Shown here: positions 1-40,901 of the stretch, piece by piece
Numbering within the stretch: the first letter of the stretch is position 1
Layout of the letters: each line of letters starts with the position of its first letter
Origin: a virus
Lineage: Duplodnaviria > Heunggongvirae > Uroviricota > Caudoviricetes
Length of the DNA: 40,901 nucleotides
IMG/VR virus record: IMGVR_UViG_2563366888_000019
Location: 1-40,901 of that record
Reading direction: 5' to 3' (one strand)
The notes under the pieces: generated by a model
Database searches by the model: none
Told to the model about the DNA's origin: nothing
Seen by the model: only the letters and a program-made list of their open reading frames with translations
Translations under genes and position numbers: made by a program

Positions 1-516
1 ATGAAATTTAAAAAATGTCTTCTGCCTGTGGCAATGTTAGCGTCATTCACTCTGGCAGGATGCCAGTCAAATGCTGACGATCATGCTGCCGATGTTTATC
101 AAACCGATCAACTGAATACCAAACAAGAAACTAAAACCGTTAATATTATTTCCATTCTTCCCGCAAAAGTTGCCGTAGACAACTCCCAAAATAAACGGAA
201 CGCACAAGCCTTCGGCGCGCTTATTGGCGCAGTCGCTGGCGGTGTTATCGGCCACAACGTCGGGTCTGGCAGCAATTCCGGAACGACGGCAGGTGCAGTT
301 GGCGGCGGAGCTGTAGGCGCGGCAGCGGGTTCTATGGTGAATGATAAAACCTTAGTGGAAGGTGTTTCTTTAACCTATAAGGAAGGCACCAAAGTGTATA
401 CCTCTACCCAGGTGGGTAAAGAGTGCCAGTTTACGACAGGTTTAGCCGTTGTTATTACCACGACGTATAACGAAACGCGTATTCAGCCAAATACCAAATG
501 TCCTGAAAAGAGCTAA
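1..516 (+). CDS. glycine-zipper lipoprotein (171 aa)
   Basis: ATG at position 1; signal peptide ending in lipobox LAGC; Gly/Ala-rich AVAGGVIGHNVGSG zipper segment; lies outside the phage late block. Confidence 0.6.
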   Translation: MKFKKCLLPVAMLASFTLAGCQSNADDHAADVYQTDQLNTKQETKTVNIISILPAKVAVDNSQNKRNAQAFGALIGAVAGGVIGHNVGSGSNSGTTAGAVGGGAVGAAAGSMVNDKTLVEGVSLTYKEGTKVYTSTQVGKECQFTTGLAVVITTTYNETRIQPNTKCPEKS

Positions 517-531
517 TAATCAGGAGGAGTC

Positions 532-1071
532 ATGAAGAAAGTTTTTCTTTGCGCCATCTTAGCCTCCTTAAGCTATCCGGCTATCGCCTCATCATTGCAG
601 GATCAACTCTCTGCTGTCGCAGAAGCGGAACAGCAAGGTAAAAATGAAGAGCAAAGGCAGCATGACGAATGGGTCGCGGAGCGCAACAGGGAAATCCAGC
701 AAGAGAAGCAACGTCGCGCAAATGCCCAGGCCGCCGCTAACAAAAGAGCGGCAACGGCAGCGGCAAATAAGAAAGCTCGTCAGGATAAACTGGACGCCGA
801 AGCCTCTGCGGACAAAAAACGCGATCAAAGTTATGAAGATGAGCTACGCAGCTTAGAGATTCAGAAACAAAAACTGGCGCTGGCGAAAGAAGAAGCCCGC
901 GTTAAGCGAGAAAACGAATTTATCGATCAGGAACTGAAGCACAAAGCTGCGCAAACCGATGTGGTGCAATCTGAAGCTGACGCCAACAGAAATATGACTG
1001 AAGGCGGTCGCGATCTGATGAAAAGCGTGGGCAAAGCAGAAGAGAACAAATCGGACAGCTGGTTTAATTAA
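532..1071 (+). CDS. secreted Ala/Lys/Glu/Gln-rich coiled-coil protein (179 aa), function unknown
   Basis: AGGAGG 6 nt upstream of ATG; N-terminal signal peptide; highly charged helical body. Confidence 0.55.
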   Translation: MKKVFLCAILASLSYPAIASSLQDQLSAVAEAEQQGKNEEQRQHDEWVAERNREIQQEKQRRANAQAAANKRAATAAANKKARQDKLDAEASADKKRDQSYEDELRSLEIQKQKLALAKEEARVKRENEFIDQELKHKAAQTDVVQSEADANRNMTEGGRDLMKSVGKAEENKSDSWFN

Positions 1072-1110
1072 TCGATGTTAGTAACTTCAATCCTATAATT
1101 CTTGAAGATA

Positions 1111-1142
1111 AAAAACCCTCTGTAGTAACAGAGGGTTTTGTT
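1111..1142. terminator. rho-independent terminator, bidirectional type
   Basis: A-run, stem CCCTCTG/CAGAGGG with 6-nt loop, then TTTTGTT. Confidence 0.6.
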
Positions 1143-1288
1143 CATTCATAGTGCAGGGTCAAATCATTCCCACTCAATTATTTACGATAACCATAACCAA
1201 TTGAGTGATAACATTTTTCCAAATCTCAATTTTTATCGTACCGTTTTATATACCGTCACCGGAAATCAGTACCATGAAAAATGCCATG

Positions 1289-1771
1289 CTATCTGGTCAG
1301 GGTGTCGTACTGTTTTTCACAGACTCTTCCGGCTTCGGCTGCCCGGTCAGCATACTCTGCCAGTTGTCTGTTTCTCTCGAGAGATTTACTGAGCACGTCG
1401 GCAAGCAAAACTCCGGTGTCTGCGGCTGACGTCCCAGCGCCGACAATGGCGTTATACTGCCTGAGCTGCTCACGGATGGCAACGAGCTGTTGCTGCAACC
1501 GGCCAGCGCGAGCGGCAGCATCAAGAGCATCATTGCGCGCCTGGTCGATCCTCTGCTGCGCTTCACGTTCATTGATCGCTTTCTCCTGTTCGTAGTGCTG
1601 ACGAATTCTCTCATCTTCGGTTTTGCGGTCTTCTTTCGCCTGCGCATACCCGGCGTCGTACTGACGACTGCCGTGTACACTCCAGGCAACAACTCCTGAT
1701 ATGACCAGAACAGCAAGCACCGCCATGATAATCAACTGTTTCCGGTATGCTTTTACGAATGCCCAGATCAT
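1289..1771 (-). CDS. Rz-like i-spanin (160 aa)
   Basis: N-terminal TM helix then Gln/Arg/Ala-rich coiled coil; ATG overlaps endolysin stop (ATGA); last gene of lysis cassette. Confidence 0.7.
1297..1533 (-). CDS. Rz1-like o-spanin lipoprotein embedded in +1 frame of Rz (78 aa)
   Basis: ATG-ATG start, lipobox LALAGC, Ser/Pro-rich mature part, wholly inside Rz and nearly co-terminal with it. Confidence 0.5.
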   Translation of the reverse strand: MMLLMLPLALAGCSNSSLPSVSSSGSITPLSALGRQPQTPEFCLPTCSVNLSRETDNWQSMLTGQPKPEESVKNSTTP

Positions 1772-2397
1772 ACCGCCAGCACCTTACTGGCATTGATGTA
1801 TCGCGCGCGCCGGTCGTCGATGCCGTTCCGGCCACCATTGATAATCAGAGTTACACGTGCAATATCGCCGGTATACTTCATGCATCCTTTGCTGGCAAAG
1901 AACCACGCCGCGCTACGAGCCGCGTATTCGTCCTGCGCCAGCAGTTCAGGACTCTCCAGCAGGTCAACCTTAAGACCGTTTCCACAGTCACGATAGTTAT
2001 TCAAACCGGTAACCTGGATAAGCCCGCGCCCACGGTAGTTCCAGCCATCACCAGGGGCATTGTTCCCCATGCGTTTGCTGTACACCAGATTGGCAATCGC
2101 TCTCTGGCGCTCAAGTGGCAATGGTGGTTCGCCTGCACGTCGCCCCAATGCGTTGGCCTGTCCCTGAGTGAGACGCCCAGCCCGAACAAAGTTAGCCAGT
2201 CCGCTGACGCTGTAGTTGAAATTCTCCTGCAACCGGGTGAAGCCTCCAGACTCATGCCCGACCTGAGCAATAAACATAGCCTGATCTTCTGGTTTGCTGA
2301 TACCAAACTCTTTCATCGCAGAAGTTATATGCGAGAACCAGCGTGCGGCCAGTGCCTCGCTGATACCAGCAGCTCGCTGGAATTGTTTAATCTCCAT
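1768..2397 (-). CDS. endolysin, glycoside hydrolase family 19 type (209 aa)
   Basis: [12 protein letters not shown] and [15 protein letters not shown] match GH19 signatures; GAGGT 6 nt upstream of ATG; no signal peptide. Confidence 0.85.
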
Positions 2398-2695
2398 GTT
2401 TAGACCTCGATACTTTAAAAATTTGAACGACGTTACCGCGCGTTTTAATAACCGCAGCCAGCATGACAGCGTTGATAATGACCTCAGATAAATCCACAGC
2501 CATTGGCGTACGTAACCAGATTGCATAGGCGACACGAACAGGAATACTGGCCGCAGCAACAATCAGGAAATAAGCAAGCCATCCTCCCCACCTTCGGTGT
2601 TGAGAGCCGTTACGCCGGAATGTGACAACGCGAATTGCTATGCCAGTGCAAATAACTGCATTGGTGATAAGCAAAAAAAACTCATGCGTTACCAT
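2387..2695 (-). CDS. holin-like small membrane protein (102 aa)
   Basis: 2-3 hydrophobic helices and charged C-terminus; immediately upstream of and overlapping endolysin start. Confidence 0.5.
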
Positions 2696-3086
2696 CGTCT
2701 TTTCTCCCCGGAATTAACTCGCGTGGATTATCGGAACGGTGATAGAGCCATATACCAATACGCACAGCGACAATTGCTGACACGAATGCGCCTGCAGAGA
2801 AAACAATCCCTTTTTCAAAAGAGTCCTGCGTGATGGTAGGGATCAGGCTGGCTATGCCGATAAGAATTGATGCTGCTGGTTTGTAAAAGAGAAGGCCGCA
2901 AAGAAAGCTGAGCATCGACAGGAGCACCCGGCGACGGATGGGGTACTCTACTGCAGAGGTAACAAAAATTACCGCTCCAGCCAAAGCACCCAAAGCAACC
3001 TCAGGAGGAACTCCTGCTATCACCGCCGCCAGAGAACTCATGCTAAGCCACTGATTTAAAGTTTCACTGGTTAGTTGAGCTGACAT
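2682..3086 (-). CDS. holin-like membrane protein (134 aa)
   Basis: 3-4 TM helices, charged tail [19 protein letters not shown]; GGTGG before ATG at 3086 (track start at 3095 is GTG). Confidence 0.55.
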   Translation of the reverse strand: MSAQLTSETLNQWLSMSSLAAVIAGVPPEVALGALAGAVIFVTSAVEYPIRRRVLLSMLSFLCGLLFYKPAASILIGIASLIPTITQDSFEKGIVFSAGAFVSAIVAVRIGIWLYHRSDNPRELIPGRKDDGNA

Positions 3087-3288
3087 GTTTTCCACCGTTT
3101 ATATGCATAACAACCTCCTGAACAGTAAAGCATTACGCATAATAAACCATTTATGGTTTTTTGTTACTTTAACATCGTCAATTCCCTGTTTTTCATGCCG
3201 AGAATAAAGCTCACCTTTTACATGACTCTGAAGAAACAAACAGTGAAGAGCAGGTTGAATACCGCACCATTTAATGGCGCGGTAGCAG

Positions 3289-3585
3289 TCAAATAGAGAA
3301 ATAAACACAAAAACAAAAAACAACAGGAACAGCAAAATCCAACAGACTTCCCACATCCCACACGCGTGGATCAAAACCTCCCCACCACGGCATGTTGATA
3401 CGTTTCCCTTTCCCAAACTTTTCTATCCAGCGATATTCTGCCTGGGTGTGTTCACGCGCAATGAAGAACGTACAACCGGCTATCGCACCGTAAGCCCAGT
3501 TTCCGGTAAAAATACCAACCAGTACCTGAGCCGCAAAAGCGCAAAGCGAGTGAAGAAATGGAGTGACATCAATGCTCTTAATCAT
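3289..3585 (-). CDS. small membrane protein translationally coupled to tailspike (98 aa)
   Basis: ATG overlaps tailspike stop (ATGA); hydrophobic helices. Confidence 0.45.
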   Translation of the reverse strand: MIKSIDVTPFLHSLCAFAAQVLVGIFTGNWAYGAIAGCTFFIAREHTQAEYRWIEKFGKGKRINMPWWGGFDPRVWDVGSLLDFAVPVVFCFCVYFSI

Positions 3586-5771
3586 GAAACTTCCCCATTG
3601 GTTGAAAATATGGCTCCTCCAACGCCAAGTGTATTTCGTGTTGTGCTCAACCTCAGAGGGCTGGAGTCAGAATTAGAATATCCTGTAGCAGAAATAAAAG
3701 ATCCTCCACTAATAGTCAACTGCGGAACATCGGCTATATCTGAATAAGTTCTGTCAGCAACAGTATTATTTATAGCCACATATGATCCAAAAAAACTTCT
3801 TATTGTTTGGTTTTTAACTTTACTTCCTTCAATGGTTATCCTACTACCACAGTCGGCAATAAATCCTGAATCTGCATCCAGCGTTGCATTCATAAAAGAA
3901 GCTTCAGATCTCTCTACATCAATCCATCTAATATCTTTTGTGGGATTTGCACCAAATACATGACAAATATTAGAGTTAAACCTTACACCATCTTGGAGGT
4001 GCATTAATTTTTTTATATCTGTACCCCATAGCCTTGGAAAATTAACAGATGCTCCTGCATGGCAATCAAATCCCAGCTCAGCCCCTGAGATATCTACAGC
4101 CTTTCCTGAAATAACAGCACCAGTGTCTGCATTAACGGCTGTTCCACAATTGCGCATATCATTACCAGCAACATCAACGCAACCCGCACCATCAATACGC
4201 ACACCAAGTGCACATCCATAAAAACCTTTTTCAATATTTGGTTCAAGGACTTTACCACTTGTTTCTGCATCACTTTCTTCAACGTCATGTCGTCTTGCAT
4301 CAACATATGCTGTATGAATGCAGGTTAATCCACGATATGAGCAATGTATAGTTTTATGGTCGCGTATATTAACATTTGAACCATCTCTTACATTCCATCC
4401 TATATAACAATAGATTGCACTTGACCCCTGAAAATCTGCTTTAACATTATAAATACAATTAACTGACGCAACCGTACTCTCTGTGCACCGTTCAAACTTG
4501 CTTACAGGCATTGATGCCTTGACATTATTTACCAGTTGCAGGGAAGAGTATCTGCTATAAGAAAAATCACATACGTAATATCCTTCTGGCATATATGCAG
4601 CAACACTTTCCTCATCAGGAGCACATCCGGTATGATATGCACTAATTTTTGCACCAAAACTACCATGAATTCCAACGTAGAACTTTCGAGCACCTGAATA
4701 CGGATAGAAATTAAGTTCAGCTTTTTGAGTTACAATAAATGCACAAACATCGCTATCATCTCTATTTTCTTCGATCTGAATAGCAAATACAGGACTTTTT
4801 GCTGCATCGCAAATGTAAAATAAATACTTGTATTCGTAATACGTTCTAACGATTTTAGTAAACAAACGAGTGTCAGAGAAAACCACTGAGTCTTCTGATG
4901 TTATTTTAATCCAAGACAAATCAACACCTGAACTGAATTCAATTTGATAGTTGATAATATGCCCGGTCTTAATTCTTATTTCGCAGAAAGCATTACCACC
5001 ATCCCACATAGGTCTCATTGACTGGGCTGCAATGATTGCATCTTTGAGTGTAGGGTAATCACCCCATTCGCCAACAGTAATAACAAAAGTATAATATGAG
5101 TTAAAAACAGCGGCATTTTTGCCTTTGGATATCAACTCCTTAATCATAAAAATATTATCTTCGTAATCACAAGGAGAAATTATATCCCTCATTTTGCTTT
5201 GAAATGTTCGTTGTCTTGCCCCGCTTCCTGACGGTATAAACCAACCAAAACCACCAACAACCCCGGCGATTGCAGCATCGACATAATTACGCATTGAGCG
5301 ATTATTTACAGCGTCCTGCTCAAATGATGGATCTGCAAGGTTAGAAATTTTGTTTTGCTTTGCATCGTAATATTTTGCAAGCAAAGATGGTTTCATCAAT
5401 GCACGTCTGAACCACCCAAAACATCGCTGGATCAGCATCGTCAGGTAGTCAAATGCATCTTCATGAACTTCGGGGAAAAATTTTCCCTGATTGCGAAGAT
5501 CAGTCTCCTGCACCACATCAAGCACACGCTCTATCGTAATTCGCCAGCCAGCAGCAAGCGGCGACGGGAGAACCACTTCACCGCCACTATAAGTGCCCGC
5601 TCCAGTTACCTTATAACCGGTATCCAGAACCAATTCTGTTACGTTCCCGTTCAGGTCAGACACCTGAACAACCAGGTCTGATTTTTTGAAAATACGGAAG
5701 GTATACGGAAACGATGTCGTAACGCCGTTACCGGTGTATTCGTTGTGGTCAACTTCGGTTGAGACCGTCAT
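3582..5771 (-). CDS. tailspike / tail fibre with T7-type N-terminal adaptor and beta-helix-like C-terminal domain (729 aa)
   Basis: N-terminal ~120 aa resemble the conserved podovirus tail-fibre adaptor domain; C-terminal part AT-rich, Gly/Asn/Ser/Cys-rich. Confidence 0.8.
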   Translation of the reverse strand: MTVSTEVDHNEYTGNGVTTSFPYTFRIFKKSDLVVQVSDLNGNVTELVLDTGYKVTGAGTYSGGEVVLPSPLAAGWRITIERVLDVVQETDLRNQGKFFPEVHEDAFDYLTMLIQRCFGWFRRALMKPSLLAKYYDAKQNKISNLADPSFEQDAVNNRSMRNYVDAAIAGVVGGFGWFIPSGSGARQRTFQSKMRDIISPCDYEDNIFMIKELISKGKNAAVFNSYYTFVITVGEWGDYPTLKDAIIAAQSMRPMWDGGNAFCEIRIKTGHIINYQIEFSSGVDLSWIKITSEDSVVFSDTRLFTKIVRTYYEYKYLFYICDAAKSPVFAIQIEENRDDSDVCAFIVTQKAELNFYPYSGARKFYVGIHGSFGAKISAYHTGCAPDEESVAAYMPEGYYVCDFSYSRYSSLQLVNNVKASMPVSKFERCTESTVASVNCIYNVKADFQGSSAIYCYIGWNVRDGSNVNIRDHKTIHCSYRGLTCIHTAYVDARRHDVEESDAETSGKVLEPNIEKGFYGCALGVRIDGAGCVDVAGNDMRNCGTAVNADTGAVISGKAVDISGAELGFDCHAGASVNFPRLWGTDIKKLMHLQDGVRFNSNICHVFGANPTKDIRWIDVERSEASFMNATLDADSGFIADCGSRITIEGSKVKNQTIRSFFGSYVAINNTVADRTYSDIADVPQLTISGGSFISATGYSNSDSSPLRLSTTRNTLGVGGAIFSTNGEVS

Positions 5772-5874
5772 GTTAAATCTCCAGATAGTCGCAGCACCCG
5801 TTGCGCCGCATATCTGGCTATTCTATTACCTGAAAAACCACATATGGATAGAAAGACTGTGAATACGAATAGAT

Positions 5875-5891
5875 ATTACCTTTCAGGTAAT
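5875..5891. promoter_or_regulatory. operator-like 17-bp palindrome ATTACCTTTCAGGTAAT (site 1, perfect)
   Basis: perfect 7-3-7 inverted repeat in divergent intergenic region between tailspike and antirepressor-like gene. Confidence 0.6.
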
Positions 5892-5927
5892 TTGCAAAAC
5901 GTGCTGGATAGCAAACAAATTATTTGC

Positions 5928-5947
5928 TACTGTATAAATATACAGTT
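5928..5947. promoter_or_regulatory. LexA (SOS) box TACTGTATAAATATACAGTT
   Basis: CTGT-N8-ACAG, 18/20 match to the E. coli consensus as recalled; ends 20 bp upstream of ATG 5967. Confidence 0.7.
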
Positions 5948-5966
5948 ATTGCATGGAGAAGATAAG

Positions 5967-6224
5967 ATGCAGCAGTATCACTATCCACTGGAAGACGGAT
6001 TTACCGAAAGGATTCACACGCCGGGAGGCGTCAGGTCACTGGTGGAGGGATCGCATTTGATGAAATTACTCCGGGATCTCGATAAGGATGGATTTAATGT
6101 CGATGGCCCACTTGCCGAACTGACTGCACTGATTAACTACGTCACCAGCTCACAGATGTCTATGCAGGATCTGCAAACACATCTCGACTATTGTGCCGAA
6201 CAATTACGAAAACAAACCACATAA
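5967..6224 (+). CDS. small antirepressor-like protein (85 aa), probably SOS-controlled
   Basis: GGAGAAG SD; LexA box in its promoter; ~40% identity by eye to the C-terminal domain of the Bro-N protein at 7693..8388. Confidence 0.55.
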   Translation: MQQYHYPLEDGFTERIHTPGGVRSLVEGSHLMKLLRDLDKDGFNVDGPLAELTALINYVTSSQMSMQDLQTHLDYCAEQLRKQTT

Positions 6225-6230
6225 AGAAAA

Positions 6231-6246
6231 GGCCGCGAAAGCGGCC
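6231..6246. terminator. hairpin GGCCGCGAAAGCGGCC (copy 1 of 2)
   Basis: perfect 6-bp stem with GAAA loop between convergent genes; T-run on minus strand; identical copy at 9289..9304. Confidence 0.55.
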
Positions 6247-6247
6247 A

Positions 6248-6754
6248 TTAACAGTCGTAAAATTCTGGGTCCCACAAACTTGCATCGCGCGGCATGGATT
6301 CTAACTTTTTCAGCCGCAAAATTCTGTCACACTCGACAACTAATTTTTGCTTCTGCTCGTCAATTTCTACTGTCTTATGCGCTGGTTCATCCCAATAATC
6401 CAGAAGGAAGGCATGGCGTTCAGATGTGACCAGATAAATCACATACACGTCACTGGTTGGGATCTTTTTATGCTTGTTAGTGGTCTTGTCTTTCTTCCCA
6501 GACGCCCAGTTTTTCCAGCATTGTTCCGTACCGCTCTCACCAAACTTGTCAGTATAGTTTCCGATGTTTAAGTGAACGTGGCGTATGTGATATTCCAGCA
6601 TCTCTTTCGGTGGATCTCGAAACAGAGTGTCCTTTCCGAAATCCTTATGATGACCGTAGCGCCAGTGATCTATGAACGCGTTTTTGATAGGTATTAGCTC
6701 AGGGTCCTTCCCAAAAATTCCAGGGTGAACCAACCCCTGGAATTTATTCGGCAT
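6248..6754 (-). CDS. YafO-toxin-like protein, candidate toxin/abortive-infection effector (168 aa)
   Basis: IFGKD, YHIRHVHL and DEPAHK segments resemble the YafO mRNA interferase family as recalled from memory; overlaps upstream gene by 11 bp. Confidence 0.45.
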   Translation of the reverse strand: MPNKFQGLVHPGIFGKDPELIPIKNAFIDHWRYGHHKDFGKDTLFRDPPKEMLEYHIRHVHLNIGNYTDKFGESGTEQCWKNWASGKKDKTTNKHKKIPTSDVYVIYLVTSERHAFLLDYWDEPAHKTVEIDEQKQKLVVECDRILRLKKLESMPRDASLWDPEFYDC

Positions 6755-7271
6755 CGTCGTAGAGCTCCTGAGCCATGTCTTCAGCAGTGCGTGCAAACAT
6801 CCTGCGCGAGATTGCATGGGATTTCTCTACGGACATCTTTGGGACCTCATGCATAACAAGTTGATGAGTTTTCTCATCAACTTGAAGTGGCTTGTATAAA
6901 CGTTGCCACCTTTCGTTAATTTTATCCTTAAAGCCAGCGAAACCACTTTCCTGACTCTTGTATCCAAAATGAGATAAAGCCAAATTCCTTTCCATTTCAT
7001 TCCTAATGTACTCAGCAAGGTTGCAGTGGAATACTTCCCCTTGTTTTTTTAGGCATGCTTCATGGTCTGTAACACTGTGACGGCTCTCATATAAGTAAAT
7101 GCGATAGGAATTTTTATTATCCTCTTCTTCATAATTTCTAATCGCATCAGCAGTTGCCATAGCTGCAGCATAAGCGGCTGCTTCAATCACCATCTCTTGC
7201 TCTTTTTCTTTTTCAGGCCTTTTCAAGGCAAAGCGTCTATGCCTCATCGCTGTAACTCTCTTCGTGTTCAT
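6744..7271 (-). CDS. hypothetical protein, upstream partner of YafO-like gene (175 aa)
   Basis: AT-rich ORF, ATG at 7271 preceded by palindrome site 2; no recognisable motif. Confidence 0.5.
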   Translation of the reverse strand: MNTKRVTAMRHRRFALKRPEKEKEQEMVIEAAAYAAAMATADAIRNYEEEDNKNSYRIYLYESRHSVTDHEACLKKQGEVFHCNLAEYIRNEMERNLALSHFGYKSQESGFAGFKDKINERWQRLYKPLQVDEKTHQLVMHEVPKMSVEKSHAISRRMFARTAEDMAQELYDDAE

Positions 7272-7282
7272 GGGCACCCCCA

Positions 7283-7299
7283 ACTACCTTTAGGGTAAA
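7283..7299. promoter_or_regulatory. operator-like palindrome ACTACCTTTAGGGTAAA (site 2, degenerate)
   Basis: 12 bp upstream of ATG of 6744..7271. Confidence 0.45.
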
Positions 7300-7454
7300 C
7301 ATTCTATCGAAAGTATACGCTCACTGGCAAAAAAATAGGCAGGTATTTTCTGAAATGGGATCAATCAAACCACATAGGGTTGAAATGACGTGAGTTATGC
7401 ATTTATCATTACCTTTGCGGTAAATTTACATTGCACTCCTCTTGTGCCATAGTA

Positions 7455-7540
7455 ATCGGGCACTGGCAAAATCCAGTGCCGGGATTGGCGTTCCGGATTA
7501 CTAAAAGGCGCATTCACCGCGCAAGCGGTTTTTTTATGCG
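7455..7540 (+). ncRNA. candidate structured RNA / leader element with terminator
   Basis: 10-bp-stem hairpin CGGGCACTGG-N6-CCAGTGCCGG followed by ACCGC-GCAA-GCGGT plus T7 terminator; no credible ORF. Confidence 0.3.
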
Positions 7541-7692
7541 TATAGCACGGCCACATTCGTATTATGGTGGGCTGTGTGGGGGCACCGAAAGGTGCGCCGG
7601 GTCCTTTTAGCCGGTTACGCCAACCCTGCACAGTTCACCACCAACCGATTGGCGTCGGTAGTGGTGATTAACCAGACTAAAAGGTAACCACT

Positions 7693-8388
7693 ATGACAGC
7701 TACAAAAAGCACGTCCATTTTTTCTTTCGAATCCCAAGCCGATATACGAGTAATCGTCATAAATGGTGAGCCATGGTTTATCGCTTCAGATGTTTGTCGG
7801 GCTATAGGCATAGCAAACCATCGAGATGCTGTTCGAAAACTTGATGATGATGAGAAGGGCGTCGCTTCAACCGACACCCCTGGCGGTGAGCAAGAATCGA
7901 TCATCATCTCCGAGTCAGGCCTCTACACACTGATCCTCCGCTGCCGCGACGCAGTGACACCAGGCACTATCCCCTACCGCTTTCGTAAATGGGTTACAGG
8001 TGAGGTTCTTCCTCAGATCCGCCGCACCGGAAGTTACATTAAAAACTCGCTCCCGCAGGAAGAACGCATAAAGATGGTTGCCGACCAGGTAGCCAACGCC
8101 ACAGCATCAGCAGTGATGCAGGCAATGAAGATAGAGAACAAAACCTACAGCGCCCCACTGAAGCCCGGCTACCGCAGTTTGATTCACTCGCCGTCTGGTG
8201 TTCTCGGCCTGACGGAGAACTCACTGCTGATGAATCTGCTGAACCAGTTACAGGAAGACGGGCACGACGTATCGGGCGCGGCGGCGGAGCTGACCACCAT
8301 GTTCTGCTACATCGTCGGTGTGAGTAAATGCCTGCGTGATATCCAGACCCACGCGGAATACATCAACGACAAAGCAGGGTTCTTCTGA
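7693..8388 (+). CDS. Bro-N domain antirepressor-type protein (231 aa)
   Basis: N-terminal region matches BRO-N pattern; C-terminal domain paralogous to 5967..6224; AAAAGG SD. Confidence 0.7.
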   Translation: MTATKSTSIFSFESQADIRVIVINGEPWFIASDVCRAIGIANHRDAVRKLDDDEKGVASTDTPGGEQESIIISESGLYTLILRCRDAVTPGTIPYRFRKWVTGEVLPQIRRTGSYIKNSLPQEERIKMVADQVANATASAVMQAMKIENKTYSAPLKPGYRSLIHSPSGVLGLTENSLLMNLLNQLQEDGHDVSGAAAELTTMFCYIVGVSKCLRDIQTHAEYINDKAGFF

Positions 8389-8458
8389 CAGCGGCGGCAC
8401 AGGGATGTGCCTTTAAATAATTCGGTACAGATTGCAGACAGGGGGTGAATAGAGTACT

Positions 8459-8475
8459 ATTACCCCAAAGGTAAA
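8459..8475. promoter_or_regulatory. operator-like palindrome ATTACCCCAAAGGTAAA (site 3)
   Basis: 26 bp upstream of ATG 8501. Confidence 0.5.
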
Positions 8476-8500
8476 CCGAGAGTTTACATGAGGGGGAAAC

Positions 8501-8689
8501 ATGGAAATCAACATCATTACATTGCTGAAGGCCATTATTGGCGGAGCGGGCTTAGGCTTTGCCCTACCAGGCGGATTATCTTTCCTGCTTCCTGCTTTTA
8601 CTGTTACAGCTGGGATAGCCTATGCATTTGCTGTGGCTGGTGCTGTTGCACTCCCTGCTATCTATGCCGCAAAGAAGTTAGCCAACTAA
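8501..8689 (+). CDS. small Gly/Ala-rich hydrophobic peptide (62 aa), possible membrane-active peptide or toxin
   Basis: GGGGG SD; N-terminal 15 aa end in GG (double-glycine-leader-like), rest is GxxxG-rich hydrophobic with KKLAN tail. Confidence 0.45.
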   Translation: MEINIITLLKAIIGGAGLGFALPGGLSFLLPAFTVTAGIAYAFAVAGAVALPAIYAAKKLAN

Positions 8690-8690
8690 A

Positions 8691-9023
8691 ATGCCTGATT
8701 TATCTTGGCTTGCGCCCAGAGATGCACAGCAATTGACAAGGTTTTATTTCATACTGTGCATTGCTTATCTTGCTGTTCATCTGATATGGGATGCCGTTTG
8801 CAAAGATACGCCTCCTTTTTCTTTGGATAAGTTGCAATACAAGATGAATGAGGTTTATTCATCATCTACTTTTGCAACCAGCGCATTCTTCATTGTTATT
8901 CTGTTCGATATGAAGAATCCACTGAGAACTTCAGATGCTTTCATATTCCCATTAATTATTGCTGCTCTAACTGGCTTTATGATCTCATTATCAGCAATAG
9001 TGCCAAAGAAAGTAAATAACTGA
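8691..9023 (+). CDS. 3-TM membrane protein (110 aa), possible immunity or partner protein
   Basis: start 2 nt after stop of 8501..8689; three hydrophobic helices; terminator follows. Confidence 0.5.
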   Translation: MPDLSWLAPRDAQQLTRFYFILCIAYLAVHLIWDAVCKDTPPFSLDKLQYKMNEVYSSSTFATSAFFIVILFDMKNPLRTSDAFIFPLIIAALTGFMISLSAIVPKKVNN

Positions 9024-9026
9024 ATA

Positions 9027-9049
9027 AGCCCGCGTTGCGGGCTTTTTTA
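9027..9049 (+). terminator. rho-independent terminator
   Basis: AAGCCCGC-GTTG-GCGGGCTT stem-loop plus T6. Confidence 0.7.
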
Positions 9050-9120
9050 TGGACGAAACAAAAGTCAGTGCTACACTCATTGACGCCACATTGAGGTGGT
9101 TTATAGATGGAAATTTCACA

Positions 9121-9282
9121 ATGAAAAAAGCATTTGCTGCACTGTTCGTTTTGTTGTCTCTGGTAGCTTCAACTCAGGCCTTTGCCGGTCGTTGTCAGCA
9201 CGACAGCGACACTGCTGCTGACGGCTCCCGCTGCGGTGGGCGTTCTGCGGATTCCCGCCCAGGCGGCGGTGGCATTCGTTAA
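9121..9282 (+). CDS. small secreted Gly/Arg-rich peptide precursor (53 aa)
   Basis: Sec-type signal peptide ending AFA; mature ~31 aa with 2 Cys; TTGACG-N16-TATAGA promoter-like upstream; weak SD. Confidence 0.35.
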   Translation: MKKAFAALFVLLSLVASTQAFAGRCQHDSDTAADGSRCGGRSADSRPGGGGIR

Positions 9283-9288
9283 AAACAA

Positions 9289-9304
9289 GGCCGCGAAAGC
9301 GGCC
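9289..9304. terminator. hairpin GGCCGCGAAAGCGGCC (copy 2 of 2)
   Basis: identical to 6231..6246; between convergent 9121..9282 and 9319..9768. Confidence 0.55.
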
Positions 9305-9318
9305 TGTGACATGTCACG

Positions 9319-9768
9319 CTACTTGCGAAATCTTTCTTTACCCTTCCAGCCAGTAGATGTTAGTTCAGGATGAATGGTTCCCAATATAAAGCCAACCATA
9401 GCGGAGCGAGGATCTTCTATTTTATCCGTTAATTCTTCGGCATAACTCACAGGCAACCAAGCAACAAGATCACCAATCCTCAGCTTTGGTCCTTTGCTGT
9501 AAGATGAATCGGCAATAACAAAAAATCCACCATCAGCTGAGCACACCTTCAGCATTGCCCTTTGTCTTCCAGAATCTAGCAAAACTGGCTGTTCCCCACT
9601 TGGACCAGGTATGATGATGGCTGGCATTGGTTTATTGGCTGAAAGGCTTGTGTCAAGATACTTACACGCATACTCAAAAGCTGAAAAGTTATCCTTAAAG
9701 ATAAGAGGTTGAATTTTATTGCTAACCTCCTTACCACCGATTAATCTGTTGATCATCTTCTTGAACAT
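9319..9768 (-). CDS. hypothetical protein (149 aa)
   Basis: AGGTGA SD before ATG 9768; no recognisable motif; part of cargo island. Confidence 0.5.
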   Translation of the reverse strand: MFKKMINRLIGGKEVSNKIQPLIFKDNFSAFEYACKYLDTSLSANKPMPAIIIPGPSGEQPVLLDSGRQRAMLKVCSADGGFFVIADSSYSKGPKLRIGDLVAWLPVSYAEELTDKIEDPRSAMVGFILGTIHPELTSTGWKGKERFRK

Positions 9769-9780
9769 AAAGGTCACCTA

Positions 9781-10221
9781 ATGATTAAGCCGATGCACGC
9801 TATTACAGCTACCGTTTTGTTTATCCTACCAATTTTTTCGTTTGCAAACGACATATGTTTTAAGAATTTAATAAATGAGGATATGTGTGCACATGCAAAC
9901 AAAATTGCATCAGAAGCAGGAAAGTCACTTCCCATAAAATTGAATGATAATATGTCTATTGTTTCAATAAATGCAATACTAAACAAACTTTTAGTTGTAG
10001 CGCATCTTAATTACAACAACAGCTATTTATCAAAAGTTTATAACGGTGATGTAACCTTAGAAAATAAATTAAAGAGTGTAATGCGAAATTATTCAAAATC
10101 GAGCATTTGCTCCAACAGGCAAATGAAAGCATTTATTCACCTTGGCGGAGAGATTGAATATAGATATGTATTTAGTGATGGCAATATATTTGATACATAC
10201 GCCATCACTAATTGTGAATAG
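9781..10221 (+). CDS. secreted hypothetical protein (146 aa), very AT-rich
   Basis: N-terminal signal peptide; Asn/Ile/Lys-rich; composition unlike the flanking structural genes. Confidence 0.5.
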   Translation: MIKPMHAITATVLFILPIFSFANDICFKNLINEDMCAHANKIASEAGKSLPIKLNDNMSIVSINAILNKLLVVAHLNYNNSYLSKVYNGDVTLENKLKSVMRNYSKSSICSNRQMKAFIHLGGEIEYRYVFSDGNIFDTYAITNCE

Positions 10222-13200
10222 CTATTTCATCTGCTCTTCAACTTTATTTAGTAACGGTGATATCGCCCACAGGTTCTGAAAAGGTAGCATTTTACGGACC
10301 GCGTGGGTTTGCTGGCTGTCAAATTCTCCGTTAAGTACACCATTCGCAACCGTCGCGGCATCACCGCCAAGATCAAAGGTAGGACCAAGTAAAGCACCAA
10401 TAGCATTACGACTCTGAAACCTTGATACCGGAGGCGCACCAAACATCGCGCCAAGACCAAACCTACCGCCGCTTATGTTCTCAACGGTATTCAGCGGCTC
10501 AGAGAGCCAGCCAAGCATTCCGCCCCGGTCGATCCCCTCTTTCACAAGGTTATTCCAGCTGTAGTCGATATCGCGACCGCTTAACTTCTGTTTCATCATA
10601 TAGACCATTGAGCCAAGCGCAATCGTGCCAAGCGCACCAAGATAGAATGCAGCATCGCCCTGCTGGATACCAGATACTAGCACCCTGTTATGCTGTGCGA
10701 AGATAAACGTTTTGAACTGCGTGATCATCTTCCAGCCTTCTTTACTAAAAAACAGCGGTGTATCACCTACGCCAGGCGTTACAATCACTGAGTCTACATC
10801 TTTCAGCACTGCAGACTGGAAAATCTCTCTAGCGAAACGGTCATCCCACAGATGACTATGCCCGGTTAACAGCCCGTCCATATCCTCTCCGTGCTTCCCG
10901 AATTGCTCCCCGATTCGGCGCAGAACATCTTCATTGATGCCGACCTGTGCCATCTTCCGCATTTCACTTTTGGAGAGCGTGCCACCAGCAGAAACTTGGC
11001 GAGCCGCGTCAAGTATCCTCGACTGCACTATCATCCCGGACCATGATTTAAGTGCGCTGTTCCACTGATTCATCAGCGTCCAGTTACCGAATTTCTGCGT
11101 CATCCAGTTCAGACCTCGCTCAGCGGCGCTTCTCCGGCTATAGGGGTCAGTAAGATCCGCTATAGCCTTTGTACGCGTAGACAGGACATAATCAAGCCCA
11201 ACGGCCATTTCTCGCAAATCCCTGGTTGCAATTTTCACTGAGTCCATATTTTTAAGCATGCTTACCATTGGTCCGAGAGATTTTCTCAGGCCATGCTGCA
11301 TCATCGGTCGCATCAGATCAGTTGCAGCGGAGACAGTCATTCCACCAAGCAAACGGAGGAAGTTAATATTCCTAGCAACTCGCCCGGCACGAACAAAGAA
11401 ACTGCGTGGATCTTGAGGTGCACCGTAAGTACCAAGCAGTCGATCACGCATAGCCGTAATATCCCTAATATCAGCCTCCCGTTGCTTCTCAAGAACTGCA
11501 CGTCGTTTAGGTGTTTTAGCCTCTTTTATTAGCCGGGTATATTCCTCACTAACCTGACGGATTTGCTCCCCCATATCTTTACGGCCAAACTGCGCAGTCA
11601 GCTCAATTTCTGGTGCCACCTGCCGGAGATAACTTTCCATGATGTAGTTAACATCTGATTCAAGAAAATCTTCTATACGCTCATCAGGAATAAGCAGCGT
11701 TCTGCTTTTAGTGAAACCAGCCCGACCAACGAGTCTCTCTGGGATAATATCGGCTGGTACAAGCCCGGAAGGTGCGCCTATTATTTTATTCACGATCTCG
11801 TCAGCAGCGTCCTCTGCTTCCTCTCGGGATAGAGGCTCCATCTGCTTCAGTGCTCGTTCGCGGCTTGCATTCAGCCTTGTGGTTGAATTTGCCCGTTTTT
11901 GCAGTCGGCGAAGCTCAGAACGATATTTCCGTGGATTATCCAGCAACTCCATATGGCGCTGATAGACAGGAAGCTCACTCTTTGCCTGCGCTATATCATC
12001 AAGGCGTGTTTTAAGGTCAGAGCTTTCTTTCATCATTCTTGCCTGAAGTTTTTCTGATGAAGTCTCGGCCAACTCTTTTTCTATTCTTGTAAGACGCGCC
12101 TGTGTGTCAGTCTCCTGAGATATAAGCTTATTTCGTTTATCCAGTTCTTCCATGAGTAGAATTTTTTTACCAGACCATTTCTCCGCTTCAGCGATTTCAC
12201 TAGCGAGAGCATCAGCGCGCGGTGCCGATTCCTCTGCAGTTTTTAGCAATGAATTTATCCTTTCAATTCGCTGACCTGCTTTGTCAGCACCTTTGGCACT
12301 AATCCCTTGTATCCAGTTGGCAATTCGCCCTCTGAATTCAGTGCGGTCGGAAAGTATCTTATCGAACTTATAAATGCGGGGAAGATAACTTTTCGCCGTC
12401 ACGACATCGATATCCTCAGGAAGGATCCCCAGTTCCTGCATACGGGCTTTTGTGGTCTCGAAAATGGGGCGGATTCTGGCGGCTGCTTGTGAAACCTCAG
12501 GAATATCACTCTGATCACCACGGCGCATAGCCATGCCAACAGCTTCATTGAAATCAATAAAGTTCATCCTCTTCACGCCGCGGGCGCTAACAGATTTGCT
12601 GTACTGCTGGTAAGCATCACGAGTGGCTTCCATCTGCTTATAAAGCATGGCGTCGTATTGCTTAATCTTAGTCTCGACTGCCGTAAACGTAGCCAACCCC
12701 TCATCATTTTTGGCGAAGAAATAGTTATTTTCGGCAAGCTGCTGGTTAATCTGACGGGAGACAAGAGATGGTGATTGAGCCAAGCGGCCAGCAGGAGTGA
12801 CACTCAACGTTTTGTTAGCAAGTCCAAGTCCAGCGAGCTGTTCCTGATCGAGTGTGGTATTGAAAACCTGAGCTGCACCAATGCTTTGAGGAGAATCCAT
12901 ACCTCGCAAATGATTACCTACTGAGTTAACCACTGCCTCGCGCGCGCTAGGTCCAGCAAGTAGCTGTGCACCAGCACCAAGGATCCCACCAACGAGAGCA
13001 TCAACAACAACGTTCGATACGCTCTCCATCGGTGAGCGAGCTTCCTGAGTGGCCTGTAATGCGGCTTCTGATACTCCCCCACCAGCAGCATTCGCCAGGG
13101 CAAAACGCCCTGCCGTCTCAGCAATACTTCCTCCACGCGCTACCGCCCCTACAGGGATAAACATTGCAGCCACATTAACCGGGTCTATCATTCCCATTGC

Positions 13201-13611
13201 TAAGCTTGAAATAGTACCAGCACCACCCATTTCAGATAGATATTCTCTATCTGTTCTTTGCTTATCGATTCGATGTTTAATTGCCATTGTTTCTTCATGC
13301 GAACCGGAGTTGATAAACGAATCTGCAAAATCTTCATAGCCTTTAATATCTGCTGCATCGTTATCAAATGGGTTATATCCTTCAACCCTGTCAAACTGAC
13401 TGAAAGGAGCACTGGCAATAAAGCTACCCAGCGTGTTATCTATACGAAATGCTGCTTGTCTAGACCTTTGAACGCGTTGATCACTGGTAAATGGGTTCAC
13501 AGCAGAAAGCAAAGAAGGTGTTTCCATATAGAAATTACTGTCATCAGGTGCTGCTATTTGCTGAATATCCTCGCCAAGCAACTCTTTAGGATCCTGTTCA
13601 TATATCGGCAT
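10222..13611 (-). CDS. large internal virion / ejection protein, gp16-like by position (1129 aa)
   Basis: size and position downstream of gp15-like gene; ATG overlaps upstream stop; coiled-coil-rich. Confidence 0.55.
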   Translation of the reverse strand: MPIYEQDPKELLGEDIQQIAAPDDSNFYMETPSLLSAVNPFTSDQRVQRSRQAAFRIDNTLGSFIASAPFSQFDRVEGYNPFDNDAADIKGYEDFADSFINSGSHEETMAIKHRIDKQRTDREYLSEMGGAGTISSLAMGMIDPVNVAAMFIPVGAVARGGSIAETAGRFALANAAGGGVSEAALQATQEARSPMESVSNVVVDALVGGILGAGAQLLAGPSAREAVVNSVGNHLRGMDSPQSIGAAQVFNTTLDQEQLAGLGLANKTLSVTPAGRLAQSPSLVSRQINQQLAENNYFFAKNDEGLATFTAVETKIKQYDAMLYKQMEATRDAYQQYSKSVSARGVKRMNFIDFNEAVGMAMRRGDQSDIPEVSQAAARIRPIFETTKARMQELGILPEDIDVVTAKSYLPRIYKFDKILSDRTEFRGRIANWIQGISAKGADKAGQRIERINSLLKTAEESAPRADALASEIAEAEKWSGKKILLMEELDKRNKLISQETDTQARLTRIEKELAETSSEKLQARMMKESSDLKTRLDDIAQAKSELPVYQRHMELLDNPRKYRSELRRLQKRANSTTRLNASRERALKQMEPLSREEAEDAADEIVNKIIGAPSGLVPADIIPERLVGRAGFTKSRTLLIPDERIEDFLESDVNYIMESYLRQVAPEIELTAQFGRKDMGEQIRQVSEEYTRLIKEAKTPKRRAVLEKQREADIRDITAMRDRLLGTYGAPQDPRSFFVRAGRVARNINFLRLLGGMTVSAATDLMRPMMQHGLRKSLGPMVSMLKNMDSVKIATRDLREMAVGLDYVLSTRTKAIADLTDPYSRRSAAERGLNWMTQKFGNWTLMNQWNSALKSWSGMIVQSRILDAARQVSAGGTLSKSEMRKMAQVGINEDVLRRIGEQFGKHGEDMDGLLTGHSHLWDDRFAREIFQSAVLKDVDSVIVTPGVGDTPLFFSKEGWKMITQFKTFIFAQHNRVLVSGIQQGDAAFYLGALGTIALGSMVYMMKQKLSGRDIDYSWNNLVKEGIDRGGMLGWLSEPLNTVENISGGRFGLGAMFGAPPVSRFQSRNAIGALLGPTFDLGGDAATVANGVLNGEFDSQQTHAVRKMLPFQNLWAISPLLNKVEEQMK

Positions 13612-16358
13612 TATTTGCCCCCTGCGTATATATTGCTCGGAAGGTAATTGGCTGAACCATAACCGAATGGTTTGGTCAGATCTGGAGGAGTATATCCATC
13701 TTTATTGCTGAACTGCGGCAGCGGATTGCCTTCTCTCCGCACTCTAGCCTCATCAACACGCTGTTGCTGGAACTGAATGGTTTGCCTGTACATTGGAGAT
13801 GTCAGCTGATCCGGCTTGAAACGAACAGGGAGACCATTTTCTCCAATATAATTTCTCGGTTCTATCGCTCCGTTTGCGTCAGGCTGTAAAACCATAACAG
13901 CATAACTCCTATCCCTTGCCGTAAGGCCATCAGAAACAAGTATTAAGTCCGTATCACTGCGAGGACCGCCAAAGGATTTTGATTTAAGCTCGCGTTTTTC
14001 CTGCTCCCACTGCCCCTGTATCCAGTTACCAGCACCATTATTTACTCCGTACAATGCCTCAGGTGCATACTTCATAACCTCTGCTTTGCCATTAACCGTA
14101 GAAACTCCCCAGGTGGTTCTGATCATGGCATTGGTCATTTTCTCAGCCTGTTCTGCATCGCCACCTGTCTGTACAAAGTTAGCATCGTAAATTGTCTGGT
14201 AATCTCGCTGATAGGCCGCATTTGATTTTCCTGGATCGGTAATATCCGGAGACCACGAACCAAAGGAAGTCAGACTGCTGGCGTTATTTTGTGCAGCAGT
14301 TGCCCTCGCCGCGACATATTTTTTGTCTCGCATGGCAGTGGAAAGCATCTGTTTCATTCGGTCATCCTGTTGGAACACCTGGCTGTAAGCCATATCAACA
14401 GCCTTATCCTCCGGCACGCCAGCGCGGGAATAATCGTAAACCTTGCCGTAAAATGCCATCGTACTTTTATCAAGTGTTGCCGCTGCCGCCGGATTATTAT
14501 CGAATAACTGACCGTAGAATTTTGCCATCGGGACAACCAGCGCAGGATCTCTTGATGTTGCTCCACTGTTAAGCATTGTTTTAACCTGAGTTGGTATCAT
14601 GCCGCTTTTAGTTGTGACGGTGACCAGTGTATTGATGCTCTGCGGATCAGATATGGAAAACGAAGGCGCGATATCCTGCGCGAAATAACGGTCTACCGCT
14701 GCCTGATTGTTTTTGTCGTTCGGGTCCAGCGGGAAGTTATTTTGCATTGAAGACACGAACCTGTTTCTTCCCTGCTGAATCTCCCACTCCCTATCCATCT
14801 CTTTAAATTTGGCCTGCATTTTCTCCCAGCGTTGCTGGTTAGCTGCAAATCCAGGAGCATTTGGATCCTGTGGACGTAAACGTTCAAGAATGTCTTGTCG
14901 TCCTTCTGGAGTGAGGTCTTTAGCGGCACCAATGACACCTCCATATTGTATCTGCGCCTGCATATCCTTCCACTTCATAGCGCCAATGCGCGGACCATTG
15001 GCCCGGATAAAATCGTCCTCAGAAGGTAACTTCTCAGGTTTCAATCCTTCATCAAGGGCTGAATATGCATCTTTAACTACGGTGCTAAGCTGGTCCGCAT
15101 ACTGCTGGCGGTACTGATTTCTCAGCTCATTAGCCTGCCTCAATGCCTGTATTTGCATTTGAGGGCTCATAGCATCAAATGCCGCATTGCCCGTATAACG
15201 CTTAGGTGAATCAAGGTTAGTTAGACCAAGGGCTGCCGAGATACCAGTTTCAAGCTGTTCGGTGCTATAAGGCATACTGCCATTTTCGTGTTTAATAATC
15301 CCAGCACATAAAGCAGCTAGTGTCTTTGGGCTAGAGATATCAAGCTGATCATTCTCCCCAACACCAAGCTCACCACACAATGCCCTAATATAAGCATCAG
15401 TATTATTACCATCACTAGCCGGAGCATAGCGATTAACAATCTCGCTAACGGTGTCATAGCCTTGACGCTGGTAAGACAACATATTTTTACCCAACGCGCG
15501 GATTCCATGCTCAGGGGTAGCAAACGTTGCAAAACGTCCATCGCTACCGATCTGACCTTCCCACGGGTTAGATTTGCTCGCTTCAATATTACCAGGGTTA
15601 TTATTACGTAAACCACGAGCATCCAATGAATTACCATGTGATATTGCACGACTCACACCATCAAGATCCCCTGGCTCTCCATTAACCTGAAGAAACTCGT
15701 TGTATTTTTGAGCGATATTTCCTATCCATGCTTGCTGCCCCATTTGTTCCTTGAGCTGAGTTTTCTGCTGAACACGCCACTCATCAGGAAGCCCATGCGC
15801 ATCAGCGTATTGATCAATAGATTCAAATCGCTGCTTGGCTAAATCGACAAATGCTTGGTTATCGCTATATAGCCCCGCAGACTGAGTGACAGCCAATGCA
15901 TTTCCTGACAAATACGTTTGATCTTGGAATTGCTGAAACTGCCCAACTTCATATCGACGTGCCTGATTGTAATAAGACTGCATAGACTGCTGGAGTTGAA
16001 AGGATAATTTATTCCTTTCCTCACTTTCAGGAATTGAGCCTAATAATGCCTGAGCCCTTTCCTGCATATTTTTCATAACAGCGTCACTCTGACCAAGAGC
16101 GTTTTTACCCTGTTTAGAAATCAGCCCACTTTCAGGGTTGTTAATCTGGTCATCTGCAAATTGGTTAAATTGCAGTAACGCCTCCTGGGACATAGCAACA
16201 TTCGCTTTCTGCCTGGCTTCACCATATGCCACCGCATACTGATCTGCGACATTCGCCAGCACCTGACCTGCTTGAGGAACATCGAAGATCTGAAAACCAC
16301 CGGTTTGCACACCACGACTTTGCACCTGACGTCCGGATACTGTTGGTACGACTGGCAT
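13611..16358 (-). CDS. internal virion / ejection protein, gp15-like by position (915 aa)
   Basis: ATG at 16358 overlaps upstream stop (TAATG) with GGAGG SD; track start at 16433 is an upstream extension. Confidence 0.55.
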   Translation of the reverse strand: MPVVPTVSGRQVQSRGVQTGGFQIFDVPQAGQVLANVADQYAVAYGEARQKANVAMSQEALLQFNQFADDQINNPESGLISKQGKNALGQSDAVMKNMQERAQALLGSIPESEERNKLSFQLQQSMQSYYNQARRYEVGQFQQFQDQTYLSGNALAVTQSAGLYSDNQAFVDLAKQRFESIDQYADAHGLPDEWRVQQKTQLKEQMGQQAWIGNIAQKYNEFLQVNGEPGDLDGVSRAISHGNSLDARGLRNNNPGNIEASKSNPWEGQIGSDGRFATFATPEHGIRALGKNMLSYQRQGYDTVSEIVNRYAPASDGNNTDAYIRALCGELGVGENDQLDISSPKTLAALCAGIIKHENGSMPYSTEQLETGISAALGLTNLDSPKRYTGNAAFDAMSPQMQIQALRQANELRNQYRQQYADQLSTVVKDAYSALDEGLKPEKLPSEDDFIRANGPRIGAMKWKDMQAQIQYGGVIGAAKDLTPEGRQDILERLRPQDPNAPGFAANQQRWEKMQAKFKEMDREWEIQQGRNRFVSSMQNNFPLDPNDKNNQAAVDRYFAQDIAPSFSISDPQSINTLVTVTTKSGMIPTQVKTMLNSGATSRDPALVVPMAKFYGQLFDNNPAAAATLDKSTMAFYGKVYDYSRAGVPEDKAVDMAYSQVFQQDDRMKQMLSTAMRDKKYVAARATAAQNNASSLTSFGSWSPDITDPGKSNAAYQRDYQTIYDANFVQTGGDAEQAEKMTNAMIRTTWGVSTVNGKAEVMKYAPEALYGVNNGAGNWIQGQWEQEKRELKSKSFGGPRSDTDLILVSDGLTARDRSYAVMVLQPDANGAIEPRNYIGENGLPVRFKPDQLTSPMYRQTIQFQQQRVDEARVRREGNPLPQFSNKDGYTPPDLTKPFGYGSANYLPSNIYAGGK

Positions 16359-16903
16359 TATAATCCTCCGGGTAATCTGGTTCCTGCTGCTGCCCCGATT
16401 GGCGCAGGAGTGCTTTGAGTAAACGGACTCCACGTCCCACCAAACATCTGGTACGCACCGTATGCCTTCAGAGGCGCAGTGAGCAATGTTGTTGCTGCTC
16501 CCACATTCCCCTGTTTACGGGCTGAACTGGCTTCTGCTTTATAGTTGGCAGCCTGAACCTGATAACCGTAAGCCTCGCGTTGCGCGTTATTCACCGTCGT
16601 CAGCGAATCAAGAGCGCCAAACTGGGCAGTGTCGCCAAATATATCCAGCGCGTTACCTGTAGATAAATCAGCGCCGGTAGCCCCCATTGTCGCCGCCTGT
16701 GTACCAAGCCGCTGTCGGGTCTCTCTGCGTCGTTGCTCAGCTTCAGCGTTACCTCTGTTTATTGCATCATTTGCCTGAGCTGTGGCTATATCTGCGTTCG
16801 CTTCTGCAACCTTCGAGGCATACTTTCCCTGTTGGTACTGGGTGTATGCCTGAATGCCACTCATGGCGAGCATTGCGCCACCAGCAATAACCGGATCGCA
16901 CAT
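16358..16903 (-). CDS. internal virion protein, gp14-like by position (181 aa)
   Basis: Ala/Gln/Gly-rich; translationally coupled chain. Confidence 0.45.
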   Translation of the reverse strand: MCDPVIAGGAMLAMSGIQAYTQYQQGKYASKVAEANADIATAQANDAINRGNAEAEQRRRETRQRLGTQAATMGATGADLSTGNALDIFGDTAQFGALDSLTTVNNAQREAYGYQVQAANYKAEASSARKQGNVGAATTLLTAPLKAYGAYQMFGGTWSPFTQSTPAPIGAAAGTRLPGGL

Positions 16904-17367
16904 TATTTTCTCTCCATGTGAAATCTGTGGAAATTAAGACCAAGAGCACCATAAGGCGCGGCTTCTTCAAGCCTGAACCCAAGCCAGTGCAGCCATGCTT
17001 TGGCAACATGGTTTCGCTCGTCGACGTAGTTTTCCAGGCGCGGATAAACTGCCAGCATCTGCTGCAATACAGGGCGGCAGTGGCGCAGAAATGTCTTCTG
17101 ATATTTTTCAATACGGCTGGTTCCTACCAGCCAGGGCGTACCATTGCCACCGATCATTGACGCCGGAGATACACCAAACATGGTTACCAGTTCTCCGTTC
17201 GCGAACCCTGACCAGGCCATAGTCGCAGTGCGAAGACCAACGCGCAGCGCATCTTCGGTAGTCATCAGCGATACCGCATACAGTTCGTCAATATCAGCCT
17301 GACGAACATCCGGCAAAATCATCTGAAGATGCTCTTCGGTAGCGGGAATAATTTGAACATCGATCAT
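16903..17367 (-). CDS. virion-module protein (154 aa)
   Basis: ATGA overlap with upstream gene. Confidence 0.45.
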   Translation of the reverse strand: MIDVQIIPATEEHLQMILPDVRQADIDELYAVSLMTTEDALRVGLRTATMAWSGFANGELVTMFGVSPASMIGGNGTPWLVGTSRIEKYQKTFLRHCRPVLQQMLAVYPRLENYVDERNHVAKAWLHWLGFRLEEAAPYGALGLNFHRFHMERK

Positions 17368-19838
17368 CAGAATCCCCCAACAGTAAGGCGAGGAATAACG
17401 GCAAGAACAGACAGCGGCAACGGGTCAAGCTGACGGATTTTTACACGCCCGTTTTTGCCCCAGTTACTGTCCAGTTTCACTTCTACTTTTCCGGTAGCAT
17501 CATCAACAGGATCATCGTAGAACTCGAATTCACGCTGTGGATATTCGTACCATTTACCGCCGGGCGTAGTCGCCCAGATGCCGCGACTGGCATTCACAAC
17601 CAGAGTAACGGACGGGATCACCTGTTTTTTGTCCAGCAGCGTTTCCTGTCCGTTAATGTTGATATCCAGTGTTTCGAATTCAGCAGTTATTGGCAGGCCG
17701 ATGTGCACAACAGCCCCCGGTGATTCCAGCGTGACGGCACCTCCGGAAACCACTTTTTGTGGTTCCACGTTCGCATCAGAGAGGATGTTTACGGTCTGGC
17801 CTTCAAGATGAGACAAGCCGCCAAATGTCCGGCGCGCCATCTGCCAGTTCGTGGTGGCCGCATTCCTGAGGGGTGGCGGGACGTTCCTGTTGGCACGAAC
17901 CACTACAGCGGTATTGCTGGTTACAGAAATAATGTCGCAACGTAATTCTTTTGACACTTCATCGCCAGCATCAGGAACAGTTCCGGTATAAGGGAACTGT
18001 AGTTGTGCGCCGACATCACTACTGGTGAAGTACGCACCACCAGAAACACTGATTGTATATTCCGCACGGTAATCCCATTCACCAGAACCACCAGTGATGG
18101 TCATCGTTCTGTCAGACGTATTTCTTCCATCATAGCTAAGGCCAGAATCAACAAAGAAAGCATCTTCATCGCTGGTAAATAAACGGCTGGACAGCCGCTC
18201 GATGTATCTCACTGTTTGCCCGTTAACGGTTCGGTTAACGACGAAATACACCGCATCTTCATTTCCTTCGCTGATACTGCATGTGCTTTCATATTTTCCG
18301 GTACTGGACTGTGGTGCCCATGCAAAAACCTGCTGATCACGCAAATAGGTCATCACGAGTAATTTACCGTCATCACGAATGCAGAAGGCACTGGAGTAAG
18401 GGACAATCGAGAAGCACCAGTCAACAATGCTGTGCTTCTGAAAAAGATGATTGGCAAGGATGGTCAGGTCGTTCCCCTGATAGCCGTCAACATCGAATGA
18501 GTAGGCCAGATCACGGACAACGCTGCCTTTCTCCTGGACGAACAAAGCAATATTCGCCACGGCAATTGGCGGGACGTTGCTTGAGCCATTTGATCCCTGA
18601 GAGCTGAATGCAAATGATGATGGGGTTAACACTTTGTTCTGGTCGCCGGTGATGACGTACTCACCTCCGGAAGTCAGCGCCACCAGCGAACCAACATCAA
18701 TCAGGTGACGGATCTCATTAACCTGACGCCCGGCATAGGTGTAGATAATTCTGTCATCATCCTGCGTAGGATTGCTTTTGCCAAAATCCTTATAATCCCC
18801 AGTACGGCTGGCCCAGATAGTCTGAGGGAACGCAGTCGATGCGGCGAAGTAAAGACGTTGTTGATAATAAACAACAGTGCCAGGATAACCATTAACACTG
18901 TTCCAGGCATATTTAGCCCATTTATAGCTGGCATTATCCTCGCCAACGACCTGCGAAGGGATATAGGAAATCACCTCAGCTGTTGCAGTAGTGCCATTTA
19001 CAGCAGTTATACGGGCAATGCCAAAACCACTGTGCAGATACTCCCACTCAATGCCAGTATCATCATCACCCGATCCACCCCAGCCATCCCATGATGTGCC
19101 TTCTGTATGCGAAGGGCGCAAAGTGCCTGTTTTGCCTGCTGTAACGGCGCGATAGTAGTTACTGTCTGCACGGCGAATATCGCCAATCGACGTACTCTTA
19201 CTGGTTTCCCATACCGGCACTGAATCCACTGCAGGCTGTTCCAGATAGAACAATTTGCCTACCTGCTCCGCGCCAAAAATAGAGGCGCTTGCCGTTAACG
19301 TAATTGTCCCGGTGCTGGCGCTGGCATAAACCGTCACTGACTCGTCAATATTGATATCTTCAAATGGCCCGTTCTTCGTTACCACATCAACCAGTTGCCA
19401 GTTGTCATGCGCATAGCGACGCAACTCTTTCGGCGGGTATGCCGGATGAACAAGCGTAAGCACGTCTGCGCTTTGCGTGAATTTAATTCGGAACAGATCG
19501 GCTTCAGTATATGGCGTGGCAATTTCATAAATAACATTGCTGCTGTTCAGCACCAACGCACCATCTTTGATAACGCGCATGTACTGGTGTCCGAACTCCA
19601 GAGCATAAGTCTGAACCGTCGAGAACTGGAACGGTATCAGGCGGCATTTCCGATTTGGGTATTTGGCGGCACCGACAAAACGCGTACCAGGTCGATTCTC
19701 AACGCCGCCATACTGCCGCACGATAAAGTTATCGCACTTGCGCAATGCCACCTGGTACTTCGCCATGTCGATACGACCGTACAACGACGGTCCAATCTCA
19801 CCACCGGCAAAGCTGGGCTGGATCCAACTGATAGCCAT
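17367..19838 (-). CDS. tail tubular protein B-like (gp12-like) (823 aa)
   Basis: size and order match T7 gp12; ATGA overlap with upstream gene. Confidence 0.5.
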   Translation of the reverse strand: MAISWIQPSFAGGEIGPSLYGRIDMAKYQVALRKCDNFIVRQYGGVENRPGTRFVGAAKYPNRKCRLIPFQFSTVQTYALEFGHQYMRVIKDGALVLNSSNVIYEIATPYTEADLFRIKFTQSADVLTLVHPAYPPKELRRYAHDNWQLVDVVTKNGPFEDINIDESVTVYASASTGTITLTASASIFGAEQVGKLFYLEQPAVDSVPVWETSKSTSIGDIRRADSNYYRAVTAGKTGTLRPSHTEGTSWDGWGGSGDDDTGIEWEYLHSGFGIARITAVNGTTATAEVISYIPSQVVGEDNASYKWAKYAWNSVNGYPGTVVYYQQRLYFAASTAFPQTIWASRTGDYKDFGKSNPTQDDDRIIYTYAGRQVNEIRHLIDVGSLVALTSGGEYVITGDQNKVLTPSSFAFSSQGSNGSSNVPPIAVANIALFVQEKGSVVRDLAYSFDVDGYQGNDLTILANHLFQKHSIVDWCFSIVPYSSAFCIRDDGKLLVMTYLRDQQVFAWAPQSSTGKYESTCSISEGNEDAVYFVVNRTVNGQTVRYIERLSSRLFTSDEDAFFVDSGLSYDGRNTSDRTMTITGGSGEWDYRAEYTISVSGGAYFTSSDVGAQLQFPYTGTVPDAGDEVSKELRCDIISVTSNTAVVVRANRNVPPPLRNAATTNWQMARRTFGGLSHLEGQTVNILSDANVEPQKVVSGGAVTLESPGAVVHIGLPITAEFETLDININGQETLLDKKQVIPSVTLVVNASRGIWATTPGGKWYEYPQREFEFYDDPVDDATGKVEVKLDSNWGKNGRVKIRQLDPLPLSVLAVIPRLTVGGF

Positions 19839-20443
19839 CAGGACAACCTCGCAATGGTAAACTCGTCAACCGGTGGCTGTGGTTCCTGTGATTCATTCTG
19901 GCTATGCGAGCCAGCACTAAGAATCACGCGATTGTACATATTGAGGGCAAACGTACCGAGGTCTGCATTCCCAGTCAGCGCCATGTTAATAGCTGCCGCA
20001 AGACGCCAGGCCAACGCCTCCATAAAAATGGCATCAAACATGTTCACATCTGAAACGCGAGAGACATACTTGAGCCATGCCTGCGGCTGGTCTGTGTAGA
20101 TCAACTTTCCTGTTCCGTTGGTGTCTGCACCAACTTCGTACTGAACGCGCATTGCTGCTGTTGGATTGCGTACACCAGGAAGCATAATTTCAGTAATGCG
20201 CAGACAATCGGACGGGTACTGGTACGCATATTCCCAGTCAGGCGGTGGATTGTTCGTATCTGCAAGCGCCACGCGTTTGGTAGCAAAGTTCCAGTCAAAA
20301 TCAGAAAGCACAGCATCACGGCAGGCCTCAAAGTGCAGCGAACATTCCCCTGCTTCCTTGCTGGCTTCCGTCAGGCTGTTAATGCTGCGGCTGTTGCCAA
20401 TATTGGACAGCGCACGATTACAGATCTCTACTACAGAGGACAT
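19838..20443 (-). CDS. tail tubular protein A-like (gp11-like) (201 aa)
   Basis: size and order match T7 gp11; ATG at 20443 overlaps upstream stop. Confidence 0.45.
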   Translation of the reverse strand: MSSVVEICNRALSNIGNSRSINSLTEASKEAGECSLHFEACRDAVLSDFDWNFATKRVALADTNNPPPDWEYAYQYPSDCLRITEIMLPGVRNPTAAMRVQYEVGADTNGTGKLIYTDQPQAWLKYVSRVSDVNMFDAIFMEALAWRLAAAINMALTGNADLGTFALNMYNRVILSAGSHSQNESQEPQPPVDEFTIARLS

Positions 20444-20766
20444 CACTCACCCCCGTTACCGTAGAGGGTTTCAGCCGCTGATTTTTCTACATCACCGGAA
20501 ACAGGAGCGATTGCCATATCAGTGATCTGCAGATCGGCGCTGCGATTAACACCATCGTCAGTTTCTCTGGCAGACAGGCCTCGAATAACAGCCTTTGCAG
20601 TTATCATCACTTCTGTTCCGACGCCCTGAGGTTGCGCCTTCAGCTTATTCAATGTGTCGTTATTCAGCGTGATGCACAGCCCCCACGGGTATTCATCGCG
20701 AGTTCTGGTTTCTCCGCTCTCATCCTGGTAGCTGTCAGTGCCGGTTTTGAGGTTTACGAGTTCCAT
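20443..20766 (-). CDS. virion-module protein (107 aa)
   Basis: GGAG SD before ATG 20766. Confidence 0.45.
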   Translation of the reverse strand: MELVNLKTGTDSYQDESGETRTRDEYPWGLCITLNNDTLNKLKAQPQGVGTEVMITAKAVIRGLSARETDDGVNRSADLQITDMAIAPVSGDVEKSAAETLYGNGGE

Positions 20767-20776
20767 ATACACTCCT

Positions 20777-20800
20777 GCAATAAAGGGGCCGAAGCCCCTT
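20777..20800 (-). terminator. intra-operon terminator/attenuator hairpin
   Basis: GGGGC-CGAA-GCCCC then T-rich on minus strand, between 20817..21152 and 20443..20766. Confidence 0.45.
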
Positions 20801-20816
20801 GTCTGATTCGCGAGGC

Positions 20817-21152
20817 TTACACGCCCAGTTCTTTACGCTTATCTGCGATCTTCTCGCGGAGCGTTTCGGCTTTGGCGTTATGGTGTGGCTTCTCGTTAAA
20901 GAGCAATTCGTACTCTTCACGGAGCTTATCCAGTTCACCATCATCTGACACATCGTTGATGATTTTGGTGCTGGTTGCTGCCATTGACACCTTTCCTGCA
21001 ACTTTTGCTTTTTCCTGTCTGGCTGCATCGTTAACAGGTTCCAGTGCGCTACCAGGCTCACCTTCGTATTCGATTTCTGCCCCCTCCGGCCACAGAGTGT
21101 TATGGATATGAGAGAGGCGCAGAACGCGGTATCTTGGTTTCTCACCTGACAT
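20817..21152 (-). CDS. virion-module protein (111 aa)
   Basis: AAGGTGA SD before ATG 21152. Confidence 0.45.
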   Translation of the reverse strand: MSGEKPRYRVLRLSHIHNTLWPEGAEIEYEGEPGSALEPVNDAARQEKAKVAGKVSMAATSTKIINDVSDDGELDKLREEYELLFNEKPHHNAKAETLREKIADKRKELGV

Positions 21153-21162
21153 CGATATCACC

Positions 21163-21600
21163 TTAACCAGTTACTTTTGAGCGGATCGGATACGGCGTAT
21201 TGGCATCAACATCAAGACTGATACCAGCAGTGAATTCGCCAGCCGTTAGTGGGCCAGTTGCGACGGAGTAGTTAACACGCAGATATCGCTGAACACCGGC
21301 AGGCACCTTTGCAGAAACAACTCGTTTACCTGCTGTCAGGGTGGTCTTTGCCAGTGCACCACTATCATAAATAGTGGTCCATGAGCTGTTATCCTCACTC
21401 GTCTGCAACTGGATGTTTACAGTTGCATCACCGCTTGCTGCGGCGGCTGTGTTAACCAGCGCCCAAAACTCAAGCGGGTAACCCACGCCGATATCACGAC
21501 GTTTTCCGTCAATTGGACCGAGATCGATTACGTCAGTAGAAGCCGCGGTATCAGTTACCGCCTGTGCTTCGGAGAACATCAACAGTTTGTCGGTGATCAT
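21163..21600 (-). CDS. virion-module protein, possible head decoration or accessory (145 aa)
   Basis: directly downstream of capsid gene; Thr/Ala/Gly-rich. Confidence 0.45.
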   Translation of the reverse strand: MITDKLLMFSEAQAVTDTAASTDVIDLGPIDGKRRDIGVGYPLEFWALVNTAAAASGDATVNIQLQTSEDNSSWTTIYDSGALAKTTLTAGKRVVSAKVPAGVQRYLRVNYSVATGPLTAGEFTAGISLDVDANTPYPIRSKVTG

Positions 21601-21651
21601 CTTCTTTCTCCATTAGTGGGTCTGTTACGACCCACAGGTTAATAACAGGCG

Positions 21652-22635
21652 TTACACCACGCGGGCTTCTGTTTCCAGAAGCGCATCAGTTTCACGGATT
21701 GGTACACCACGGAATGACGTCCACCACTCGCCTTCAGTCTCTTTTACGCTGATCGCCAGAGATGTTTTCTCCAGAGACTGCAAATCAAGAGCCTGGCCTA
21801 CAGTGCGGTTCATGTAGAACACCGGGCGCCCCATGCCACGGTTCGGAATGCGATGCAGTGCTTTAACCATCAACTTCGCAATATTTGCGGCAGAGGAAGG
21901 TTCTGAAAGATTGCTGACATCGATGTTTGCAATGCGAACAACATAACGCCAGTCACGCAGAGCAAGTCCGTTATCCCATTTGTAATGGGTGCGATAGCCT
22001 TCGTACTTGCCGCCATTAGCATCTTCCAGTGTCACCTGGCCTTTATCTTCCATCTGGATGCCAGCCTTCTGCCCTTTCGGGAAGATGCCATGCACGGTGT
22101 TTTCGCCCCACACCACTAACCAGATTGAGGTGTTATCTGTACCCGTGCCACCAGCATCAATGATGTTCTGAGCATTACCCGCAGACAGGCTGGAATAGCG
22201 GGAGGACAGTCCCATAAACTGCTGAGGGTTAACGCTGGAATCACCATAAAACAGCGTCTGCGCCATCTGCTGATTCATCGCTTCAATAAATGCGCGGTCT
22301 TCAGACAGGCGGAATTCGGCGGTATTGCCGTTCAGATCAGCCAGTGACTTATCGACTTCAGCATAGGTTTCCAGCATGCCAACGGAATCGGTGACCTGCA
22401 CCGTGGTTGATTTGCTTGGCTGTACGCCATAGTTCAGCAAACGCCAGGTAGCAGAAGGTAAACCAGAACGAATGGTGGTTCGGTGTCCGGTAGGAAGGTT
22501 TCCTTCAACAAAAGGCATATCCTGAAGAATTGGGTTAGTTTGATTGAGAAGCTCGATAATCTTATCGACTTTCCCATTTGGATCGACGCGCTTACCCCAG
22601 TCAGCCAGCGTTAGCGCAGTTAAGCCTTTAACCAT
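21652..22635 (-). CDS. major capsid protein (327 aa)
   Basis: position after scaffold, size, strong GGAG SD, hairpin immediately downstream. Confidence 0.7.
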   Translation of the reverse strand: MVKGLTALTLADWGKRVDPNGKVDKIIELLNQTNPILQDMPFVEGNLPTGHRTTIRSGLPSATWRLLNYGVQPSKSTTVQVTDSVGMLETYAEVDKSLADLNGNTAEFRLSEDRAFIEAMNQQMAQTLFYGDSSVNPQQFMGLSSRYSSLSAGNAQNIIDAGGTGTDNTSIWLVVWGENTVHGIFPKGQKAGIQMEDKGQVTLEDANGGKYEGYRTHYKWDNGLALRDWRYVVRIANIDVSNLSEPSSAANIAKLMVKALHRIPNRGMGRPVFYMNRTVGQALDLQSLEKTSLAISVKETEGEWWTSFRGVPIRETDALLETEARVV

Positions 22636-22649
22636 TGTTATCTCCTCTC

Positions 22650-23345
22650 TTATTTGCCATAGAGCACTTCGGCCGCACTACGCTGGCCTTCATTACCACC
22701 GGTGACCATGCCATCTTCAGACATCGCCTTTCCGATTTTCACGAACGTTTTGACCAGATCAGGGTGATTACCCAGCCCGGTGGTGTTCAGATATTCTTTG
22801 AGTTCAGGTGTCCCGAACTGGTCAAGCGCACGCTGTGCGGAGCTAAGGTTAGAAATCAACTTGTCGCCACCGATTTCTTTGTCAGCTTTTACATCCGCAG
22901 CCCACTGCTCGGTTGTTTTCTGCCAGGCTTCTGCCTGGCGCTGCTGAACACCTGCCAGAATCTTCGGATAAGCATCAACCAGCTTTTGCGCTTGCTCGTT
23001 GGTCAGGTTTAGTTCTCGCGCCACCGGCTCGAATTCCTTTAACGCTTCTGTATCCAGCTCTACGCCTTCGGCAGCCTGAAACTCGTACTTCTCCGGCGCA
23101 CCATCCGGTTTATCGCCGTCCTTTTTTTCACCCTGCTTATCGCTTTCAGGCTTTTTGTCATCAGCAGGTTTATCGCCATCAGCAACAGGTTGCGGCTTAT
23201 CACCTTCTTGTTGTGATGGATCACCAACTGGAGCAGGGTTATCACCTGCAGGCGCTGACGGTTCTGACGCAGCCGGAGCTGCTCCACCATCGACTGGTTG
23301 CTCATTGCAAAGACGGCGATACAGCAAACGCTCAAATAAATTCAT
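22650..23345 (-). CDS. scaffolding protein (231 aa)
   Basis: acidic Pro/Asp/Lys-rich low-complexity N-half; between portal and capsid; AGGAG SD. Confidence 0.55.
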   Translation of the reverse strand: MNLFERLLYRRLCNEQPVDGGAAPAASEPSAPAGDNPAPVGDPSQQEGDKPQPVADGDKPADDKKPESDKQGEKKDGDKPDGAPEKYEFQAAEGVELDTEALKEFEPVARELNLTNEQAQKLVDAYPKILAGVQQRQAEAWQKTTEQWAADVKADKEIGGDKLISNLSSAQRALDQFGTPELKEYLNTTGLGNHPDLVKTFVKIGKAMSEDGMVTGGNEGQRSAAEVLYGK

Positions 23346-23347
23346 GA

Positions 23348-23644
23348 TCACTCCTGTTCACTGGCCTCTTTGGCCATCTTCAAATACTGTTCAGGGCAAT
23401 GCGCCATAACGCGCTGAAACAGTTCCAGCGCCAGATTGCGTTGCCCCTCATTAAATGCCATTGCCATAGCGTCCATCGGTGAGATAGCGGAAAACACACG
23501 GCCTTTCTCCAGCACCGACCAGACAACGCGACGCCCCTGTTCACTGCTCATGACAAAGCGAATGTCATCAATTTCACGCTGTGCCATGTCACGTTGCTTA
23601 CGGGCGTTTTCTTCTTTCAGTTGATCATCTTCGTAATCTGTCAT
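23348..23644 (-). CDS. hypothetical head-module protein (98 aa)
   Basis: ATG overlaps portal stop. Confidence 0.45.
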   Translation of the reverse strand: MTDYEDDQLKEENARKQRDMAQREIDDIRFVMSSEQGRRVVWSVLEKGRVFSAISPMDAMAMAFNEGQRNLALELFQRVMAHCPEQYLKMAKEASEQE

Positions 23645-25320
23645 TGTGATTGCCCACCCTGACCACTAACTGCATTCGCCATAGCTGACAAAACACTCGG
23701 ATCCGAAGTTTTAGCTTCGCTTAGCGTCTTGGCACCCTGTGCCGCCGCCATCCCCATCGCCATCATTTGTTGCTGCTGTTGTTGCTGTGCCCGTTGCTGG
23801 CGAGCCTGCTCAACCTGTTCCTGCGGAACAATGACGGTTGGAGACACTCCGGACATATCAGCGAATGCATCGATCGCCTGATCAACGTTGAGTTTGTCGA
23901 GAGCTTCTGGTTTCGCTTGCGCAAGTTGACCAATGAAGTTAACCGTGGACGCCAGACTGGACAGGCCGATAGACTTCTGCGCCTGAGCCATGACGGAAAT
24001 GTATTCGACCTTCAGGGGCATACCTTCCATCGCGTCAGGCGGTGGCGGCAGCATGTTTTTACGCACCATCATCGAGAAAGCGCGGTCAATGAGAGGGTTA
24101 AGACATTCGTCGTTCAGACGCTCCAGAACCGGCCCCAACATCAGAAGTTTTTCTTCTTTCATTTCGATCACCGCTTCAACAGGCATCGAGCGGGTATTGA
24201 TGTTCTGCAACATCATGAACAGATCGACAAAGTAGGCGCTGTTAATGATTTGACGAGTGTCCTGAATGTCTGCTACCAGATCTGCTGTACTGGGGTTAAC
24301 CAGATAAGCAGGCCTGAAACCATCCTGACCAGTAATCTGATCGATATACGTGATGTCGCCAGGAAGAAGGGAGGCGCGCTGATTCTTGAGGGAATTCGGA
24401 GCAACCATCGGCGGATTGGTGGCTTTATCAATCAACTGCGACTTGCGCTTCTGGAGAAGCTGCAATGCCTTAACAGGTCCAAGCGCCAGCATACCCGGGC
24501 ATGATGATCCATAAACATCTTCGCCATTAACTTCCCAGCGCGGAGCCATAATTGGAAACTCATCAAATCCGGACTCACGCAACAACTTGTCGTTATCGCC
24601 ACCAACCTCGTAATAAACCGATTTGAATGGCTTGTTCTTGCTATCCAGCTTCGATGTATCGCGGTCAATGTTCGGGTAAACCGAATGCATCACGTCAATC
24701 CACTTCTCGTAGGTGCCGCTTTCCCACATGCTTTTTACGGATTCGCTGACGTTATTTAGCCCGAACTCCTGAACAAGCTGACGAACAGTCATAGAGAACT
24801 TGCGAAAACAGGTGTCCACACTGCCACGAGGTGAGTTAGCCAGGTAGTAACTGCCTATCGGGAATGGCATTGTGCGAATGATGTCCTCGTCATCCTCCAG
24901 CACCGCCATTGCACCAGTGCTGTATGTGCCGAGGCTTCCGTATAACTGCGGAAGAGACTGGTAGAGATTCGACTTATTGAACATATCGTTCATGCGGTTC
25001 TGCACCGCCTCAAGCCACAACTTAACAGGGCCATAATCCATCATTTCAGGATCTGGCGTAGCCAGGCGAAACCACGGACGCGCTGGGCTTGTGATGCCTG
25101 ACATCATGCCGCTGGCGAGAGTGCGCGCCGCCATAGTCCCGGTCGAATCAATAATGCGTGTATTGCGTCGATCGTTACGGTTGACCTCAGAAGTCAGAAA
25201 GCGGGAACCACGCGGGTTGATGTAATCACTCAACTCGCGCCAGTGCGGCTCGAACGACTGACGCTCGCTTTCAAGTTGTGCGAACTGTTTGTTCAATCGC
25301 TCTTTAGTTGTTTCCGCCAT
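23641..25320 (-). CDS. portal protein (559 aa)
   Basis: size and position as first large head gene after terminase; GGAG SD; acidic Gln-rich C-terminus. Confidence 0.75.
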   Translation of the reverse strand: MAETTKERLNKQFAQLESERQSFEPHWRELSDYINPRGSRFLTSEVNRNDRRNTRIIDSTGTMAARTLASGMMSGITSPARPWFRLATPDPEMMDYGPVKLWLEAVQNRMNDMFNKSNLYQSLPQLYGSLGTYSTGAMAVLEDDEDIIRTMPFPIGSYYLANSPRGSVDTCFRKFSMTVRQLVQEFGLNNVSESVKSMWESGTYEKWIDVMHSVYPNIDRDTSKLDSKNKPFKSVYYEVGGDNDKLLRESGFDEFPIMAPRWEVNGEDVYGSSCPGMLALGPVKALQLLQKRKSQLIDKATNPPMVAPNSLKNQRASLLPGDITYIDQITGQDGFRPAYLVNPSTADLVADIQDTRQIINSAYFVDLFMMLQNINTRSMPVEAVIEMKEEKLLMLGPVLERLNDECLNPLIDRAFSMMVRKNMLPPPPDAMEGMPLKVEYISVMAQAQKSIGLSSLASTVNFIGQLAQAKPEALDKLNVDQAIDAFADMSGVSPTVIVPQEQVEQARQQRAQQQQQQQMMAMGMAAAQGAKTLSEAKTSDPSVLSAMANAVSGQGGQSQ

Positions 25321-25334
25321 TTCAATGACTCCGG

Positions 25335-25541
25335 TTACTGACCAAGCAGCGTTTTACCGCTGGTATTAGCGGTTGATGTGTCACCCTGAGAACCGGTAAG
25401 CAGCGTAGAACTACGACCAGCAGCAGCGCGACGGCGACGAGTTTCTTCGTCGCGGGCATCAACAACGGCGGCATCCTGCTCCTGTGGTGCTGCCTGAACT
25501 TCTGGTGTTGCAGGCACTGATGGTGAGCTACCCATGCACAT
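25335..25541 (-). CDS. small acidic low-complexity protein (68 aa)
   Basis: initiation region CGGAGTCATTGA-ATG almost identical to that of the portal gene. Confidence 0.35.
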   Translation of the reverse strand: MCMGSSPSVPATPEVQAAPQEQDAAVVDARDEETRRRRAAAGRSSTLLTGSQGDTSTANTSGKTLLGQ

Positions 25542-25609
25542 ATCAATGACTCCGTACGCAATTAAATTATTACCAATTTAACCACATATGATTTATTTAT
25601 CGTAGATGG

Positions 25610-25638
25610 TTGACATTTAACGCACAAATTATTACCTT
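25610..25638 (+). promoter_or_regulatory. candidate promoter (-35 TTGACA) facing the tRNA
   Basis: TTGACA at 25610-25615; poor -10 (TACCTT) overlapping palindrome site 4. Confidence 0.3.
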
Positions 25639-25647
25639 TCAGGTAAC
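25631..25647. promoter_or_regulatory. operator-like palindrome ATTACCTTTCAGGTAAC (site 4)
   Basis: same core as site 1; between head operon start and tRNA. Confidence 0.55.
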
Positions 25648-25968
25648 CAAAGAGTTCATTCCGGTTACTAACCTGACTGGCTTGTCGTTAAATTGAACAG
25701 GTGGAGTGAGCTTTTATTTTGAGCAGTACGGCGTATGGCACATGCGCCGATAGCGGTCTGGATACGTTTAAGGGGCACCCTCCCTTGCTCGGGCAAACGA
25801 ACCAGGTAGCCGGAATGTGCAAGTCGAGCGGTTTTATTCCGCGCACGGGGATTCACCATCCCGGCGATTCGGTGTGACGCCTCGGAAGAGACGAGGGTAC
25901 AACGATGAGAGCATTTATGGAGCCGCGACAAAGTGTGGCGCCTTAACAGGCTAAGTGCTCTCAGCGTT

Positions 25969-26045
25969 GTGGCATTAGCTCAGTTGGACAGAGCAACCGC
26001 CTTCTAAGCGGTTGGTCGCAGGTTCGAATCCTGCATGCCACGCCA
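25969..26045 (+). tRNA. tRNA-Arg (anticodon UCU)
   Basis: 77 nt; acceptor stem GTGGCAT/ATGCCAC, T-loop GGTTCGAATCC, anticodon loop CTTCTAA, discriminator G and encoded CCA; close to host argU-type tRNA as recalled. Confidence 0.85.
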
Positions 26046-26088
26046 GAATCACGCCTAAGGACCGTGATGCCAGAAGTTCCAGGGGCTT

Positions 26089-26131
26089 GGCGGTGATGGT
26101 TTCCCTTGAAGGACTATCACCGCCCTTTTTA
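26089..26131 (+). terminator. rho-independent terminator after tRNA
   Basis: GGCGGTGAT...ATCACCGCC stem then CTTTTTA. Confidence 0.55.
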
Positions 26132-26208
26132 CAGCAGGACGCCATTGCGATGACTTCATGCTGTAAACCAGTACAGCCACGGAAGGCATAACTCATTGCT
26201 TCCAGTTC

Positions 26209-26232
26209 GCCCGGTTCGCCGGGCATTTTTTT
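26209..26232 (+). terminator. second rho-independent terminator
   Basis: GCCCGG-TTCG-CCGGGC then ATTTTTTT. Confidence 0.65.
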
Positions 26233-26243
26233 AAGGTGAGATT

Positions 26244-26615
26244 ATGAACGACCAGTAAATCGAAAAAGAAATCGCAGCCAAGGGTAAGACGGCGGCTCGC
26301 GTTACTCCTGAACACATTGCCAGCATAATCGCCAGCGAACATTACTTTACGGCCGCTGATGGTGCTCGCTTTGCTCATGTGCAGAGAAGCGAAACATACA
26401 GCGTAAAAATCCCAGACCAGCCTGACGAGCTGGAGCTGCTGACATTCTGCGTACTGGTGCTGAAGAATGGCTTCACTGTCACCGGAGAGAGTGCCTGTGC
26501 AAGTCCGGAAAATTTTGATGCAGAAATTGGTCGGAAGATTGCCCGGCAGAATGCTGTAAACAAAATCTGGATGCTTGAAGGTTACTTGCTGAAGCAGAAG
26601 TTAAGCGAGCAATAA
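26244..26615 (+). pseudogene. 123-codon ORF interrupted by in-frame TAA at codon 5 (alternatively a 78-aa CDS from GTG 26379)
   Basis: AAGGTGAG SD then ATG AAC GAC CAG TAA; same frame stays open and protein-like for 119 codons. Confidence 0.4.
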
Positions 26616-26635
26616 CACATTGACATGTCACAAAC

Positions 26636-26663
26636 AGCCAGCCGATGAGCTGGCTTTGTTTTA
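26636..26663 (+). terminator. rho-independent terminator
   Basis: AGCCAGC-CGATGA-GCTGGCT then TTGTTTT. Confidence 0.6.
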
Positions 26664-26705
26664 TCCTCATCAGAGGATATCAACGACATTATCCCCACCA
26701 GCGGA

Positions 26706-28181
26706 TTAAGCATACGGGTCATAATCTGTGATGGCCTTGCCTTGCTGGTTCTGCTGCCAGGGAAGTCGCAGGCGCTTCGACACCGGGAAAGCAAACGTCA
26801 GCAGCAGCGCATCGCCTTTACCCGGCGAACGCCCAAGTCGCTCTTTGATATCTTCCTTCGGTTCGATAACGATTTTACCGTCCACTCGAACTTTGTACTC
26901 TGCCGCCGACAGGTCGTCTGCAGTTTCCTGGTCATCCAGCATGCCGCCCAGCCTCAGCCATGTCTTACATGAGTTGAACATCTCCCCACGCTTGTTGAGC
27001 ATCTGCGGGTCAGTAGACGCGCCACCGAACGGAACAAGTTGCCATGTACGACCCCAGCCGTCACCGATTGACTTCAGACCAGTTCCGTAACCGAAGTCGA
27101 TGAACACTGCGTCAGCCTGGTACTGGTCTTCAAAGTCAGCGATACGCTTCGCCATAATCAGATCGTCAGTGGTCTTGTTGCCAGTCCACAGCACCTTACT
27201 GTGCAGCCCCTGCCGCAGGTATATCACAGCGTCATCAACGCCTGAGTATGCCGGGTCAACGCCGATTATCACCGGAGCATGTGCAACCTGCGCAGCGGTG
27301 ACCACCCGTTTCATTGCCTCGTCAGTAAGTCCGGTAGGGATAAACTGCAATTCAGATGCATCCGGGAATATGCCGCGCACACGGATTTTAACGAAGTCGC
27401 TGTCTTCCCCGTAGTCATCAACCCATTTCTGCAACTGCTGTTTGTTGGTGCCTTCCACCGTCCGGCTGTCAATCTGCGCAGTTTTCCAGCGGTGTTTATA
27501 TTTGCGGAAACATTCGCGGAAACGTCCGGTATTACGCGTCGGGTTTCCGAACGCCACCCAGATAATCTCAGTGTCTTCGTCCGTTAGCGCACCCTCGGCA
27601 ACTTCCCACACCAGATCCGCAATGTTCGACGCTTCATCGAATACCACGATGATGCGTTTGCGCTCGTTGTGTAGTCCGGCGAATGCCTCAGTGTTGTGCT
27701 CAGACCAGGGTATTGCGTCAGCTCGCCACCGCTTGTCGTGTCCAGGATCATTGCTGTACATCGCGGTAGCGGTACAGGTAAACCAGTCTTTCGTGATAGC
27801 AAGGTTCGACCACTTGATAATTTCCGGCCAGGTCTTCGTTCGTAGCTGGTTGTCGGTGTTGGCGGTCACCACAACCTTACAATCCTCGCAAGTGGACATG
27901 CCCCAGTTGATCAGCATTGAGATGAATGCGGATTTACCAATACCGTGACCCGAAGCGCGTGCCAGCATAAGCGGCTGATAGCGCGTCTCTGGATTCTGCA
28001 GGTGATCACGTATCTCTCGGAACGCATCAGCCTGCCACTGACGTGGACCGGTGGCATGTGCCAGTTCAGTCCCATCTTCCCCCCACGGGAACGCATAGAG
28101 GGCATAGCCAAGCGGATCGTGAGTGAACCCTGCAATATCCTCGATTAACTGCTCTTCAGGAGATAACGCTGTATCTGTCAC
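26706..28181 (-). CDS. terminase large subunit (491 aa)
   Basis: Walker A-like SGHGIGKS; GTG start overlapping TerS stop; position before portal. Confidence 0.8.
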   Translation of the reverse strand: MTDTALSPEEQLIEDIAGFTHDPLGYALYAFPWGEDGTELAHATGPRQWQADAFREIRDHLQNPETRYQPLMLARASGHGIGKSAFISMLINWGMSTCEDCKVVVTANTDNQLRTKTWPEIIKWSNLAITKDWFTCTATAMYSNDPGHDKRWRADAIPWSEHNTEAFAGLHNERKRIIVVFDEASNIADLVWEVAEGALTDEDTEIIWVAFGNPTRNTGRFRECFRKYKHRWKTAQIDSRTVEGTNKQQLQKWVDDYGEDSDFVKIRVRGIFPDASELQFIPTGLTDEAMKRVVTAAQVAHAPVIIGVDPAYSGVDDAVIYLRQGLHSKVLWTGNKTTDDLIMAKRIADFEDQYQADAVFIDFGYGTGLKSIGDGWGRTWQLVPFGGASTDPQMLNKRGEMFNSCKTWLRLGGMLDDQETADDLSAAEYKVRVDGKIVIEPKEDIKERLGRSPGKGDALLLTFAFPVSKRLRLPWQQNQQGKAITDYDPYA

Positions 28182-28774
28182 TGATTACCATCCTGACGTT
28201 CTTTGAGTCGCTTCCTGGCTGCTGCTATGCGATCAGCAATTGTCACATTCACATTAACATCCAGACGTTCTTTGAATGCGTTGACATCAACATGCTTACC
28301 AATCAGCTCAAGGTTCTTCACCTTGTCAGGCCATTTAATTTTTTTGAGGATTGTCTCTATCGAATCCTCGTTCATGTTCATGATGGTCGATGACAGATCA
28401 AAGCCGCTAAGCGTAGTGCGCCAGATTTTCGGCCACTCGCGGATTGGCTTAAGGCTCCCATCGTCGTTGAGGATGTCGATCACGTCCATCTGGTCGATCT
28501 CCACCAGGCGCATGAGAACGTAATCAGCACTGACGCGCATTCGTTTGTTGCGCTCCTCCATCAACTCGGCAATCCGTTTCTGAATGCGTTCATCGCGCAT
28601 CATGACACTGGCTTTAACTGCCGCTGTATTTGGGGAGAATCCTGCGTTAATCGCAGCCTGAGTCTGATTTTCAGGCGTTTTGATGTATGACTGGCAATAA
28701 GCCTCCTGCATTGCTGTTAGTGGCTTAAATTGCGTTGATTTGCGTTTATAGGTTTTAGGTTCAGCAGGCATCAT
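28178..28774 (-). CDS. terminase small subunit (198 aa)
   Basis: HTH segment LTAMQEAYCQSYI...TQAAINAGFS typical of small terminases; ATG-ATG at 28774 after GGTGG SD; track start 28852 is a TTG extension through a terminator. Confidence 0.7.
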   Translation of the reverse strand: MMPAEPKTYKRKSTQFKPLTAMQEAYCQSYIKTPENQTQAAINAGFSPNTAAVKASVMMRDERIQKRIAELMEERNKRMRVSADYVLMRLVEIDQMDVIDILNDDGSLKPIREWPKIWRTTLSGFDLSSTIMNMNEDSIETILKKIKWPDKVKNLELIGKHVDVNAFKERLDVNVNVTIADRIAAARKRLKERQDGNQ

Positions 28775-28789
28775 AACCACCGTGGTAAT
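28773..28789. promoter_or_regulatory. operator-like palindrome ATAACCACCGTGGTAAT (site 5a)
   Basis: overlaps TerS start codon and SD. Confidence 0.45.
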
Positions 28790-28790
28790 A

Positions 28791-28807
28791 GTTACCGTTG
28801 TGGTAAT
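28791..28807. promoter_or_regulatory. operator-like palindrome GTTACCGTTGTGGTAAT (site 5b)
   Basis: adjacent to 5a; near-identical to site 13 in reverse. Confidence 0.5.
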
Positions 28808-28816
28808 AGTACCATG

Positions 28817-28843
28817 CAAAATAAAGCCGCCATAGTTGGCGGC
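28817..28843 (-). terminator. rho-independent terminator upstream of terminase genes
   Basis: GCCGCC-AACTAT-GGCGGC then TTTATTTTG on minus strand. Confidence 0.65.
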
Positions 28844-28848
28844 AGTAT

Positions 28849-29061
28849 TCAAAGTCCATCAAATTCATCGTAAAAACTCTCGTCAAGATACCCTTTCCAT
28901 TTACCGCGAATGAAAATTACATCCTCGCCGCAAGGGTGCTGACTGTCGATAACTATATCCCTCCTGGCGCAACCATACTTATGCATGAGAAATTTAACCT
29001 CTTTCGGAAAATTAGCTGAGTTATCTCTCATATCTTCAAGGTCGTAGCGTATTTTTGGCAT
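28849..29061 (-). CDS. hypothetical protein (70 aa)
   Basis: GAAGGTG SD before ATG 29061. Confidence 0.4.
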   Translation of the reverse strand: MPKIRYDLEDMRDNSANFPKEVKFLMHKYGCARRDIVIDSQHPCGEDVIFIRGKWKGYLDESFYDEFDGL

Positions 29062-29078
29062 AACACCTTCGTGACATG

Positions 29079-29417
29079 TCACACTATTAATTTCGTTTCA
29101 TGCCAGCCTTTGGTCACCCAGCATTGCGAGTCACCATTACACGGGCATGAATTAACTGGAACTCTCTCGCCGCACTTACCGCAACGTTTTCTGCTGATCG
29201 ATTTTATACGCCCGCGCACCCGGGCATCATCCTGGCGGATCAGCAGCGCGATGTACTCGGCCATTTCATAGGGATCTCGACCAGGGCGCCGGGCGGCGCA
29301 GTTCCGCTCCAGCATTTCAATTTCCTGAGCATCAAGCACAATCTCCAGCTTACGCACACCAGATGCAGCTTGTCTGGCTCTCTGAGCGGCTTTGCGCTCT
29401 GCTGCTGATTTAGCCAT
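29079..29417 (-). CDS. hypothetical protein with C-terminal Cys-rich zinc-ribbon-like motif (112 aa)
   Basis: basic Ala/Arg-rich N-terminus; CGKCGERVPVNSCPCNG. Confidence 0.45.
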   Translation of the reverse strand: MAKSAAERKAAQRARQAASGVRKLEIVLDAQEIEMLERNCAARRPGRDPYEMAEYIALLIRQDDARVRGRIKSISRKRCGKCGERVPVNSCPCNGDSQCWVTKGWHETKLIV

Positions 29418-29691
29418 CAATATTTACCTTTATCGCGTATACCTTTACCGGTTTATCACCGAAGTGTGGATGTATGATTGTCTTGATTTCATACCCTTCA
29501 TACGGGACGTCTATTCTGCGACTGGAATCGTCGCGCTTCGGATATCCCTTTGTGATAATCAGTCGGTCATACTCCCGGAACATAATTCGCTTATTCCAGT
29601 AGTCATTACACAGGCGATACTCTTCCGTTTTATCTCCGCGAATCATGGCATCGAAGTATTCACCTTTGAGGATAAGTTGCAGGTTAGCCAC
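29410..29691 (-). CDS. hypothetical protein (93 aa)
   Basis: GTG start 7 nt after AAGGAG. Confidence 0.45.
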   Translation of the reverse strand: MANLQLILKGEYFDAMIRGDKTEEYRLCNDYWNKRIMFREYDRLIITKGYPKRDDSSRRIDVPYEGYEIKTIIHPHFGDKPVKVYAIKVNIDG

Positions 29692-30424
29692 GGTTAACTC
29701 CTTGCTGTGTGGCGTCGAGTAATAAATCCCACAACCGCTGAGAGCAATTTCCGCATGTACAGCGTTGACCCACAACGTTTATCGCGTTGCTGATTTCCGG
29801 CGTTACCTGTTTAGGAACCATAACCCAACCATCCGGAGTTACCGGAAGCGAGAACGGCAGCACATCTCTGTGAACAAGTTTTTGCTGTGACAGGTTATCC
29901 AGAACTTTCTGTACTGCTACATCACCGAATACACCAAGCGCATCTGCCATAACTCCTACAACCTGATAAGCCTCAGCGCATACCGTGGATAAACCATCCG
30001 GAATTACCGGAGAGTTGCCGGGTTCTTTAATGTGCAAGCGAGGCTCACCATCTTTTGGCTCAGGCCACTGGCGCTCCATGTTGATCTTCAATTTATCTTC
30101 CATAGCAACGTTAATTTCAGCATCGCTGATGCCAGCACGGCGCTGTGCATCCCACAACAGAAACTGCATATCAGCCCACTCGCTAAGATCGTCTGGTTCG
30201 GCTGCGGCTTCCAGTGCCTCTTTTGAGAGGTGTTTCAGTGGACCAATGGGGCCAACGCAGCCAAATGTGGAGTCAGACCATTTGGCATGCTCGTGGCGAA
30301 TCTGTTCGCGTTCCAGTGATGCCAGTGCAATTCGTGCCAGTTCCATTTGTTCGCCACGAGTAAGCCCGTTTTCAAGCGGATTTTTAATGAACAATTCAAT
30401 ACGTTCTTTGGTAATAGTGGTCAT
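29684..30424 (-). CDS. nin-region-type phage protein (246 aa), possibly DUF550/DUF551-like
   Basis: ATG overlaps upstream stop; family assignment from memory, tentative. Confidence 0.5.
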   Translation of the reverse strand: MTTITKERIELFIKNPLENGLTRGEQMELARIALASLEREQIRHEHAKWSDSTFGCVGPIGPLKHLSKEALEAAAEPDDLSEWADMQFLLWDAQRRAGISDAEINVAMEDKLKINMERQWPEPKDGEPRLHIKEPGNSPVIPDGLSTVCAEAYQVVGVMADALGVFGDVAVQKVLDNLSQQKLVHRDVLPFSLPVTPDGWVMVPKQVTPEISNAINVVGQRCTCGNCSQRLWDLLLDATQQGVNRG

Positions 30425-30630
30425 GTGTTAATCCTCAAAACTTTATGCCCGGGCGCAAAAGTACGTGTTTTGTCTTTGCTTATTCGCCACCCGTCTTTAC
30501 GGGCCTCTTTTGCACAACCAGACCATGACGTACCGATATACTCACCGAAGTCTGGCACTGGATATACACCTTCCGTACACTGGCGACAATCACAATAGAG
30601 ATGCATGGTGTAACTTGCGGCAATAGCCAT
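30421..30630 (-). CDS. small Cys-rich protein (69 aa)
   Basis: ATG 30630 two nt after upstream stop; CDCRQC motif. Confidence 0.4.
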   Translation of the reverse strand: MAIAASYTMHLYCDCRQCTEGVYPVPDFGEYIGTSWSGCAKEARKDGWRISKDKTRTFAPGHKVLRINT

Positions 30631-30631
30631 A

Positions 30632-31240
30632 TCAGTCTCCTTTGATGCGAATGCCAGTAGCGCGGATTGCATCGATGACTTCAGAAACTTTGTATGCCAT
30701 TACCGTTTGGTAATCATCGTGAAAATCTGTTCGATGAAGCATGCTGCTACGTTCTGGGAGCGATATTTCCCGTGCTTCCAGTTCTGCAATGCGCTTCTCT
30801 GCGGCTTCCAGCTTCTCGCGCATATCGTCAACGTACTCGACCAGAGAACCGCCAGCAGGAATTTCGCACTCCTCGACTAGTTGGAAGTAGATATCCGCTG
30901 CGGCCCGTGTGTTGCTATGCCTAGCGTCGCCCATCTCACCTTCACGAAGAGCATCGCGTTCGGCGGTAAGATTGGCTATTTTGCTGTCTTTGCCTTCCAG
31001 CTCAACGCGCAACTTCCCTACCGTTAGCGCAATATCCTCGTTCTCCTGATCGCGGCTTTTGATGTATTGCAGGTTTCTTTCCCGTTCATCCAACAATGCC
31101 AGCGCGATATCTGGCGAAAAGTGCTTCATAAAATCGTTAAGCGCATTAATTCGCTGATCGAAAGGCATTACAGGTGCTTCACCAGCAATTTTTGTTTTTT
31201 CAGCGATTTCACGAAGCTTTTGATAATCAATCTTGCTCAT
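30632..31240 (-). CDS. Ead/Ea22-like protein (202 aa)
   Basis: N-terminus MSKIDYQKLREIAEK resembles Ea22-like family; coiled-coil centre. Confidence 0.55.
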   Translation of the reverse strand: MSKIDYQKLREIAEKTKIAGEAPVMPFDQRINALNDFMKHFSPDIALALLDERERNLQYIKSRDQENEDIALTVGKLRVELEGKDSKIANLTAERDALREGEMGDARHSNTRAAADIYFQLVEECEIPAGGSLVEYVDDMREKLEAAEKRIAELEAREISLPERSSMLHRTDFHDDYQTVMAYKVSEVIDAIRATGIRIKGD

Positions 31241-31812
31241 TGGATGACTCCTTTACGAAGCTGTTCGGCGATATCTTCGAGAACGCCATCAGAGAATGAA
31301 CGGTCAAAATCGCCTTCCGGCGCATTAGCCATAAACTCAGTAGAGGTAAGAATCATCCGGGCAATATCCGCGGCGTTCTTCGCAGTATCATCAATAAAAC
31401 CAGCTTCCCAGGCAGCCAGCATTCTGTTCGCCACAAAGTAAGCGCCCTCCTTGCGTGCTTCAGTCTTCACTTCAGCCAGGAAAGCATCGGTGGCTGGGGT
31501 GTCTGATTGCAGAGACTTTGCGCGATAGTCATTCCACCCTCTTGCATACATGGGATTAACTTGCACTCCATCTTTTACGCAATATGCCTGCCCTCCACGG
31601 TTGATAACCTTGATTTCGTCCATAGCGCCAGACTTCATCCCCGCATTCTCCGCAGCCAGCGCATTAGCACGCACCAGTTGCACTTCCAGTTGCGTTGCCA
31701 AATCGCTGATCAGTTTTGCCACACTACGCATATCAACGGCACCACATTCTGCTTTCAGTTCCGAAGCCATCTCATGCCCGGCGGCAACTAACCCTTTGAT
31801 ATTACTTTCCAT
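31237..31812 (-). CDS. hypothetical early protein (191 aa)
   Basis: ORF with ATG start; stop overlaps the downstream start (ATGA). Confidence 0.5.
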   Translation of the reverse strand: MESNIKGLVAAGHEMASELKAECGAVDMRSVAKLISDLATQLEVQLVRANALAAENAGMKSGAMDEIKVINRGGQAYCVKDGVQVNPMYARGWNDYRAKSLQSDTPATDAFLAEVKTEARKEGAYFVANRMLAAWEAGFIDDTAKNAADIARMILTSTEFMANAPEGDFDRSFSDGVLEDIAEQLRKGVIQ

Positions 31813-31873
31813 CTTTACCCTCGCTTATCCACATAACTTATTGATTACATTGATAACTAAAAAGATCGTCGAT

Positions 31874-32221
31874 TCAGAACTCTTCGATGTTCCAGCCACC
31901 ACCTGCTTTCTTTGGCTTAACCGTTACCCCGATGATTCGGAACGGATACTGATCTGCGGCGACTTTGGTTTTCACTCTGGCGTCATCGGTCCAGAATCCC
32001 CCTTTCACTTCGTGCAGTTCCATCTCGCCGGTGGCGAGCATCACAGCAAAATCTGGCGTATAGAACGTGTTGTCAGCTAACCGCAGCTTGATACCCTCAA
32101 ATCGATACCAGACGATTTCTCCTGCACGTTTACGCAACTCAAGGTGCTGGCAATACGCAGATTCTGTTTTGTTCATCTGGCCTGTTTTGAGTCGACCAAG
32201 AGCCTGCATCTGTTTTCTCAT
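31874..32221 (-). CDS. DUF1064-type phage protein (115 aa)
   Basis: family assignment from memory; GAGG SD inside palindrome site 6. Confidence 0.5.
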   Translation of the reverse strand: MRKQMQALGRLKTGQMNKTESAYCQHLELRKRAGEIVWYRFEGIKLRLADNTFYTPDFAVMLATGEMELHEVKGGFWTDDARVKTKVAADQYPFRIIGVTVKPKKAGGGWNIEEF

Positions 32222-32223
32222 GA

Positions 32224-32240
32224 TTTACCTCTGAGGTAAT
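32224..32240. promoter_or_regulatory. operator-like palindrome TTTACCTCTGAGGTAAT (site 6)
   Basis: 3 bp upstream of ATG 32221; candidate minus-strand promoter (TTGATT-N17-TTTAAT) just upstream. Confidence 0.55.
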
Positions 32241-32285
32241 TAAAAACCACATAAGACACGAAATCAATAGAGTTTAGAATATTTT

Positions 32286-32302
32286 ATTACCTGATGGGTA
32301 AT
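32286..32302. promoter_or_regulatory. operator-like palindrome ATTACCTGATGGGTAAT (site 7)
   Basis: centre exactly 62 bp from site 6. Confidence 0.55.
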
Positions 32303-32338
32303 TATTTGAGCGTAAAAAAATGCGCTATCGCGCTGGTA

Positions 32339-33139
32339 TTACTTGATAAATCCTGCCGCCTTTCCCCGCCTGTATTCCTCCATCAGCCACTGCGCCGGTG
32401 TTATTCCCCCAAGGGTGGCGGCGTTAGGCATGCACCCGAAACTTCGCCCAGGTGGATGGTAAACGTCTCTCCCTGTGTCCGGAGGTGTACTCATGGGCTC
32501 TGGCTTTGCCTGTATGCTGATCACCGGATCGGGTATCTGCTGTCCGGAAGCCACCTTTTTCGCCCAATCATCGAGCAGCCTGCGCGCGTGTTTCTCAACC
32601 TCAATCTCGCTAAGCTGGCGCTGATACATTGCACGGCGGGTATCACATACGACCCAGTACATAACCGGATGTCGCCACGGGAATCTTTCGGGACCACCAG
32701 GATATAAACTTTTTTCCTTGCTGTACCGGTGAAACTCCGCCATCACATCGTCAATGGTGACGCCAAGAACCATCTTGCTGTCTTTACACCACTTGATGAA
32801 TTGCCCTGGCGACGGCCAGAACGGAGACTCACTGGCGCGGGCGTGGCGCATACCAGCAGAAACCTGTTCACGGGTTCGGATCCCCCCTTCGGCAAACGCA
32901 GCAATCCACTGCTGTTTTGCAGCAACTTCCTGCTCTGGCGTCTTCAGGTTGGTTACCACTGCCGCCGGAAACAGTTGTTTCAGCTGTTTGAAAAGGGCAT
33001 CAACAAGCCTCTCTGCTGACATGTTCACCACGTTGTCATTGTTGGTGTACTGATGCTCATAACCTGACATGCGAGAAAGGGCTTCTCCGTCACGGTTTTG
33101 TATCGCGGTAAAAACGTTGTTCACAAGAAATCCTCCCAT
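32339..33139 (-). CDS. replication protein P-like helicase loader (266 aa, start uncertain)
   Basis: SPFWPSPGQFIKWC matches the lambda P PFLPSPGQFVAWC region as recalled; follows O-like gene. Confidence 0.7.
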   Translation of the reverse strand: MGGFLVNNVFTAIQNRDGEALSRMSGYEHQYTNNDNVVNMSAERLVDALFKQLKQLFPAAVVTNLKTPEQEVAAKQQWIAAFAEGGIRTREQVSAGMRHARASESPFWPSPGQFIKWCKDSKMVLGVTIDDVMAEFHRYSKEKSLYPGGPERFPWRHPVMYWVVCDTRRAMYQRQLSEIEVEKHARRLLDDWAKKVASGQQIPDPVISIQAKPEPMSTPPDTGRDVYHPPGRSFGCMPNAATLGGITPAQWLMEEYRRGKAAGFIK

Positions 33140-33936
33140 GCTTCAGGGCTGTTCCAGTGCGGAACGTTGTTATCAGGTAATGTTGATTGCTTCTGTCTGC
33201 TAATCTGCAGCCGCCTTGCCAGCTTCTGCTCCCACTGTGCCTGATGGTATGCCTTACCCTCAGCCATCCAGTAAATTCTGAACTCTGCAAGTTCCTGTGC
33301 CGTTGGCAGACTGTCCAGGTAGATCCCCTGCAATGAGCTTTTCCGAAGAAAGTCATCTGATGGTTGCCATTGTTCATGCATGACAAATTTGCCTAATTGC
33401 CCTAGCCCACCAGGAGGAATAAAGTTATTCATCACGGCGTTGTTTGCGCCGGGGTCATGAGGCACAGAATCCCCGTTTTTTGTCCTGCTCTCCCTCTCTT
33501 GGTTAAATGACTGGTTATATGACTGGTTCTGGATCCCGTTTTTGGGATCATTCAACATCCCGTTTTTGGGATCATTCAACATCCCGTTTTTGGGTATATT
33601 CCCTTTTTCGGTAACATTACCGTTTTCGGGTTCATTGCCACCCTCACGGTTGCCTTTAATGTTCCCGTTTTTGGTTATATTAAGAGAGAAAACCCGCACT
33701 CTTTTTGTCGCTCCCTTTCTCTCTCCGGTATCTGAAATAAGCCCCATTTTCATGAGCGATATAAGCCCGGCCTGCACGGTTTTTTTATTCAGGCAAGTGT
33801 CTTTAACGAGGCGTTCTATGCTGGGGTAGCAGAGGTTATATTCATCGGCTCTGTCAGCCATCGAGAGCAGTATGAGCTTTAATGATGAGCTACCTGGATC
33901 TGTCTCCCAGGCCCAATCTGTTGCATGTCTGCTCAT
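33121..33936 (-). CDS. replication initiator O-like protein with internal origin (271 aa)
   Basis: N-terminal HTH-type domain; iteron array inside the CDS encodes PKNGMLND repeats; GGAG SD. Confidence 0.7.
   Translation of the reverse strand: MSRHATDWAWETDPGSSSLKLILLSMADRADEYNLCYPSIERLVKDTCLNKKTVQAGLISLMKMGLISDTGERKGATKRVRVFSLNITKNGNIKGNREGGNEPENGNVTEKGNIPKNGMLNDPKNGMLNDPKNGIQNQSYNQSFNQERESRTKNGDSVPHDPGANNAVMNNFIPPGGLGQLGKFVMHEQWQPSDDFLRKSSLQGIYLDSLPTAQELAEFRIYWMAEGKAYHQAQWEQKLARRLQISRQKQSTLPDNNVPHWNSPEAWEDFL
33533..33680. repeat. origin iterons (3 near-perfect 24-bp repeats plus about 3 degenerate copies)
   Basis: ATCCCGTTTTTGGGATCATTCAAC x2, ATCCCGTTTTTGGGTA, then degenerate CCGTTTT-containing copies; each has internal dyad ATCCC-N6-GGGAT. 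Confidence 0.7.
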
Positions 33937-33951
33937 GATTAATCTCCGCTA

Positions 33952-34152
33952 TCAGCTTGAGTGTTGTGGGGAGGAATTAATCATGATCTGCTTAATCTCT
34001 GCCCTGATGCGACGGTTTGATTCCATGGTGCACTCAACACAGTGTCCGTTGTAAACCCAGCGTTCACTGTCATGTCCGTGCTTACATGTTTTTCCGGTGT
34101 AGTAGCGTTTAAGTCCGCGCTTTGCGGCATCAATACGTGTAATGATTTCCAT
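33952..34152 (-). CDS. small basic Cys/His-rich protein (66 aa)
   Basis: ATG at 34152; CKHGHDSERWVYNGHCVEC motif; between Cro-like and O-like genes. Confidence 0.4.
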   Translation of the reverse strand: MEIITRIDAAKRGLKRYYTGKTCKHGHDSERWVYNGHCVECTMESNRRIRAEIKQIMINSSPQHSS

Positions 34153-34231
34153 GGTAAGCCCTGTTATTAGTATTGGGATTACGGTTATTTTGTGCTGACA
34201 CAAAAAAAAGATCAACCATATTTGGTTTTTT

Positions 34232-34248
34232 ATTACCTTTGAGGTACG
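34232..34248. promoter_or_regulatory. operator-like palindrome ATTACCTTTGAGGTACG (site 8)
   Basis: between Cro-like gene stop and the 33952..34152 gene. Confidence 0.45.
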
Positions 34249-34302
34249 AATAGATATGAAAAGACCGCCGGATGGCGGTCTACAGAGGGTTGTGGCTGGA
34301 TA

Positions 34303-34533
34303 TCATGAGTAGAAGAAGTATGCCAGTTCTGCTTTTGAGCGCAGCCATTGTCTTGTTTTACAGGCTTTAAAAAGCCCATTCATCAATACCTTACCTGGCA
34401 TTTTGCGCTTACCTGTTAAGTGAGTCTGGATATAGTGACTCGTCGTTCCGGCTTCCTGTGCGAAGGCTTCACGCTCATCCGGAGTAAGTGCAAGCCAGTG
34501 CTTTTTGAAATCGAAATGTCCGTTATCGCTCAT
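34303..34533 (-). CDS. Cro-like HTH regulator (76 aa)
   Basis: first gene of minus-strand early operon, divergent from repressor; HTH-like EAFAQEAGTTSHYIQTHL. Confidence 0.5.
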   Translation of the reverse strand: MSDNGHFDFKKHWLALTPDEREAFAQEAGTTSHYIQTHLTGKRKMPGKVLMNGLFKACKTRQWLRSKAELAYFFYS

Positions 34534-34545
34534 AGCTATTGCCTG

Positions 34546-34569
34546 ATATTTATTTCAGATAATAAATAT
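34546..34569. promoter_or_regulatory. AT-rich inverted repeat ATATTTATT-N6-AATAAATAT
   Basis: perfect 9-bp arms adjacent to Cro-like start; not a LexA box. Confidence 0.35.
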
Positions 34570-34585
34570 TCACCTATAAGGTAAC
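34569..34585. promoter_or_regulatory. operator-like palindrome TTCACCTATAAGGTAAC (site 9)
   Basis: divergent immunity region. Confidence 0.45.
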
Positions 34586-34599
34586 AAAAATCAAGGATA

Positions 34600-34616
34600 G
34601 TTACCCATGAGGTGCA
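34600..34616. promoter_or_regulatory. operator-like palindrome GTTACCCATGAGGTGCA (site 10, degenerate)
   Basis: divergent immunity region, abuts site 11. Confidence 0.4.
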
Positions 34617-34633
34617 TTTACCTGTTGGGTAAT
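34617..34633. promoter_or_regulatory. operator-like palindrome TTTACCTGTTGGGTAAT (site 11)
   Basis: divergent immunity region, ~55 bp upstream of repressor ATG. Confidence 0.55.
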
Positions 34634-34687
34634 ATTGCTTTAAATTGAATCATCTTCTGATTCAGATATGAGGCGATTTTCCAGAAA

Positions 34688-35272
34688 ATGAAAAGTATCC
34701 AGGACGTCCGCAGGCAAAATCTCAACGACTTGATCGACCGTGAATTCAATGGTGTTCAGACGCGGATGGCTGAAAAACTTGGAACTCAGGCAAATCTGGT
34801 AAACCGCTGGGCTCTTGGCAAGAAGGTTATCGGCGACCAGGTTGCGCGAAAAATTGAAGCTGCCGCCAATAAACCCCGTAACTGGCTTGATATCGATCGC
34901 TCGCTTTCTCAGGAAGGTTTTCAGCCTGTCGGACCAAGCGACATTGGTCAACTGGCGGCTCACAACCTGGAACGCTGGATGAGCGAAAGCCGCGACCTTT
35001 CAACGCAGGGAAAACTTCACCGCGCATCCGGCGTCGCCCAGGTGACAATCAGCCGCCTGTTAAACAATGAGGTCAGCGTTTCCATTTCCACCCTGGAGAA
35101 TGTTGCATCCGCATTCGGGCGTCACGGCTATGAATTACTGATTCACCCGCACGACCCTGCGACTATCAACTATGACCGCTCGCGCTACGCTTTGTTACCC
35201 GAAACCGAGAAAGCAAAGATCGAAAGTTACATTGAATTTGTCATCAACCAGAACGAAAAAAACAAACAATAA
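34688..35272 (+). CDS. prophage repressor candidate, tandem HTH, no S24 peptidase domain (194 aa)
   Basis: two HTH-like segments (QTRMAEKLGTQANLVNRWALG and ASGVAQVTISRLLNNEVSVS); no Ser-Lys autocleavage motifs; divergent from Cro-like; weak SD; terminator follows. Confidence 0.55.
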   Translation: MKSIQDVRRQNLNDLIDREFNGVQTRMAEKLGTQANLVNRWALGKKVIGDQVARKIEAAANKPRNWLDIDRSLSQEGFQPVGPSDIGQLAAHNLERWMSESRDLSTQGKLHRASGVAQVTISRLLNNEVSVSISTLENVASAFGRHGYELLIHPHDPATINYDRSRYALLPETEKAKIESYIEFVINQNEKNKQ

Positions 35273-35292
35273 AATCATATTTTTCAGTAAGT

Positions 35293-35318
35293 AAGCCGCC
35301 TTATGGCGGCTTTTTTAT
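35293..35318 (+). terminator. rho-independent terminator
   Basis: GCCGCC-TTAT-GGCGGC then T7. Confidence 0.7.
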
Positions 35319-35328
35319 TGCCTATTCT

Positions 35329-35345
35329 ATTACCTAACGGGTAAT
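35329..35345. promoter_or_regulatory. operator-like palindrome ATTACCTAACGGGTAAT (site 12, perfect half-sites)
   Basis: 19 bp upstream of -35 TTGACA. Confidence 0.6.
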
Positions 35346-35363
35346 TTTTTTAACTCATATCTA

Positions 35364-35392
35364 TTGACACCAAACCAGATACGCATAATTAT
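35364..35392 (+). promoter_or_regulatory. early-left promoter candidate
   Basis: -35 TTGACA at 35364-35369, AT-rich -10 region about 17 bp later, flanked by sites 12 and 13. Confidence 0.45.
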
Positions 35393-35407
35393 TACCTCAA
35401 CGGTAAC
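35391..35407. promoter_or_regulatory. operator-like palindrome ATTACCTCAACGGTAAC (site 13)
   Basis: overlaps -10/+1 of the early-left promoter; centre 62 bp from site 12. Confidence 0.6.
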
Positions 35408-35425
35408 AGACCGAGGTAACAAGTT

Positions 35426-35578
35426 ATGCAGTGGAAAATCATCAACGGTTGGTACTGCGTTACTGCATGCGGATTCATGAGCTGGAAGTTCCGCACCTTA
35501 CAGGAAGGCATTAAGTGGGCTTTCGTCAGCAAAGAAGCTCGCGATGTAGCCAACGATAACGAGATATGGGAGGGCTGA
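35426..35578 (+). CDS. small hypothetical protein (50 aa)
   Basis: GAGGT SD 8 nt upstream of ATG; first gene of plus-strand early operon. Confidence 0.4.
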   Translation: MQWKIINGWYCVTACGFMSWKFRTLQEGIKWAFVSKEARDVANDNEIWEG

Positions 35579-35580
35579 TA

Positions 35581-35880
35581 ATGAACGTTAATCAGCAGAA
35601 AAATCTTCAAAAAATCATGCTGGCATTCGACAAGGACTACCGCCTGTCAGAACAGCTATATGACCGACAAGTTGAACTGATTGAGAGCATCCGACTTCAT
35701 CAACTGTCCTCAACTTTTGACGTTGTAACAGGCAAAGGCGTTCGTCAGGAAGTACTGGAGGCTGCTAAAGACAGCCCTGAGTTCGAAGAACTGATGGATG
35801 CCTATCGGCGAGAGGCAATGGCAATTATCGCCCGCTGGGATCTGGCGGATCAGCTTGATGGACAGAGGGACGCGGCATGA
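35581..35880 (+). CDS. hypothetical early protein (99 aa)
   Basis: GGGAGGG SD; stop overlaps next start (ATGA). Confidence 0.5.
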   Translation: MNVNQQKNLQKIMLAFDKDYRLSEQLYDRQVELIESIRLHQLSSTFDVVTGKGVRQEVLEAAKDSPEFEELMDAYRREAMAIIARWDLADQLDGQRDAA

Positions 35881-36698
35881 AACCGGGAATTTATTTCGAC
35901 ATCAGCAACGAAGACTACCACGCCGGTGACGGCGTGAGTAAGTCGCAACTGGACATGGTTGCCAAGAATCCGGCGCTTCTTAAATGGGTCCAGGCAGCAC
36001 CAGAAGACGAAGAGAAAAAGTCTGCACTGGATATGGGAACCGCATTGCACTGTCTGCTTCTGGAGCCTGGAGAGTTCGACAAACGCTTCATTGTTTCACC
36101 GAAATTCGATCGTCGGACGAAACAAGGTAAAGCTGACGAAGAGGAATTTCTTCGTGATGTGGCGGATATGGGGATTACGGTACTTGATGCCGAGCAGTGG
36201 CGGAAACTGGAGCTGATGCGTGATAGCGCAATGGCTCACCCGGCGGCACGCTGGATGCTGGAAGCACCTGGTTACTGCGAAGCATCAATGTACTGGAACG
36301 ATGAAGAGACGGGGGAGTTGTGCCGAATTCGTCCAGACAAATGGCTGAACGAGCACAACGTGATCGTCGACGTGAAAAAGGTTGCAGATATGGACCGTTT
36401 TGCACGCCACATCGAGGAATTCCGCTACCACGTGCAGGACGCAATGTACCGCGAAGGCGCAATGAGGGTTACTGGTCAGCCGCATGGTTTTTTCTTTCTT
36501 GCCGTGAGCGAAAGCATTGATTGTGGTCGGTATCCGGTACGCGTGTTCGAGCTGGATGCGCCGGATGTCGATGCCGGGCACGCTCTGTTCCGCCGGGATC
36601 TGAATACCTATCACGAATGCCGCATAAATGATGAATGGGGCGGTGTGGAAATCATTAAACGCCCTGAGTGGGCACGCAAACAGGATATGTACATATGA
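35877..36698 (+). CDS. PD-(D/E)XK-type exonuclease, partner of annealing protein (273 aa)
   Basis: RPDKW...IVDVKKV resembles a PD...(D/E)xK nuclease core; immediately upstream of and overlapping Bet/RecT gene. Confidence 0.6.
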   Translation: MKPGIYFDISNEDYHAGDGVSKSQLDMVAKNPALLKWVQAAPEDEEKKSALDMGTALHCLLLEPGEFDKRFIVSPKFDRRTKQGKADEEEFLRDVADMGITVLDAEQWRKLELMRDSAMAHPAARWMLEAPGYCEASMYWNDEETGELCRIRPDKWLNEHNVIVDVKKVADMDRFARHIEEFRYHVQDAMYREGAMRVTGQPHGFFFLAVSESIDCGRYPVRVFELDAPDVDAGHALFRRDLNTYHECRINDEWGGVEIIKRPEWARKQDMYI

Positions 36699-37636
36699 GC
36701 AACGACATCGCAAACATCAACGCACCAGTAGACACAGCAATCGCTGGAACTGCTGCAACTATTTTCAGCCCAGACGGCTTGAACCAACTGATGAAATTCG
36801 CCGAGGTAATGGCGCAAAGCCGCGTAACGGTACCGGCGCACCTCGCCGGGAAACCAGCTGATTGCATGGCCGTGGCAATGCAGGCTGCGCAGTGGGGAAT
36901 GAACCCGTTTGCCGTGGCTCAGAAAACCCATGTTGTGAACGGCACGCTAGGTTATGAAGCCCAATTAGTAAACGCAGTTATCTCAACGATGTCGCCAACA
37001 AAAGATCGCATCAACTACGAGTGGTTCGGGCCGTGGGAACGCGTGATCGGTAAGTTTGTTGAGAAAACATCCAAAAACGGCAATCCATATATCGCACCAG
37101 GCTGGACTCTAAAAGACGAAGAAGGCTGCGGTGTTCGCGTATGGGCAACCATGAAGGGCGAGGATCAACCTCGAGTGCTTGAGTTAATGCTGTCTCAAGC
37201 ACAGGTAAGAAACTCCACACTTTGGGCCAGTGATCCGAAACAACAACTCGCATACCTTGCGACAAAACGCTGGTCTCGCTTGCACTGTCCTGACGTAATC
37301 ATGGGCGTCTACACACCAGACGAATTACAGGAAACGGCACCGCGCGTTGAGCGAGACATTACTCCGCAAACGACCACTGCTGCGGGAATGAACAGTCTGA
37401 TCAACGCTAAACCAGTGAAAAAGCCTGATGAGCAAACTCGTAAAGCGGATAGCCGTGATCCAGAAGAAATGCTGATGGCCTTTACCAGCGCAGCGATGAA
37501 TTACAGCACTGTCTCCGAACTGAATAAGGCTTACAAATACATTGCACAAAAACTTTCAGATGATGACGAACTGCTGGCAAAAGCCACCGACGTTTACAGC
37601 GTTCGTCGGGAAGAATTAAACGAAACATCTATGTAA
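36695..37636 (+). CDS. Bet/RecT-family single-strand annealing protein (313 aa)
   Basis: ERDITP segment and overall resemblance to lambda Bet as recalled; exo-SSAP gene pair. Confidence 0.7.
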   Translation: MSNDIANINAPVDTAIAGTAATIFSPDGLNQLMKFAEVMAQSRVTVPAHLAGKPADCMAVAMQAAQWGMNPFAVAQKTHVVNGTLGYEAQLVNAVISTMSPTKDRINYEWFGPWERVIGKFVEKTSKNGNPYIAPGWTLKDEEGCGVRVWATMKGEDQPRVLELMLSQAQVRNSTLWASDPKQQLAYLATKRWSRLHCPDVIMGVYTPDELQETAPRVERDITPQTTTAAGMNSLINAKPVKKPDEQTRKADSRDPEEMLMAFTSAAMNYSTVSELNKAYKYIAQKLSDDDELLAKATDVYSVRREELNETSM

Positions 37637-37644
37637 CCACCACC

Positions 37645-37663
37645 GCGGCGCCACACGCGCCGC
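37645..37663. other. GC-rich hairpin GCGGCGC-N5-GCGCCGC
   Basis: perfect 7-bp stem between RecT-like and AlpA-like genes; no T-run. Confidence 0.4.
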
Positions 37664-37685
37664 ACTGCAACCAAGAGAGGTATTT

Positions 37686-37934
37686 ATGAAAGGTGCATTA
37701 GGTAAGAAGGAACTCCTGGCGGTGGTGCCACTGTCATGGAGCACTATCGACCGTATGGAGCGCGCAGGGGAATTTCCTAAACGCTGGTATATCACTGACA
37801 AACGCTGCGCATGGAACCGTGACGAAGTTGAGCGTTGGCTTGATGAACGTCAGGCAGCAAGCCCGGCAGAGTTCCAGGGTAAAAAACCTCCTGTTCAGCA
37901 ACGTGTATATCGTCCCGTGAGCAACGCTGCATGA
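37686..37934 (+). CDS. AlpA-family DNA-binding protein (excisionase/regulator type) (82 aa)
   Basis: VPLSWSTIDRMERAGEFPKRW...WNRDEVERWL matches AlpA/Xis HTH pattern. Confidence 0.6.
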   Translation: MKGALGKKELLAVVPLSWSTIDRMERAGEFPKRWYITDKRCAWNRDEVERWLDERQAASPAEFQGKKPPVQQRVYRPVSNAA

Positions 37935-38091
37935 GTGCGCTGCTAAGGCACTGGAGCAAATGGTCAGGATGGTACTTATTCCTGGCCTCTGTTTCAGCAT
38001 GGCTTTATCTGCTGGCATTAATTTTCAGAGAGGGTTGGATTAAGTGAGAAAGTTAAGCCGACTTGAAAAATATCACATGAATAAGGTTTCA

Positions 38092-38343
38092 ATGCGCAGT
38101 CCGTCAAAGATTGTCGCCGTTACTCCTGCGGCGATAGAGATCGAAAAACGCGCGATTGAAAGAGAGAAAAAAGGGCAGTTCCGCATTGCCGCTCACCTTT
38201 GGCTTCAGTGTATGGATGTTGCTTCTGGTGATGTTGAACGTGCAAGGATCGCGGTTCGCAGGGACCAATGTATCACAAAAGGTAACGGCCTTCGCCGTGG
38301 CGACTATAGCGGCATAGGATGTTGTGGGGTGGTTTATGACTAA
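38092..38343 (+). CDS. PerC-family transcriptional regulator-like protein (83 aa, start uncertain)
   Basis: GQFRIAAHLWLQCMDV...RDQC resembles PerC pattern; AAGG SD before ATG 38092. Confidence 0.5.
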   Translation: MRSPSKIVAVTPAAIEIEKRAIEREKKGQFRIAAHLWLQCMDVASGDVERARIAVRRDQCITKGNGLRRGDYSGIGCCGVVYD

Positions 38344-38986
38344 GAAATACACACTAATCTATGCAGATCCACCCTGGGTATACCGTGACAAAGCCGCAGA
38401 TGGTAATCGCGGTGCCGGTTTTAAATATCCGGTTATGAGTGTGCTGGATATCTGCCGCCTTCCTGTGTGGGATTTGGCCGATGAAAACTGTCTGTTGGCC
38501 ATGTGGTGGGTGCCAACACAACCACTCGAAGCACTAAAAGTTGTTGAAGCCTGGGGATTCCGTCTGATGACCATGAAGGGCTTCACGTGGATAAAATGTG
38601 GTAGTCGACAACCAGATAAACTGGTTATGGGTATGGGACACATGACTCGCGCCAATAGTGAAGATTGCCTGTTTGCAGTAAAGGGAAAACTACCTCCACG
38701 CATTAATGCAGGGATCGTTCAGTCATTTACCGCACCGCGGCTTGAGCATTCAAGAAAACCAGATGTCGTTCGTGAAAAACTTGTGCAATTGTTAGGCGAT
38801 GTTTCTCGCATTGAACTGTTCGCCCGCCAGACGTCTCATGGCTTCGATGTTTGGGGTAATCAGTGCGAAGACCCGGCAGTGCAACTACACCCTGGATACG
38901 CGTTGGATATTGGCGGATTAACAAATGCATTCAGCAATGCTCCGCTGTCACCAACAGACAACCAGGGGCGGGAGCGTGCAGCATGA
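38336..38986 (+). CDS. MT-A70-family N6-adenine DNA methyltransferase (216 aa)
   Basis: DPPW motif in IYADPPWVY; ATGA overlap with next gene. Confidence 0.8.
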
Positions 38987-39642
38987 ACCTATATCAACGC
39001 ATCAATGGCGCTGACTGGTGCAATATCTTCGTCGTCGGCGATCTGCATGGGTGCTACACGCTGCTGATGAACGAACTCGACAAAGTTTCATTCGACCCGG
39101 CGCGCGATTTGCTTATTTCCGTTGGTGACCTTGTTGACCGCGGCGCTGAAAACGTCGAATGCCTGGATTTGATTACTATGCCGTGGTTCCGAGCTGTTCG
39201 TGGCAACCATGAGCAGATGATGCTGGATGCACTGGTCAACGGCGGAAGTTTCGGACATTGGATGTCAAACGGCGGTGGATGGTGGCACCAACTTGATTCT
39301 GAGCAGGATGTGCAACTCAAATACCTTCTGCCAAAGGTTACCAACCTCCCGATGATTATCGAACTGGTTACCGGCAATAAGAAGGTCGTCATCTGCCACG
39401 CAGACTACCCGCACAACGAATACGCATTCGATAAGCCAGTACCGGAAGAAATGGTGATATGGAATCGTGAGCGGGTTAGCGACGCGCAGGACGGTATTGT
39501 CTCGGAGATAACCGGTGCCGATTTGTTCATCTTCGGTCATACGCCAGCACATCACCCACTAGTGTATGCAAACCAGATGTACATCGACACCGGCGCAGTG
39601 TTCTGCGGAAATCTGACGCTTACCAAAGTCCAGGAAGGATAG
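38983..39642 (+). CDS. lambda-type Ser/Thr protein phosphatase (219 aa)
   Basis: metallophosphatase motifs GDLHG, GDLVDRG, RGNHE. Confidence 0.8.
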
Positions 39643-39644
39643 AA

Positions 39645-40901
39645 TTATTTATTACTGTCTTCCATCCACCTCTCAAACTTCGACGGGGAGAACGGAATCA
39701 GATCCGTATGCTCCCCATTAATCCAGGAATCAATCATATCGGCCCACTGCTGCAACATGTAGGCGCGCTGTCTGGCGTATTCCGCTTTGTTATATACGGC
39801 GCGCACACCTTTCTGCTCATGTGCCAGAGCCTTTTCAATCCAGTCTGAAGGATAACCAGCCTCATGCAACAACGTACTTGCTGTACGGCGCATATCGTGT
39901 ACGGTGAAGCCCTGAATATGCTCACCATCTTCATTTATTATTTTCACCGTTCTGTCGATCAGAGAGTTCAGCGCGGCATTAGATAATGGCTTCCGGAAAT
40001 TGTAACGACCAGGAACCAGATATTCACTTCCACCAGCGCACATCTGCAACCCGACCAATATATCCTGAGCCTGTTTAGGCAGGTAAATAACGTGCGCCCG
40101 GCTTCCCTTCATGCGGTCTGAAGGAATTGTCCATGTCCATTTTTTAAAATCTATTTCATCCCACGTTGCGTTGGTGAATTCGCCTTTACGAACCATAGTG
40201 ATAAGCACCAGCTTTAAAGCCATTTTCATAGTGCCCATAGCACCAATGGCATCCAGCGTGCGGAAGAACAGGCCAATTTCTTCTGGTGTCAGTGTTCGCT
40301 CTCGTGGTTTAAATATGGCGATAGACGAAGGTTTAATGTCAGCCGCAGGATTAAACAAACCATGACCACGGTCATTGGCGTGACGGTATACGCTGCTGAT
40401 GATCTCCCTGGCCTGTACTGCTGTTGCCCGACCACCGCGTTCGACAATCCGGTCACACAAATCACGAACCATCGATGTGGTAATTTCAGCCATCATTTTG
40501 TTGCCAAGAACCGGAAGTATGTCACGGTCGATCACCGCCTGCTTCATTGCGCGGGTACTGTCAGCCAGGATGACGTGTTTCATATAACTGTCGGTATGTA
40601 CCGCAAACGTCTCAGCACCACGAATCTTTTTGATACCGTCACGTTTAGCCGCAGCCGGTGACTGGCCTGCTTTAAGCAGCTTCTTTGCAGCAATCAGTTC
40701 TTCCCGCGCTTCTGCCAGGCTGATACCGTCACGCCCATACTGCCCGATTACCAGTGTTTCGCGGCGACCGTTGATACGGTAGTCATAGCGAAACGAGACC
40801 GTGCCTGACGTAAGTACAGCTACATACAGCCCGTCACGATCGGAGACCTTGTACAGTTTGTCCTGCGGCTTGAGGTTTTTTAATTTTGTATCGGTAAGCA
40901 C
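39645..40901 (-). CDS. int: tyrosine integrase, 5' end at or beyond window edge (at least 418 aa)
   Basis: C-terminal H-x-x-R (HDMRRTAST) and catalytic Tyr region (VRAVYNKAEY); first codon in window is GTG at the edge; convergent with phosphatase gene. Confidence 0.85.
   Translation of the reverse strand: MLTDTKLKNLKPQDKLYKVSDRDGLYVAVLTSGTVSFRYDYRINGRRETLVIGQYGRDGISLAEAREELIAAKKLLKAGQSPAAAKRDGIKKIRGAETFAVHTDSYMKHVILADSTRAMKQAVIDRDILPVLGNKMMAEITTSMVRDLCDRIVERGGRATAVQAREIISSVYRHANDRGHGLFNPAADIKPSSIAIFKPRERTLTPEEIGLFFRTLDAIGAMGTMKMALKLVLITMVRKGEFTNATWDEIDFKKWTWTIPSDRMKGSRAHVIYLPKQAQDILVGLQMCAGGSEYLVPGRYNFRKPLSNAALNSLIDRTVKIINEDGEHIQGFTVHDMRRTASTLLHEAGYPSDWIEKALAHEQKGVRAVYNKAEYARQRAYMLQQWADMIDSWINGEHTDLIPFSPSKFERWMEDSNK

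Follow-up and report, generated by a model that had tools for sequence, protein, structure and literature searches.

The window, that is, the whole 40,901-nucleotide stretch of DNA analysed here, is an epsilon15/phiV10-like (Uetakevirus) E. coli prophage inserted beside yfgI; its flanks are yfgH and yfgI, and both the genus assignment and the gene order agree with phiv142-3 and phiV10. The locus of interest lies on the minus strand and comprises a tailspike gene (3582-5771, 729 aa in the list of open reading frames), a gene for a predicted inner-membrane protein of 98 aa (3289..3585) and, immediately downstream of the latter, a lysis cassette (1289..3095). Pfam and PHROG matches assign to this cassette a Phage_holin_8-like protein, a Phage_holin_3_7 holin, a GH19 endolysin and an Rz-like spanin, and the cassette has the same gene order in phiV10. 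One receptor-binding protein (RBP) gene is found, with the antirepressor region on one side and the holin/endolysin/Rz cassette on the other, as in the ~39-kb epsilon15-like genome, and the remaining virion genes were seen in the PGAP annotation of a 98.9%-identical prophage. The gene at 3582-5771 is the prophage's single tailspike. Taken as a whole, the account developed below, a mosaic spike with a swapped receptor-binding domain (RBD) and a trailing membrane-protein gene, is in our judgement likely to be correct.

The tailspike anchor

Residues 1-203 of the spike (5163..5771, minus strand; GC 45.8%) constitute an epsilon15/phiV10-type anchor, the part that attaches the spike to the tail. 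This segment is homologous to the N-terminus of the phiV10 and epsilon15 tail fibres, with residues 1-178 sharing 94.9% amino acid identity with Uetakevirus phiv142-3. At the nucleotide level, positions 5236-6224 are 96% identical to phiv142-3, and phiV10 shows 94.3% identity over a stretch that takes in the first ~390 nt of the spike gene. Twenty-one PHROG tail families match the anchor part only, and Dpo31/Dpo36 (PDB 28lx, 8ck1) match residues 1-202 with E = 7.9e-32. A modular arrangement of anchor and RBD, with an anchor of ~205 aa, has been described for Uetakeviruses (Pas et al. 2023, PMC10408124).

A sequence-only reading of this DNA had proposed a conserved T7-type adaptor of ~120 residues. 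The anchor proves to be longer, at about 178-203 residues, as indicated by the PHROG matches confined to the N-terminus, whose spans run from 1-166 up to 1-206. A possible relationship to T7 is suggested by PF03906, the only consistent Pfam family in the anchor homologues tested (11 of 11; best E = 2.2e-7), although the isolated anchor of the window itself scored 16.5 bits against this family (E = 0.007), below the Pfam gathering threshold of 25.2 bits. A Pfam scan of the full-length spike returned no anchor match at E <= 0.01, and hhalign of the anchor against a single T7-type N-terminus, a weak test, gave a probability of 0.1%. The P22 head-binding domain (PF09008) had no Pfam match in the window spike, the N-terminus of which is 18% identical to that of the spike of JEP4, a P22-like Escherichia phage (Lederbergvirus) with which only the C-terminal RBD is common.

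A mosaic spike and its exchangeable receptor-binding domain

Behind the anchor lies a diverged proximal part of the receptor-binding module, residues 204-275 (4947..5162, minus strand; GC 36.6%), which falls inside the confidently modelled region of the spike (monomer model) and shares 44% identity with the JEP4 spike and 18% with phiv142-3. Residues 276-729 (3582..4946, minus strand) form a right-handed β-helix RBD, a putative polysaccharide-binding/depolymerase domain, which is 98.2% identical to the C-terminal 454 residues of the JEP4 spike. Acidic residues that are invariant here include D284, D294, E335, D402, D463 and D538. The β-helix-like fold anticipated for the distal part was thus recovered, and a C-terminal β-helix RBD is what is found in spikes of the Uetakevirus type. 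Base composition follows the same division, GC being 48.5% for the window, 45.8% for residues 1-203 and 37.7% for residues 204-729, with GC3 of residues 276-729 at 22%; only 0.25% of all 1581-bp windows taken over the 40.9-kb sequence are lower in GC, and all of these overlap the RBD region. The stepwise identity (95%, then 44%, then 98%) together with the drop in GC shows the spike to be a three-part mosaic in which a conserved anchor carries a horizontally acquired, AT-rich RBD. In this respect the sequence-only reading was borne out. Its description of the distal part as rich in Gly, Asn, Ser and Cys was only partly accurate: there is a modest bias towards Ser (9.7% vs 6.9%) and Cys (3.0%, 16 residues, vs 1.0%), while Gly does not differ and Asn is raised only slightly.

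The same reading had held that uniform composition and full-length homology to a single tailspike would speak against a mosaic. Full-length matches do exist, namely phrog_5662, which matches residues 1-729, and phage HEMP4, but these are the same mosaic allele, and composition is not uniform. It might still be argued that the spike is not recombinant and that the shift in composition and the divergence arose from fast distal evolution within one lineage; fast evolution is generally known for RBDs, and the phrog_5662 family covers the full length. However, the distal part has 98% identity to a spike from a different phage genus, one whose N-terminus is unrelated (18% identity); it occurs as well behind T7-, P2- and Tail_spike_N-type anchors, and its GC3 is foreign to the prophage. 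A non-recombinant origin is contradicted by the identity steps, the variety of anchors and the GC3, and we regard it as highly improbable.

The RBD is a mobile cassette common to several phage types. Near-identical copies are found behind the P22-type head-binding domain of JEP4 and in the 130-kb myovirus 92CQ (97.8% nucleotide identity), and more distant copies occur behind T7-type, P2 tail-collar and Tail_spike_N anchors. RBDs of ~50% amino acid identity are present in the T7-like L009 and SP6-like L011 loci. Overall, the anchors of RBD homologues belong to PF09008, PF18668, PF12571, PF03906 or no known family. A profile search of genome contigs with the RBD alignment gave a single remote match.

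The block in common with Lederbergvirus JEP4/HZ41 comprises the RBD and the first ~87 codons of the small gene (3326..4954, minus strand; blastn 97.8% identity over 1631 bp, megablast 98.0%) and runs through the junction between the two genes. Positions 3000-3572 are 88% identical to phiv142-3 at the nucleotide level and positions 3320-3573 are 85% identical to lambdoid phages, with unrelated RBDs between the arms. Exchange of the RBD cassette would thus rely on two homology arms, the conserved small gene on the 3´ side and the anchor on the 5´ side, a proposal that we hold less firmly than the conclusion, given below, on an RBD-specific chaperone and more firmly than that on exclusion. From the alignment, the crossover with JEP4 would lie inside the small gene, near codon 87, and hence at a point documented outside the RBP gene.

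The anchor docks the spike on the tail, with the RBD behind it, and the spike trimer would bind and probably cleave or modify a surface polysaccharide, bringing the virion to the outer membrane; that the spike is such a trimer with glycan-binding or glycan-cleaving activity is probable from its modelled fold and from the established behaviour of tailspikes of this kind. Three lysogens that carry the spike have O25-family, O83 and O15 gene clusters. Assignment of a serogroup to the RBD by equating lysogen and host was ruled out by this spread, because of which the target of the RBD is not predictable as one O serogroup; the multiple O types hint at a receptor other than a single serogroup. In a fourth lysogen probed, the prophage is integrated elsewhere and the O locus was missed.

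The 98-aa membrane protein and its family

The start of the small gene does overlap the tailspike stop, as the sequence-only reading had stated, and both reading frames lie where it had placed them. The two codons have ATGA in common (3582..3585, minus strand), the junction reading ...GTT TCA TGA, with ATG ATT AAG in the +1 register. A Shine-Dalgarno-like GGGGAAG precedes the ATG of the small gene, and the part of the spike gene upstream of it holds no convincing site for a promoter of its own. The phiv142-3 copy of the small gene is preceded by a terminator-like hairpin, and its sole promoter-like site overlaps the start codon. JEP4 and the P2-like Aeromonas locus L008 have the same 4-nt ATGA overlap, which also recurs in 14 of 80 distant viral loci.

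The encoded protein belongs to family phrog_1443 over its full length (residues 5-98 on profile positions 1-94 of 97; E = 2.5e-55). Its AF2 model (pLDDT 93.9) contains helices at residues 8-27, 30-57 and 78-97, making it a three-helix membrane protein with a predicted location in the inner membrane; three membrane helices and a length of ~100 aa are general in the family. The loop at residues 44-77 has a family mean of 5.4 Lys/Arg, which points to a cytoplasmic position, and the C-terminus of the family is hydrophobic (mean 0.59 Lys/Arg). The family core motif is H12...G-R-E-x-x-Q-A-E-Y-R...W76...P87, and conservation of R44, E45, Q48, A49, E50, W76 and P87 in at least 95% of 116 diverse members argues that the gene is under selection at the protein level. 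The first suggestion, of a membrane protein outside the usual set of tail components, is upheld.

The homology search recommended at the outset yielded a family and no named relative. No match to the 98-aa protein was found by sequence search in Pfam, NCBIfam, PADLOC or the PDB, and Pfam searches with 53 members at E up to 10 gave nothing informative on function. Neither its sequence nor its fold resembles described superinfection-exclusion, defence or O-antigen-modification families. A whole-library profile search recovered about 455 family clusters at 50% identity; the best 150 of these are stand-alone proteins of 58-146 aa, with no domain fusions among them that might serve as a functional clue. 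The literature search turned up no characterised RBP-trailing membrane protein and nothing relevant on phage HEMP4.

In lambdoid, P22-like, epsilon15-like and P2-like phages, members of phrog_1443 come directly behind the final receptor-binding gene, on its 3´ side, irrespective of the RBP type. The genes that precede them encode epsilon15-type spikes of 709, 729, 766, 771, 913 and 924 aa (six length classes), a P22-type spike and lambdoid short fibres with an S74 chaperone domain. At least six RBD types other than that of the window, and several fibre types, have the small gene behind them. It also lies after RBPs in Aeromonas and other P2-like phages, a siphophage and a Comamonas prophage, and close to where the tail-fibre gene cluster ends in phage 21 and PhiR55_1. 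All complete RBD homologues found in temperate contexts, that is, in epsilon15-type and P22-type phages, the L108/L111 group (60% identity), a P2-like Aeromonas prophage and a siphophage, are followed by the small gene, and no small-gene homologue adjoins the RBD gene in the T7-like L009, the SP6-like L011 or myovirus 92CQ.

More distant contexts were surveyed in 80 viral loci found with a narrower alignment, that of the distant members being too diverse for a scan. A co-directional open reading frame of at least 350 aa ends no more than 1.2 kb upstream of the family member in 63 of 78 loci, compared with 16 of 60 for other small open reading frames in the same loci, and nine of ten sampled upstream frames belong to PHROG tail-fibre or tail-spike families. 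The contigs of the most distant members are only ~1.1 kb long and uninformative on context. Weak homologues of the small gene were also seen away from tail genes in Aeromonas phages. The synteny may partly reflect location, as the site after tail-fibre genes is a general insertion hot spot for accessory genes.

Possible functions and relation to known systems

A chaperone was among the roles originally envisaged for the small protein. Because the gene is absent beside the RBD in the three lytic loci examined and follows many other RBPs, at least six RBD types among them, it is very probable that the protein is not a chaperone specific to the RBD of the window. A broader version, in which it helps to fold or mount RBPs in general, would account for its constant placement right behind the 3´ end of RBP genes, in many cases with the 4-nt stop/start overlap. 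Tail-fibre assembly genes usually occupy this position; moreover, a weak match in phiHAP-1 overlaps a gene annotated as a tail fibre assembly protein. Yet the lytic loci have the same RBD with no adjoining small gene, known fibre chaperones are soluble while this protein is predicted to be integral to the membrane, and the partner RBPs have unrelated folds, S74 fibres already possessing an intramolecular chaperone domain. With no match to a Pfam or PHROG chaperone family in addition, we think a general assembly factor improbable.

Proximity to the lysis cassette raises the prospect of a holin, antiholin or similar membrane protein that times lysis. The protein is small, has three hydrophobic helices and is encoded directly upstream of two holin-family genes and an endolysin gene; the distant loci L126 and L143 have the small gene between the RBP gene and a gene read as endolysin-like, and in T7-like phages a holin comes right after the fibre gene. 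Against this, the JEP4 copy lies between tail spike and integrase, phage 21 and the P2-like loci L008 and L120 have it in a tail-fibre region with no annotated lysis gene adjoining, and the small gene is absent from phiV10, whose lysis cassette is the same. The protein lacks the kind of charged C-terminal tail usual in holins and has a long and highly conserved polar loop instead, a weak holin Pfam match appeared in just one of 53 members, and the neighbour constant among carriers is the RBP gene and not a lysis cassette. A lysis role is accordingly unlikely, and we judge in the same way the idea of a receptor-specific lysogenic-conversion factor that alters or blocks production of the glycan to which the neighbouring RBD binds. 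The latter draws on the gene's occupying the exact slot of phiV10 oac, between tail fibre and holin-like gene, on its presence after each complete RBD homologue found in a temperate context, and on the suggestion that such phages may have O-antigen modification genes behind the RBP (PMC10408124). However, near-identical small proteins (80-88% identity) stand behind five or more further, unrelated RBDs and also behind S74-type fibres, so that no single receptor can be assigned to the protein; with its 98 aa, it is too small for a known modifying enzyme and shows no similarity to acyltransferase, Gtr or Wzy families; and its gene is co-oriented with, and overlaps, a late gene, the strand of oac being the other one.

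A role at the envelope or in exclusion is a plausible candidate. Made with the late genes, the small protein would target the inner membrane or envelope of the host as an accessory that excludes superinfecting phages or blocks their entry, a possibility we favour only tentatively. Since the small gene overlaps a late structural gene, it is more probably expressed late than in the lysogen, and a classic lysogen-protecting exclusion gene therefore fits poorly. More speculatively, and with somewhat greater doubt, phrog_1443 may represent an unrecognised class of inner-membrane factors with a functional link to receptor-binding genes in five or more tail architectures (lambdoid, P22-like, epsilon15-like, P2-like and other siphophages). 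Such a factor might be a generic, late-made exclusion or immunity protein, shielding infected or lysogenic cells, or progeny, whichever receptor the phage uses, or a membrane factor for RBP handling; its conserved sequence would in both cases serve also as a 3´ arm for exchange of RBD cassettes in temperate phages.

The mosaic itself is ordinary, since Uetake- and Lederbergviruses are already known to use this anchor/RBD cassette system, and the tailspike offers little new, beyond a catalogued RBD subtype that, being found behind at least five anchor types, should graft readily in phage or tailocin engineering. The trailing gene family is a modest lead. It is compact, strongly conserved and uncharacterised, and many temperate phages of Gamma- and Betaproteobacteria have a member directly after a receptor-binding gene; were it an exclusion or RBP-linked factor, a recurrent piece of phage genome architecture would be explained, with consequences for host-range prediction and for engineering by RBP swaps.

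The closest known systems include the tailspikes of Uetakeviruses, which have the same anchor, the same site upstream of the holin/endolysin/Rz cassette, the same modular architecture and, in common with the window, RBD exchange with Lederbergviruses; the RBD subtype of the window differs from those of phiV10 (O157) and phiv142-3. Published synteny comparisons found little similarity downstream of the RBP gene in Uetake- and Lederbergviruses (Pas et al. 2023, PMC10408124), whereas the window has a conserved small gene there. JEP4 and HZ41 have the same small gene behind the spike, with the same ATGA overlap, but the JEP4 spike bears a P22 head-binding N-terminus (PF09008 in the related cluster P0122), unlike that of the window, and its spike/small-gene pair is located beside an integrase gene rather than lysis genes. 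For the anchor, the N-terminal domain of T7 gp17 (PF03906) has the same role, being the tail-attachment module of a podophage fibre. The putative RBD can be likened to β-helix tailspikes and depolymerases and to the gp15 RBP of Staphylococcus phage Andhra (PDB 8egr; 16% sequence identity, Gram-positive host), with no established common catalytic motif.

For the small gene, phiV10 Oac, P22 GtrABC and the epsilon15 conversion genes occupy the same slot directly behind the RBP gene of a temperate podophage. The small gene differs from these in sequence and size, is on the same strand as the late gene and overlaps it, and is not matched to one RBD. Exclusion genes beside a receptor-binding gene are known in T5 (Llp) and in phi80 and N15 (Cor); they encode lipoproteins or outer-membrane proteins that block a single protein receptor, FhuA, and differ from one RBP to the next. 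Like Llp and Cor, the 98-aa product is a small envelope protein encoded beside an RBP gene, but it is predicted to reside in the inner membrane and is constant across RBP types.

Mosaic organization of the tailspike

The 729-residue tailspike (3582–5771, minus strand) is covered in its entirety by one PHROG family (phrog_5662, residues 1–729 of 729), and 21 further PHROG tail families match only its N-terminus (1–166 up to 1–206). Compared with the corresponding protein of the Uetakevirus phiv142-3, residues 1–178 are 94.9% identical, residues 179–203 64% and the remainder ~18%; compared with the tail spike of the P22-like Lederbergvirus JEP4, the values are 19% for residues 1–203, 44% for 204–275 and 98.2% for 276–729. 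At the DNA level, 3326–4954 is 97.8% identical to JEP4 and 5236–6224 is 96.3% identical to phiv142-3. The GC content is 48.5% in the window, 45.8% in the N-terminal anchor and 37.7% in spike residues 204–729 (GC3 of residues 276–729, 22%), and the 0.25% of same-size windows with GC below the spike's low-GC part all overlap that same region. These identity steps and low GC, with homologues of the receptor-binding domain (RBD) found behind other N-termini, bear out the sequence-only reading of a mosaic spike with an exchanged RBD cassette. By the identity steps, however, the anchor/RBD boundary lies at residues ~180–200 and not at ~120 as first proposed, in agreement with a published analysis that took the phiV10 anchor as 205 residues (PMC10408124). 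The amino-acid bias claimed for the distal part is modest: Ser and Cys are raised, while Gly and Asn are not. A 3.3-kb query finds the same mosaic in phage HEMP4, with 98% of its length matched at 99.1% identity; 11 of 5426 complete E. coli genomes carry it as well. A published study (PMC10408124) is devoted to the modularity of anchor and RBD and to their exchange between Uetake- and Lederbergviruses. Thus, the spike belongs to an already known kind; the mosaic reading is correct, the phenomenon is well known and the allele is already in databases.

Anchor residues 1–202 match the solved tailspikes Dpo31/Dpo36 (28lx, 8ck1; E = 7.9e-32). The description of this anchor as T7-type is weakly supported: PF03906 (T7 tail-fibre) is matched by 11 of 11 anchor homologues, with no other Pfam family consistent among them, but the isolated anchor scores 16.5 bits against a cut-off of 25.2 bits and the whole spike has no Pfam match.

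In an AlphaFold2 model built from an alignment of 25 sequences, most of residues 230–729 were modelled confidently (pLDDT >90) as a β-strand-rich structure; since only a few sequences of the alignment include the N-terminus, that part came out poorly. A large protein search recovered only 24 clusters of RBD homologues, whose N-termini are PF09008 (P22 head-binding), PF18668 (Tail_spike_N), PF12571 (P2 tail-collar), PF03906 or the window-type anchor. The 130-kb myovirus 92CQ also carries the distal spike part, at 97.8% nucleotide identity, and the RBD is therefore a widely exchanged cassette. Two of the 24 clusters also contain an SGNH/GDSL esterase domain; in homologues P0135 and P0138 (L006/L007 4001–6592), it sits between anchor and β-helix, and its presence suggests that a deacetylase activity may be combined with the RBD in proteins of this type.

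The serogroup of a lysogen is usually taken as a shortcut to spike specificity. Three lysogens with the exact spike (E. coli GN02461, PD23 and 118UI) do not agree in their O-antigen clusters, which are of the O25 family (its wzy frameshifted), O83 and O15. This guide was therefore set aside: it yields no single specificity. The receptor may be something other than a single O antigen.

Genomic setting of the small membrane protein gene

The prophage agrees with Uetakeviruses (epsilon15/phiV10-like, e.g. phiv142-3 and phiV10) in gene order and sequence, and positions 1–1071 hold the host genes yfgH and yfgI, according to the annotation of a genome with a 98.9% identical copy, so this region is one prophage end. 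The spike gene ends in GTT TCA TGA and the gene for the 98-residue membrane protein (3289–3585, minus strand) begins with ATG ATT AAG, one base out of register; the four bases ATGA are thus common to both genes. A GGGGAAG stretch lies immediately 5′ of the junction. The ATG at 3585 is the sole in-frame start codon nearby (3573–3585 checked); in a near-identical prophage (L123 20290–20574) PGAP gives a 94-residue product that starts four codons later, with no spike overlap. In phiv142-3, where a different RBD lies upstream, 76 bp with a terminator-like hairpin separate the tail fibre gene and the small gene (L002 2448–2523), indicating that the stop/start overlap is specific to the RBD block common with JEP4. 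The 4-nt overlap occurs again in JEP4, in a P2-like Aeromonas prophage (L008) and in 14 of 80 distant viral loci (36–57% identity to a divergent query).

The sole constant neighbour of the small gene is a receptor-binding gene directly 5′ on the same strand. Among the 80 distant loci, 63 of 78 have an ORF of 350 residues or more in the same direction that ends within 1.2 kb upstream of the small gene, compared with 16 of 60 for other small ORFs from these loci, and nine of ten upstream ORFs sampled there fall in PHROG families of tail fibres or tail spikes. Among E. coli viral contigs, the small gene follows epsilon15-type spikes of six lengths (709, 729, 766, 771, 913 and 924 residues; apart from the 729 class, four were scanned with Pfam, and these start with pectate-lyase-like domains). 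It likewise follows the P22-type spike and lambdoid short fibres (227, 234 and 346 residues) with an S74 chaperone domain. It also lies behind receptor-binding genes in the P2-like Aeromonas prophage, another P2-like contig, a siphophage and a Comamonas prophage, and near the end of the side-tail-fibre cluster in phage 21 and PhiR55_1. In lambdoid phages (L003 4710–4988; L005 3029–3298), a second small, conserved gene (phrog_1361, ~90 residues, a function-less family) overlaps the side-tail-fibre gene at its end, 5′ of the phrog_1443 gene.

The 3′ neighbours vary. In the window they are lysis genes (a Phage_holin_8-like protein, a Phage_holin_3_7 holin, a GH19 endolysin and a DUF2514/Rz-like spanin, by Pfam and PHROG); JEP4 has an integrase there, P2-like phages have further tail genes and several others have umuDC-like cargo. 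In several distant prophages, the stretch just past the small gene encodes an IMS-family polymerase together with a protein of S24 or UmuD-like type (L007 7523–8785; L119 7248–8795; L132 5359–7367; L139 and L145, ~5200 to locus end), the umuD-like and endolysin-like labels in distant loci being our own reading of the sequence. By gene content, the spot beyond the small gene is a predicted cargo insertion site marked by these genes.

Elsewhere in the window, a second strongly AT-rich island (9319–10221; GC 0.32–0.37 in 500-bp windows) holds two divergent ORFs of function-less PHROG families, phrog_9944 (9319–9777, minus) and phrog_8772 (9781–10221, plus), and is probably acquired cargo. ORF 6248–6817 (minus) is called a YafO-family type II toxin by PGAP in a near-identical prophage, and the overlapping upstream ORF 6744–7283 (minus) could be its partner; neither has a Pfam or NCBIfam match, and the latter has weak PADLOC matches only (cyclase, Cmr1, Csx1; E 4e-4 to 4e-3).

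Possible roles of the small protein

As the sequence-only reading held, the small protein is not a standard tail component. It belongs to the function-less PHROG family phrog_1443; Pfam, NCBIfam, PADLOC and a PDB sequence search had no match for it, also when 53 members were scanned at permissive thresholds. Run against 1.84 billion representatives, a profile of the family found 455 clusters, the best 150 of which are all stand-alone proteins of 58–146 residues. AlphaFold2 modelled the small protein with confidence (pLDDT 93.9), giving three helices at 8–27, 30–57 and 78–97, and the hydrophobic stretches are 8–27, 30–43 and 78–97; fold searches gave generic helical matches only. Loop 44–77 is polar (family mean, 5.4 Lys/Arg), and the positive-inside rule suggests that it is cytoplasmic, which would put the N-terminus on the inner side and the C-terminus on the outer side. 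A core conserved across 116 diverse members (H12, then G-R-E-x-x-Q-A-E-Y-R-x-I, R62, W76 and P87) indicates purifying selection.

In temperate contexts the small gene follows every complete RBD homologue found. The same RBD occurs with no small gene behind it in the lytic T7-like, SP6-like and 92CQ loci; 92CQ has an unrelated 81-residue membrane protein there, and in a search with the small protein (E up to 10) that matched 81 phage records, it is absent from the best 60. Moreover, E. coli small proteins remain 80–88% identical behind unrelated RBDs. An RBD-specific chaperone, as earlier suggested, is thus unlikely, and the same evidence makes a receptor-matched conversion factor unlikely, despite the O-acetyltransferase in the equivalent phiV10 slot. 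The position of the gene in this prophage suits a holin-type role, but its positions in JEP4, phage 21 and the P2-like phages do not; a charged C-terminal tail is also lacking. We tentatively envisage an accessory inner-membrane protein that would be produced alongside late genes and act on a conserved host component; an exclusion or entry-blocking factor is the leading candidate type, though still a rather doubtful one.

Beside unrelated RBDs, the small-gene DNA shares 88% identity with phiv142-3 and 85% with lambdoid phages, and the JEP4 crossover lies inside the gene at ~codon 87. From these comparisons, the conserved DNA looks like a putative 3′ homology arm for cassette exchange. The tight tie of this uncharacterised family to receptor-binding genes across phage types provides a modest, bench-testable lead. 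The small gene here takes the place held in phiV10 by the O-acetyltransferase gene.

Follow-up and report, generated by a model that had tools for sequence, protein, structure and literature searches.

The window, meaning the whole 40,901-nucleotide stretch of viral DNA that was analysed, is an E. coli prophage of the genus Uetakevirus (a phiV10/epsilon15-like podovirus) lying between yfgI and guaA. It is therefore not lambdoid in the strict sense, as a preliminary description of the sequence had called it. The regulatory genes and modules are listed here:

34688..35272, + strand: rep, encoding a 194-aa tandem-HTH repressor that is proposed to read the palindrome described below
34303..34533, - strand: cro-like gene, encoding a 76-aa HTH protein (phrog_35, transcriptional repressor)
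5930..6224, + strand: perfect LexA box CTGTATAAATATACAG (5930-5945) followed by ant (5967-6224), encoding a small antirepressor
7460..8388, + strand: second antirepressor module with an isrK-like sRNA (7460-7535), a C4 antisense RNA (7560-7645) and a BRO-family protein (7693-8388)

Rep is a full-length homologue of the Rep protein of Salmonella phage SPC32H (5D50_A, E=4e-42, residues 1-190) and is 100% identical to the repressor of phiV10 and ZX5. A Pfam search of Rep gave HTH families only, and a C-terminal S24 peptidase domain of the CI type was not found in it. A profile search of viral contigs with a Rep alignment returned only 100% identical copies. The ant gene is divergent from the tailspike gene, and its product is 88% identical to SPC32H Ant (5D50_E, E=1.3e-47). 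In the second module the isrK-like RNA scored 72.3 bits and the C4 RNA 77.7 bits against Rfam (C4 gathering score 45), and the BRO-family protein carries a Bro-N domain (E=2.3e-21).

The regulatory genes share the window with a palindrome whose core, TACC-N5-GGTA, occurs in 12 exact copies against ca. 0.6 expected for the whole window. As had been proposed, the sites are intergenic: all 12 exact cores lie in non-coding DNA, which makes up 8.9% of the window, and one poor match within coding sequence (13632) is probably due to chance. Three further copies with one mismatch adjoin exact ones, giving 15 sites in total. Among all 4-mer palindromes, scanned without bias at gaps from 0 to 12, this core ranked first (Poisson p ~2e-12), and replacing the spacer of 5 by 3, 4, 6 or 7 left 0-1 matches each in the window. 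Searching for ATTACCTNNNAGGTAAT at three mismatches or fewer gave 15 matches against 1.3 expected, and at least 15 were reached in 0 of 100 shuffles. A weight matrix trained on four other genomes only, applied with a cut-off of at least 10 bits, detected 13 window sites, each of them intergenic, compared to a single match of 10.8 bits in phage lambda. Match counts against expectation, shuffles and matrix scan thus rule out a chance origin of the sites. The genus-wide consensus is ATTACC-W5-GGTAAT and the sites are two-fold symmetric; TTACC and GGTAA are invariant, and positions 7 and 11 are weakly T and A (~40% T and A).

The preliminary description had listed 14 sites, 13 of which were recovered at their coordinates with three mismatches or fewer; the one at 34600 is weak, and a site at 7408-7424 had been missed. 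The candidate operators are:

5875..5891, unstranded: operator flanked by the tailspike gene (- strand, ATG 5771) and ant (+ strand, ATG 5967); exact match, 26.6 bits
7283..7299, - strand: operator 1 nt 3' of the -10 in TTGCCA-18-TAGAAT (7330-7301)
7408..7424, + strand: operator over the -10 of TTGAAA-18-TATCAT (7380-7409)
8459..8475, + strand: operator over the -10 TACTAT (8455-8460) of TTGCAG-17-TACTAT, 12 nt before ATG 8488
25631..25647, + strand: operator over the -10-like TACCTT (25633-25638), with the -35 TTGACA at 25610
28773..28807, - strand: two operators with centres 18 bp apart, 28791-28807 having an exact core and 28773-28789 one core mismatch
32224..32302, - strand: operator pair 62 bp apart after the P-gene terminator, flanking TTGATT (32267-32262)-17-TTTAAT (32244-32239)
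34232..34248, - strand: single operator ~9 nt past the T-run of the cro terminator (34281-34262)
34569..34633, unstranded: divergent rep/cro control region with three operators
35329..35407, + strand: operator pair spaced by 62 bp, following the rep terminator (35293-35312) and flanking TTGACA (35364)-17-AATTAT (35392)

The sites lie over a -10 or the start region of transcription, or else flank a promoter in pairs spaced by 62 bp, and four distal operators start ~10 nt past a terminator. Promoter-like hexamers overlap the sites at 7283, 7408, 34569 and 35391. Several of the promoter candidates are weak or a hexamer match alone, and promoter scanners found promoter-like sites to be no commoner than in shuffled sequence. 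Several sites have recurring strings next to them, such as CTATTCT, and also the box TATGTGGTTT. The string AAACCACATA was considered as an operator component or a promoter element of the + strand, and both readings were rejected; read in the orientation of the genes it is TATGTGGTTT, located 6 nt ahead of -10-like hexamers that belong to late genes.

In the tailspike/ant gap the operator directly adjoins the palindromic hexamer TTGCAA (5892-5897). The operator at 7283 covers the start region of an operon for a 175-aa protein and a YafO-like protein (ATG 7271), and the candidate promoter at 7380-7409 leads to the isrK-like sRNA, the C4 RNA and the BRO antirepressor; the operator at 7408 has an identical counterpart ahead of the BRO module in phiV10 (20496). 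The + strand promoter at 25610-25638 serves a tRNA-Arg and Gp49-family cargo unit, and its operator also precedes the gp3/portal promoter region on the - strand. Control of early, late and cargo operons, as originally suggested, is supported, with the correction that the site at 25631 covers this opposite-strand cargo promoter and not the late operon itself. The two operators near terS are situated between a terminator (28843-28826) and the terS ATG at 28771; TGgTACTAT adjoins 28791-28807, and 28773-28789 covers the ribosome-binding site. Their description as intergenic holds if terS starts at this ATG (MPAEPK), a start common to epsilon15, and fails with the TTG at 28852 given in RefSeq and phiV10.

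The spacing of 62 bp that had been noted for both pairs is correct. The ribosome-binding site (GAGG) of the DUF1064 gene (ATG 32221) lies within the proximal operator of the pair at 32224..32302. An antisense promoter on the + strand (AAGACA-16-TAGAAT), between 32224 and 32286, was considered and rejected in favor of the - strand promoter, because only the - orientation gives a base-for-base alignment with the module of the leftward operon. The latter, with promoter TTGACA (35364)-17-AATTAT (35392), is a leftward-type early operon (recombination, Xis/AlpA, PerC, methylase). The single operator at 34232..34248 is 79 nt upstream of the gp40/DnaT-like/P replication genes. A cluster of three sites was correctly recognized in the divergent rep/cro region: 34569-34585 lies within the candidate cro promoter TTGTTA-17-TATTAT (34587-34559), and 34617-34633, upstream of rep, abuts 34600-34616 at 17 bp. 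The middle site (GTTACCCATGAGGTGCA) is weak, with more than three mismatches to the pattern first described and one core mismatch. Its position is an exact-core site in epsilon15 and SPC32H, again abutting its neighbor at 17 bp, and such a 17-bp pair with exact cores occurs in epsilon15, SPC32H and a Klebsiella phage. Abutting sites at 17-18 bp face different sides of the helix.

Comparison with known systems showed that the sites are a rediscovery. The RefSeq record of epsilon15 (NC_004775), a Salmonella phage of the same genus, labels seven palindromes as repressor-binding sites at positions homologous to those in the window: ahead of terS, next to the gp50/gp3 cargo region, in the gap separating ant (gp19) from the tail fibre, past the end of rep and following the replication genes. 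The annotated epsilon15 counterparts are 19895-19911 for the operator at 5875, 2931-2947 for that at 25631 (with the same TTGACA-15 nt-ATTACC geometry), 12-27 for the terS operators, 35906-35922 for one member of the pair at 32224..32302, and 32554 and 32616 for the pair at 35329..35407. The TACC-N5-GGTA palindrome, the relative positions and the 62-bp pairs are the same in both phages. The epsilon15 record marks 7 of 13 exact cores, and the unmarked ones include both in the rep/cro gap, one before the lysis genes and one beside int. Epsilon15 Rep is only 43% identical to that of the window, and the window sites before the BRO/C4 module, the operon with the YafO-like gene and a small-gene unit are absent from epsilon15 together with these units. 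The paper behind the epsilon15 annotation is reportedly that of Kropinski et al. 2007 (Virology 369:234), and the Rep-Ant switch of SPC32H is said to be described by Kim and Ryu 2013 and Kim et al. 2016 (PDB 5D50, 5D4Z), so that both the sites in epsilon15 and the structure of the repressor family were known. SPC32H resembles the window in its Rep and Ant proteins and in the LexA box before ant, and it has 11 exact cores including both 62-bp pairs. Its Rep is ~42% identical to that of the window, which adds the BRO-type antirepressor behind a C4 RNA. A full-text literature search for the motif strings returned nothing relevant.

More distant systems also use scattered operators. The C1 repressor of phage P1 acts alone on dispersed operators, and the P1 immI operon has the order c4-icd-ant. 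The window is similar in having scattered operons under one repressor and an operator (7408) ahead of a C4 antisense RNA and an antirepressor gene; P1 C1, however, is unrelated in sequence and has asymmetric 17-bp operators, whereas the window sites are palindromic and often paired. The stoperators of mycobacteriophage L5, bound by gp71, are many repressor sites in short intergenic gaps, asymmetric and orientation-dependent. A similar roadblock role is possible for the four window sites ~10 nt past terminators, although the window sites are symmetric and mostly over promoters. Since dispersed operators are known in Uetakevirus, P1 and L5, the statement that such an arrangement is unusual for lambdoid phages was overstated. 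The likeness to lambda CI/Cro consists of the divergent rep/cro genes and their three operators, together with another operator cluster some 0.7 kb away at the leftward promoter; cooperative binding to multiple sites would be a further parallel. In contrast to lambda, release in the window would be by an antirepressor and not by RecA-driven cleavage, the S24 domain is lacking, and operators also precede late and cargo units.

These comparisons suggest that the palindromes are very probably the operators of Rep, which would act as the master repressor of the prophage. The tandem-HTH repressor had been proposed as the reader from the start, and the epsilon15 annotation, the homology to SPC32H Rep and the identity to the ZX5 repressor support this. 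Overexpression of the ZX5 repressor abolished free phage and lowered mRNA levels of holin and endolysin by over 99.9% (PMC9782041). The simple binding dimer that was envisaged does not agree with the Rep homologue being reported to bind palindromic sites as a tetramer in which the DNA-binding domain pairs come from different dimers (PMC9638917, citing Kim 2016).

The other candidate reader is the Cro-like protein. If it, and not Rep, were the main reader, the dispersed sites would shut down or tune operons during lytic growth. We consider this unlikely. Its family is annotated as transcriptional repressors, and the candidate recognition helix TTSHYIQ.HLT does not vary among five genomes, which would fit an invariant operator. 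The protein is also better conserved than Rep (58-84% against 43-78% identity to the window copy), and lambda Cro and CI, as the paradigm, use common operators. The Rep N-terminal helix is NLVNRW in five genomes, and NLVSRW and NLISRW occur as variants; the operator core is invariant everywhere, even where the helix differs, and covariation can therefore not assign the reader to Rep or Cro. The epsilon15 authors, on the other hand, assign the sites to the repressor, the tetrameric binding of palindromic sites mentioned above fits the paired arrangement, and both the operator at 7408, ahead of an antirepressor operon, and release through LexA and Ant make sense for a maintenance repressor. The Cro-like protein may share operators with Rep; binding by both is likely and compatible with Rep as the main reader.

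Conservation across relatives bears on whether the sites are functional at all. The palindrome also ranked highest by enrichment in six Uetakevirus genomes, each with 10-13 exact cores, as well as in three further prophages. The 62-bp spacing occurred 11 times across the six genomes, with one additional case at 63 bp, and the pair at 32224..32302 was present in all six. In an alignment of 12 modules nothing was invariant except both operator cores and a -35 of fixed location, cTATTGA. The palindromes might mainly mark junctions of duplicated promoter cassettes, inherited by descent or exchanged as mosaic modules, with most copies outside rep/cro being non-regulatory. The two 62-bp modules are indeed paralogous, and the recurrence of CTATTCT and TATGTGGTTT beside several sites would agree with duplication. 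We nevertheless regard this as quite improbable because the spacer diverged between the E. coli, Salmonella, Klebsiella and Enterobacter phages while cores, -35 and the exact 62-bp spacing were kept, which indicates selection on function and not mere descent. Moreover, the sites persist beside non-homologous neighbors, for example P/DUF1064 versus DnaT-like/RuvC.

A host factor as the binder is highly improbable: the antitoxin MqsA recognizes ACCT-N(2-4)-AGGT, and ACCT-N3-AGGT does occur within five window sites, but it is found in only these five, the T of ACCT and the A of AGGT fall on the weakly conserved positions 7 and 11 outside the invariant half-sites, and the motif accompanies the phage in hosts of five genera (E. 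coli, Salmonella, Klebsiella, Enterobacter and Serratia phages) while being nearly absent from lambda.

The motif, its enrichment, placement and conservation and the homologies are what the analysis established; with Rep as the reader, we infer from sequence the following course of binding, looping and roadblock action. Each N-terminal HTH domain of Rep would read one TTACC half-site. As the tetramer published for the SPC32H homologue offers two DNA-binding pairs, a single Rep tetramer could hold two operators simultaneously, either abutting at 17-18 bp (rep/cro, terS) or separated by 62 bp, which corresponds to about six turns of the helix. At this wider spacing the -35 would be between the sites, with the -10 and the start point under the proximal site; the exact spacing fits the published proposal of tetramer binding. 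During lysogeny Rep would shut cro, the leftward early operon, replication with the downstream early operon, and terS with the late genes. It would likewise silence the tailspike/ant region, two cargo units and the BRO antirepressor module, and the four distal operators past terminators might also block read-through. Homology predicts that on induction LexA cleavage leads to production of Ant, which would bind Rep and strip the tetramer from the DNA, so that all units would open together.

A more ambitious combination of these elements is possible, but we put it forward tentatively and think it rather doubtful as a whole. The Rep tetramer would clamp each 62-bp pair as a six-turn micro-loop round the -35, the distal operators would serve as insulating roadblocks, and one protein would directly gate every unit, including the late, lysis, cargo and second antirepressor units. 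The 12-15 dispersed operators would then have frozen the core throughout the genus, in the phages of all five host genera, though Rep identity drops to 42%.

What is known of these phages is unchanged by the map. What is added is a complete set of candidate operators for a common type of E. coli prophage integrating at guaA, with 15 sites compared to the 7 annotated in epsilon15, and a likely correction of the terS start to ATG 28771. The published proposal of a Rep tetramer is tied to a concrete DNA layout, with pairs at exactly 62 bp or at 17-18 bp, and the BRO/C4 antirepressor module is placed under the same control as the other units. The layout predicts which units would open together once Ant is made. 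If the operator core is indeed frozen throughout the genus, immunity types would differ little, or through the central bases only.

The first ~1161 nt of the window are host DNA (yfgH and yfgI) and the rest is a Uetakevirus prophage, near phiV10, phiv142-3 and ZX5, ending at the integrase gene adjoining guaA. Its 194-aa tandem-HTH repressor Rep (34688-35272) has the same sequence as the phiV10 and ZX5 repressors (100% identity) and matches the repressor structure of Salmonella phage SPC32H over its full length (5D50_A, E=4e-42). The product of 5967-6224 shares 88% identity with the SPC32H antirepressor Ant, and a perfect LexA box (5930-5945) lies upstream of ant. When the ZX5 repressor was overexpressed, free phage disappeared and the mRNA of holin and endolysin fell by 99.97-99.99% (PMC9782041).

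The preliminary description had reported 14 copies of the palindrome ATTACCT-N3-AGGTAAT. The pattern ATTACCTNNNAGGTAAT matched the window exactly once, and 15 times with up to three mismatches against 1.3 expected, a number reached by no shuffle. The informative core was TACC-N5-GGTA, with 12 exact copies; the same half-sites at spacings of 3, 4, 6 and 7 gave 0-1 exact copies each in the window. Among all possible 4-mer palindromes, scanned without bias at gaps of 0-12, this core ranked first (12 observed, 0.59 expected, p ~2e-12). All 12 exact cores were located in non-coding DNA, which is 8.9% of the window in the curated gene map, and thus for exact cores the claim that coding sequence holds no copy is borne out. 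The sites at 28773, 34569 and 34600 are one-mismatch cores, each adjoining an exact core, while the six intragenic one-mismatch cores are at chance level (~7.7 in phiV10 shuffles) and the match at 13632 is poor and lies inside coding sequence. Thirteen of the 14 described sites were recovered; 34600 is weak, and a site at 7408 had been overlooked. That nearly all transcription units in the window carry such a site is upheld by the following contexts, in which we infer the promoters at individual sites.

Predicted operators (numbered by the first base of the palindrome), candidate promoters and cargo genes
5875: between ant and the tailspike gene
7283: 1 nt past the -10 of TTGCCA-18-TAGAAT, 11 nt upstream of the ATG of an operon that includes a YafO-like gene
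7408: overlapping the -10 of TTGAAA-18-TATCAT, leading to an isrK-like sRNA, a C4 antisense RNA and a BRO antirepressor
8459: overlapping a TACTAT -10, 12 nt upstream of a small + strand gene
25631: overlapping the -10 in the + strand promoter (-35 TTGACA at 25610) of an opposite-strand cargo unit
25969-26045, +: tRNA-Arg(TCT) of this cargo unit
26379-26615, +: Gp49-family gene of this cargo unit
28791 and 28773: occupying the gap from a terminator to the terS ATG at 28771
32267-32239: candidate promoter TTGATT-17-TTTAAT in a 62-bp pair
34232: after the cro terminator
34569: within the candidate cro promoter
34600 and 34617: mutually abutting, upstream of rep
35364-35392: candidate promoter TTGACA-17-AATTAT in a 62-bp pair

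Behind 7283 lies a two-gene - strand cargo operon (6248-7271), whose products are a 175-aa protein (phrog_9503) and a 168-aa protein with weak similarity to YafO, the latter called a YafO family toxin in a relative's record. The region 7460-7645, between 7408 and the BRO gene, contains the isrK-like Hfq-binding sRNA (72.3 bits) and the C4 antisense RNA (77.7 bits). Like P1 immI, the window has a C4 RNA with an antirepressor gene, a second antirepressor module besides the SPC32H-type Ant. The + strand cargo unit (25610-26700) lies inside the - strand late region and has + strand terminators. In RefSeq and phiV10, the terS start is a TTG corresponding to 28852, and two operators would then be intragenic; read from the ATG at 28771 the protein begins with MPAEPK, as at the epsilon15 TerS start, and this ATG is likely the true start.

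In the RefSeq record of epsilon15, seven sites are annotated as repressor-binding; these are TACC-N5-GGTA palindromes.

Annotated sites in epsilon15
12-27: before terS
2931-2947: beside gp50/gp3
19895-19911: between gp19 (Ant homologue) and the tail fibre gene
32479, 32554 and 32616: between gp37 and the rep end
35906: after the DnaT-like gene

By position they match window sites 28773/28791, 25631, 5875, 35329/35391 and 32286, and the TTGACA-15 nt-ATTACC geometry at 25631 is also kept in epsilon15. The palindrome ranked first or second in all six genomes examined, with 12 exact cores in the window, 10 in phiV10, 13 in epsilon15 (0.25 expected), 11 in SPC32H and 12 each in Klebsiella phage BUCT711 and Enterobacter phage Tyrion; the genus consensus is ATTACC-W5-GGTAAT. 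Relatives have additional sites upstream of lysis genes and int. With the window excluded from its training, a weight matrix scored 13 window sites at 10 bits or above and had a single match, of 10.8 bits, in lambda. The palindrome was also top in three further prophages with a variant Rep helix, one from Serratia. The core is unchanged where this helix reads NLVSRW or NLISRW rather than NLVNRW and where Rep identity falls to 42-55%, the Serratia prophage included. Judged from these sequences, immunity specificity seems to involve no divergence at the operator core. Since the core never changes, covariation does not separate Rep from the Cro-like protein (76 aa, 34303-34533, - strand), an alternative reader that also has an invariant putative recognition helix and that probably binds the rep/cro sites, at least, in common with Rep.

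Among neighboring sites in the six genomes, a spacing of exactly 62 bp was seen in 11 cases, 63 bp in one and 17 bp in three. When both kinds of 62-bp module from these genomes were aligned, the only invariant elements were the two operator cores and a cTATTGA at a fixed position, the remaining spacer sequence having diverged. The pattern is that expected of a promoter with its -35 between the operators and a -10 whose end falls on the proximal operator's first two bases. Descent of duplicated cassettes accounts for some common flanks, but it leaves unexplained the kept cores and exact spacing within diverged spacers. The conserved positions of the motif are at odds with a host factor such as MqsA. 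Four distal operators each start ~10 nt past the T-run of a rho-independent terminator.

Terminator-operator spans
28791-28848: 77-aa gene
32286-32338: P
34232-34281: cro
35293-35345: rep

This suggests a terminator-operator-promoter-operator unit with a possible roadblock role.

Two further elements were observed. A box TAT(G/A)TGGTT(T/A) occurs on the - strand at three positions.

Copies of the box
5835-5844, -
25579-25588, -
32244-32253, -

Ahead of gp3 and the tailspike gene, a -10-like hexamer (TAATAA and TAATAG, respectively) is located 6 nt after the box, and in phiV10, epsilon15, SPC32H and Tyrion there is also a copy before lysis genes (TATAAT or TATGAT); the gp3 copy is present in 6/6 genomes. 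We regard the box as a candidate late-promoter element covering about -28 to -19, which the 112-aa regulator encoded at 29079-29417 may recognize. Iteron-like tandem repeats inside the DnaT-like replication gene (33500-33636) comprise 2.6 copies of ATCCCGTTTTTGGGATCATTCAAC at 100% identity, together with degenerate 17-18 bp copies and a 12-bp repeat, and form a candidate replication origin.

Work by Kim in 2016 is said to assign DNA binding to the N-terminal domain of Rep and tetramer formation to residues 92-198. The proposal that one regulator, the tandem-HTH repressor, serves early, late and cargo units is supported by Rep homology and the epsilon15 annotation, except that a tetramer has been reported in place of the proposed dimer. 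Where PMC9638917 discusses Kim 2016, Rep is described as binding palindromic DNA as a tetramer, with DNA-binding domains pairing from different dimers, and Ant as breaking this tetramer. Sites in twos (17-18 bp or 62 bp, about six helical turns) would follow from the two DNA-binding pairs of the tetramer. Rep would clamp both operators of a pair and occlude the promoter between them, and single sites may pair over longer range, as with 7283 and 7408, 125 bp apart. Cleavage of LexA would allow Ant to be made and Rep to be released from all sites together.

By sequence comparison the system is of a known kind, the Rep-Ant system of epsilon15 and SPC32H, with predicted operators where epsilon15 already has them annotated. 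Scattered repressor sites have known precedents in P1 (C1) and L5 (gp71), although those sites are asymmetric and the proteins unrelated. What the analysis adds is detail, not a new kind of system: a complete map of 15 sites, the 62-bp rule throughout the genus, the predicted operator before the C4/BRO module and the invariance of the core over Rep variants.

Follow-up and report, generated by a model that had tools for sequence, protein, structure and literature searches.

By sequence similarity, the stretch of viral DNA analyzed here (40,901 nt, hereafter the window) is an Escherichia coli prophage of the epsilon15/phiV10/SPC32H-like Uetakevirus, the genus to which phage SPC32H also belongs. 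The window very probably encodes two antirepressor units directed against a single repressor, Rep, that does not cleave itself: Unit 1 (5876–6224), which would respond to the SOS system, and Unit 2 (7409–8388), which would be governed by a C4/IsrK RNA. The circuit of Unit 1 is the published mechanism of Uetakevirus, so its recovery here is a rediscovery, and our overall verdict is a known circuit with a modestly interesting dual-input architecture around it. Sequence features, homologies and RNA covariation were computed in this study. LexA control of ant, as well as the binding and structure of Rep and Ant, were established by others for the SPC32H orthologs; the effect of the identical Bro-N protein against lysogeny (phage ZX5) and the C4 and IsrK mechanisms (P1/P7 and Gifsy-1) are likewise from others' work.

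The LexA box, the ant gene and Rep

Features of Unit 1 and of the immunity region are as follows.

5876–5890, no strand: TTACC-N5-GGTAA palindrome in the control region of ant, a candidate Rep operator; it immediately precedes a TTGCAA hexamer and is kept in the alignment of ant upstream regions
5928–5947, no strand: LexA (SOS) box TACTGTATAAATATACAGTT, 18 of 20 positions matching the E. coli consensus TACTGTATATATATACAGTA (2 mismatches)
5967–6224, plus strand: ant, encoding an antirepressor of 85 aa orthologous to SPC32H Ant (5D50_E, tblastn, phrog_450)
34303–34533, minus strand: gene in the Cro position, divergent from rep (from the ORF list; position matches phiV10p41 and SPC32H_042)
34570–34632, no strand: rep-cro intergenic region with two TTACC-N5-GGTAA-type palindromes (34570–34584 and 34618–34632), candidate operators
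34688–35272, plus strand: rep, 194-aa prophage repressor, homolog of SPC32H Rep; two HTH domains are followed by a C-terminal tail of the tetramerisation/Ant-binding type

An earlier note on this DNA, made from the letters alone, had placed a LexA box before the 85-aa gene, and the box proved to be real. It is the sole match to TACTGTATATATATACAGTA in the window at three or fewer mismatches, and 100 shuffles gave none. The core CTGT-N8-ACAG occurs three times in the window (0.42 expected); the other two sites, at 21622 and 26161, lack an AT-rich spacer and lie within long ORFs when compared with the ORF list. Nineteen nucleotides separate the end of the box from the ant ATG at 5967, with a Shine-Dalgarno GGAG at 5955–5958. 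The half-sites are invariant and the spacer is variable in an alignment of five phages, and a perfect box is found at the same position in nine of nine surveyed E. coli, Salmonella and Enterobacter genomes, SPC32H being among these relatives. Klebsiella-type relatives have ATGT-N8-ACAG there. LexA is predicted to bind at 5928–5947.

The product of ant matches PDB 5D50_E, “Anti-repressor protein,” over residues 2–85 (E = 1.3e-47), is 88% identical to the annotated SPC32H ant (tblastn), and was assigned to phrog_450. Its matches are to its own family only, with no relationship to Tum, GfoA/GftA/GfhA or AntC detected by sequence. The tailspike gene (3582–5771, minus strand) adjoins ant (plus strand) in the same order as in SPC32H, and about 28.5 kb lie between ant and rep, in keeping with the claim that the antirepressor sits far from the immunity locus.

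Rep aligns with PDB 5D50_A over residues 1–190 of 194 (E = 4e-42), and with 5D4Z_A at E = 4e-20. An alignment of this extent to the crystallised SPC32H Rep leaves no room for an S24 domain; the Pfam search of Rep gave HTH-type matches only (HTH_3) and no Peptidase_S24. The proposal that the repressor lacks an S24 peptidase therefore stands, and no cryptic S24 was found. The repressors of phiV10, ZX5 and phiv142-3 match Rep at 100% identity. Its identity to SPC32H Rep is 42% overall and 46% in the C-terminal tail, as against 88% for Ant, so that transfer of the Ant–Rep contact is plausible; Ant is predicted to bind Rep in the window phage. The gene in the Cro position had no match in family searches. 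The palindrome TTACC-N5-GGTAA occurs 14 times in the window (0.53 expected) and 12–15 times in each related genome, compared to once in the Gifsy-1 control; these are candidate Rep operators, to which Rep would bind.

For SPC32H (Kim & Ryu 2013, J Virol 87:11775; Kim et al. 2016, PNAS 113:E2480; PDB 5D50, 5D4Z), summaries in three papers (PMC7380047, PMC9638917, PMC9986798) state that ant is controlled by LexA, that Rep is not cleaved and Ant is required, and that tetrameric Ant splits Rep tetramers by binding the C-terminal, p53-like “CAD” tetramerisation domain of Rep. By analogy, LexA on the box would hold the ant control region silent in the lysogen. Following DNA damage, RecA would cleave LexA and the 85-aa Ant would be produced; an Ant tetramer would then bind the C-terminal tails of Rep and break the DNA-binding Rep tetramer, and we propose that the lytic genes are derepressed as a result. 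The suggestion of a small antirepressor released by loss of LexA is thus supported by the 88% identity to SPC32H Ant and by the homology of Rep.

The Bro-N::Ant-like gene and its C4/IsrK leader

Downstream of ant, the following features were found.

6231–6246, no strand: GC-rich hairpin GGCCGCTTTCGCGGCC between ant and a convergent cassette (terminator scan; T-run on the minus strand)
6248–7271, minus strand: two-gene cargo cassette (about 189 aa and 175 aa) between the antirepressor units; phrog_1651 and phrog_9503, neither with an assigned function
7409–7423, no strand: another TTACC-N5-GGTAA palindrome, kept in nine Uetakevirus loci; the -35-like TTTACA follows it directly
7425–7453, plus strand: sigma-70-like promoter TTTACA-17-CATAGT, with TG; would start the IsrK-like RNA near 7460; conserved in the alignment
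7460–7535, plus strand: IsrK-like small RNA (Rfam RF01394, 72.3 bits, gathering score 50, positions 1–77 of 77)
7560–7645, plus strand: C4-type antisense RNA (Rfam RF01695, 77.7 bits, gathering score 45, full length 1–87)
7649–7684, plus strand: C4 target sites a2 (7649–7655, TTGGCGT) and b2 (7677–7684, CTAAAAGG), exactly complementary to the C4 loops
7693–8388, plus strand: 231-aa Bro-N::Ant-like protein; Bro-N at nt 7741–8013 (aa 17–107), Ant-like domain at nt 8140–8370 (aa 150–226)

The cassette is outside the antirepressor circuit. It is present in EC.W1-9; phiV10 and ZX5 lack it at this position. Pfam and NCBIfam searches assigned it to no family, and PADLOC gave no significant match.

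Residues 17–107 of the 231-aa protein match Pfam Bro-N (PF02498; E = 2e-21, 76.7 bits, gathering score 25.6), as had been predicted. The resemblance of its C-terminal domain to Ant, put at about 40% by eye, came to 42% over 74 ungapped residues (150–223; BLASTP E = 8e-16). This domain also matches 5D50_E over residues 150–226 (E = 1e-13) and phrog_450 (E = 4e-36), and on sequence grounds we assign a putative Ant fold to it. Foldseek searches with AlphaFold2 monomer models (mean pLDDT 67.6 for the whole protein and 75.2 for the C-terminal domain) did not retrieve 5D50; Ant is an obligate tetramer in its complex, and a monomer model may therefore not be comparable. The whole protein is 100% identical to ORF4 of ZX5, an “anti-repressor” whose overexpression reduced prophage counts from 1e9 to 1e6 (1000-fold fewer lysogens) and rep transcripts by 75% (Li et al. 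2022, PMC9782041), which is a crude experiment on lysogeny and not on binding. Its Ant-like domain is predicted to bind Rep.

The C4/IsrK antisense-RNA module ahead of this gene had been missed in the earlier note. The IsrK-like RNA carries target copies a1 (7485–7491, TTGGCGT) and b1 (7501–7508, CTAAAAGG) and ends in an intrinsic terminator (7516–7529 plus a T-run); the c4-a1b1 family, RF03163, matched at 7447–7499 with 39 bits, under its gathering score of 46.7. The computed fold of the C4 RNA (-45.6 kcal/mol) has two hairpins inside a long stem, as expected for the family, and displays loops b' (7603–7610, CCTTTTAG) and a' (7617–7623, ACGCCAA), where a' is exactly complementary to a1 and a2, and b' to b1 and b2. 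Site b2 covers the Shine-Dalgarno AAGG of the Bro-N gene, with 8 nt left between its end and the ATG at 7693; the distance from the end of b2 to the start codon is 7–11 nt in 10 of 10 loci. Across these 10 related loci, a'/a1/a2 and b'/b1/b2 co-vary, giving three a-types and four b-types. The exception is b1 in Tyrion and EC.W1-9, one base off the exact complement, a difference that we read as a G.U wobble. A 37-codon ORF without a Pfam match lies at 7574–7687 in the window; in Tyrion, EC.W1-9, phiv142-3 and Kp4865-1, no ORF that stops shortly before the start codon is conserved.

Taken together, these elements are consistent with a constitutive-looking promoter that would make a short IsrK-like RNA stopped at its own terminator, with read-through giving a longer transcript that contains the C4 RNA and the Bro-N::Ant-like mRNA. 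Loops a' and b' would pair with a2 and b2, and because b2 covers the ribosome-binding site, we propose that the Bro-N::Ant-like protein is untranslated in the lysogen. The decoy copies a1 and b1 on the IsrK-like RNA may titrate C4. The Bro-N protein would be made where there is no C4, where its targets outnumber it or where its specificity is a different one, as in a fresh infection or when a relative whose loops differ superinfects. We predict that this protein inactivates Rep through its C-terminal Ant-like domain, as Ant does. C4 probably gates the Bro-N gene in this way in vivo.

Rival readings and wider meaning

The span given in the earlier note takes in both genes and suggests one SOS circuit. 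This holds for ant; it does not hold for the Bro-N gene, which has no LexA box in its unit (by a scan of the whole window) and is preceded by a separate promoter-like site and a C4/IsrK module. A single SOS operon, in which the LexA box reaches the Bro-N gene by read-through, would fit the location of both genes on the plus strand and their spacing of only about 300 nt in phiV10 and ZX5. We consider it highly improbable, since in the window the 1-kb opposite-strand cassette and the terminator-like hairpin intervene, the promoter-like site of the Bro-N unit is conserved and followed by an intrinsic terminator in the leader (7516–7535), C4 at b2 would still block translation of the Bro-N gene, and SPC32H and BUCT711 carry ant with no Bro-N unit. 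Hardly credible is RecA-stimulated self-cleavage of the repressor, with the LexA box and small gene as an unrelated SOS moron. That is the default lambda paradigm, and we found no point in its favor; Rep has no S24 domain or motif and is collinear with a repressor whose crystal structure consists of HTH domains plus a p53-like tail for tetramerisation, and its ortholog is reported, in the sources cited above, to be uncleaved, with Ant being required.

A stronger rival is that only the small Ant acts on Rep, while the Bro-N protein serves some other purpose (for example DNA binding, host take-over or anti-defence) and shares the Ant-like domain only as a convenient module for tetramerisation; this we regard as unlikely. 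Ant is tetrameric in the complex, so the shared domain could serve self-assembly, and it could have been retained for tetramerisation instead of Rep binding. The fold of the C-terminal domain lacks support from Foldseek. The phiV10 copy of the Bro-N gene has a frameshift inside the Ant-like domain, which makes Unit 2 dispensable for a viable phage, and the LexA-controlled GfoA and C4-controlled AnrP of Gifsy-1 are dissimilar, so such an architecture can do without a shared domain. Against this reading, phages with 98–100% identical Rep keep the C-terminal domain (91–100% identical) and exchange three unrelated N-terminal domains: Bro-N, AntA (phiv142-3 Orf8) and P22_AR_N (TL-2011b, 314 aa). 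The C-terminal domain also diverges in parallel with Rep, their identities falling together in Tyrion (78% and 78%) and Kp4865-1 (52% and 45%). A natural chimera, with the N-terminal half of the small Ant and a C-terminal half of the fused type, occupies the LexA-controlled slot. In a search of a phage collection, all Ant-like domains came from Uetakevirus-like records, and the domain was confined to phages with this type of Rep. The effect of the ZX5 protein on lysogeny and rep transcripts points the same way, as do the C4-type modules of P1 and Gifsy-1, which control antirepressors.

With two antirepressor units as the preferred reading, a broader proposal follows that we hold tentatively, at a little under even chances: one Ant-fold, Rep-binding module is used twice under two inputs (a LexA-gated 85-aa protein and a C4/IsrK-gated fusion), and the C4 loops reassort independently of Rep to give heteroimmunity at the RNA level. 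At least three C4 loop combinations occur among phages with 99.5–100% identical Rep, and the natural chimeras of both paralogs suggest that the two Ant-type domains are functionally interchangeable. If the proposal is correct, the free 85-aa Ant would report DNA damage and the fusion, with its swappable N-terminal modules (Bro-N, AntA, P22_AR_N), would answer the RNA switch. Phages that share one repressor would then differ in immunity at the RNA level, like P1 and P7, and a superinfecting phage could break the Rep immunity of a resident prophage and co-induce it.

Comparison with known systems

The window shares with SPC32H its genus, the length of Ant (a class of about 86 aa), the position of the LexA box, the tailspike neighborhood and the domain plan of a Rep without S24. 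It differs in that SPC32H has neither a Bro-N::Ant-like gene nor a C4 module, and in the 42% identity of its Rep. BUCT711 resembles SPC32H in having ant and no Bro-N unit. In the ZX5 (vB_EcoP_ZX5) record, the small ant is annotated as a “hypothetical protein” and the 37-codon ORF over the C4 RNA as an “ash family protein”; the ZX5 paper (PMC9782041) contains no occurrence of either “LexA” or “SPC32H.”

LexA-repressed small proteins that inactivate a non-cleavable prophage repressor are also known as Tum (coliphage 186), GfoA/GftA/GfhA (Gifsy) and AntC (N15), whose genes likewise lie away from the immunity region. Unlike these, the SPC32H Ant tetramer binds the C-terminal tail of the repressor and not its DNA-binding surface.

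In P1, processing of the antirepressor operon's leader yields the C4 RNA (Citron & Schuster 1990, as cited in PMC8198154). As in the immI region of P1/P7 (c4, icd, ant1/2), loops a' and b' in the window can pair with a2 and b2 at a ribosome-binding site, copies a1 and b1 lie upstream, variants of loops and targets would define immunity types against a constant main repressor, and the operon promoter may be a further site of action of this repressor. In contrast to P1, there is no conserved icd-like leader ORF, b2 lies over the antirepressor's own Shine-Dalgarno sequence, the antirepressor is unrelated to P1 Ant, and the phage is a podovirus that also has a LexA-gated antirepressor.

Among known systems, Gifsy-1 comes closest to the layout with two units. 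Like the window, it has isrK, a1b1 and a C4 module upstream of an antirepressor-like gene, anrP (Hershko-Shalev et al. 2016, PMC4825925), as well as a small antirepressor under LexA control (LexA-dinI-gfoA) and an uncleaved repressor (Lemire et al. 2011, PMC3121763). GfoA and AnrP have no sequence similarity to each other, whereas the two antirepressors of the window share a Rep-binding-type domain; an ORF6N N-terminal domain in AnrP, orf45 coupled to anrP, and a repressor of another family are found in Gifsy-1 only. In its build, the fusion protein resembles the modular Bro-N/AntA/P22_AR_N “prophage antirepressor” proteins (COG3617-type), with an interchangeable N-terminal module and a variable C-terminal domain. 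Because the C-terminal domain here is homologous to a structurally characterised, repressor-specific Ant, this variable half has a concrete predicted target.

The ant gene with its LexA box, and the repressor

The window shares 92–98% DNA identity, in blocks, with the Uetakevirus podoviruses of E. coli phiV10, vB_EcoP_ZX5 (hereafter ZX5), TL-2011b, EC.W1-9, and phiv142-3, and its gene order is that of phiV10 and of SPC32H, the Salmonella phage whose repressor (Rep) and antirepressor (Ant) have been crystallized. Features at and around the first of two antirepressor units are as follows.

3582–5771, minus strand: tailspike gene, one border of the 5928–8388 span; the other border is the small-gene cluster preceding the virion genes
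5928–5947: LexA box TACTGTATAAATATACAGTT, two mismatches from the E. coli LexA consensus TACTGTATATATATACAGTA
5967–6224, plus strand: ant, encoding the 85-aa Ant
6231–6246: GC hairpin between ant and the cassette, a terminator of the latter that acts for the minus strand (6246–6231)
6248–7271, minus strand: cassette of two genes that overlap, encoding proteins of about 189 and 175 aa (phrog_1651 and phrog_9503, function unknown)

The LexA box that the earlier note had placed ahead of the 85-aa gene is present; 19 nt separate its end from the ATG at 5967, and GGAG lies at 5955–5958. It is the sole site within three mismatches of the E. coli consensus in 40.9 kb (0 matches in 100 shuffles). The looser pattern CTGT-N8-ACAG occurs three times against 0.42 expected, the other two copies having GC-rich spacers and lying inside long ORFs when positions are compared with the ORF list. 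Alignment of the ant upstream region from five phages shows invariant CTGT and ACAG half-sites around a variable spacer, as would be expected for a functional LexA site. In a scripted survey, each of nine E. coli, Salmonella, and Enterobacter genomes had a perfect box at the equivalent position, and Klebsiella-type relatives carry ATGT-(AT)4-ACAG there. A promoter scan at ant returned no −10/−35 hexamers that could be placed with confidence. Kim and Ryu reportedly found in 2013 that the LexA site overlaps the ant promoter in SPC32H, and that the sister phage SPC32N is constitutively lytic through a single base change in this site. In the Klebsiella relatives Kp4865-1 (L010, 12738) and BUCT711 (L014, 382), no perfect CTGT-N8-ACAG box with an AT-rich spacer occurs at ant; those that exist lie elsewhere, in BUCT711 close to the end of the genome and flanked by two small genes for hypothetical proteins, and they possibly mark another SOS-controlled gene. 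The virion-gene cluster region of the window also contains a tRNA-Arg gene (anticodon TCT; 25969–26045, plus strand), annotated as tRNA-Arg(tct) in phiv142-3 too.

Searched against the PDB, Ant has one match, 5D50 chain E (“Anti-repressor protein,” 86 aa; E = 1.3e-47), and it is 88% identical to the annotated SPC32H ant gene by tblastn; judged by sequence, the two are orthologs. Rep (194 aa; 34688–35272, plus strand) matches 5D50 chain A (“Repressor”) over residues 1–190 of 194 (E = 4e-42) and also 5D4Z (E = 4e-20). Pfam assigns it two HTH-type regions and no S24 peptidase, as the earlier note had supposed, and a cryptic S24 fold is ruled out because Rep is collinear with a crystallized repressor that has none. 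Induction by a LexA-derepressed antirepressor instead of repressor cleavage was thus correctly proposed, and is published for the genus ortholog: as outlined in a review, SOS cleavage of LexA allows the antirepressor to be made, which inactivates the repressor by protein–protein contact (PMC7380047). SPC32H Rep is described as binding DNA as a tetramer, which tetrameric Ant splits by taking two Rep dimers (PMC9638917), and the p53-like tetramerization domain (“CAD”) at the Rep C terminus is described as doubling as the Ant-binding surface (PMC9986798).

Rep shares only 42% identity with its SPC32H counterpart, and 46% in the tail that Ant binds, far below the value for Ant. Either Ant may read a few conserved tail residues, or its own tetramer may constrain it. 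Rep divergence is followed more closely by the fused Ant-like domain of the second unit than by free Ant.

Of 5,426 complete E. coli genomes, 529 carry the LexA-box-plus-ant segment; all eight records among the matches listed label the gene “hypothetical protein,” a label that sits on the ortholog of a crystallized antirepressor. The gene probably decides whether these prophages respond to DNA-damaging antibiotics by induction.

A C4/IsrK RNA module ahead of the Bro-N gene

The earlier note had drawn one SOS circuit across 5928–8388. This stands for the LexA box and ant; the Bro-N gene forms a separate unit with its own RNA module, and no second LexA box was found near it or elsewhere in the unit (7409–8388), even at three mismatches. 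Between the two lies the minus-strand cassette, which has its own promoter-like site (7330–7301, minus strand), is present in EC.W1-9, absent in phiV10 and ZX5, and replaced by a different insert in TL-2011b. Having no Pfam, NCBIfam, or convincing PADLOC match, it is a candidate moron or defense/toxin cassette. It is followed by a 400-nt non-coding stretch, and the elements on this side of the Bro-N gene are the following.

7425–7453: sigma-70-like site TTTACA-17-CATAGT, which would start the IsrK-type RNA near 7460
7447–7499, plus strand: “a1,b1 target” element (Rfam, 39 bits, below the gathering threshold of 46.7)
7460–7535, plus strand: IsrK-type RNA (Rfam, 72.3 bits; gathering 50)
7516–7535: intrinsic terminator ending the IsrK-type RNA
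7560–7645, plus strand: C4 antisense RNA (Rfam, 77.7 bits; gathering 45)
7603–7610: C4 loop b′, CCTTTTAG, complementary to CTAAAAGG at 7501–7508 (b1) and 7677–7684 (b2)
7617–7623: C4 segment a′, ACGCCAA, complementary to TTGGCGT at 7485–7491 (a1) and 7649–7655 (a2)

Covariation was examined in the window, eight further loci from Uetakeviruses, and one from an Stx phage by searching for C4-core words exactly complementary to the flanks; word matching was used instead of RNAduplex, whose whole-length pairings on long segments were uninterpretable. Three a-types (ACGCCAA/TTGGCGT, AGACCAA/TTGGTCT, and GTCTCAA/TTGAGAC) and four b-types, each with its complement (CCTTTTAG, CCTTTGTAG, CCACTTAG, and CCTTTTTC), were found. 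The a1, a2, and b2 copies match the C4 loops exactly in every locus, as does b1 except in Tyrion and EC.W1-9, where it is one position off the exact complement, a deviation we read as a G.U wobble. Such covariation among three partners is the hallmark of the P1/P7 c4 system. Differences in the C4 loops are said, in work by Citron and Schuster from 1990, to define the P1 and P7 immunity types.

The distance from the end of b2 to the start codon is 7–11 nt in every locus, and in the window an AAGG Shine-Dalgarno sequence lies within b2, 8 nt ahead of the Bro-N ATG at 7693. An icd/orf45-like leader ORF is not conserved in the relatives, so C4 would occlude the ribosome-binding site of the antirepressor itself. 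In ZX5, a 37-codon ORF annotated as “ash family protein” (L007, 1779–1892, corresponding to window 7574–7687) sits atop the C4 RNA and the a2/b2 targets; since it has no Pfam match and is not conserved in relatives, the annotation is probably a spurious protein call on the C4 RNA gene. The antirepressor behind the same C4 module in the Stx phage was considered as a relative of the Bro-N protein or of Ant and rejected, as it proved unrelated on comparison; RNA module and protein are independent cassettes. The full C4-plus-Bro-N segment is found in 98 genomes.

The fused Ant-like domain

Encoded at 7693–8388, the 231-aa protein has a Bro-N domain at residues 17–107 by Pfam, and its C-terminal domain resembles Ant as closely as had been estimated by eye in the earlier note (about 40%): the two are 42% identical without gaps over residues 150–223 (E = 8e-16). 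The same domain matches crystallized Ant (E = 1e-13) and the Ant PHROG (E = 4e-36). Among phages whose Rep is 98–100% identical to that of the window, this domain is 91–100% conserved and the N-terminal half is exchanged, being Bro-N of several divergent types, AntA (PF08346; phiv142-3 Orf8), or P22_AR_N (PF10547; an extra 314-aa protein of TL-2011b). Outside this group, identities to the window for C-domain and Rep, respectively, are 78 and 78% in Tyrion and 52 and 45% in Kp4865-1; these two independent lineages hint that the domain diverges in step with Rep. A natural chimera, P0017 (84 aa; L019:2501–2755, Logan SRR18031870), joins an N-half of the small-Ant type to a C-half of the fused type; its gene occupies the canonical ant position after the tailspike gene and is preceded by an ATGT-N8-ACAG box and a TTACC palindrome. 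In the phage collection, Ant-like domains are restricted to Uetakevirus-like records (35 records). The ORF4 protein and Rep of ZX5 are both 100% identical to those of the window, and when ORF4 was overexpressed, prophage counts fell from 1e9 to 1e6 while rep transcripts dropped by 75% (PMC9782041).

These lines of evidence, indirect but convergent, argue that the Bro-N protein is an antirepressor of the same Rep. The shared domain might instead serve tetramerization only. Also against the antirepressor reading, the phiV10 copy is frameshifted within this very domain, and 5D50 was not recovered in Foldseek searches of the PDB with AlphaFold2 models of the full protein (pLDDT 67.6, from an alignment of 34 sequences) or of its C-domain (pLDDT 75.2, from 14 sequences), though monomer models may not be comparable with an obligate oligomer such as Ant. 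The conservation of the domain beside near-identical Reps and the ZX5 phenotype point rather to action on Rep, and we prefer the antirepressor reading. If it is right, the poorly understood variable C-half of Bro-N “antirepressors” gains a concrete, testable target in the Rep C-terminal tail.

Several further observations concern the protein and its relatives. The frameshift splits the phiV10 gene (L006, 19551–20230) into annotated p23 and p22, and because it falls inside the Ant-like domain phiV10 probably has no functional second antirepressor. The best Foldseek matches of the Bro-N half (7693–8013) are the Dachshund-homology domains of human SKI and Ski-like protein, which are non-significant (E = 0.2, probability 0.85–0.90, TM about 0.5 on the target). 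The 314-aa protein of TL-2011b (L012, 31300–32244) carries a third Ant-like copy, 91–92% identical, and HEMP4 has a further one in the same range (L011, ~1603–1878); blastn detected no C4-like sequence near either. Searching with the C-domain alone retrieved just proteins of 54–144 aa and no fusions, for which the full-length query was required. Stand-alone domains of the fused type, 95–97 aa long, occur at L020:2501–2794 (E. coli GCA_013059185.1) and L016:2501–2788 (GCA_900114985.1). One, which has no box upstream, is located between the genes for an MT-A70 methylase and the integrase within a Uetakevirus-like prophage next to a GMP-synthase (guaA-type) gene; the other comes after an AlpA-type gene in an island, where genes for a HicA toxin and a DUF1902 protein are its neighbors, and one record of this protein names Klebsiella quasipneumoniae as source.

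Candidate Rep operators and a dual-input working model

The palindrome TTACC-N5-GGTAA, with at most one mismatch, occurs 14 times in the window against 0.53 expected, with 15-mers starting at 5876, 7284, 7409, 8460, 25632, 28774, 28792, 32225, 32287, 34233, 34570, 34618, 35330, and 35392. Four related phages have 12–15 copies each, and Gifsy-1 has one. Relative to the called ORFs, most copies seem to be intergenic. Two are in the rep-cro intergenic region (34570 and 34618) and two downstream of rep (35330 and 35392), and the 62-bp spacing of the latter pair recurs in every genome. At both antirepressor units a copy (5876–5890 and 7409–7423) lies directly upstream of a −35-like hexamer. The recognition helix of the first Rep HTH, NLVNRW, is invariant among Reps only 42–45% identical. 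On the simplest reading, the palindrome is probably the operator of the Rep tetramer, and Rep would then repress many promoters across the genome. In P1, C4 is described as blocking expression of the antirepressor operon, with C1 also acting at c4-icd-ant (PMC8198154); by analogy, Rep may damp both antirepressor units, which would give positive feedback once Rep begins to fail.

The most likely working model has two inputs converging on one repressor. Through the first, known for the ortholog and presumed here, DNA damage would lead to LexA cleavage, production of Ant, and disassembly of the Rep tetramer. Through the second, C4 would hold the Bro-N::Ant-like mRNA untranslated in the lysogen; upon infection before C4 has built up, or superinfection by a relative with other loops, the fused antirepressor would be made, with Rep inactivation predicted. 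Loop combinations are CGCC with TTTTAG in the window, ZX5, and phiV10, GACC with CACTTAG in phiv142-3, and CGCC with CACTTAG in HEMP4. Phages with the same Rep and different loops should therefore be heteroimmune at the C4 layer, like P1 and P7. In common podoviral prophages of E. coli, one repressor type would be overlaid by antisense-RNA immunity of the P1 type in several specificities, which predicts cross-induction and anti-immunity among co-circulating relatives, including O157, APEC, and other EHEC phages (phiV10, phiv142-3, and TL-2011b).

The dual-input reading moderately extends a scheme whose core was known before. In the literature searched we found no description of a free Ant homologous to the C-domain of modular antirepressors, of a C4 module in Uetakeviruses, or of C4 specificities reassorting over a constant Rep. 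The SOS half is already described for the genus, so that its value here is chiefly annotation: the LexA-box-plus-ant unit (5876–6224) agrees with the SPC32H Rep-Ant system in every feature that can be checked computationally. In the second unit, the features of the C4 and IsrK RNA families that can be checked in this way are present with one exception: the leader ORF, which P1 and Gifsy-1 have (icd and orf45, respectively), has no conserved equivalent in the window module. In Gifsy-1, an isrK/a1b1/C4 array likewise precedes anrP, the short IsrK RNA activates translation of a read-through mRNA, and the position of C4 is also that of STnc1160, a processed RNA of about 80 nt (PMC4825925). The two-unit layout, a LexA-gated small antirepressor and a larger one gated by C4/IsrK, is thus already there. 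A domain shared between the two Gifsy-1 antirepressor-type proteins was considered and rejected, as comparison revealed none in common; those proteins are unrelated, whereas the two encoded in the window share the Ant-like domain.

Follow-up and report, generated by a model that had tools for sequence, protein, structure and literature searches.

In the model of Hendrix and Juhala, a moron reportedly consists of a promoter, a gene and a terminator inserted between conserved phage genes. The modular theory of Susskind and Botstein proposed that short conserved boundary (linker) sequences mediate the exchange of phage modules (cited in PMC3029335), and a conserved terminator-like motif downstream of tailspike genes has been proposed as a recombination hotspot (PMC10408124). 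The window analyzed here, a stretch of 40,901 nucleotides, belongs to a Uetakevirus (epsilon15/phiV10-like) phage and carries two copies of one hairpin, for which a literature search found no description as a pair. The counterpart of the right copy is annotated as a terminator on the same strand in the phiV10 GenBank record (NC_007804.2, 19505-19522), with the same sequence and position. Both hairpins are probably copies of the intrinsic terminator at the 3' end of the Uetakevirus late operon, bracketing a moron island in which the slots are exchanged independently, and not a single cassette.

The 16-mer GGCCGCGAAAGCGGCC was found exactly at 6231-6246 and 9289-9304 on the plus strand, in both cases between convergent genes, in agreement with the original prediction. 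A search of the whole window revealed no further match, even when two mismatches or any loop were allowed, and the chance expectation for such matches is 0.02. The left copy lies between the ORFs 5844-6224 (plus strand) and 6248-6817 (minus strand), the right copy between 9049-9282 (plus strand) and 9319-9777 (minus strand), and each hairpin begins 6 nt past the stop codon of the plus-strand gene. Aligned together with TAA and six A-rich bases, the two copies match at 27 of 32 positions (repeat family D1). No similarity between the flanks was detected outside this stretch, and such unrelated flanks give no indication that a longer segment was duplicated recently. The right copy is followed by the perfect palindrome GTGACATGTCAC (9306-9317) and then by the last gene on the late-operon strand (9319-9777, minus strand, phrog_9944), which occupies a variable slot.

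In sequence, both copies show every feature expected of an intrinsic terminator that reads leftward. Minus-strand terminator scoring was positive for each, with a GC stem of 6 to 7 bp, a tetraloop and a U-tract, and the folding energy of the 6-bp all-GC stem with its 4-nt loop was calculated as -11.6 to -14.3 kcal/mol (about -12 kcal/mol for the left copy). Directly 3' of the stem on the minus strand is a U-rich tract, UUUUCUUUA at the left copy (A-rich tract at 6222-6230) and UUGUUUUUA at the right copy (9280-9288). The leftward stop codons are 1 nt (ORF 6248-6817) and 14 nt (ORF 9319-9777) away from the hairpins. A Rho-independent terminator at a convergent junction likewise has a tetraloop on a short all-GC stem and a U-tract, directly past the stop codons. 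Judging from position, we infer that the left hairpin ends a YafO-like two-gene moron and that the right one ends the late (structural) operon of about 20 kb. The original prediction had set the identity of the copies against a role as independent terminators; on this reading both would be leftward terminators, and the right one is annotated as such in phiV10. A U-tract is absent from the plus strand at both copies, which leaves the ends of the rightward gp19-like and small-peptide transcripts unexplained by the hairpins. Because a canonical bidirectional terminator has a U-tract on both sides and the hairpins here have one on one side only, they do not belong to that type. In the relative L089, unlike in the window, the same hairpin is accompanied by a T-run at the opposite side, and there it serves the other strand.

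The stem GGCCGC/GCGGCC was invariant in relatives from E. coli, Salmonella, Enterobacter, Klebsiella and other Enterobacterales, including relatives that were found without using the hairpin (Tyrion, Klebsiella phage ST512-KPC3phi13.3, Salmonella PAT1 and VB_ST_E15). At least 15 different loops were observed despite this constant stem, and the palindrome GTGACATGTCAC was almost always the next element after the right copy. Of 122 sites selected for having both the palindrome and the 3' arm, about 95% had a complementary 5' arm, and the left flank was always A-rich. Full composites of hairpin and palindrome in species-representative genomes were confined to Enterobacterales; a scan of these genomes for the 3' arm plus the palindrome returned mostly chance matches in high-GC genomes (36 of 45). 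Such an invariant stem across genera, with no compensatory stem variants among the relatives compared, is unusual for an ordinary Rho-independent terminator. It fits selection for stability, but it may also reflect sequence-specific recognition or homogenization by recombination. For cataloguing the cargo of these prophages, the hairpin with its palindrome provides a good anchor, and the engineering of phiV10-type reporter phages would find in it an insertion site that is natural and tolerated.

Related prophages with the hairpin at an empty site, which had been proposed as a check, were indeed found: many relatives have one hairpin and no cargo, in the order gp19-like gene, hairpin, palindrome and late operon. 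They include the IMG/VR loci L006, L010, L044 and L004, the epsilon15-type phages and PAT1, phage YDC107_2, E. coli 2010C_5028 and at least 45 complete E. coli genomes. In an unbiased sample of 80 IMG/VR relatives, the architecture tables list 12 empty sites, about 24 relatives with the right hairpin alone and about 32 with two hairpins. The left copy in the window retains the end of the gp19-like gene and the A-tract, i.e., the left flank of the cargo-less single-hairpin site, and the right copy retains the palindrome and the late operon, i.e., its right flank. The view that the two hairpins are not independent is thus borne out, as they are copies of one family-wide element that share their flanks with the single site. 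Their exact identity, however, does not point to a recent duplication as had been proposed, because the loops differ between the two hairpins in 29 of the 32 two-hairpin relatives (AAGA, TAGA or TCTA on the left, and GAAA, or TTTT in one case, on the right). A left hairpin was seen in the relatives in which a leftward module abuts the gp19-like gene, and in no others; this module is the YafO-like one or else the alternative module found in TL-2011b.

These arrangements suggest how the two-copy state may have been built. In the simplest relatives, the gp19-like stop codon is followed by an A-tract of about 6 nt, the hairpin, 1-3 nt, GTGACATGTCAC, 1-2 nt and the stop codon of the last late gene. 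In the window, the cargo would have been placed between the two halves of this tight ancestral convergent junction. The left copy, with the gp19-side flank, would terminate a self-contained leftward moron made up of a promoter, the YafO-like two-gene operon and the hairpin, while the right copy, with the palindrome and the late-operon flank, would terminate late transcription. Together they may block leftward antisense read-through into the rightward cargo, gp19-like and tailspike genes, so that one conserved terminator would be reused as an insulator at both sides of the cargo locus. The two-copy state would most likely have arisen by unequal or illegitimate recombination between related phages with cargo on opposite sides of the ancestral hairpin. 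A postulated parent, with the YafO-like module between the hairpin and the palindrome and no second hairpin, was found in none of the samples examined.

The hairpins precisely delimit a cargo locus that is hypervariable and is present, in such prophages, in about 10% of complete E. coli genomes. It contains toxin-antitoxin-like pairs, an antirepressor putatively controlled by sRNAs, and small peptides that are secreted or lie in the membrane. All genes previously listed for the interval (a YafO-like module, a Bro-N gene, a peptide pair and a small secreted peptide) are present, and two RNA genes had been missed. The gp19-like gene to the left of the interval (5844-6224, plus strand, phrog_450; the RefSeq form is shorter and starts at 5967) is the homologue of epsilon15 gp19 and phiV10 p24, and its product is a homologue of the Bro-N antirepressor's C-terminal domain, with 42% identity to residues 150-223 of the 7693-8388 product. 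The YafO-like toxin candidate (6248-6754, minus strand, phrog_1651; the mechanical ORF extends to 6817) has a RefSeq homologue named YafO family toxin, and its match to Pfam YafO_toxin stayed below the cut-off of 25 (17.6 bits, E = 0.004). It is overlapped by its upstream partner gene (6744-7271, minus strand, phrog_9503). A candidate sigma-70-like promoter of this operon lies at 7284-7330 on the minus strand, with TTGCCA, an 18-nt spacer and TAGAAT (7330-7301; 10 of 12 positions match the consensus) and an operator-like CTACC-N5-GGTAA; its assignment is a consensus match only. The two RNA genes on the plus strand are an isrK-like sRNA (7460-7535; 72.3 bits against a gathering score of 50), which has its own plus-strand terminator-like site at 7516-7529, and a C4 antisense RNA (7560-7645; 77.7 bits against a gathering score of 45). 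They are directly upstream of a Bro-N/Ant-type antirepressor gene (7693-8388, plus strand; Bro-N match 2.3e-21), whose homologue in phage ZX5, ORF4, promotes the lytic cycle when overexpressed (PMC9782041). From sequence alone, this arrangement resembles immI of P1/P7, in which a C4 antisense RNA lies upstream of ant, and the Salmonella isrK locus, a likeness that concerns the bracketed cargo and not the hairpin. Further to the right on the plus strand, a pair of small membrane-peptide genes (8501-9023, comprising 8501-8689 and 8691-9023) occupies a variable slot that in other relatives holds a second YafO-family pair or nothing. A separate terminator-like hairpin, AAGCCCGCGTTGCGGGCTT followed by TTTTTT (9026-9044, plus strand), is also a frequent mosaic breakpoint. 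The last cargo gene (9049-9282, plus strand, phrog_3117 and phrog_14503, moron) encodes a small secreted or membrane-anchored peptide of 53 aa if translation starts at the likely start, 9121. NCBIfam and PADLOC searches of the cargo proteins returned nothing useful, and NCBIfam gave no match for the YafO-like toxin candidate.

The interval, previously described as a 3-kb cassette, is neither a single unit nor mobile as one, but a tidy if ordinary instance of phage mosaicism. It consists of at least four independently assorting modules, namely the YafO-like module or an alternative gene, the isrK and C4 sRNAs with the Bro-N antirepressor, the peptide pair, and the small secreted peptide. Among 5,426 complete E. 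coli genomes, a single one covers 80% or more of the interval, and the YafO-like block occurs in 7 of the 80 IMG/VR relatives, with the alternative module in its place in about 25 and neither in the rest. With its promoter-like site, two genes and hairpin, the YafO-like block would have the promoter and terminator of its own that a moron is expected to have, and like other morons it is present or absent between conserved neighbors in otherwise collinear relatives. Like a moron island, the stretch from the tailspike-side gene to the late operon is a hotspot for cargo. An ordinary moron has a foreign terminator, whereas that of the YafO-like moron would be a copy of the resident late-operon terminator. 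The idea that the YafO-like module brought the hairpin along as its own terminator was rejected, because in L089 the module is inverted and the hairpin loop keeps the orientation of the backbone.

On formal grounds, the 3,058-bp interval with one hairpin resembles an insertion between 18-bp direct repeats, and there are empty sites with a single copy, as would be expected if a discrete cassette had been inserted through site-specific recombination or by transposition, the hairpin being the duplicated target or an attC-like site. Yet mobile gene cassettes, whether of the integron attC type or transposons with target duplication, have an associated recombinase and move intact, and neither applies here. 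No ORF of 6248-9282 contains a recombinase or transposase domain, and the sole integrase in the window is that of the phage (39645-40901). The interval was never seen moving as a unit; its modules vary independently, its left end varies between the YafO-like and alternative modules while its right end is constant, many relatives have the Bro and small-peptide part without the left hairpin, and the loops differ in most two-copy relatives. We therefore consider such a cassette very improbable. Two terminators that share their sequence by convergence, a GC stem with a GNRA loop being a generic optimum, are no more credible. The original prediction would have been weakened by use of the hairpin as a generic terminator, and this was partly observed: the identical 16-mer followed by a T-run serves as a plus-strand terminator in unrelated low-GC phage contigs (e.g., L019, L022, L030, L046, L054 and L070). 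The flanks of the two copies, however, carry the mark of descent, since the gp19 end with the A-tract on the left and the palindrome on the right are shared with the single site of the empty relatives, and the stem is invariant over at least four host genera in which the neighboring genes are only about 70-78% identical.

A less improbable alternative, although still an unlikely one, is that the hairpin, perhaps with the palindrome, is an active hotspot at which RecT and exonuclease, or template switching driven by the hairpin, join modules and thereby generate insertions, deletions, inversions and the two copies. Such a role does not conflict with terminator function, there is precedent for the concept (PMC3029335; PMC10408124), and the phage encodes RecT and a PDDEXK exonuclease. 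The 16-bp element joins varied partners at exact edges, with at least five right-hand partners for the left copy and more than ten for the right copy with its palindrome. Left-flank alleles A and B, the loops GAAA and AAGA, and the right-hand modules (YafO-like, alternative or empty) occur in all pairwise combinations; that all four combinations of left-flank allele with loop, and of loop with right-hand module, exist points to exchanges inside the 16-bp element, which selection alone does not predict. Furthermore, the breakpoints in L134 and L200 are inside the hairpin, where only the 3' arm was kept, in several relatives copies of the Bro module lie in inverted orientation about the hairpin and palindrome, and in L222, between identical flanks, the loop has been flipped from TAGA to TCTA at its original place, a signature of strand switching at a DNA hairpin. 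However, the intergenic space in the empty state is only about 40 nt, nearly all of it hairpin and palindrome, which confines viable insertions exactly to their edges; selection is then sufficient to explain how precise the junctions are. The hairpin does resemble the proposed linker sequences in being a short conserved sequence at many module junctions with flanks that reassort around it, but a compact intergenic layout with selection gives the same pattern without recombination catalyzed at the element. Other gene boundaries, and also the unrelated terminator 9026-9044, have breakpoints just as often, most Bro-cargo relatives lack the left hairpin (allele C), and a homology of 16 to 25 bp is short for efficient RecT recombination. 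The loops GAAA, GAGA, AAGA and TAGA also form a single-step mutational series, and some apparent recombinants may therefore be recurrent mutants. More doubtful still is the stronger proposal that the hairpin with GTGACATGTCAC is a dedicated Uetakevirus cargo-exchange site, at which a DNA hairpin formed in vivo, as the L222 inversion suggests, would be used to insert, delete, invert and swap moron modules via RecT and exonuclease or template switching. If true, it would be a concrete, experimentally tractable case of the long-postulated linker mechanism of phage mosaicism. As copies of the late-operon terminator, the hairpins add one more case of a short conserved terminator coinciding with mosaic junctions.

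Cleavage of the palindrome as a terminase or cos site, which could make recombinogenic breaks, was considered because for both phiV10 and Tyrion the ends of the deposited linear record fall inside a palindrome copy. Tyrion has been reported to be circularly permuted with terminal redundancy (PMC5754475); the record starts are thus mere conventions, and we rejected them as evidence for such cleavage. A short repeat was also noted within the interval. The sequence AATCAAACCACATA (7363-7376, plus strand) matches the end of the gp19-like gene at 6210-6223 in 13 of 14 positions as a direct repeat, so that the hairpin and the YafO-like block (about 1,153 bp) are flanked by a short 14-bp repeat. It may be a leftover 3' end of the gp19-like gene, as was the first impression, or, given that its motif AAACCACATA also lies beside operator sites elsewhere in the window, a promoter element.

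The 16-mer GGCCGCGAAAGCGGCC is present on the plus strand at 6231-6246 and 9289-9304, against 0.02 copies expected by chance, and no third copy was found in the 40.9-kb window even when two mismatches or any loop were allowed. Each copy lies between convergent genes, as originally noted. The left hairpin separates the gp19-like gene (5844-6224, plus strand; homologous to epsilon15 gp19 and phiV10 p24) from an ORF at 6248-6817 (minus strand), and the right hairpin separates a small peptide gene (9049-9282, plus strand) from an ORF at 9319-9777 (minus strand). Outside the hairpin itself, the likeness of the two copies reaches only through the A-rich tract and stop codon before it (27 of 32 positions over the whole match); farther out, their flanks are unrelated. 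On the minus strand a U-rich tract follows each hairpin (GGCCGCUUUCGCGGCC-UUUUCUUUA on the left and GGCCGCUUUCGCGGCC-UUGUUUUUA on the right), and a consensus scan called both as leftward terminator-like, while a U-tract on the plus strand is absent at both. The fold energy is about -12 kcal/mol for the stem-loop alone and -14 kcal/mol for the right copy with one extra pair. The left hairpin begins 1 nt downstream of the stop codon of the YafO-like gene, and the right hairpin begins 14 nt downstream of the stop codon that ends the final gene of the late-operon strand. The phiV10 GenBank record contains the right hairpin with identical flanks, annotated as the terminator closing the late operon. 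Judged by its sequence features, this is an intrinsic terminator, and phiV10 already carries that annotation.

Conservation was examined in 122 sites retrieved by the 3' arm together with the palindrome GTGACATGTCAC (9306-9317), which adjoins the right hairpin on its late-operon side. About 95% of these sites have a complementary 5' arm and all have an A-rich left flank, with at least 15 different loops (GAAA, TTCG, TATT, AAGA, TTTT, TAGA, GAGA and others). The same stem occurs in relatives reached via other parts of the query, namely Enterobacter phage Tyrion, Klebsiella phage ST512-KPC3phi13.3, and Salmonella PAT1 and VB_ST_E15. In a scan of species-representative bacterial genomes, complete hairpins joined to the palindrome were confined to Enterobacterales (Klebsiella, Citrobacter, Kluyvera, Buttiauxella, Scandinavium, Pseudocitrobacter and Ca. 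Erwinia); the remaining 36 matches have no 5' arm and are at chance level. A fixed stem with a free loop and a kept U-tract looks like the pattern of a terminator under selection. No compensatory stem changes were seen in the hairpin comparison, so sequence-level constraint or homogenisation may also be at work.

A scan of IMG/VR with the 16-mer returned more than 119 contigs, whose flanks sort into clear classes. In the right-copy class, the end of the small peptide gene is followed by AAAAACAA, the hairpin, a T, GTGACATGTCAC and variable sequence; in the left-copy class, the end of the gp19-like gene is followed by the hairpin and the YafO-like module. A hybrid class runs from the end of the gp19-like gene through a single hairpin and the palindrome into the late operon. 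High-GC contigs form a class of chance occurrences, and in a class of unrelated low-GC phages the same hairpin precedes a T-run, where it is evidently a generic plus-strand terminator. The hybrid class supplies the empty sites called for in the original observation, and the locus L006 was verified as one at the ORF level. Empty sites with the loop TATT occur in Salmonella epsilon15-type phages and PAT1, and further ones in phage YDC107_2 and E. coli 2010C_5028. Of 5,426 complete E. coli genomes, 45 have the empty site, 479 have the right junction, and 58 have the gp19-like gene joined through the hairpin to the YafO-like module. Empty sites with one copy are common, and the originally proposed check, a hairpin at such sites in related prophages, gave a positive result. 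In the more distant relative represented by L089 (6988-8273) and L034, the YafO-like operon is encoded on the other strand, and the same hairpin, here with a T-run, comes after it; the small peptide gene and a second hairpin lie 253 bp farther on. This inverted arrangement in L089 suggests that the same hairpin serves either strand, depending on the side that bears the A/T tract.

Architectures were tabulated for the relatives found via the hairpin and for an unbiased set of the 80 closest gp19-like relatives. Empty sites account for 12 of the 80. About 24 have only the right hairpin, running from the gp19-like gene through the sRNAs, Bro and, in some, the small peptide gene to the hairpin. 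About 32 have two hairpins, with the YafO-like module in 7 and, in about 25, an alternative module that replaces it in many relatives (the leftward gene annotated by TL-2011b beside the left hairpin). A left hairpin occurs in exactly those relatives in which one of these two modules abuts the gp19-like gene; where neither does, that gene ends in a different 3' sequence (allele C) and lacks such a hairpin. The peptide pair is rare among relatives and its slot, which in E. coli strain 2/0 is occupied by a second YafO-family pair, varies independently. The small peptide gene is absent from phiV10 and stands alone in strain NADC1036, and which gene lies on the right of the palindrome varies greatly. 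The original reading of a 3-kb cassette was not supported: slots vary independently, at least 80% of the 3.5-kb interval is covered in 1 of 5,426 E. coli genomes, and the defining features of a mobile cassette are lacking, with no recombinase and no movement as a unit. The exact identity of the hairpins had been taken to suggest recent duplication or a recombination or insertion signature. However, the two loops differ in 29 of the 32 relatives with two hairpins, so identity in the window is a minority state and no evidence for a recent duplication. A second, inverted Bro/Ant module lies to the right of the palindrome in L065, L091, L170, L172, L182, L187, L188, L210 and L123 (TL-2011b), converging on the same hairpin and palindrome; in TL-2011b, Ant is accompanied there by an Arc-like repressor.

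On its outer side each copy matches the empty site, the left copy in the left flank and the right copy in the right flank; in formal terms, then, the ancestral site has taken up the cargo together with one hairpin. In relatives, the sRNAs and Bro block lie directly to the left of the hairpin, and the YafO-like module, the alternative module and others directly to its right. The hairpin and YafO-like block are bounded by a 14-bp repeat (6210-6223 and 7363-7376). In the simplest history, the two-copy state would have arisen by unequal or illegitimate recombination of two related phages, one with cargo to the left and the other with cargo to the right of the orthologous hairpin. A single-hairpin parent with the YafO-like module, which this history predicts, was not found among the hairpin-found relatives or the 80 gp19-like relatives, so the recombination step is one that we infer. 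The original observation is confirmed and its interpretation partly supported.

That short conserved sequences, terminator-like motifs among them, mark or promote module exchange is an established idea (PMC3029335; PMC10408124); our literature search found no paper describing the present hairpin pair. That the hairpin is itself a recombination hotspot, which is compatible with terminator function, seems to us rather unlikely. All pairwise combinations of left-flank alleles, loops and right-hand modules exist; however, the empty site is so compact (stop, 6 nt, hairpin, 1 nt, palindrome, 1-2 nt, stop) that an insertion sparing both genes and both elements can land only at element edges. Breakpoints do fall within the hairpin in L134 (~6657) and L200 (~2212), where the 5' arm and loop have been swapped for another terminator, AAGCCCGCGTTGCGGGCTTTTTT (identical to 9026-9044 of the window), and the GCGGCC 3' arm and palindrome are kept, but other gene boundaries and the unrelated terminator 9026-9044 show breakpoints just as often. 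The loops form a single-step mutational series, a further point against a hotspot. On the other side, the left-hairpin loop TCTA of L222 (6265-6280) is an exact in-place inversion of the TAGA loop in the otherwise identical L087, L221 and L229, a change typical of strand switching at a DNA hairpin. Also in favour are inverted Bro copies flanking the hairpin and palindrome in several relatives, and the RecT and exonuclease that the phage encodes. A hairpin that also favours recombination is a modest possibility; judged from sequence, the locus is an ordinary, cleanly resolved case of one genus-conserved terminator at both edges of a moron island.

Within this island, the YafO-like module is a two-gene minus-strand operon (6248-6754 and 6744-7271) with a predicted sigma-70-like promoter (7330-7301, minus strand). 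Its distal gene encodes a YafO-family toxin according to RefSeq, with a Pfam score of 17.6 bits, below the cut-off of 25, and the block fits the definition of a moron. An isrK-like sRNA (7460-7535, 72 bits) and a C4 antisense RNA (7560-7645, 78 bits), both on the plus strand and above the Rfam gathering score, directly precede the Bro-N/Ant gene (7693-8388), an arrangement that resembles P1 immI and suggests an sRNA-controlled antirepressor module. Overexpression of the homologue from phage ZX5 promotes the lytic cycle (PMC9782041). Many Stx phages and E. coli genomes also carry the segment 7466-7670, at about 78-84% conservation and without annotation. Two small membrane-peptide genes follow, then a separate terminator (9026-9044, plus strand) and the small peptide gene, whose product has a signal peptide. 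The gp19-like protein and the C-terminal domain of the Bro-N antirepressor are homologues, with 42% identity over 74 aa, and both genes are preceded, in the same order, by AAACCACATA, about 41 nt and a TTACC-N5-GGTAA operator; from this homology and shared arrangement, the two units look like old paralogues.

The palindrome has four sites in the window against 0.13 expected. One exact copy adjoins the right hairpin, and the other (29071-29082) lies at the 20-nt gap between a regulator-like ORF (29079-29420, minus strand) and the terminase small-subunit gene. Copies with one mismatch lie at 26620-26631 and 23581-23592, one adjoining the terminator after the terminase large-subunit gene and one within an ORF. 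phiV10 and Tyrion carry the palindrome at matching places in their operons, and the deposited linear record of each is cut within a copy. It could be a protein-binding or RNA site marking late-operon boundaries. The window has 14 copies of the inverted repeat TTACC-N5-GGTAA where 0.5 would be expected (5876, 7284, 7409, 8460, 25632, 28774, 28792, 32225, 32287, 34233, 34570, 34618, 35330 and 35392), paired within the immunity and replication region and single before every cargo transcription unit, with eight exact copies at corresponding places in phiV10. It looks like a phage repressor operator, in which case the cargo promoters would come under prophage repressor control. AAACCACATA has 10 matches with at most one mismatch against 2.7 expected, about 40-50 nt from operator-like sites, including exact copies at 5835, 6214, 7367 and 32244 and single-mismatch copies at 25579, 35372 and 34219. 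The final codons of the gp19-like gene are made up by one of the copies, and the motif may be a promoter element.

The window represents a temperate Uetakevirus (epsilon15/phiV10-like) encoding an integrase, a RecT-family annealing protein, a PDDEXK exonuclease, and lambda-P-like and DnaT-like replication proteins. The PDDEXK-type exonuclease (DUF3799; 35877-36698, plus strand) and the RecT-family protein (36668-37636, plus strand) are separate overlapping ORFs; at the equivalent place, phiV10 is annotated with a fused RecE-RecT protein. Between the regions for terminase and portal there is a tRNA-Arg gene (anticodon TCT; 25969-26045, plus strand), which is read in the direction opposite to that of the late operon.

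Follow-up and report, generated by a model that had tools for sequence, protein, structure and literature searches.

A C4/IsrK-like RNA module of the immI type predicted to control a Bro-N antirepressor gene in a phiV10/epsilon15-like prophage of E. coli

The DNA analysed here, called the window throughout, comprises all 40,901 nucleotides of IMG/VR virus record IMGVR_UViG_2563366888_000019, and represents an E. coli prophage of the phiV10/epsilon15-like, integrated podovirus type. We examined the interval 7300-7692, for which an initial annotation made from the letters alone had proposed a structured non-coding region serving as small RNA or leader of the neighbouring gene. The RNA interval is flanked by a leftward operon on one side and by the rightward Bro-N gene on the other (Table 1). 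The Bro-N gene product is clearly assignable to an antirepressor family from its matches to Pfam Bro-N (76.7 bits) and to PHROG 130, 'anti-repressor Ant' (E = 3.7e-63); its presumed target would be the cI-like protein encoded at 34688-35272. The 600 bp around the RNA module are identical to a segment of the E. coli Nord58 chromosome, and matches similar to this 600-bp stretch were obtained in 941 of 5,426 complete E. coli genomes. From 7403 rightwards the window has 97-99% identity to phages phiV10, TL-2011b and ZX5 (Uetakevirus, epsilon15-like), whose records carry a terminator feature and a 'putative anti-immunity protein' but no RNA gene; in the RefSeq record of the identical E. coli segment nothing is annotated between the two coding genes.

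YafO-family toxin genes (RefSeq) lie on both sides of the antirepressor module, each with an overlapping partner ORF. The second YafO-family CDS is situated on the + strand about 930 bp downstream of the Bro-N gene (4313-5138 in locus L002, equivalent to about 8512-9337 of the window), and the leftward pair has a promoter-like site of its own (7330-7301) followed by an operator-like palindrome (7284-7298). The sole match of the 179-aa partner of the leftward YafO-family gene was to PHROG 9503, to which no function is assigned.

Table 1. Coordinates of features at the antirepressor locus, and of operator-like sites over the whole window (window numbering).
Feature	Position	Strand	Basis
Leftward operon	ORF 6744-7283, with YafO-family toxin gene (507-nt CDS within ORF 6248-6817)	-	RefSeq (YafO-family gene)
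Upstream sigma-70-like promoter, TTGAAA-18 nt-TATCAT	7380..7409	+	Promoter scan, 10/12 matches
Palindrome TTACCTTTGCGGTAA, candidate operator	7409..7423	.	TTACC-N5-GGTAA pattern
Predicted IsrK/C4/ant promoter, TTTACA-17 nt-CATAGT, TG upstream of -10	7425..7453	+	Promoter scan
IsrK-like small RNA	7460..7536	+	Rfam RF01394, fold, terminator scan, complementarity
IsrK-like RNA hairpin 1	7460-7479	+	Predicted fold
IsrK-like RNA hairpin 2, b1 in and around loop	7480-7495	+	Predicted fold
b1, TTGGCGT	7485-7491	+	In IsrK-like RNA; exact complement of b'
a1, CTAAAAGG	7501-7508	+	In IsrK-like RNA, single-stranded; exact complement of a'
Intrinsic terminator of IsrK-like RNA	7516-7529, T run to 7536	+	Terminator scan
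C4-type antisense RNA	7560..7645	+	Rfam RF01695, fold, compensatory changes, opening energies
35-codon ORF through C4	7564..7671	+	ORF list
a', CCUUUUAG	7603-7610	+	C4 hairpin 2 loop
b', ACGCCAA	7617-7623	+	Single-stranded junction of C4
b2, TTGGCGT	7649-7655	+	In leader, loop of small hairpin CCGA/UCGG (7645-7659); exact complement of b' (7617-7623)
a2, CTAAAAGG	7677-7684	+	In leader; exact complement of a' (7603-7610)
Predicted regulated gene, Bro-N domain antirepressor, 231 aa	7693..8388	+	Pfam Bro-N and PHROG 130
TTACC-N5-GGTAA sites, 15 bp each	5876, 7284, 7409, 8460, 25632, 28774, 28792, 32225, 32287, 34233, 34570, 34618, 35330, 35392		

The whole window was scanned against Rfam, and three matches exceeded their gathering scores: a tRNA-Arg (25969-26042), isrK and C4. 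The isrK match (RF01394; 7460-7535, + strand) was full length (model positions 1-77) and scored 72.3 bits against a gathering score of 50, with E about 1e-13; the segment thus combines a covariance-model score above the curated cut-off with two 5' hairpins and an intrinsic terminator. A more permissive Rfam scan also returned c4-a1b1 (RF03163) at 7447-7499, where its 39 bits fell below the gathering score of 46.7. By itself the fold of the IsrK segment was unexceptional (z = -1.36 compared with shuffles).

All three hairpins proposed in the initial annotation were found where it had placed them. They belong, however, to two separate RNAs of known families: the first hairpin and the terminator are parts of the IsrK-like RNA, and the third hairpin (7582-7595; 5 bp, with a GNRA-type loop) is hairpin 1 of C4. 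The first had been described as a 10-bp stem, CGGGCACTGG-N6-CCAGTGCCGG (7457-7482); it is present but imperfect, with nine of the ten pairs formed as eight contiguous Watson-Crick pairs (GGCACTGG/CCAGTGCC, 7459-7466/7473-7480), a G-G mismatch and one more pair. In both the Rfam isrK match and the predicted fold the stem of IsrK hairpin 1 is the 7-bp GCACUGG/CCAGUGC, starting at match position 1 (7460). The terminator ACCGC-GCAA-GCGGT with its seven T residues was recovered by the terminator scan at 7516-7536. The description of the whole interval as structured holds for 7460-7692 but not for its left part, where 7300-7440 folds no better than shuffles (z = +0.51); the first 160 bp (7300-7459) contain promoter-like and operator-like DNA sites, not RNA structure.

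Two direct repeats with a shared spacing of 139 nt were seen in this part of the window, i.e., 7312-7332 with 7451-7471 (81% identity) and 7395-7408 with 7534-7547 (79% identity), the upstream copies resembling the beginning of IsrK and the bases that immediately follow the IsrK terminator. The near-identity to phiV10 starts at 7403. These repeats may represent the relic of a second, degraded module, or they may result from recombination at the module boundary.

The C4 match (RF01695) was likewise full length (model positions 1-87), scoring 77.7 bits against a gathering score of 45 (E = 1.1e-13). The RNA folds into a long closing stem, hairpin 1 (GCACC-GAAA-GGUGC) and hairpin 2, which carries a' in its loop. 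Folding and covariance analysis among homologues, the check suggested in the initial annotation, came out in favour of this structure: for C4 folded alone the MFE structure was the Rfam consensus (-45.1 kcal/mol; z = -3.93), with 0 of 200 shuffles as stable, and the closing stem and both hairpins were backed by compensatory changes in 15 of 21 pairs in an alignment of 37 homologous C4 cores. A U before a 5' G, a closing stem and then A-CCA form the classic layout of an RNase P substrate. In the window U7565 precedes G7566 (GG) on the 5' side, and the closing stem is followed by A7640 and CCA (7641-7643), from which the mature C4 is predicted to extend from about 7566 to 7643 (~78 nt). The promoter scan returned no promoter-like site between the IsrK terminator and C4; C4 would come from a read-through precursor. 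According to published summaries, RNase P cleavage at a GGW motif frees the 77-nt C4 RNA of phage P1 from a longer precursor transcript (PMC5320573), and by analogy we infer that RNase P matures C4 here.

Two further pairings are possible on the 3' side of C4, and both recur in most of the homologous loci. One joins the 3' strand of the closing stem of C4 to the sequence GUGGUGA, located further downstream (7635-7641 with 7661-7667), and would compete with C4 folding in unprocessed transcripts. A leader hairpin (7659-7665 with 7687-7693) would place a2 and the Shine-Dalgarno sequence in its loop, with its 3' arm reaching the A of the ATG.

The unpaired segments of C4 have two sets of complements on the same strand, one within the IsrK-like RNA and one within the leader of the Bro-N gene (Table 1). 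The exact matches of a' to a1 and a2 are 8 nt long and those of b' to b1 and b2 are 7 nt; nine bases in the b2 region (7647-7655) repeat 7483-7491 of the b1 region, and nine in the a2 region (7676-7684) repeat 7500-7508 of the a1 region. The a2 segment includes the Shine-Dalgarno sequence AAGG, 8 nt before the ATG of the Bro-N gene (7693). A search of the 40.9 kb for TTGGCG-N5-35-CTAAAAGG gave three sites (IsrK, the leader and, in antisense, C4) where 0.01 were expected from shuffles. The six segments are exposed in the predicted ensembles, with opening energies of 0.0-2.8 kcal/mol (0.6 for a', 0.0 for b'), and the short duplexes contribute -7 to -10 kcal/mol each; the b1:b' pairing can be extended to 10 nt with one mismatch (-17 kcal/mol), compared with the 7-nt match of b2. 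Opening and short-duplex energies were used since duplexfold disregards internal structure, giving long spurious duplexes for C4 with the leader and with IsrK. MFE co-folding of C4 with the leader showed no gain (ddG about 0), a value that is uninformative since the method cannot represent loop-loop contacts. The locus thus has the exposed a' and b' complementary to a2 and b2 over the ribosome-binding site, and a second copy of the target, a1 and b1, upstream on the same transcript.

We assessed covariation of these segments across related phages with a pattern derived from the conserved 3' part of C4, which yielded 120 viral contigs and 82 unique loci with C4 hairpin 2. The a' loop was hypervariable, with 38 distinct sequences among the 82 loci. 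A complement of at least 7 nt was found for 33 of the 38 a' loops in the a2 window (60-85 nt downstream) and for 25 in the a1 window (105-160 nt upstream), compared with 3.1% and 1.8%, respectively, of 1,406 non-cognate control pairings; in 31 of the 33 specificities a start codon followed a2 within 2-15 nt. Locus L012 (IMG/VR contig 3300030311_000004, near 1352) has a C4 otherwise identical to that of the window, with a' changed to CCUUUGUAG; its a2 is changed to match, and its a1 is changed and pairs via one wobble. The locus search held b' as GCCAA, so that covariation of b rests on two further phages: a P1-like phage has GGCCAA with UUGGCC and UUGGUC, and APSE-7 has UGCGAA with UUCGCA twice. 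The genes downstream of the examined C4 loci encode Bro-N, Bro-N plus P22_AR_C, Rha, ORF6N, ORF6N plus P22_AR_C, or ORFs of 62-81 aa without a Pfam match, several of which, we think, resemble Icd. One RNA scaffold is thus widely reused across 38 a' specificities and varied downstream genes.

Two side observations were made on the relatives. In L012 the loop of IsrK hairpin 1 is AUUUUG where the window has CAAAAU; the two are reverse complements, the stem is unchanged, and no pairing partner for this loop was found in C4. At a large group of C4 loci with Rha-type cargo (L005, L008, L016 and relatives) the frame from an AUG at the 5' edge of C4 is open through C4 and in frame with the Rha-family gene, and gene callers may annotate an N-terminally extended Rha-family protein that engulfs the C4 RNA gene.

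The start predicted for the 7425-7453 promoter, at about 7460, coincides with position 1 of the Rfam isrK match. The 7409-7423 palindrome lies between this promoter and the upstream one, abutting the -10 of the latter and preceding the -35 of the former, with its centre some 44 nt before the point where IsrK is predicted to begin. The pattern TTACC-N5-GGTAA (at most one mismatch) occurs 14 times in the window compared with 0.53 expected. Two copies are located in the 154-bp gap between the divergent cro-like (34303-34533) and cI-like (34688-35272) genes, and several others come immediately after -10-like hexamers, among them the copies preceding the accessory genes that flank the RNA module; a copy is also present in phiV10, at the equivalent position ahead of isrK. 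Judged from this distribution, the palindromes look like a dispersed operator set serving the prophage repressor, much as C1 operators are scattered in P1. The upstream promoter-like site corresponds in position to the outer promoter of P1 immI, which is under repressor control, and by analogy may have the same function; the palindrome beside it suggests repressor control of this outer promoter, as with Op51 in P1. In phiV10 (L001, 2474-2512) the palindrome is part of a much longer perfect inverted repeat, GAGTGCTTATATTTACC GCAAA GGTAAATATAAGCACTC, and the window is without such a repeat.

The P1 comparison was built on reviewing papers together with the sequence of the P1-like phage vB_EcoM-673R5. 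As summarized in publications, C4 of P1 blocks synthesis of the Ant antirepressor via a' and b', with a' carrying the specificity. In vB_EcoM-673R5 the elements stand in the same order as here: a C1 operator, an isrK-like element with terminator (49.5 bits), C4, b2, and a2 over the icd Shine-Dalgarno sequence. The C4 fold is the same (75.9 bits compared with 77.7 here), the 5' GG and 3' CCA ends in the window fit P1 RNase P processing, and the gene predicted to be regulated likewise belongs to an antirepressor family. P1 differs in being a plasmid prophage, whereas the present one is an integrated phiV10/epsilon15-type podovirus; in its antirepressor protein family and operator sequence; and in the a/b specificity, which is CCUUGGAC plus GGCCAA in the P1-like phage and CCUUUUAG plus ACGCCAA here. 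In P1, moreover, the target is the small icd ORF with ant coupled to it, whereas here the Bro-N antirepressor gene follows directly, with no ORF between C4/a2 and the Bro-N gene in the ORF list; this lack of an icd-like coupled ORF is a caveat on an immI assignment.

Gifsy-1 of Salmonella (isrK - orf45/STnc1160 - anrP) has the same layout of short and long RNA with an antirepressor downstream, as judged by published numbering and not by alignment. There IsrK is terminated, and the read-through transcript carries orf45 and the antirepressor gene anrP; IsrK supplied in trans raises anrP translation 139-fold. Hfq binding by IsrK and its trans-activation of the downstream antirepressor are known for Gifsy-1 only. 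Gifsy-1 also yields STnc1160, a stable processed RNA from the region after IsrK whose production depends on the isrK promoter; we infer that STnc1160 is C4. The compensatory Gifsy-1 mutants G28A/C162U and G31A/C159U define a helix, and when 7460 is taken as +1 the pairs G28-C162 and G31-C159 become G7487-C7621 and G7490-C7618, which are exactly b1:b' pairs. Gifsy-1 differs in having 45 codons in orf45, reported to be translated and coupled to anrP, where the window has 35 codons that are not conserved, and in having isrJ downstream and the AntQ antiterminator as final output.

The APSE phages of Hamiltonella have isrK, C4 and Bro-N in the same order and annotated so in the public APSE-7 record, and their sequences align with the window over the whole module, although phage genus, host and a/b specificity (CCUGUUUAG plus UGCGAA) differ. 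The APSE record annotates 'putative a' and b' antisense regions'; by the authors' account these match the sequence preceding the Bro-N gene and also a site in the DNA polymerase gene, the latter without a counterpart here. Phage P4 CI with seqA/seqC is likewise a processed leader RNA pairing with repeated complements up- and downstream, a likeness noted by the Gifsy-1 authors and drawn here by description only. P4 CI acts by premature transcription termination and controls replication genes. In P22 immI, RNA-level control of the antirepressor gene is exerted via sar, an RNA read from the strand opposite to the beginning of ant and having no C4 fold; the proteins Mnt and Arc also regulate P22 ant. 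No sar-type arrangement was seen at the window's locus. The suggestion of antisense or leader RNA control in the initial annotation is supported as to an antisense RNA and refined as to its source: the RNA is not read from the opposite strand but shares the strand of its target, which it precedes, and it would have to work by base-pairing to the leader.

Small-RNA or leader control of the antirepressor gene, as first proposed for the interval, is supported by the two Rfam families, by complementarity to the Bro-N ribosome-binding region and by covariation. We consider it highly probable (roughly 0.85) that the locus belongs to the antisense immunity modules of the immI type, known first from P1/P7, and that C4 blocks antirepressor translation in it. 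Family membership, structure, complementarities and covariation were established on the window and its relatives; transcription, RNase P processing, translational repression and the decoy role are carried over from P1 and Gifsy-1, and repressor binding is likewise a prediction. Transcription would start at about 7460, and most transcripts would end at the intrinsic terminator (7516-7536), giving an IsrK-like RNA of 76-77 nt with b1 and a1. Read-through transcripts would hold C4, to be released by an RNase P cut before G7566 and by 3' trimming that halts at CCA, resulting in a stable RNA of about 78 nt. C4 would then pair through a' (loop) and b' (junction) with a2 and b2 in the antirepressor mRNA leader; because a2 spans the Shine-Dalgarno sequence, ribosomes would be kept off and no antirepressor made. 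The prophage repressor would thereby stay active, and incoming phages of the same a'/b' specificity would be silenced as well. The short IsrK-like RNA, having the same two targets and a longer b1 match, is most likely a decoy that titrates C4 and so turns the antirepressor on; a decoy role is probable by analogy with IsrK over-expression in Gifsy-1. Through the palindrome beside the promoters the prophage repressor probably exerts additional control at the level of transcription.

A more elaborate form of this mechanism is offered tentatively, as somewhat less probable than even odds. It is a switch of three RNAs, in which the ratio of termination to read-through would set the level of C4 relative to its own decoy IsrK; the decoy would outbind the mRNA, since b1 matches over 10 nt with one mismatch, compared with 7 nt for b2; the RNase P cut would sever the AUG of the embedded ORF; and the repressor would act via the 14-site operator set, including sites at the nearby accessory genes.

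The main rival is a cis-acting leader switch as modelled for Gifsy-1, in which b1 and a1 pair with b' and a' within the same read-through transcript, and IsrK acting in trans remodels that transcript to open the ribosome site, no processed C4 being needed. Alternative structures of the long transcript, and not a processed repressor RNA, are the Gifsy-1 authors' own explanation, and support for two conformers, as well as for trans-activation by IsrK, comes from their native gels, mutants and reporter fusions. The same complementary segments exist in the window, with the mutated Gifsy-1 positions mapping exactly onto them, and cis mutations of b1 in Gifsy-1 raised expression and did not lower it, a result that a pure decoy model would not predict. 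We nevertheless regard the cis switch as unlikely, given that the conservation of a2 and b2, and their covariation with a' in 33/38 specificities, are left unexplained by a model confined to a1 and b1; that P1 reviews describe c4 as a trans-acting RNA repressing Ant synthesis; and that the internal ORF required by the Gifsy-1 model is broken in the closest relative of this phage. Furthermore, the Gifsy-1 b1:b' double mutants remained short of the silent level (224 and 327 units compared with 4), a sign, in our reading and not that of the Gifsy-1 authors, that b' must also pair with b2. The cis switch may also operate alongside the trans-acting repressor. Attenuation of transcription in the manner of P4 CI, where C4 would pair with nascent a1/b1 and set the use of the IsrK terminator so that control falls on read-through, was raised by the Gifsy-1 authors, who note the structural likeness to P4 SeqA and CI, and it fits with a1 ending 8 nt before the terminator stem. 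It is less likely than the cis switch and in our judgement improbable: it leaves unexplained why a2 is on the Shine-Dalgarno sequence, with a start codon 2-15 nt after a2 in 31/33 specificities; the Gifsy-1 translational fusion responds 139-fold compared with 8-fold for the transcriptional fusion; and a constitutive downstream RNA in Gifsy-1 left IsrK toxicity unreduced.

A coding function for the interval, with the hairpins incidental, was also considered and is also less likely than the cis switch. The ORFs concerned are the 35-aa ORF, a 59-aa ORF (7431-7610) and a 78-aa ORF on the minus strand, and none of the ORFs of the region had a Pfam match. The initial annotation had seen no credible ORF here, which agrees with the Pfam result but overlooks a weak match (E = 2.4e-8) of the 35-aa ORF to PHROG 20442, to which no function is assigned. 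By published numbering this ORF is positioned about 2 nt off Gifsy-1 orf45, a start-codon mutation of which affects antirepressor expression. On the other side, the substitutions among homologues are compensatory in RNA stems, the 35-codon frame is interrupted in the closest heteroimmune relative, where it ends after 15 codons, and PHROG 20442 may merely gather ORFs called over C4. We rejected the small-protein readings, which we hold to be very improbable, on the broken frame in the relative, the lack of a Pfam match and a PHROG without known function. In this subfamily the 35-codon ORF is probably incidental, and cleavage by RNase P at the predicted site (U7565|G7566) would split its AUG.

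With C4 as a predicted immI-type antisense repressor, the module is real and of an already well-described kind, differing from P1 mainly by its targeting of a Bro-N gene without an icd-like ORF. It appears to be unannotated so far in this phage group, the RefSeq and phiV10 GenBank records being without these RNAs, and its recognition closes a gap in annotation without disclosing new biology. Recognition of the module marks the Bro-N protein as a probable, tightly silenced antirepressor, and the a'/b' sequences predict homo- versus hetero-immunity of phiV10-like and other phages at a second level of immunity. The genetics of Gifsy-1 IsrK can also be linked to the C4 mechanism of P1, because the published compensatory pairs are the b1:b' pairs.

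A minor observation concerns the third Rfam match. The tRNA-Arg gene (anticodon TCT) is located inside the prophage at about 25969-26045 on the + strand, and the operator-like palindrome at 25632 lies about 340 bp upstream of it.

Follow-up and report, generated by a model that had tools for sequence, protein, structure and literature searches.

A Moron-Like Unit of Escherichia coli Prophages Carries a Constrained Gene for a Two-Cysteine Peptide with a Sec-Type Signal and a Widespread 27-Residue Motif

A Constrained Small Gene in a Prophage of E. coli

The window (i.e., the whole stretch of DNA analyzed, 40,901 nucleotides long) corresponds to a phiV10/epsilon15-like prophage (Uetakevirus) integrated in E. 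coli, and it carries a genuine, translated, and constrained protein-coding gene, far beyond what chance would produce. The encoded peptide amounts to one copy of a mini-domain of about 27 residues, which occurs stand-alone or as a terminal tag on unrelated envelope proteins, and the gene product is probably exported into the cell envelope as a 31-residue peptide with two Cys. The breadth and near-invariance of the 27-residue motif are the only part of these results that merits follow-up; the gene is of an ordinary kind, with a prophage moron encoding a small envelope protein, and is already catalogued under a vague name. The initial annotation had described a small prophage-carried gene for a Gly/Arg-rich two-Cys peptide with a Sec-type signal, and this description is upheld, with a dN/dS of 0.05 in the core of the peptide. 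The features of the gene are as follows:

9121 to 9282, + strand: CDS of the peptide, from ATG 9121 to the stop (53 codons, 53 aa)
9121 to 9186, + strand: predicted signal peptide MKKAFAALFVLLSLVASTQAFA, with n-region MKK, a 13-residue h-region, and a c-region with A-F-A
9187 to 9279, + strand: predicted mature peptide GRCQHDSDTAADGSRCGGRSADSRPGGGGIR, 31 aa, with Cys3 and Cys16
9280 to 9282, + strand: stop codon TAA, read from the sequence

The respective ORF of the + strand (9049 to 9282) extends from ATG 9049 to TAA 9280-9282 as a maximal frame of 77 aa, and all of it had initially been taken as the gene. The frame and the stop are retained, but the gene itself is 9121 to 9282. The 24-codon stretch from ATG 9049 to 9121 is not kept in relatives, and in other genera in-frame stops are located just before MKK. 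In addition, the deposited annotations show the 53-aa form in every copy. A start of the gene at ATG 9049 was ruled out on these grounds. The last 53 codons of the ORF encode MKKAFAALFVLLSLVASTQAFA and then GRCQHDSDTAADGSRCGGRSADSRPGGGGIR.

A codon alignment was made from 14 orthologues, namely those of the window, Enterobacter (two), Franconibacter, Rahnella, Kluyvera, Klebsiella, Rouxiella, Pectobacterium (two), Pantoea (two), Tolumonas, and Buttiauxella, with the core region defined as the part from the first Cys to RPGG. In the signal region, pS is 0.70 and dN/dS is 0.15; third positions are variable in 23 of 24 codons, and first and second positions in 19 and 14, respectively. In the core, pS is 0.71 and dN/dS is 0.05, all 25 third positions are variable, and only 10 first and 8 second positions (out of 25) have changed. 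Synonymous sites are saturated across the 14 orthologues, and still the core is kept at a dN/dS of about 0.05, whereas the signal is under looser constraint. This low ratio at saturated synonymous sites, with changes mostly at third positions, marks the product as a translated and constrained protein. Conservation of the frame in homologous regions had been named as a check that could refute the gene, and the frame is kept in many genera.

Signal Peptide and Export

By sequence rules, the precursor carries every feature of a cleavable Sec signal peptide. The h-region AFAALFVLLSLVA is 13 residues long with a mean Kyte-Doolittle hydropathy of 2.74, the c-region is STQAFA, and the putative cleavage site lies between AFA and G, after Ala22. 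Among 80 homologues, position -3 is A, S, or V in all, position -1 is A in 79, and position +1 is G in 75. The charged n-region, an h-region within the range of 7-15 residues, and the small residues at -3 and -1 are those of a signal peptidase I substrate. The AlphaFold2 model of the precursor places a helix at residues 2-16. The signal otherwise drifts freely while A-x-A before G is kept, which argues for cleavage by signal peptidase I, and an h-region of 13 residues is too short for a stable membrane anchor. Thus, the Sec signal peptide that had been proposed upstream of the mature part is confirmed in its n-, h-, and c-regions and its -3/-1 pattern. The product had also been called secreted; export agrees with this sequence, and the destination would most likely be the periplasm and not the culture supernatant.

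None of the 80 homologues ends its signal with a lipobox of the form [LVI][ASTVI][GAS]C; their Cys is at +3 after G-N/R. A bacterial lipoprotein processed by signal peptidase II was therefore ruled out.

Alternatively, the hydrophobic stretch would remain uncleaved and the product would be a 53-residue signal-anchored protein of the inner membrane, N-in and C-out. The names in use are in line with this, since NCBI, UniProt, and the phage records say "transmembrane anchored protein" and PHROG 14503 says "membrane associated protein"; furthermore, many longer relatives have the motif straight after a hydrophobic segment that could be an anchor. However, no experimental support was found for the database name, and the hydrophobic core of the peptide has only 13 residues and is followed by the polar S-T-Q. 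The small residues at -3 and -1 (79-80 of the 80 homologues) and the Gly at +1 are retained while the rest of the signal varies freely, which is the pattern expected from selection for signal-peptidase cleavage. An anchored protein is thus unlikely, and export through Sec, cleavage after Ala22, and residence in the periplasm are what the sequence would predict.

The Mature Peptide and the Wider Family of Its Motif

The mature part has the 31 residues and the two Cys initially assigned to it, and its richness in Gly and Arg amounts to 8 and 5 residues, respectively. Its mass is 3.06 kDa, its pI 8.1, and its GRAVY -1.19. The core motif reads C-x4-D-x-A-x-DGSRCG-x-R-S-A-x-x-RPGG. The gap between the two Cys is 12 residues in every one of the 260 family proteins that showed the motif pattern, which is consistent with a predicted disulfide between Cys25 and Cys38 (precursor numbering). 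AlphaFold2 models of both the precursor and the mature peptide (pLDDT about 77) show an irregular loop and no regular fold. In a Foldseek search against PDB, the precursor model had no match and the mature-peptide model had matches only at E of 6 or higher. A sequence-profile search of PDB with the peptide family gave no match at E up to 10.

The family consensus is G-N-C-x4-[DQ]-x-A-[AS]-D-G-S-R-C-G-x-R-[SA]-A-x-x-R-P-G-G (about 27 residues). The mature core is nearly invariant across Enterobacterales. The motif is also present in Tolumonas, Vibrio, and Rhodoferax (pattern and profile searches), in Rhizobiales (Mesorhizobium, Devosia, Methylobacterium, Rhizobium, Agrobacterium, Bradyrhizobium, and Microvirga), in cyanobacteria (Dolichospermum, Anabaena, and Nostoc), in Bacteriovorax, and in one Polyangiaceae genome. 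The phyla concerned are Proteobacteria, Cyanobacteria, Bdellovibrionota, and Myxococcota, and all loci with a taxon named in the record come from double-membraned phyla. The profile of the mature part has 180 representatives in a 50%-identity library; that of the precursor finds 704 clusters at 90% identity, compared with the 57 clusters of an earlier search. From enterobacterial prophages to rhizobia and cyanobacteria, the motif is thus kept nearly residue for residue, with no counterpart in Pfam, NCBIfam, or PDB.

Most members consist of a signal peptide and the motif alone, ending 0-3 residues past GG. In several variants the motif is part of a larger protein. For instance, it is placed at the extreme C-terminus of proteins of 100-370 aa, where a Gly/Ser linker or a hydrophobic segment often precedes it, or it follows the signal peptide directly and precedes a Pro-rich linker and another domain. 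In other cases it is present in two copies, or in a four-Cys form (GNCPCPY..NGSRCGGRSAYSRPGGxSPxC) which is sometimes accompanied by SH3_3 domains. Some long members that have an N-terminal signal carry the motif behind a second hydrophobic segment; if this segment spans the membrane, the motif could be cytoplasmic, which would fit poorly with a purely periplasmic role.

Pfam has no family for the peptide at E up to 1 and none over the motif in 36 diverse members at E up to 0.01. Similarly, no NCBIfam entry covers the motif in the peptide and these 36 members. The only Pfam and NCBIfam domains found (SH3_3, SH3_4, and a pilus N-terminal domain) belong to other parts of a small number of long members, outside the motif. 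Matches to HxsA3 and MarB were discarded as sub-threshold noise driven by the signal peptide.

Neighboring genes were compared for 57 loci, and an all-against-all BLAST revealed no partner gene. In Enterobacterales the neighbors are phage genes (endolysin, spanin, Ant, and virion proteins), and unrelated genes of the chromosome take their place in alpha-proteobacteria and cyanobacteria. No Pfam family of the neighbors occurs in more than 2 of 125, and the most frequent ones have no connection with RiPP maturation. Among 200 neighboring ORFs scanned with Pfam and PHROG, no conserved partner was seen either.

These data bear on the reading of the peptide as a RiPP or metal-binding precursor, as in the Sec-exported Cys-containing bufferins, or as a calcium-binding loop related to Excalibur. 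Such a reading would agree with a short peptide, predicted to be exported, with invariant Cys and Asp and, in Enterobacterales, a His. A weak NCBIfam match to the His-Xaa-Ser repeat peptide HxsA3 could also be counted in its favor, but with 13-15 bits (E 0.02-0.07) it stays below the cut-off of 65. In the 57 loci, which represent many phyla, no recurrent neighbor was found, be it a modifying enzyme, a transporter, or another gene, and a RiPP precursor acting with MNIO-type enzymes was rejected because no modifying enzyme is co-conserved. As for calcium, the loop D-x-A-x-D-G-x-x-C resembles DxDxDGxxC at 4 of its 5 defined positions, the Excalibur motif being DxDxDGxxCE. Like the peptide, Excalibur (Pfam PF05901) is a short extracellular bacterial module with D-x-x-x-D-G-x-x-C and a second Cys upstream. 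In the loop of the peptide (D-x-A-x-D-G-x-x-C-G), however, the central Asp is replaced by an invariant Ala and the terminal Glu by Gly, and therefore the set of calcium ligands is incomplete. In many members the first Asp is replaced by Gln, conservation of the His is limited to Enterobacterales, and there is no Pfam match, including Excalibur, at E up to 1. Membership in the Excalibur domain was rejected owing to this lack of a match and to the incomplete loop. A modified, metal-binding, or calcium-binding peptide is consequently quite improbable.

A Mobile Unit of About 300 bp

The first 25 kb of the window are mostly 96-98% identical to EC.W1-9, HEMP4, TL-2011b, phiv142-3, and phiV10. The peptide gene is located at the junction between a rightward accessory cluster and the terminal part of the structural operon, which runs leftward. 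The surrounding landmarks are:

7693 to 8388, rightward accessory cluster: Bro-N/Ant-like gene
8501 to 9023, rightward accessory cluster: two small hydrophobic proteins
23641 to 25320: portal
39645 to 40901: integrase

At this junction TL-2011b, phiv142-3, and EC.W1-9 are homologous to the window over approximately 9024-9325 only, and the flanks are unrelated. The shared part starts exactly at the upstream terminator and stops just past the downstream hairpin, so that a unit of about 300 bp includes a terminator, a promoter region, the gene, and a hairpin. Its neighbors vary between phages (a YafO-family toxin, DUF2335, DUF4760, Ant, and several hypotheticals). In phiV10, only the last 25 nt or so of the gene are kept before the shared hairpin, which looks like a remnant of a deletion.

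The GC content of the CDS is 57.4%, as opposed to 37.5% in the upstream and 41.8% and 31.5% in the downstream genes, a difference that is partly forced by the Gly/Arg/Ala content of the peptide.

Several of the features by which morons are recognized are present, namely a sharp-edged unit variably present among close phages, flanking terminators (the downstream one with a U-run on the + strand only in several orthologues), and a differing base composition. Judged from its sharp boundaries, differing neighbors, and GC contrast, with which the PHROGs category agrees, the unit is best described as a moron-like accessory unit. The moron concept reportedly goes back to Juhala et al. in 2000. Two morons of lambda are Bor, a lipoprotein, and Lom, an outer-membrane barrel. 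The unit resembles bor and lom in being an autonomous segment between terminators with variable presence among close phages, in being placed where a late operon or accessory cluster ends, in its GC contrast, and in its envelope-exported product (predicted in the case of the peptide). On the contrary, there is no sequence relationship with them, and the peptide has 31 residues and is predicted to be soluble.

The same region makes an antibacterial toxin (bacteriocin- or microcin-like), or a part of a toxin-immunity or anti-phage defense pair, worth considering: it is a variable accessory region in which relatives carry YafO-family toxins and other cargo, and small secreted Cys-containing peptides include toxins. 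Nevertheless, PADLOC-DB v2 gave no family for the peptide and seven neighboring proteins, and neither a conserved adjacent immunity or export gene nor a double-glycine leader was found. A class II microcin or double-glycine bacteriocin was excluded in the same way, the leader being a Sec signal and the gene having no conserved neighbor. The mature peptide is hydrophilic, nearly neutral, and not amphipathic, and a hydrophilic peptide of 3 kDa exported by Sec alone would presumably stay in the periplasm of its producer. A toxin or defense component is accordingly very doubtful.

Promoter Candidates, Leader Hairpin, and Unit Edges

The unit, for which a periplasmic product is preferred to the above alternatives, has the following noncoding elements:

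9026 to 9050, + strand: intrinsic terminator of the upstream Bro-N/small-membrane-protein cluster, left edge of the unit
9049 to 9055, + strand: weak -35-like element ATGGACG, matching TTGACA at 4 of 6 positions and overlapping the T-run of the terminator
9069 to 9077, + strand: extended -10-like element TGc-TACACT, with its hexamer TACACT at 9072-9077, 44 nt upstream of the ATG
9080 to 9107, + strand: hexamer pair TTGACG-N16-TATAGA (TTGACG 9080-9085, 16-nt spacer, TATAGA 9102-9107)
9085 to 9100, + strand: leader hairpin GCCAC-ATTGAG-GTGGT, with a 5-bp stem, 7 nt after the -10-like hexamer
9109 to 9111, + strand: Shine-Dalgarno-like GGA, with a spacing of 9 nt to the ATG
9288 to 9305, no strand assigned: GC hairpin AGGCCGC-GAAA-GCGGCCT with a GAAA loop, right edge of the unit

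The stem of the upstream terminator (9026-9044) has 8 bp, 6 of which are GC pairs, and is followed by the T-run TTTTTTAT. Since the unit begins at this terminator and moves as a block between different neighbors, it is very probable that the peptide gene has a promoter of its own, at a candidate site upstream. The best candidate is TGcTACACT (9069-9077), which is weak by consensus. T9072, A9073, and T9077 are invariant in all 13 sequences from different genera (TACACT, TACAAT, TATGAT, TACGCT, and similar), but only 8 of 12 consensus positions are matched and the site was not called by the promoter scan. The element at 9049-9055 may act as the -35; most relatives have a TTG-containing hexamer at the equivalent distance. 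The Shine-Dalgarno position is occupied by GGA, GGT, AGG, or GAG in the relatives.

The sequence GCTACACT, with a C at -13, was also considered as a SigmaS-type -10. This C was found in only 5 of the 13 genera, and a SigmaS-type -10 at TACACT is a lead and not a claim.

The initial annotation had given the gene a promoter-like element of its own at TTGACG-N16-TATAGA. An own promoter remains very probable, but not at these hexamers, and the conserved -10-like element lies 30 nt further upstream. The pair is indeed present in the sequence. Nevertheless, it was not listed by the promoter scan, which found 6 promoter-like sites in 3 kb compared with 6.3 expected from shuffled sequence, and its -10 does not have the near-invariant T at position 6. 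In the alignment, other genera have ATAAAG, TCAGAG, or TCAAAG in place of TTGACG and TACACA in place of TATAGA. Moreover, if transcription began 7 nt after TATAGA, the transcript would lack the Shine-Dalgarno GGA. Being at chance level and not conserved, the pair is no more than a chance occurrence.

The leader hairpin is found at the same place in 11 of the 13 genera, with 4-6 bp, 6-7 nt after the TAnnnT hexamer. Its stems are CCAC/GTGG, CCGC/GCGG, CCGTC/GATGG, CTGC/GCAG, or TTGCC/GGCAA. In the alignment, 83% of the cells are paired and compensatory changes occur in 4 of the 5 pairs. The covariation score is 0.505 compared with 0.305 for shuffles (none of the 500 reaches 0.505), and slid controls do not exceed 0.21; coming from 13 related sequences only, this covariation is suggestive. 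The hairpin would sit at the 5' end of the predicted mRNA. Stem-loops at the 5' terminus are known to stabilize mRNAs of E. coli.

Sub-threshold Rfam matches to Trp_leader and MicC rest on the upstream terminator hairpin alone, and no Rfam family overlaps the ORF or the leader. It is extremely unlikely that an RNA element (an sRNA or the terminators) explains the conservation and that the ORF is incidental or untranslated, for although strong hairpins bracket the unit and the leader hairpin covaries, the core varies at every third position with its amino acids kept at saturated synonymous divergence, the motif is kept at the protein level across phyla with unrelated DNA, and Rfam has no family over the ORF or leader.

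The promoter-like element upstream of the gene had been said to lie between two terminators. The upstream one is a strong intrinsic terminator of the + strand. In the downstream hairpin, only the minus strand, on which it was scored, has the T-run; on the + strand it continues with TGTGACATGT, without a U-run. Because of this T-run, the hairpin is assigned as the terminator of the convergent minus-strand late operon. It may also stop the transcript of the peptide gene. The record of phiV10 annotates it as a terminator, and the orthologues of Enterobacter, Franconibacter, and Tolumonas have a hairpin of the same kind with TTTTTT after it on the + strand.

Proposed Role of the Peptide

The proposal as a whole, favored here with moderate confidence, is that the moron unit (9024-9325) supplies the lysogen with a Sec-exported periplasmic peptide which binds a component of the envelope. 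Transcription would start from the weak TG-extended -10 TGcTACACT and give a leader of about 37 nt, which would open with the small conserved hairpin, possibly stabilizing or regulatory, and would contain the ribosome-binding site. After export of the precursor by Sec, signal peptidase I would cleave it behind AFA22, and oxidation of the two Cys by the Dsb system would then close a ring of 14 residues with 12 residues in between. The result would be a hydrophilic periplasmic peptide of about 3 kDa made in the lysogen. In the weakest step of the scheme, the peptide may act alone and bind a conserved envelope component. That it acts by itself is suggested by the mini-domain being stand-alone or a tag and never having a conserved partner gene. 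The invariant Arg/Gly-rich loop could contact an anionic ligand, for example a phosphate or carboxylate of the cell wall or of a lipid-linked molecule, and the phage copy might alter a property of the lysogen envelope, such as how it withstands superinfection or envelope stress. Searches of Pfam, NCBIfam, and PDB, including Foldseek, gave no relative in sequence or structure whose function is known, and a periplasmic ligand-binding peptide is our best guess from the domain architecture and the conservation of residues. Compared with this proposal, an anchored protein, a RiPP or metal-binding peptide, an Excalibur-like loop, a bacteriocin or defense component, and an RNA element are all less likely.

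The Spackle protein (Sp) of T4 is a small periplasmic superinfection-exclusion protein with a Sec signal. It resembles the peptide as a small phage-encoded protein with a Sec signal for the host periplasm, and its type of role is the one proposed for the peptide. No homology was detected, however, the peptide is far smaller, and a role in exclusion would be purely hypothetical. Unlike Sp, the motif is also found in nonphage chromosomal contexts (alpha-proteobacteria and cyanobacteria).

A wider reading is possible but tentative, and we would sooner expect it to fail than to hold. The motif may be an undescribed mini-domain of diderms that recognizes a universal envelope component, either free or as an anchoring tag, and phages may have captured the free form as a moron. 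If so, temperate phages of Enterobacterales would use the free form to remodel or protect the envelope of the lysogen. A peptide of 3 kDa that can be synthesized is a tractable target in the search for a new envelope-binding module.

Prevalence and Annotation

The small secreted prophage peptides to which the gene had been assigned were said to be rarely annotated, and this does not apply here. The CDS is annotated in RefSeq and in phage records, has its own PHROG, and the exact protein is found on at least 1000 public contigs. The product is RefSeq WP_000708858.1 ("hypothetical protein"), gp43 of TL-2011b (YP_007001994.1, "putative transmembrane anchored protein"), and UniProt A0A0A1A7U0, the name in NCBI and UniProt being "transmembrane anchored protein". 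Its residues 1-53 match positions 1-53 of the 53 in the profile of PHROG 14503, which is in the moron category, with an E of 2.3e-40. This is the same family under a name given from predicted topology; the E. coli sequence is identical over the 53 aa, and nothing sets the window peptide apart from this family. The 77-aa form of the long ORF matches phrog_3117 over profile positions 25-77. A search of the literature on the gene and its relatives found no publication on them.

The unit was found in 537 of the 5426 complete genomes of E. coli, with up to three copies per genome, which means that about one in ten carries a gene known by a placeholder name only. It is also present in 12 records of cultured phages (E. 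coli and Klebsiella), and the gene occurs in prophages of Klebsiella, Salmonella, Citrobacter, Cronobacter, and plant pathogens. If the peptide is made in lysogens, it would be a very common envelope factor supplied by prophages. In IMG/VR, the unit is present in 307 contigs, and the 80 copies among the matches listed are all identical and from E. coli, and hence of no use for covariation.

Leader and Right Edge of the Peptide-Gene Unit

Two short elements lie near the gene for the probably exported two-cysteine peptide (9121-9282, + strand), one in its predicted 5′ leader and one beyond the downstream terminator hairpin.

9085-9100 (+), small hairpin within the predicted 5′ leader
9306-9317, perfect 12-nt palindrome GTGACATGTCAC, directly after the terminator hairpin

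In the comparison across genera, the leader hairpin keeps its position and shows compensatory base changes in 11 of the 13 genera; it may be stabilising or regulatory. The palindrome GTGACATGTCAC is common to the related phages phiV10, TL-2011b, and phiv142-3, and it is also carried by the loci of Kluyvera, Klebsiella, and Buttiauxella. It could serve as a protein-binding site.

A Remnant of the Peptide Gene in phiV10

The peptide gene is absent from phiV10, but its last ~25 nt (GGCGGCATTCGTTAA) are retained there, where the very small gene annotated as gp22 ends.

phiV10 locus (L004), about 2475-2500, 3′ remnant of the peptide gene, aligning with 9258-9282 of the window

The survival of this final segment implies that the peptide gene was ancestral at the phiV10 site and was then partly deleted.

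Related Motif Subfamilies

Among the family proteins outside the window, P0089, P0108, P0126, P0138, P0160, and P0181 form a subfamily with a four-cysteine motif (GNCPCPY..NGSRCGGRSAYSRPGGxSPxC), which is preceded by an amphipathic segment. Bacterial SH3 domains are additionally found in two of them (P0126 and P0181). In another subfamily, a lipoprotein signal is followed by a coiled region, a Gly/Ala-rich hydrophobic segment, and the motif.

Other Genes of the Window

Two genes lie directly upstream of the peptide gene and share an accessory cluster with a Bro-N/Ant-like gene (7693-8388).

8501-8689 (+), small strongly hydrophobic protein of 62 aa, phrog_13406
8691-9023 (+), small strongly hydrophobic protein of 110 aa, phrog_36716

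A second ORF with a signal-like start has a GC content of only 31.5% and matches phrog_8772.

9781-10221 (+), ORF of 146 aa with the signal-like N-terminal sequence MIKPMHAITATVLFILPIFSFA

Since it is flanked by two late genes of the minus strand and is itself located on the opposite one, this ORF looks like a second secreted-protein moron.

Two further features concern the left end of the window and the interior of the prophage.

within 1-1071 (+), left end, glycine-zipper/TraT-like protein and DUF5384 protein
25969-26045 (+), tRNA-Arg gene with anticodon TCT, inside the prophage

The matches of the window to the related phages start only at about 1162, so the left-end genes probably belong to the host flank or represent additional cargo.
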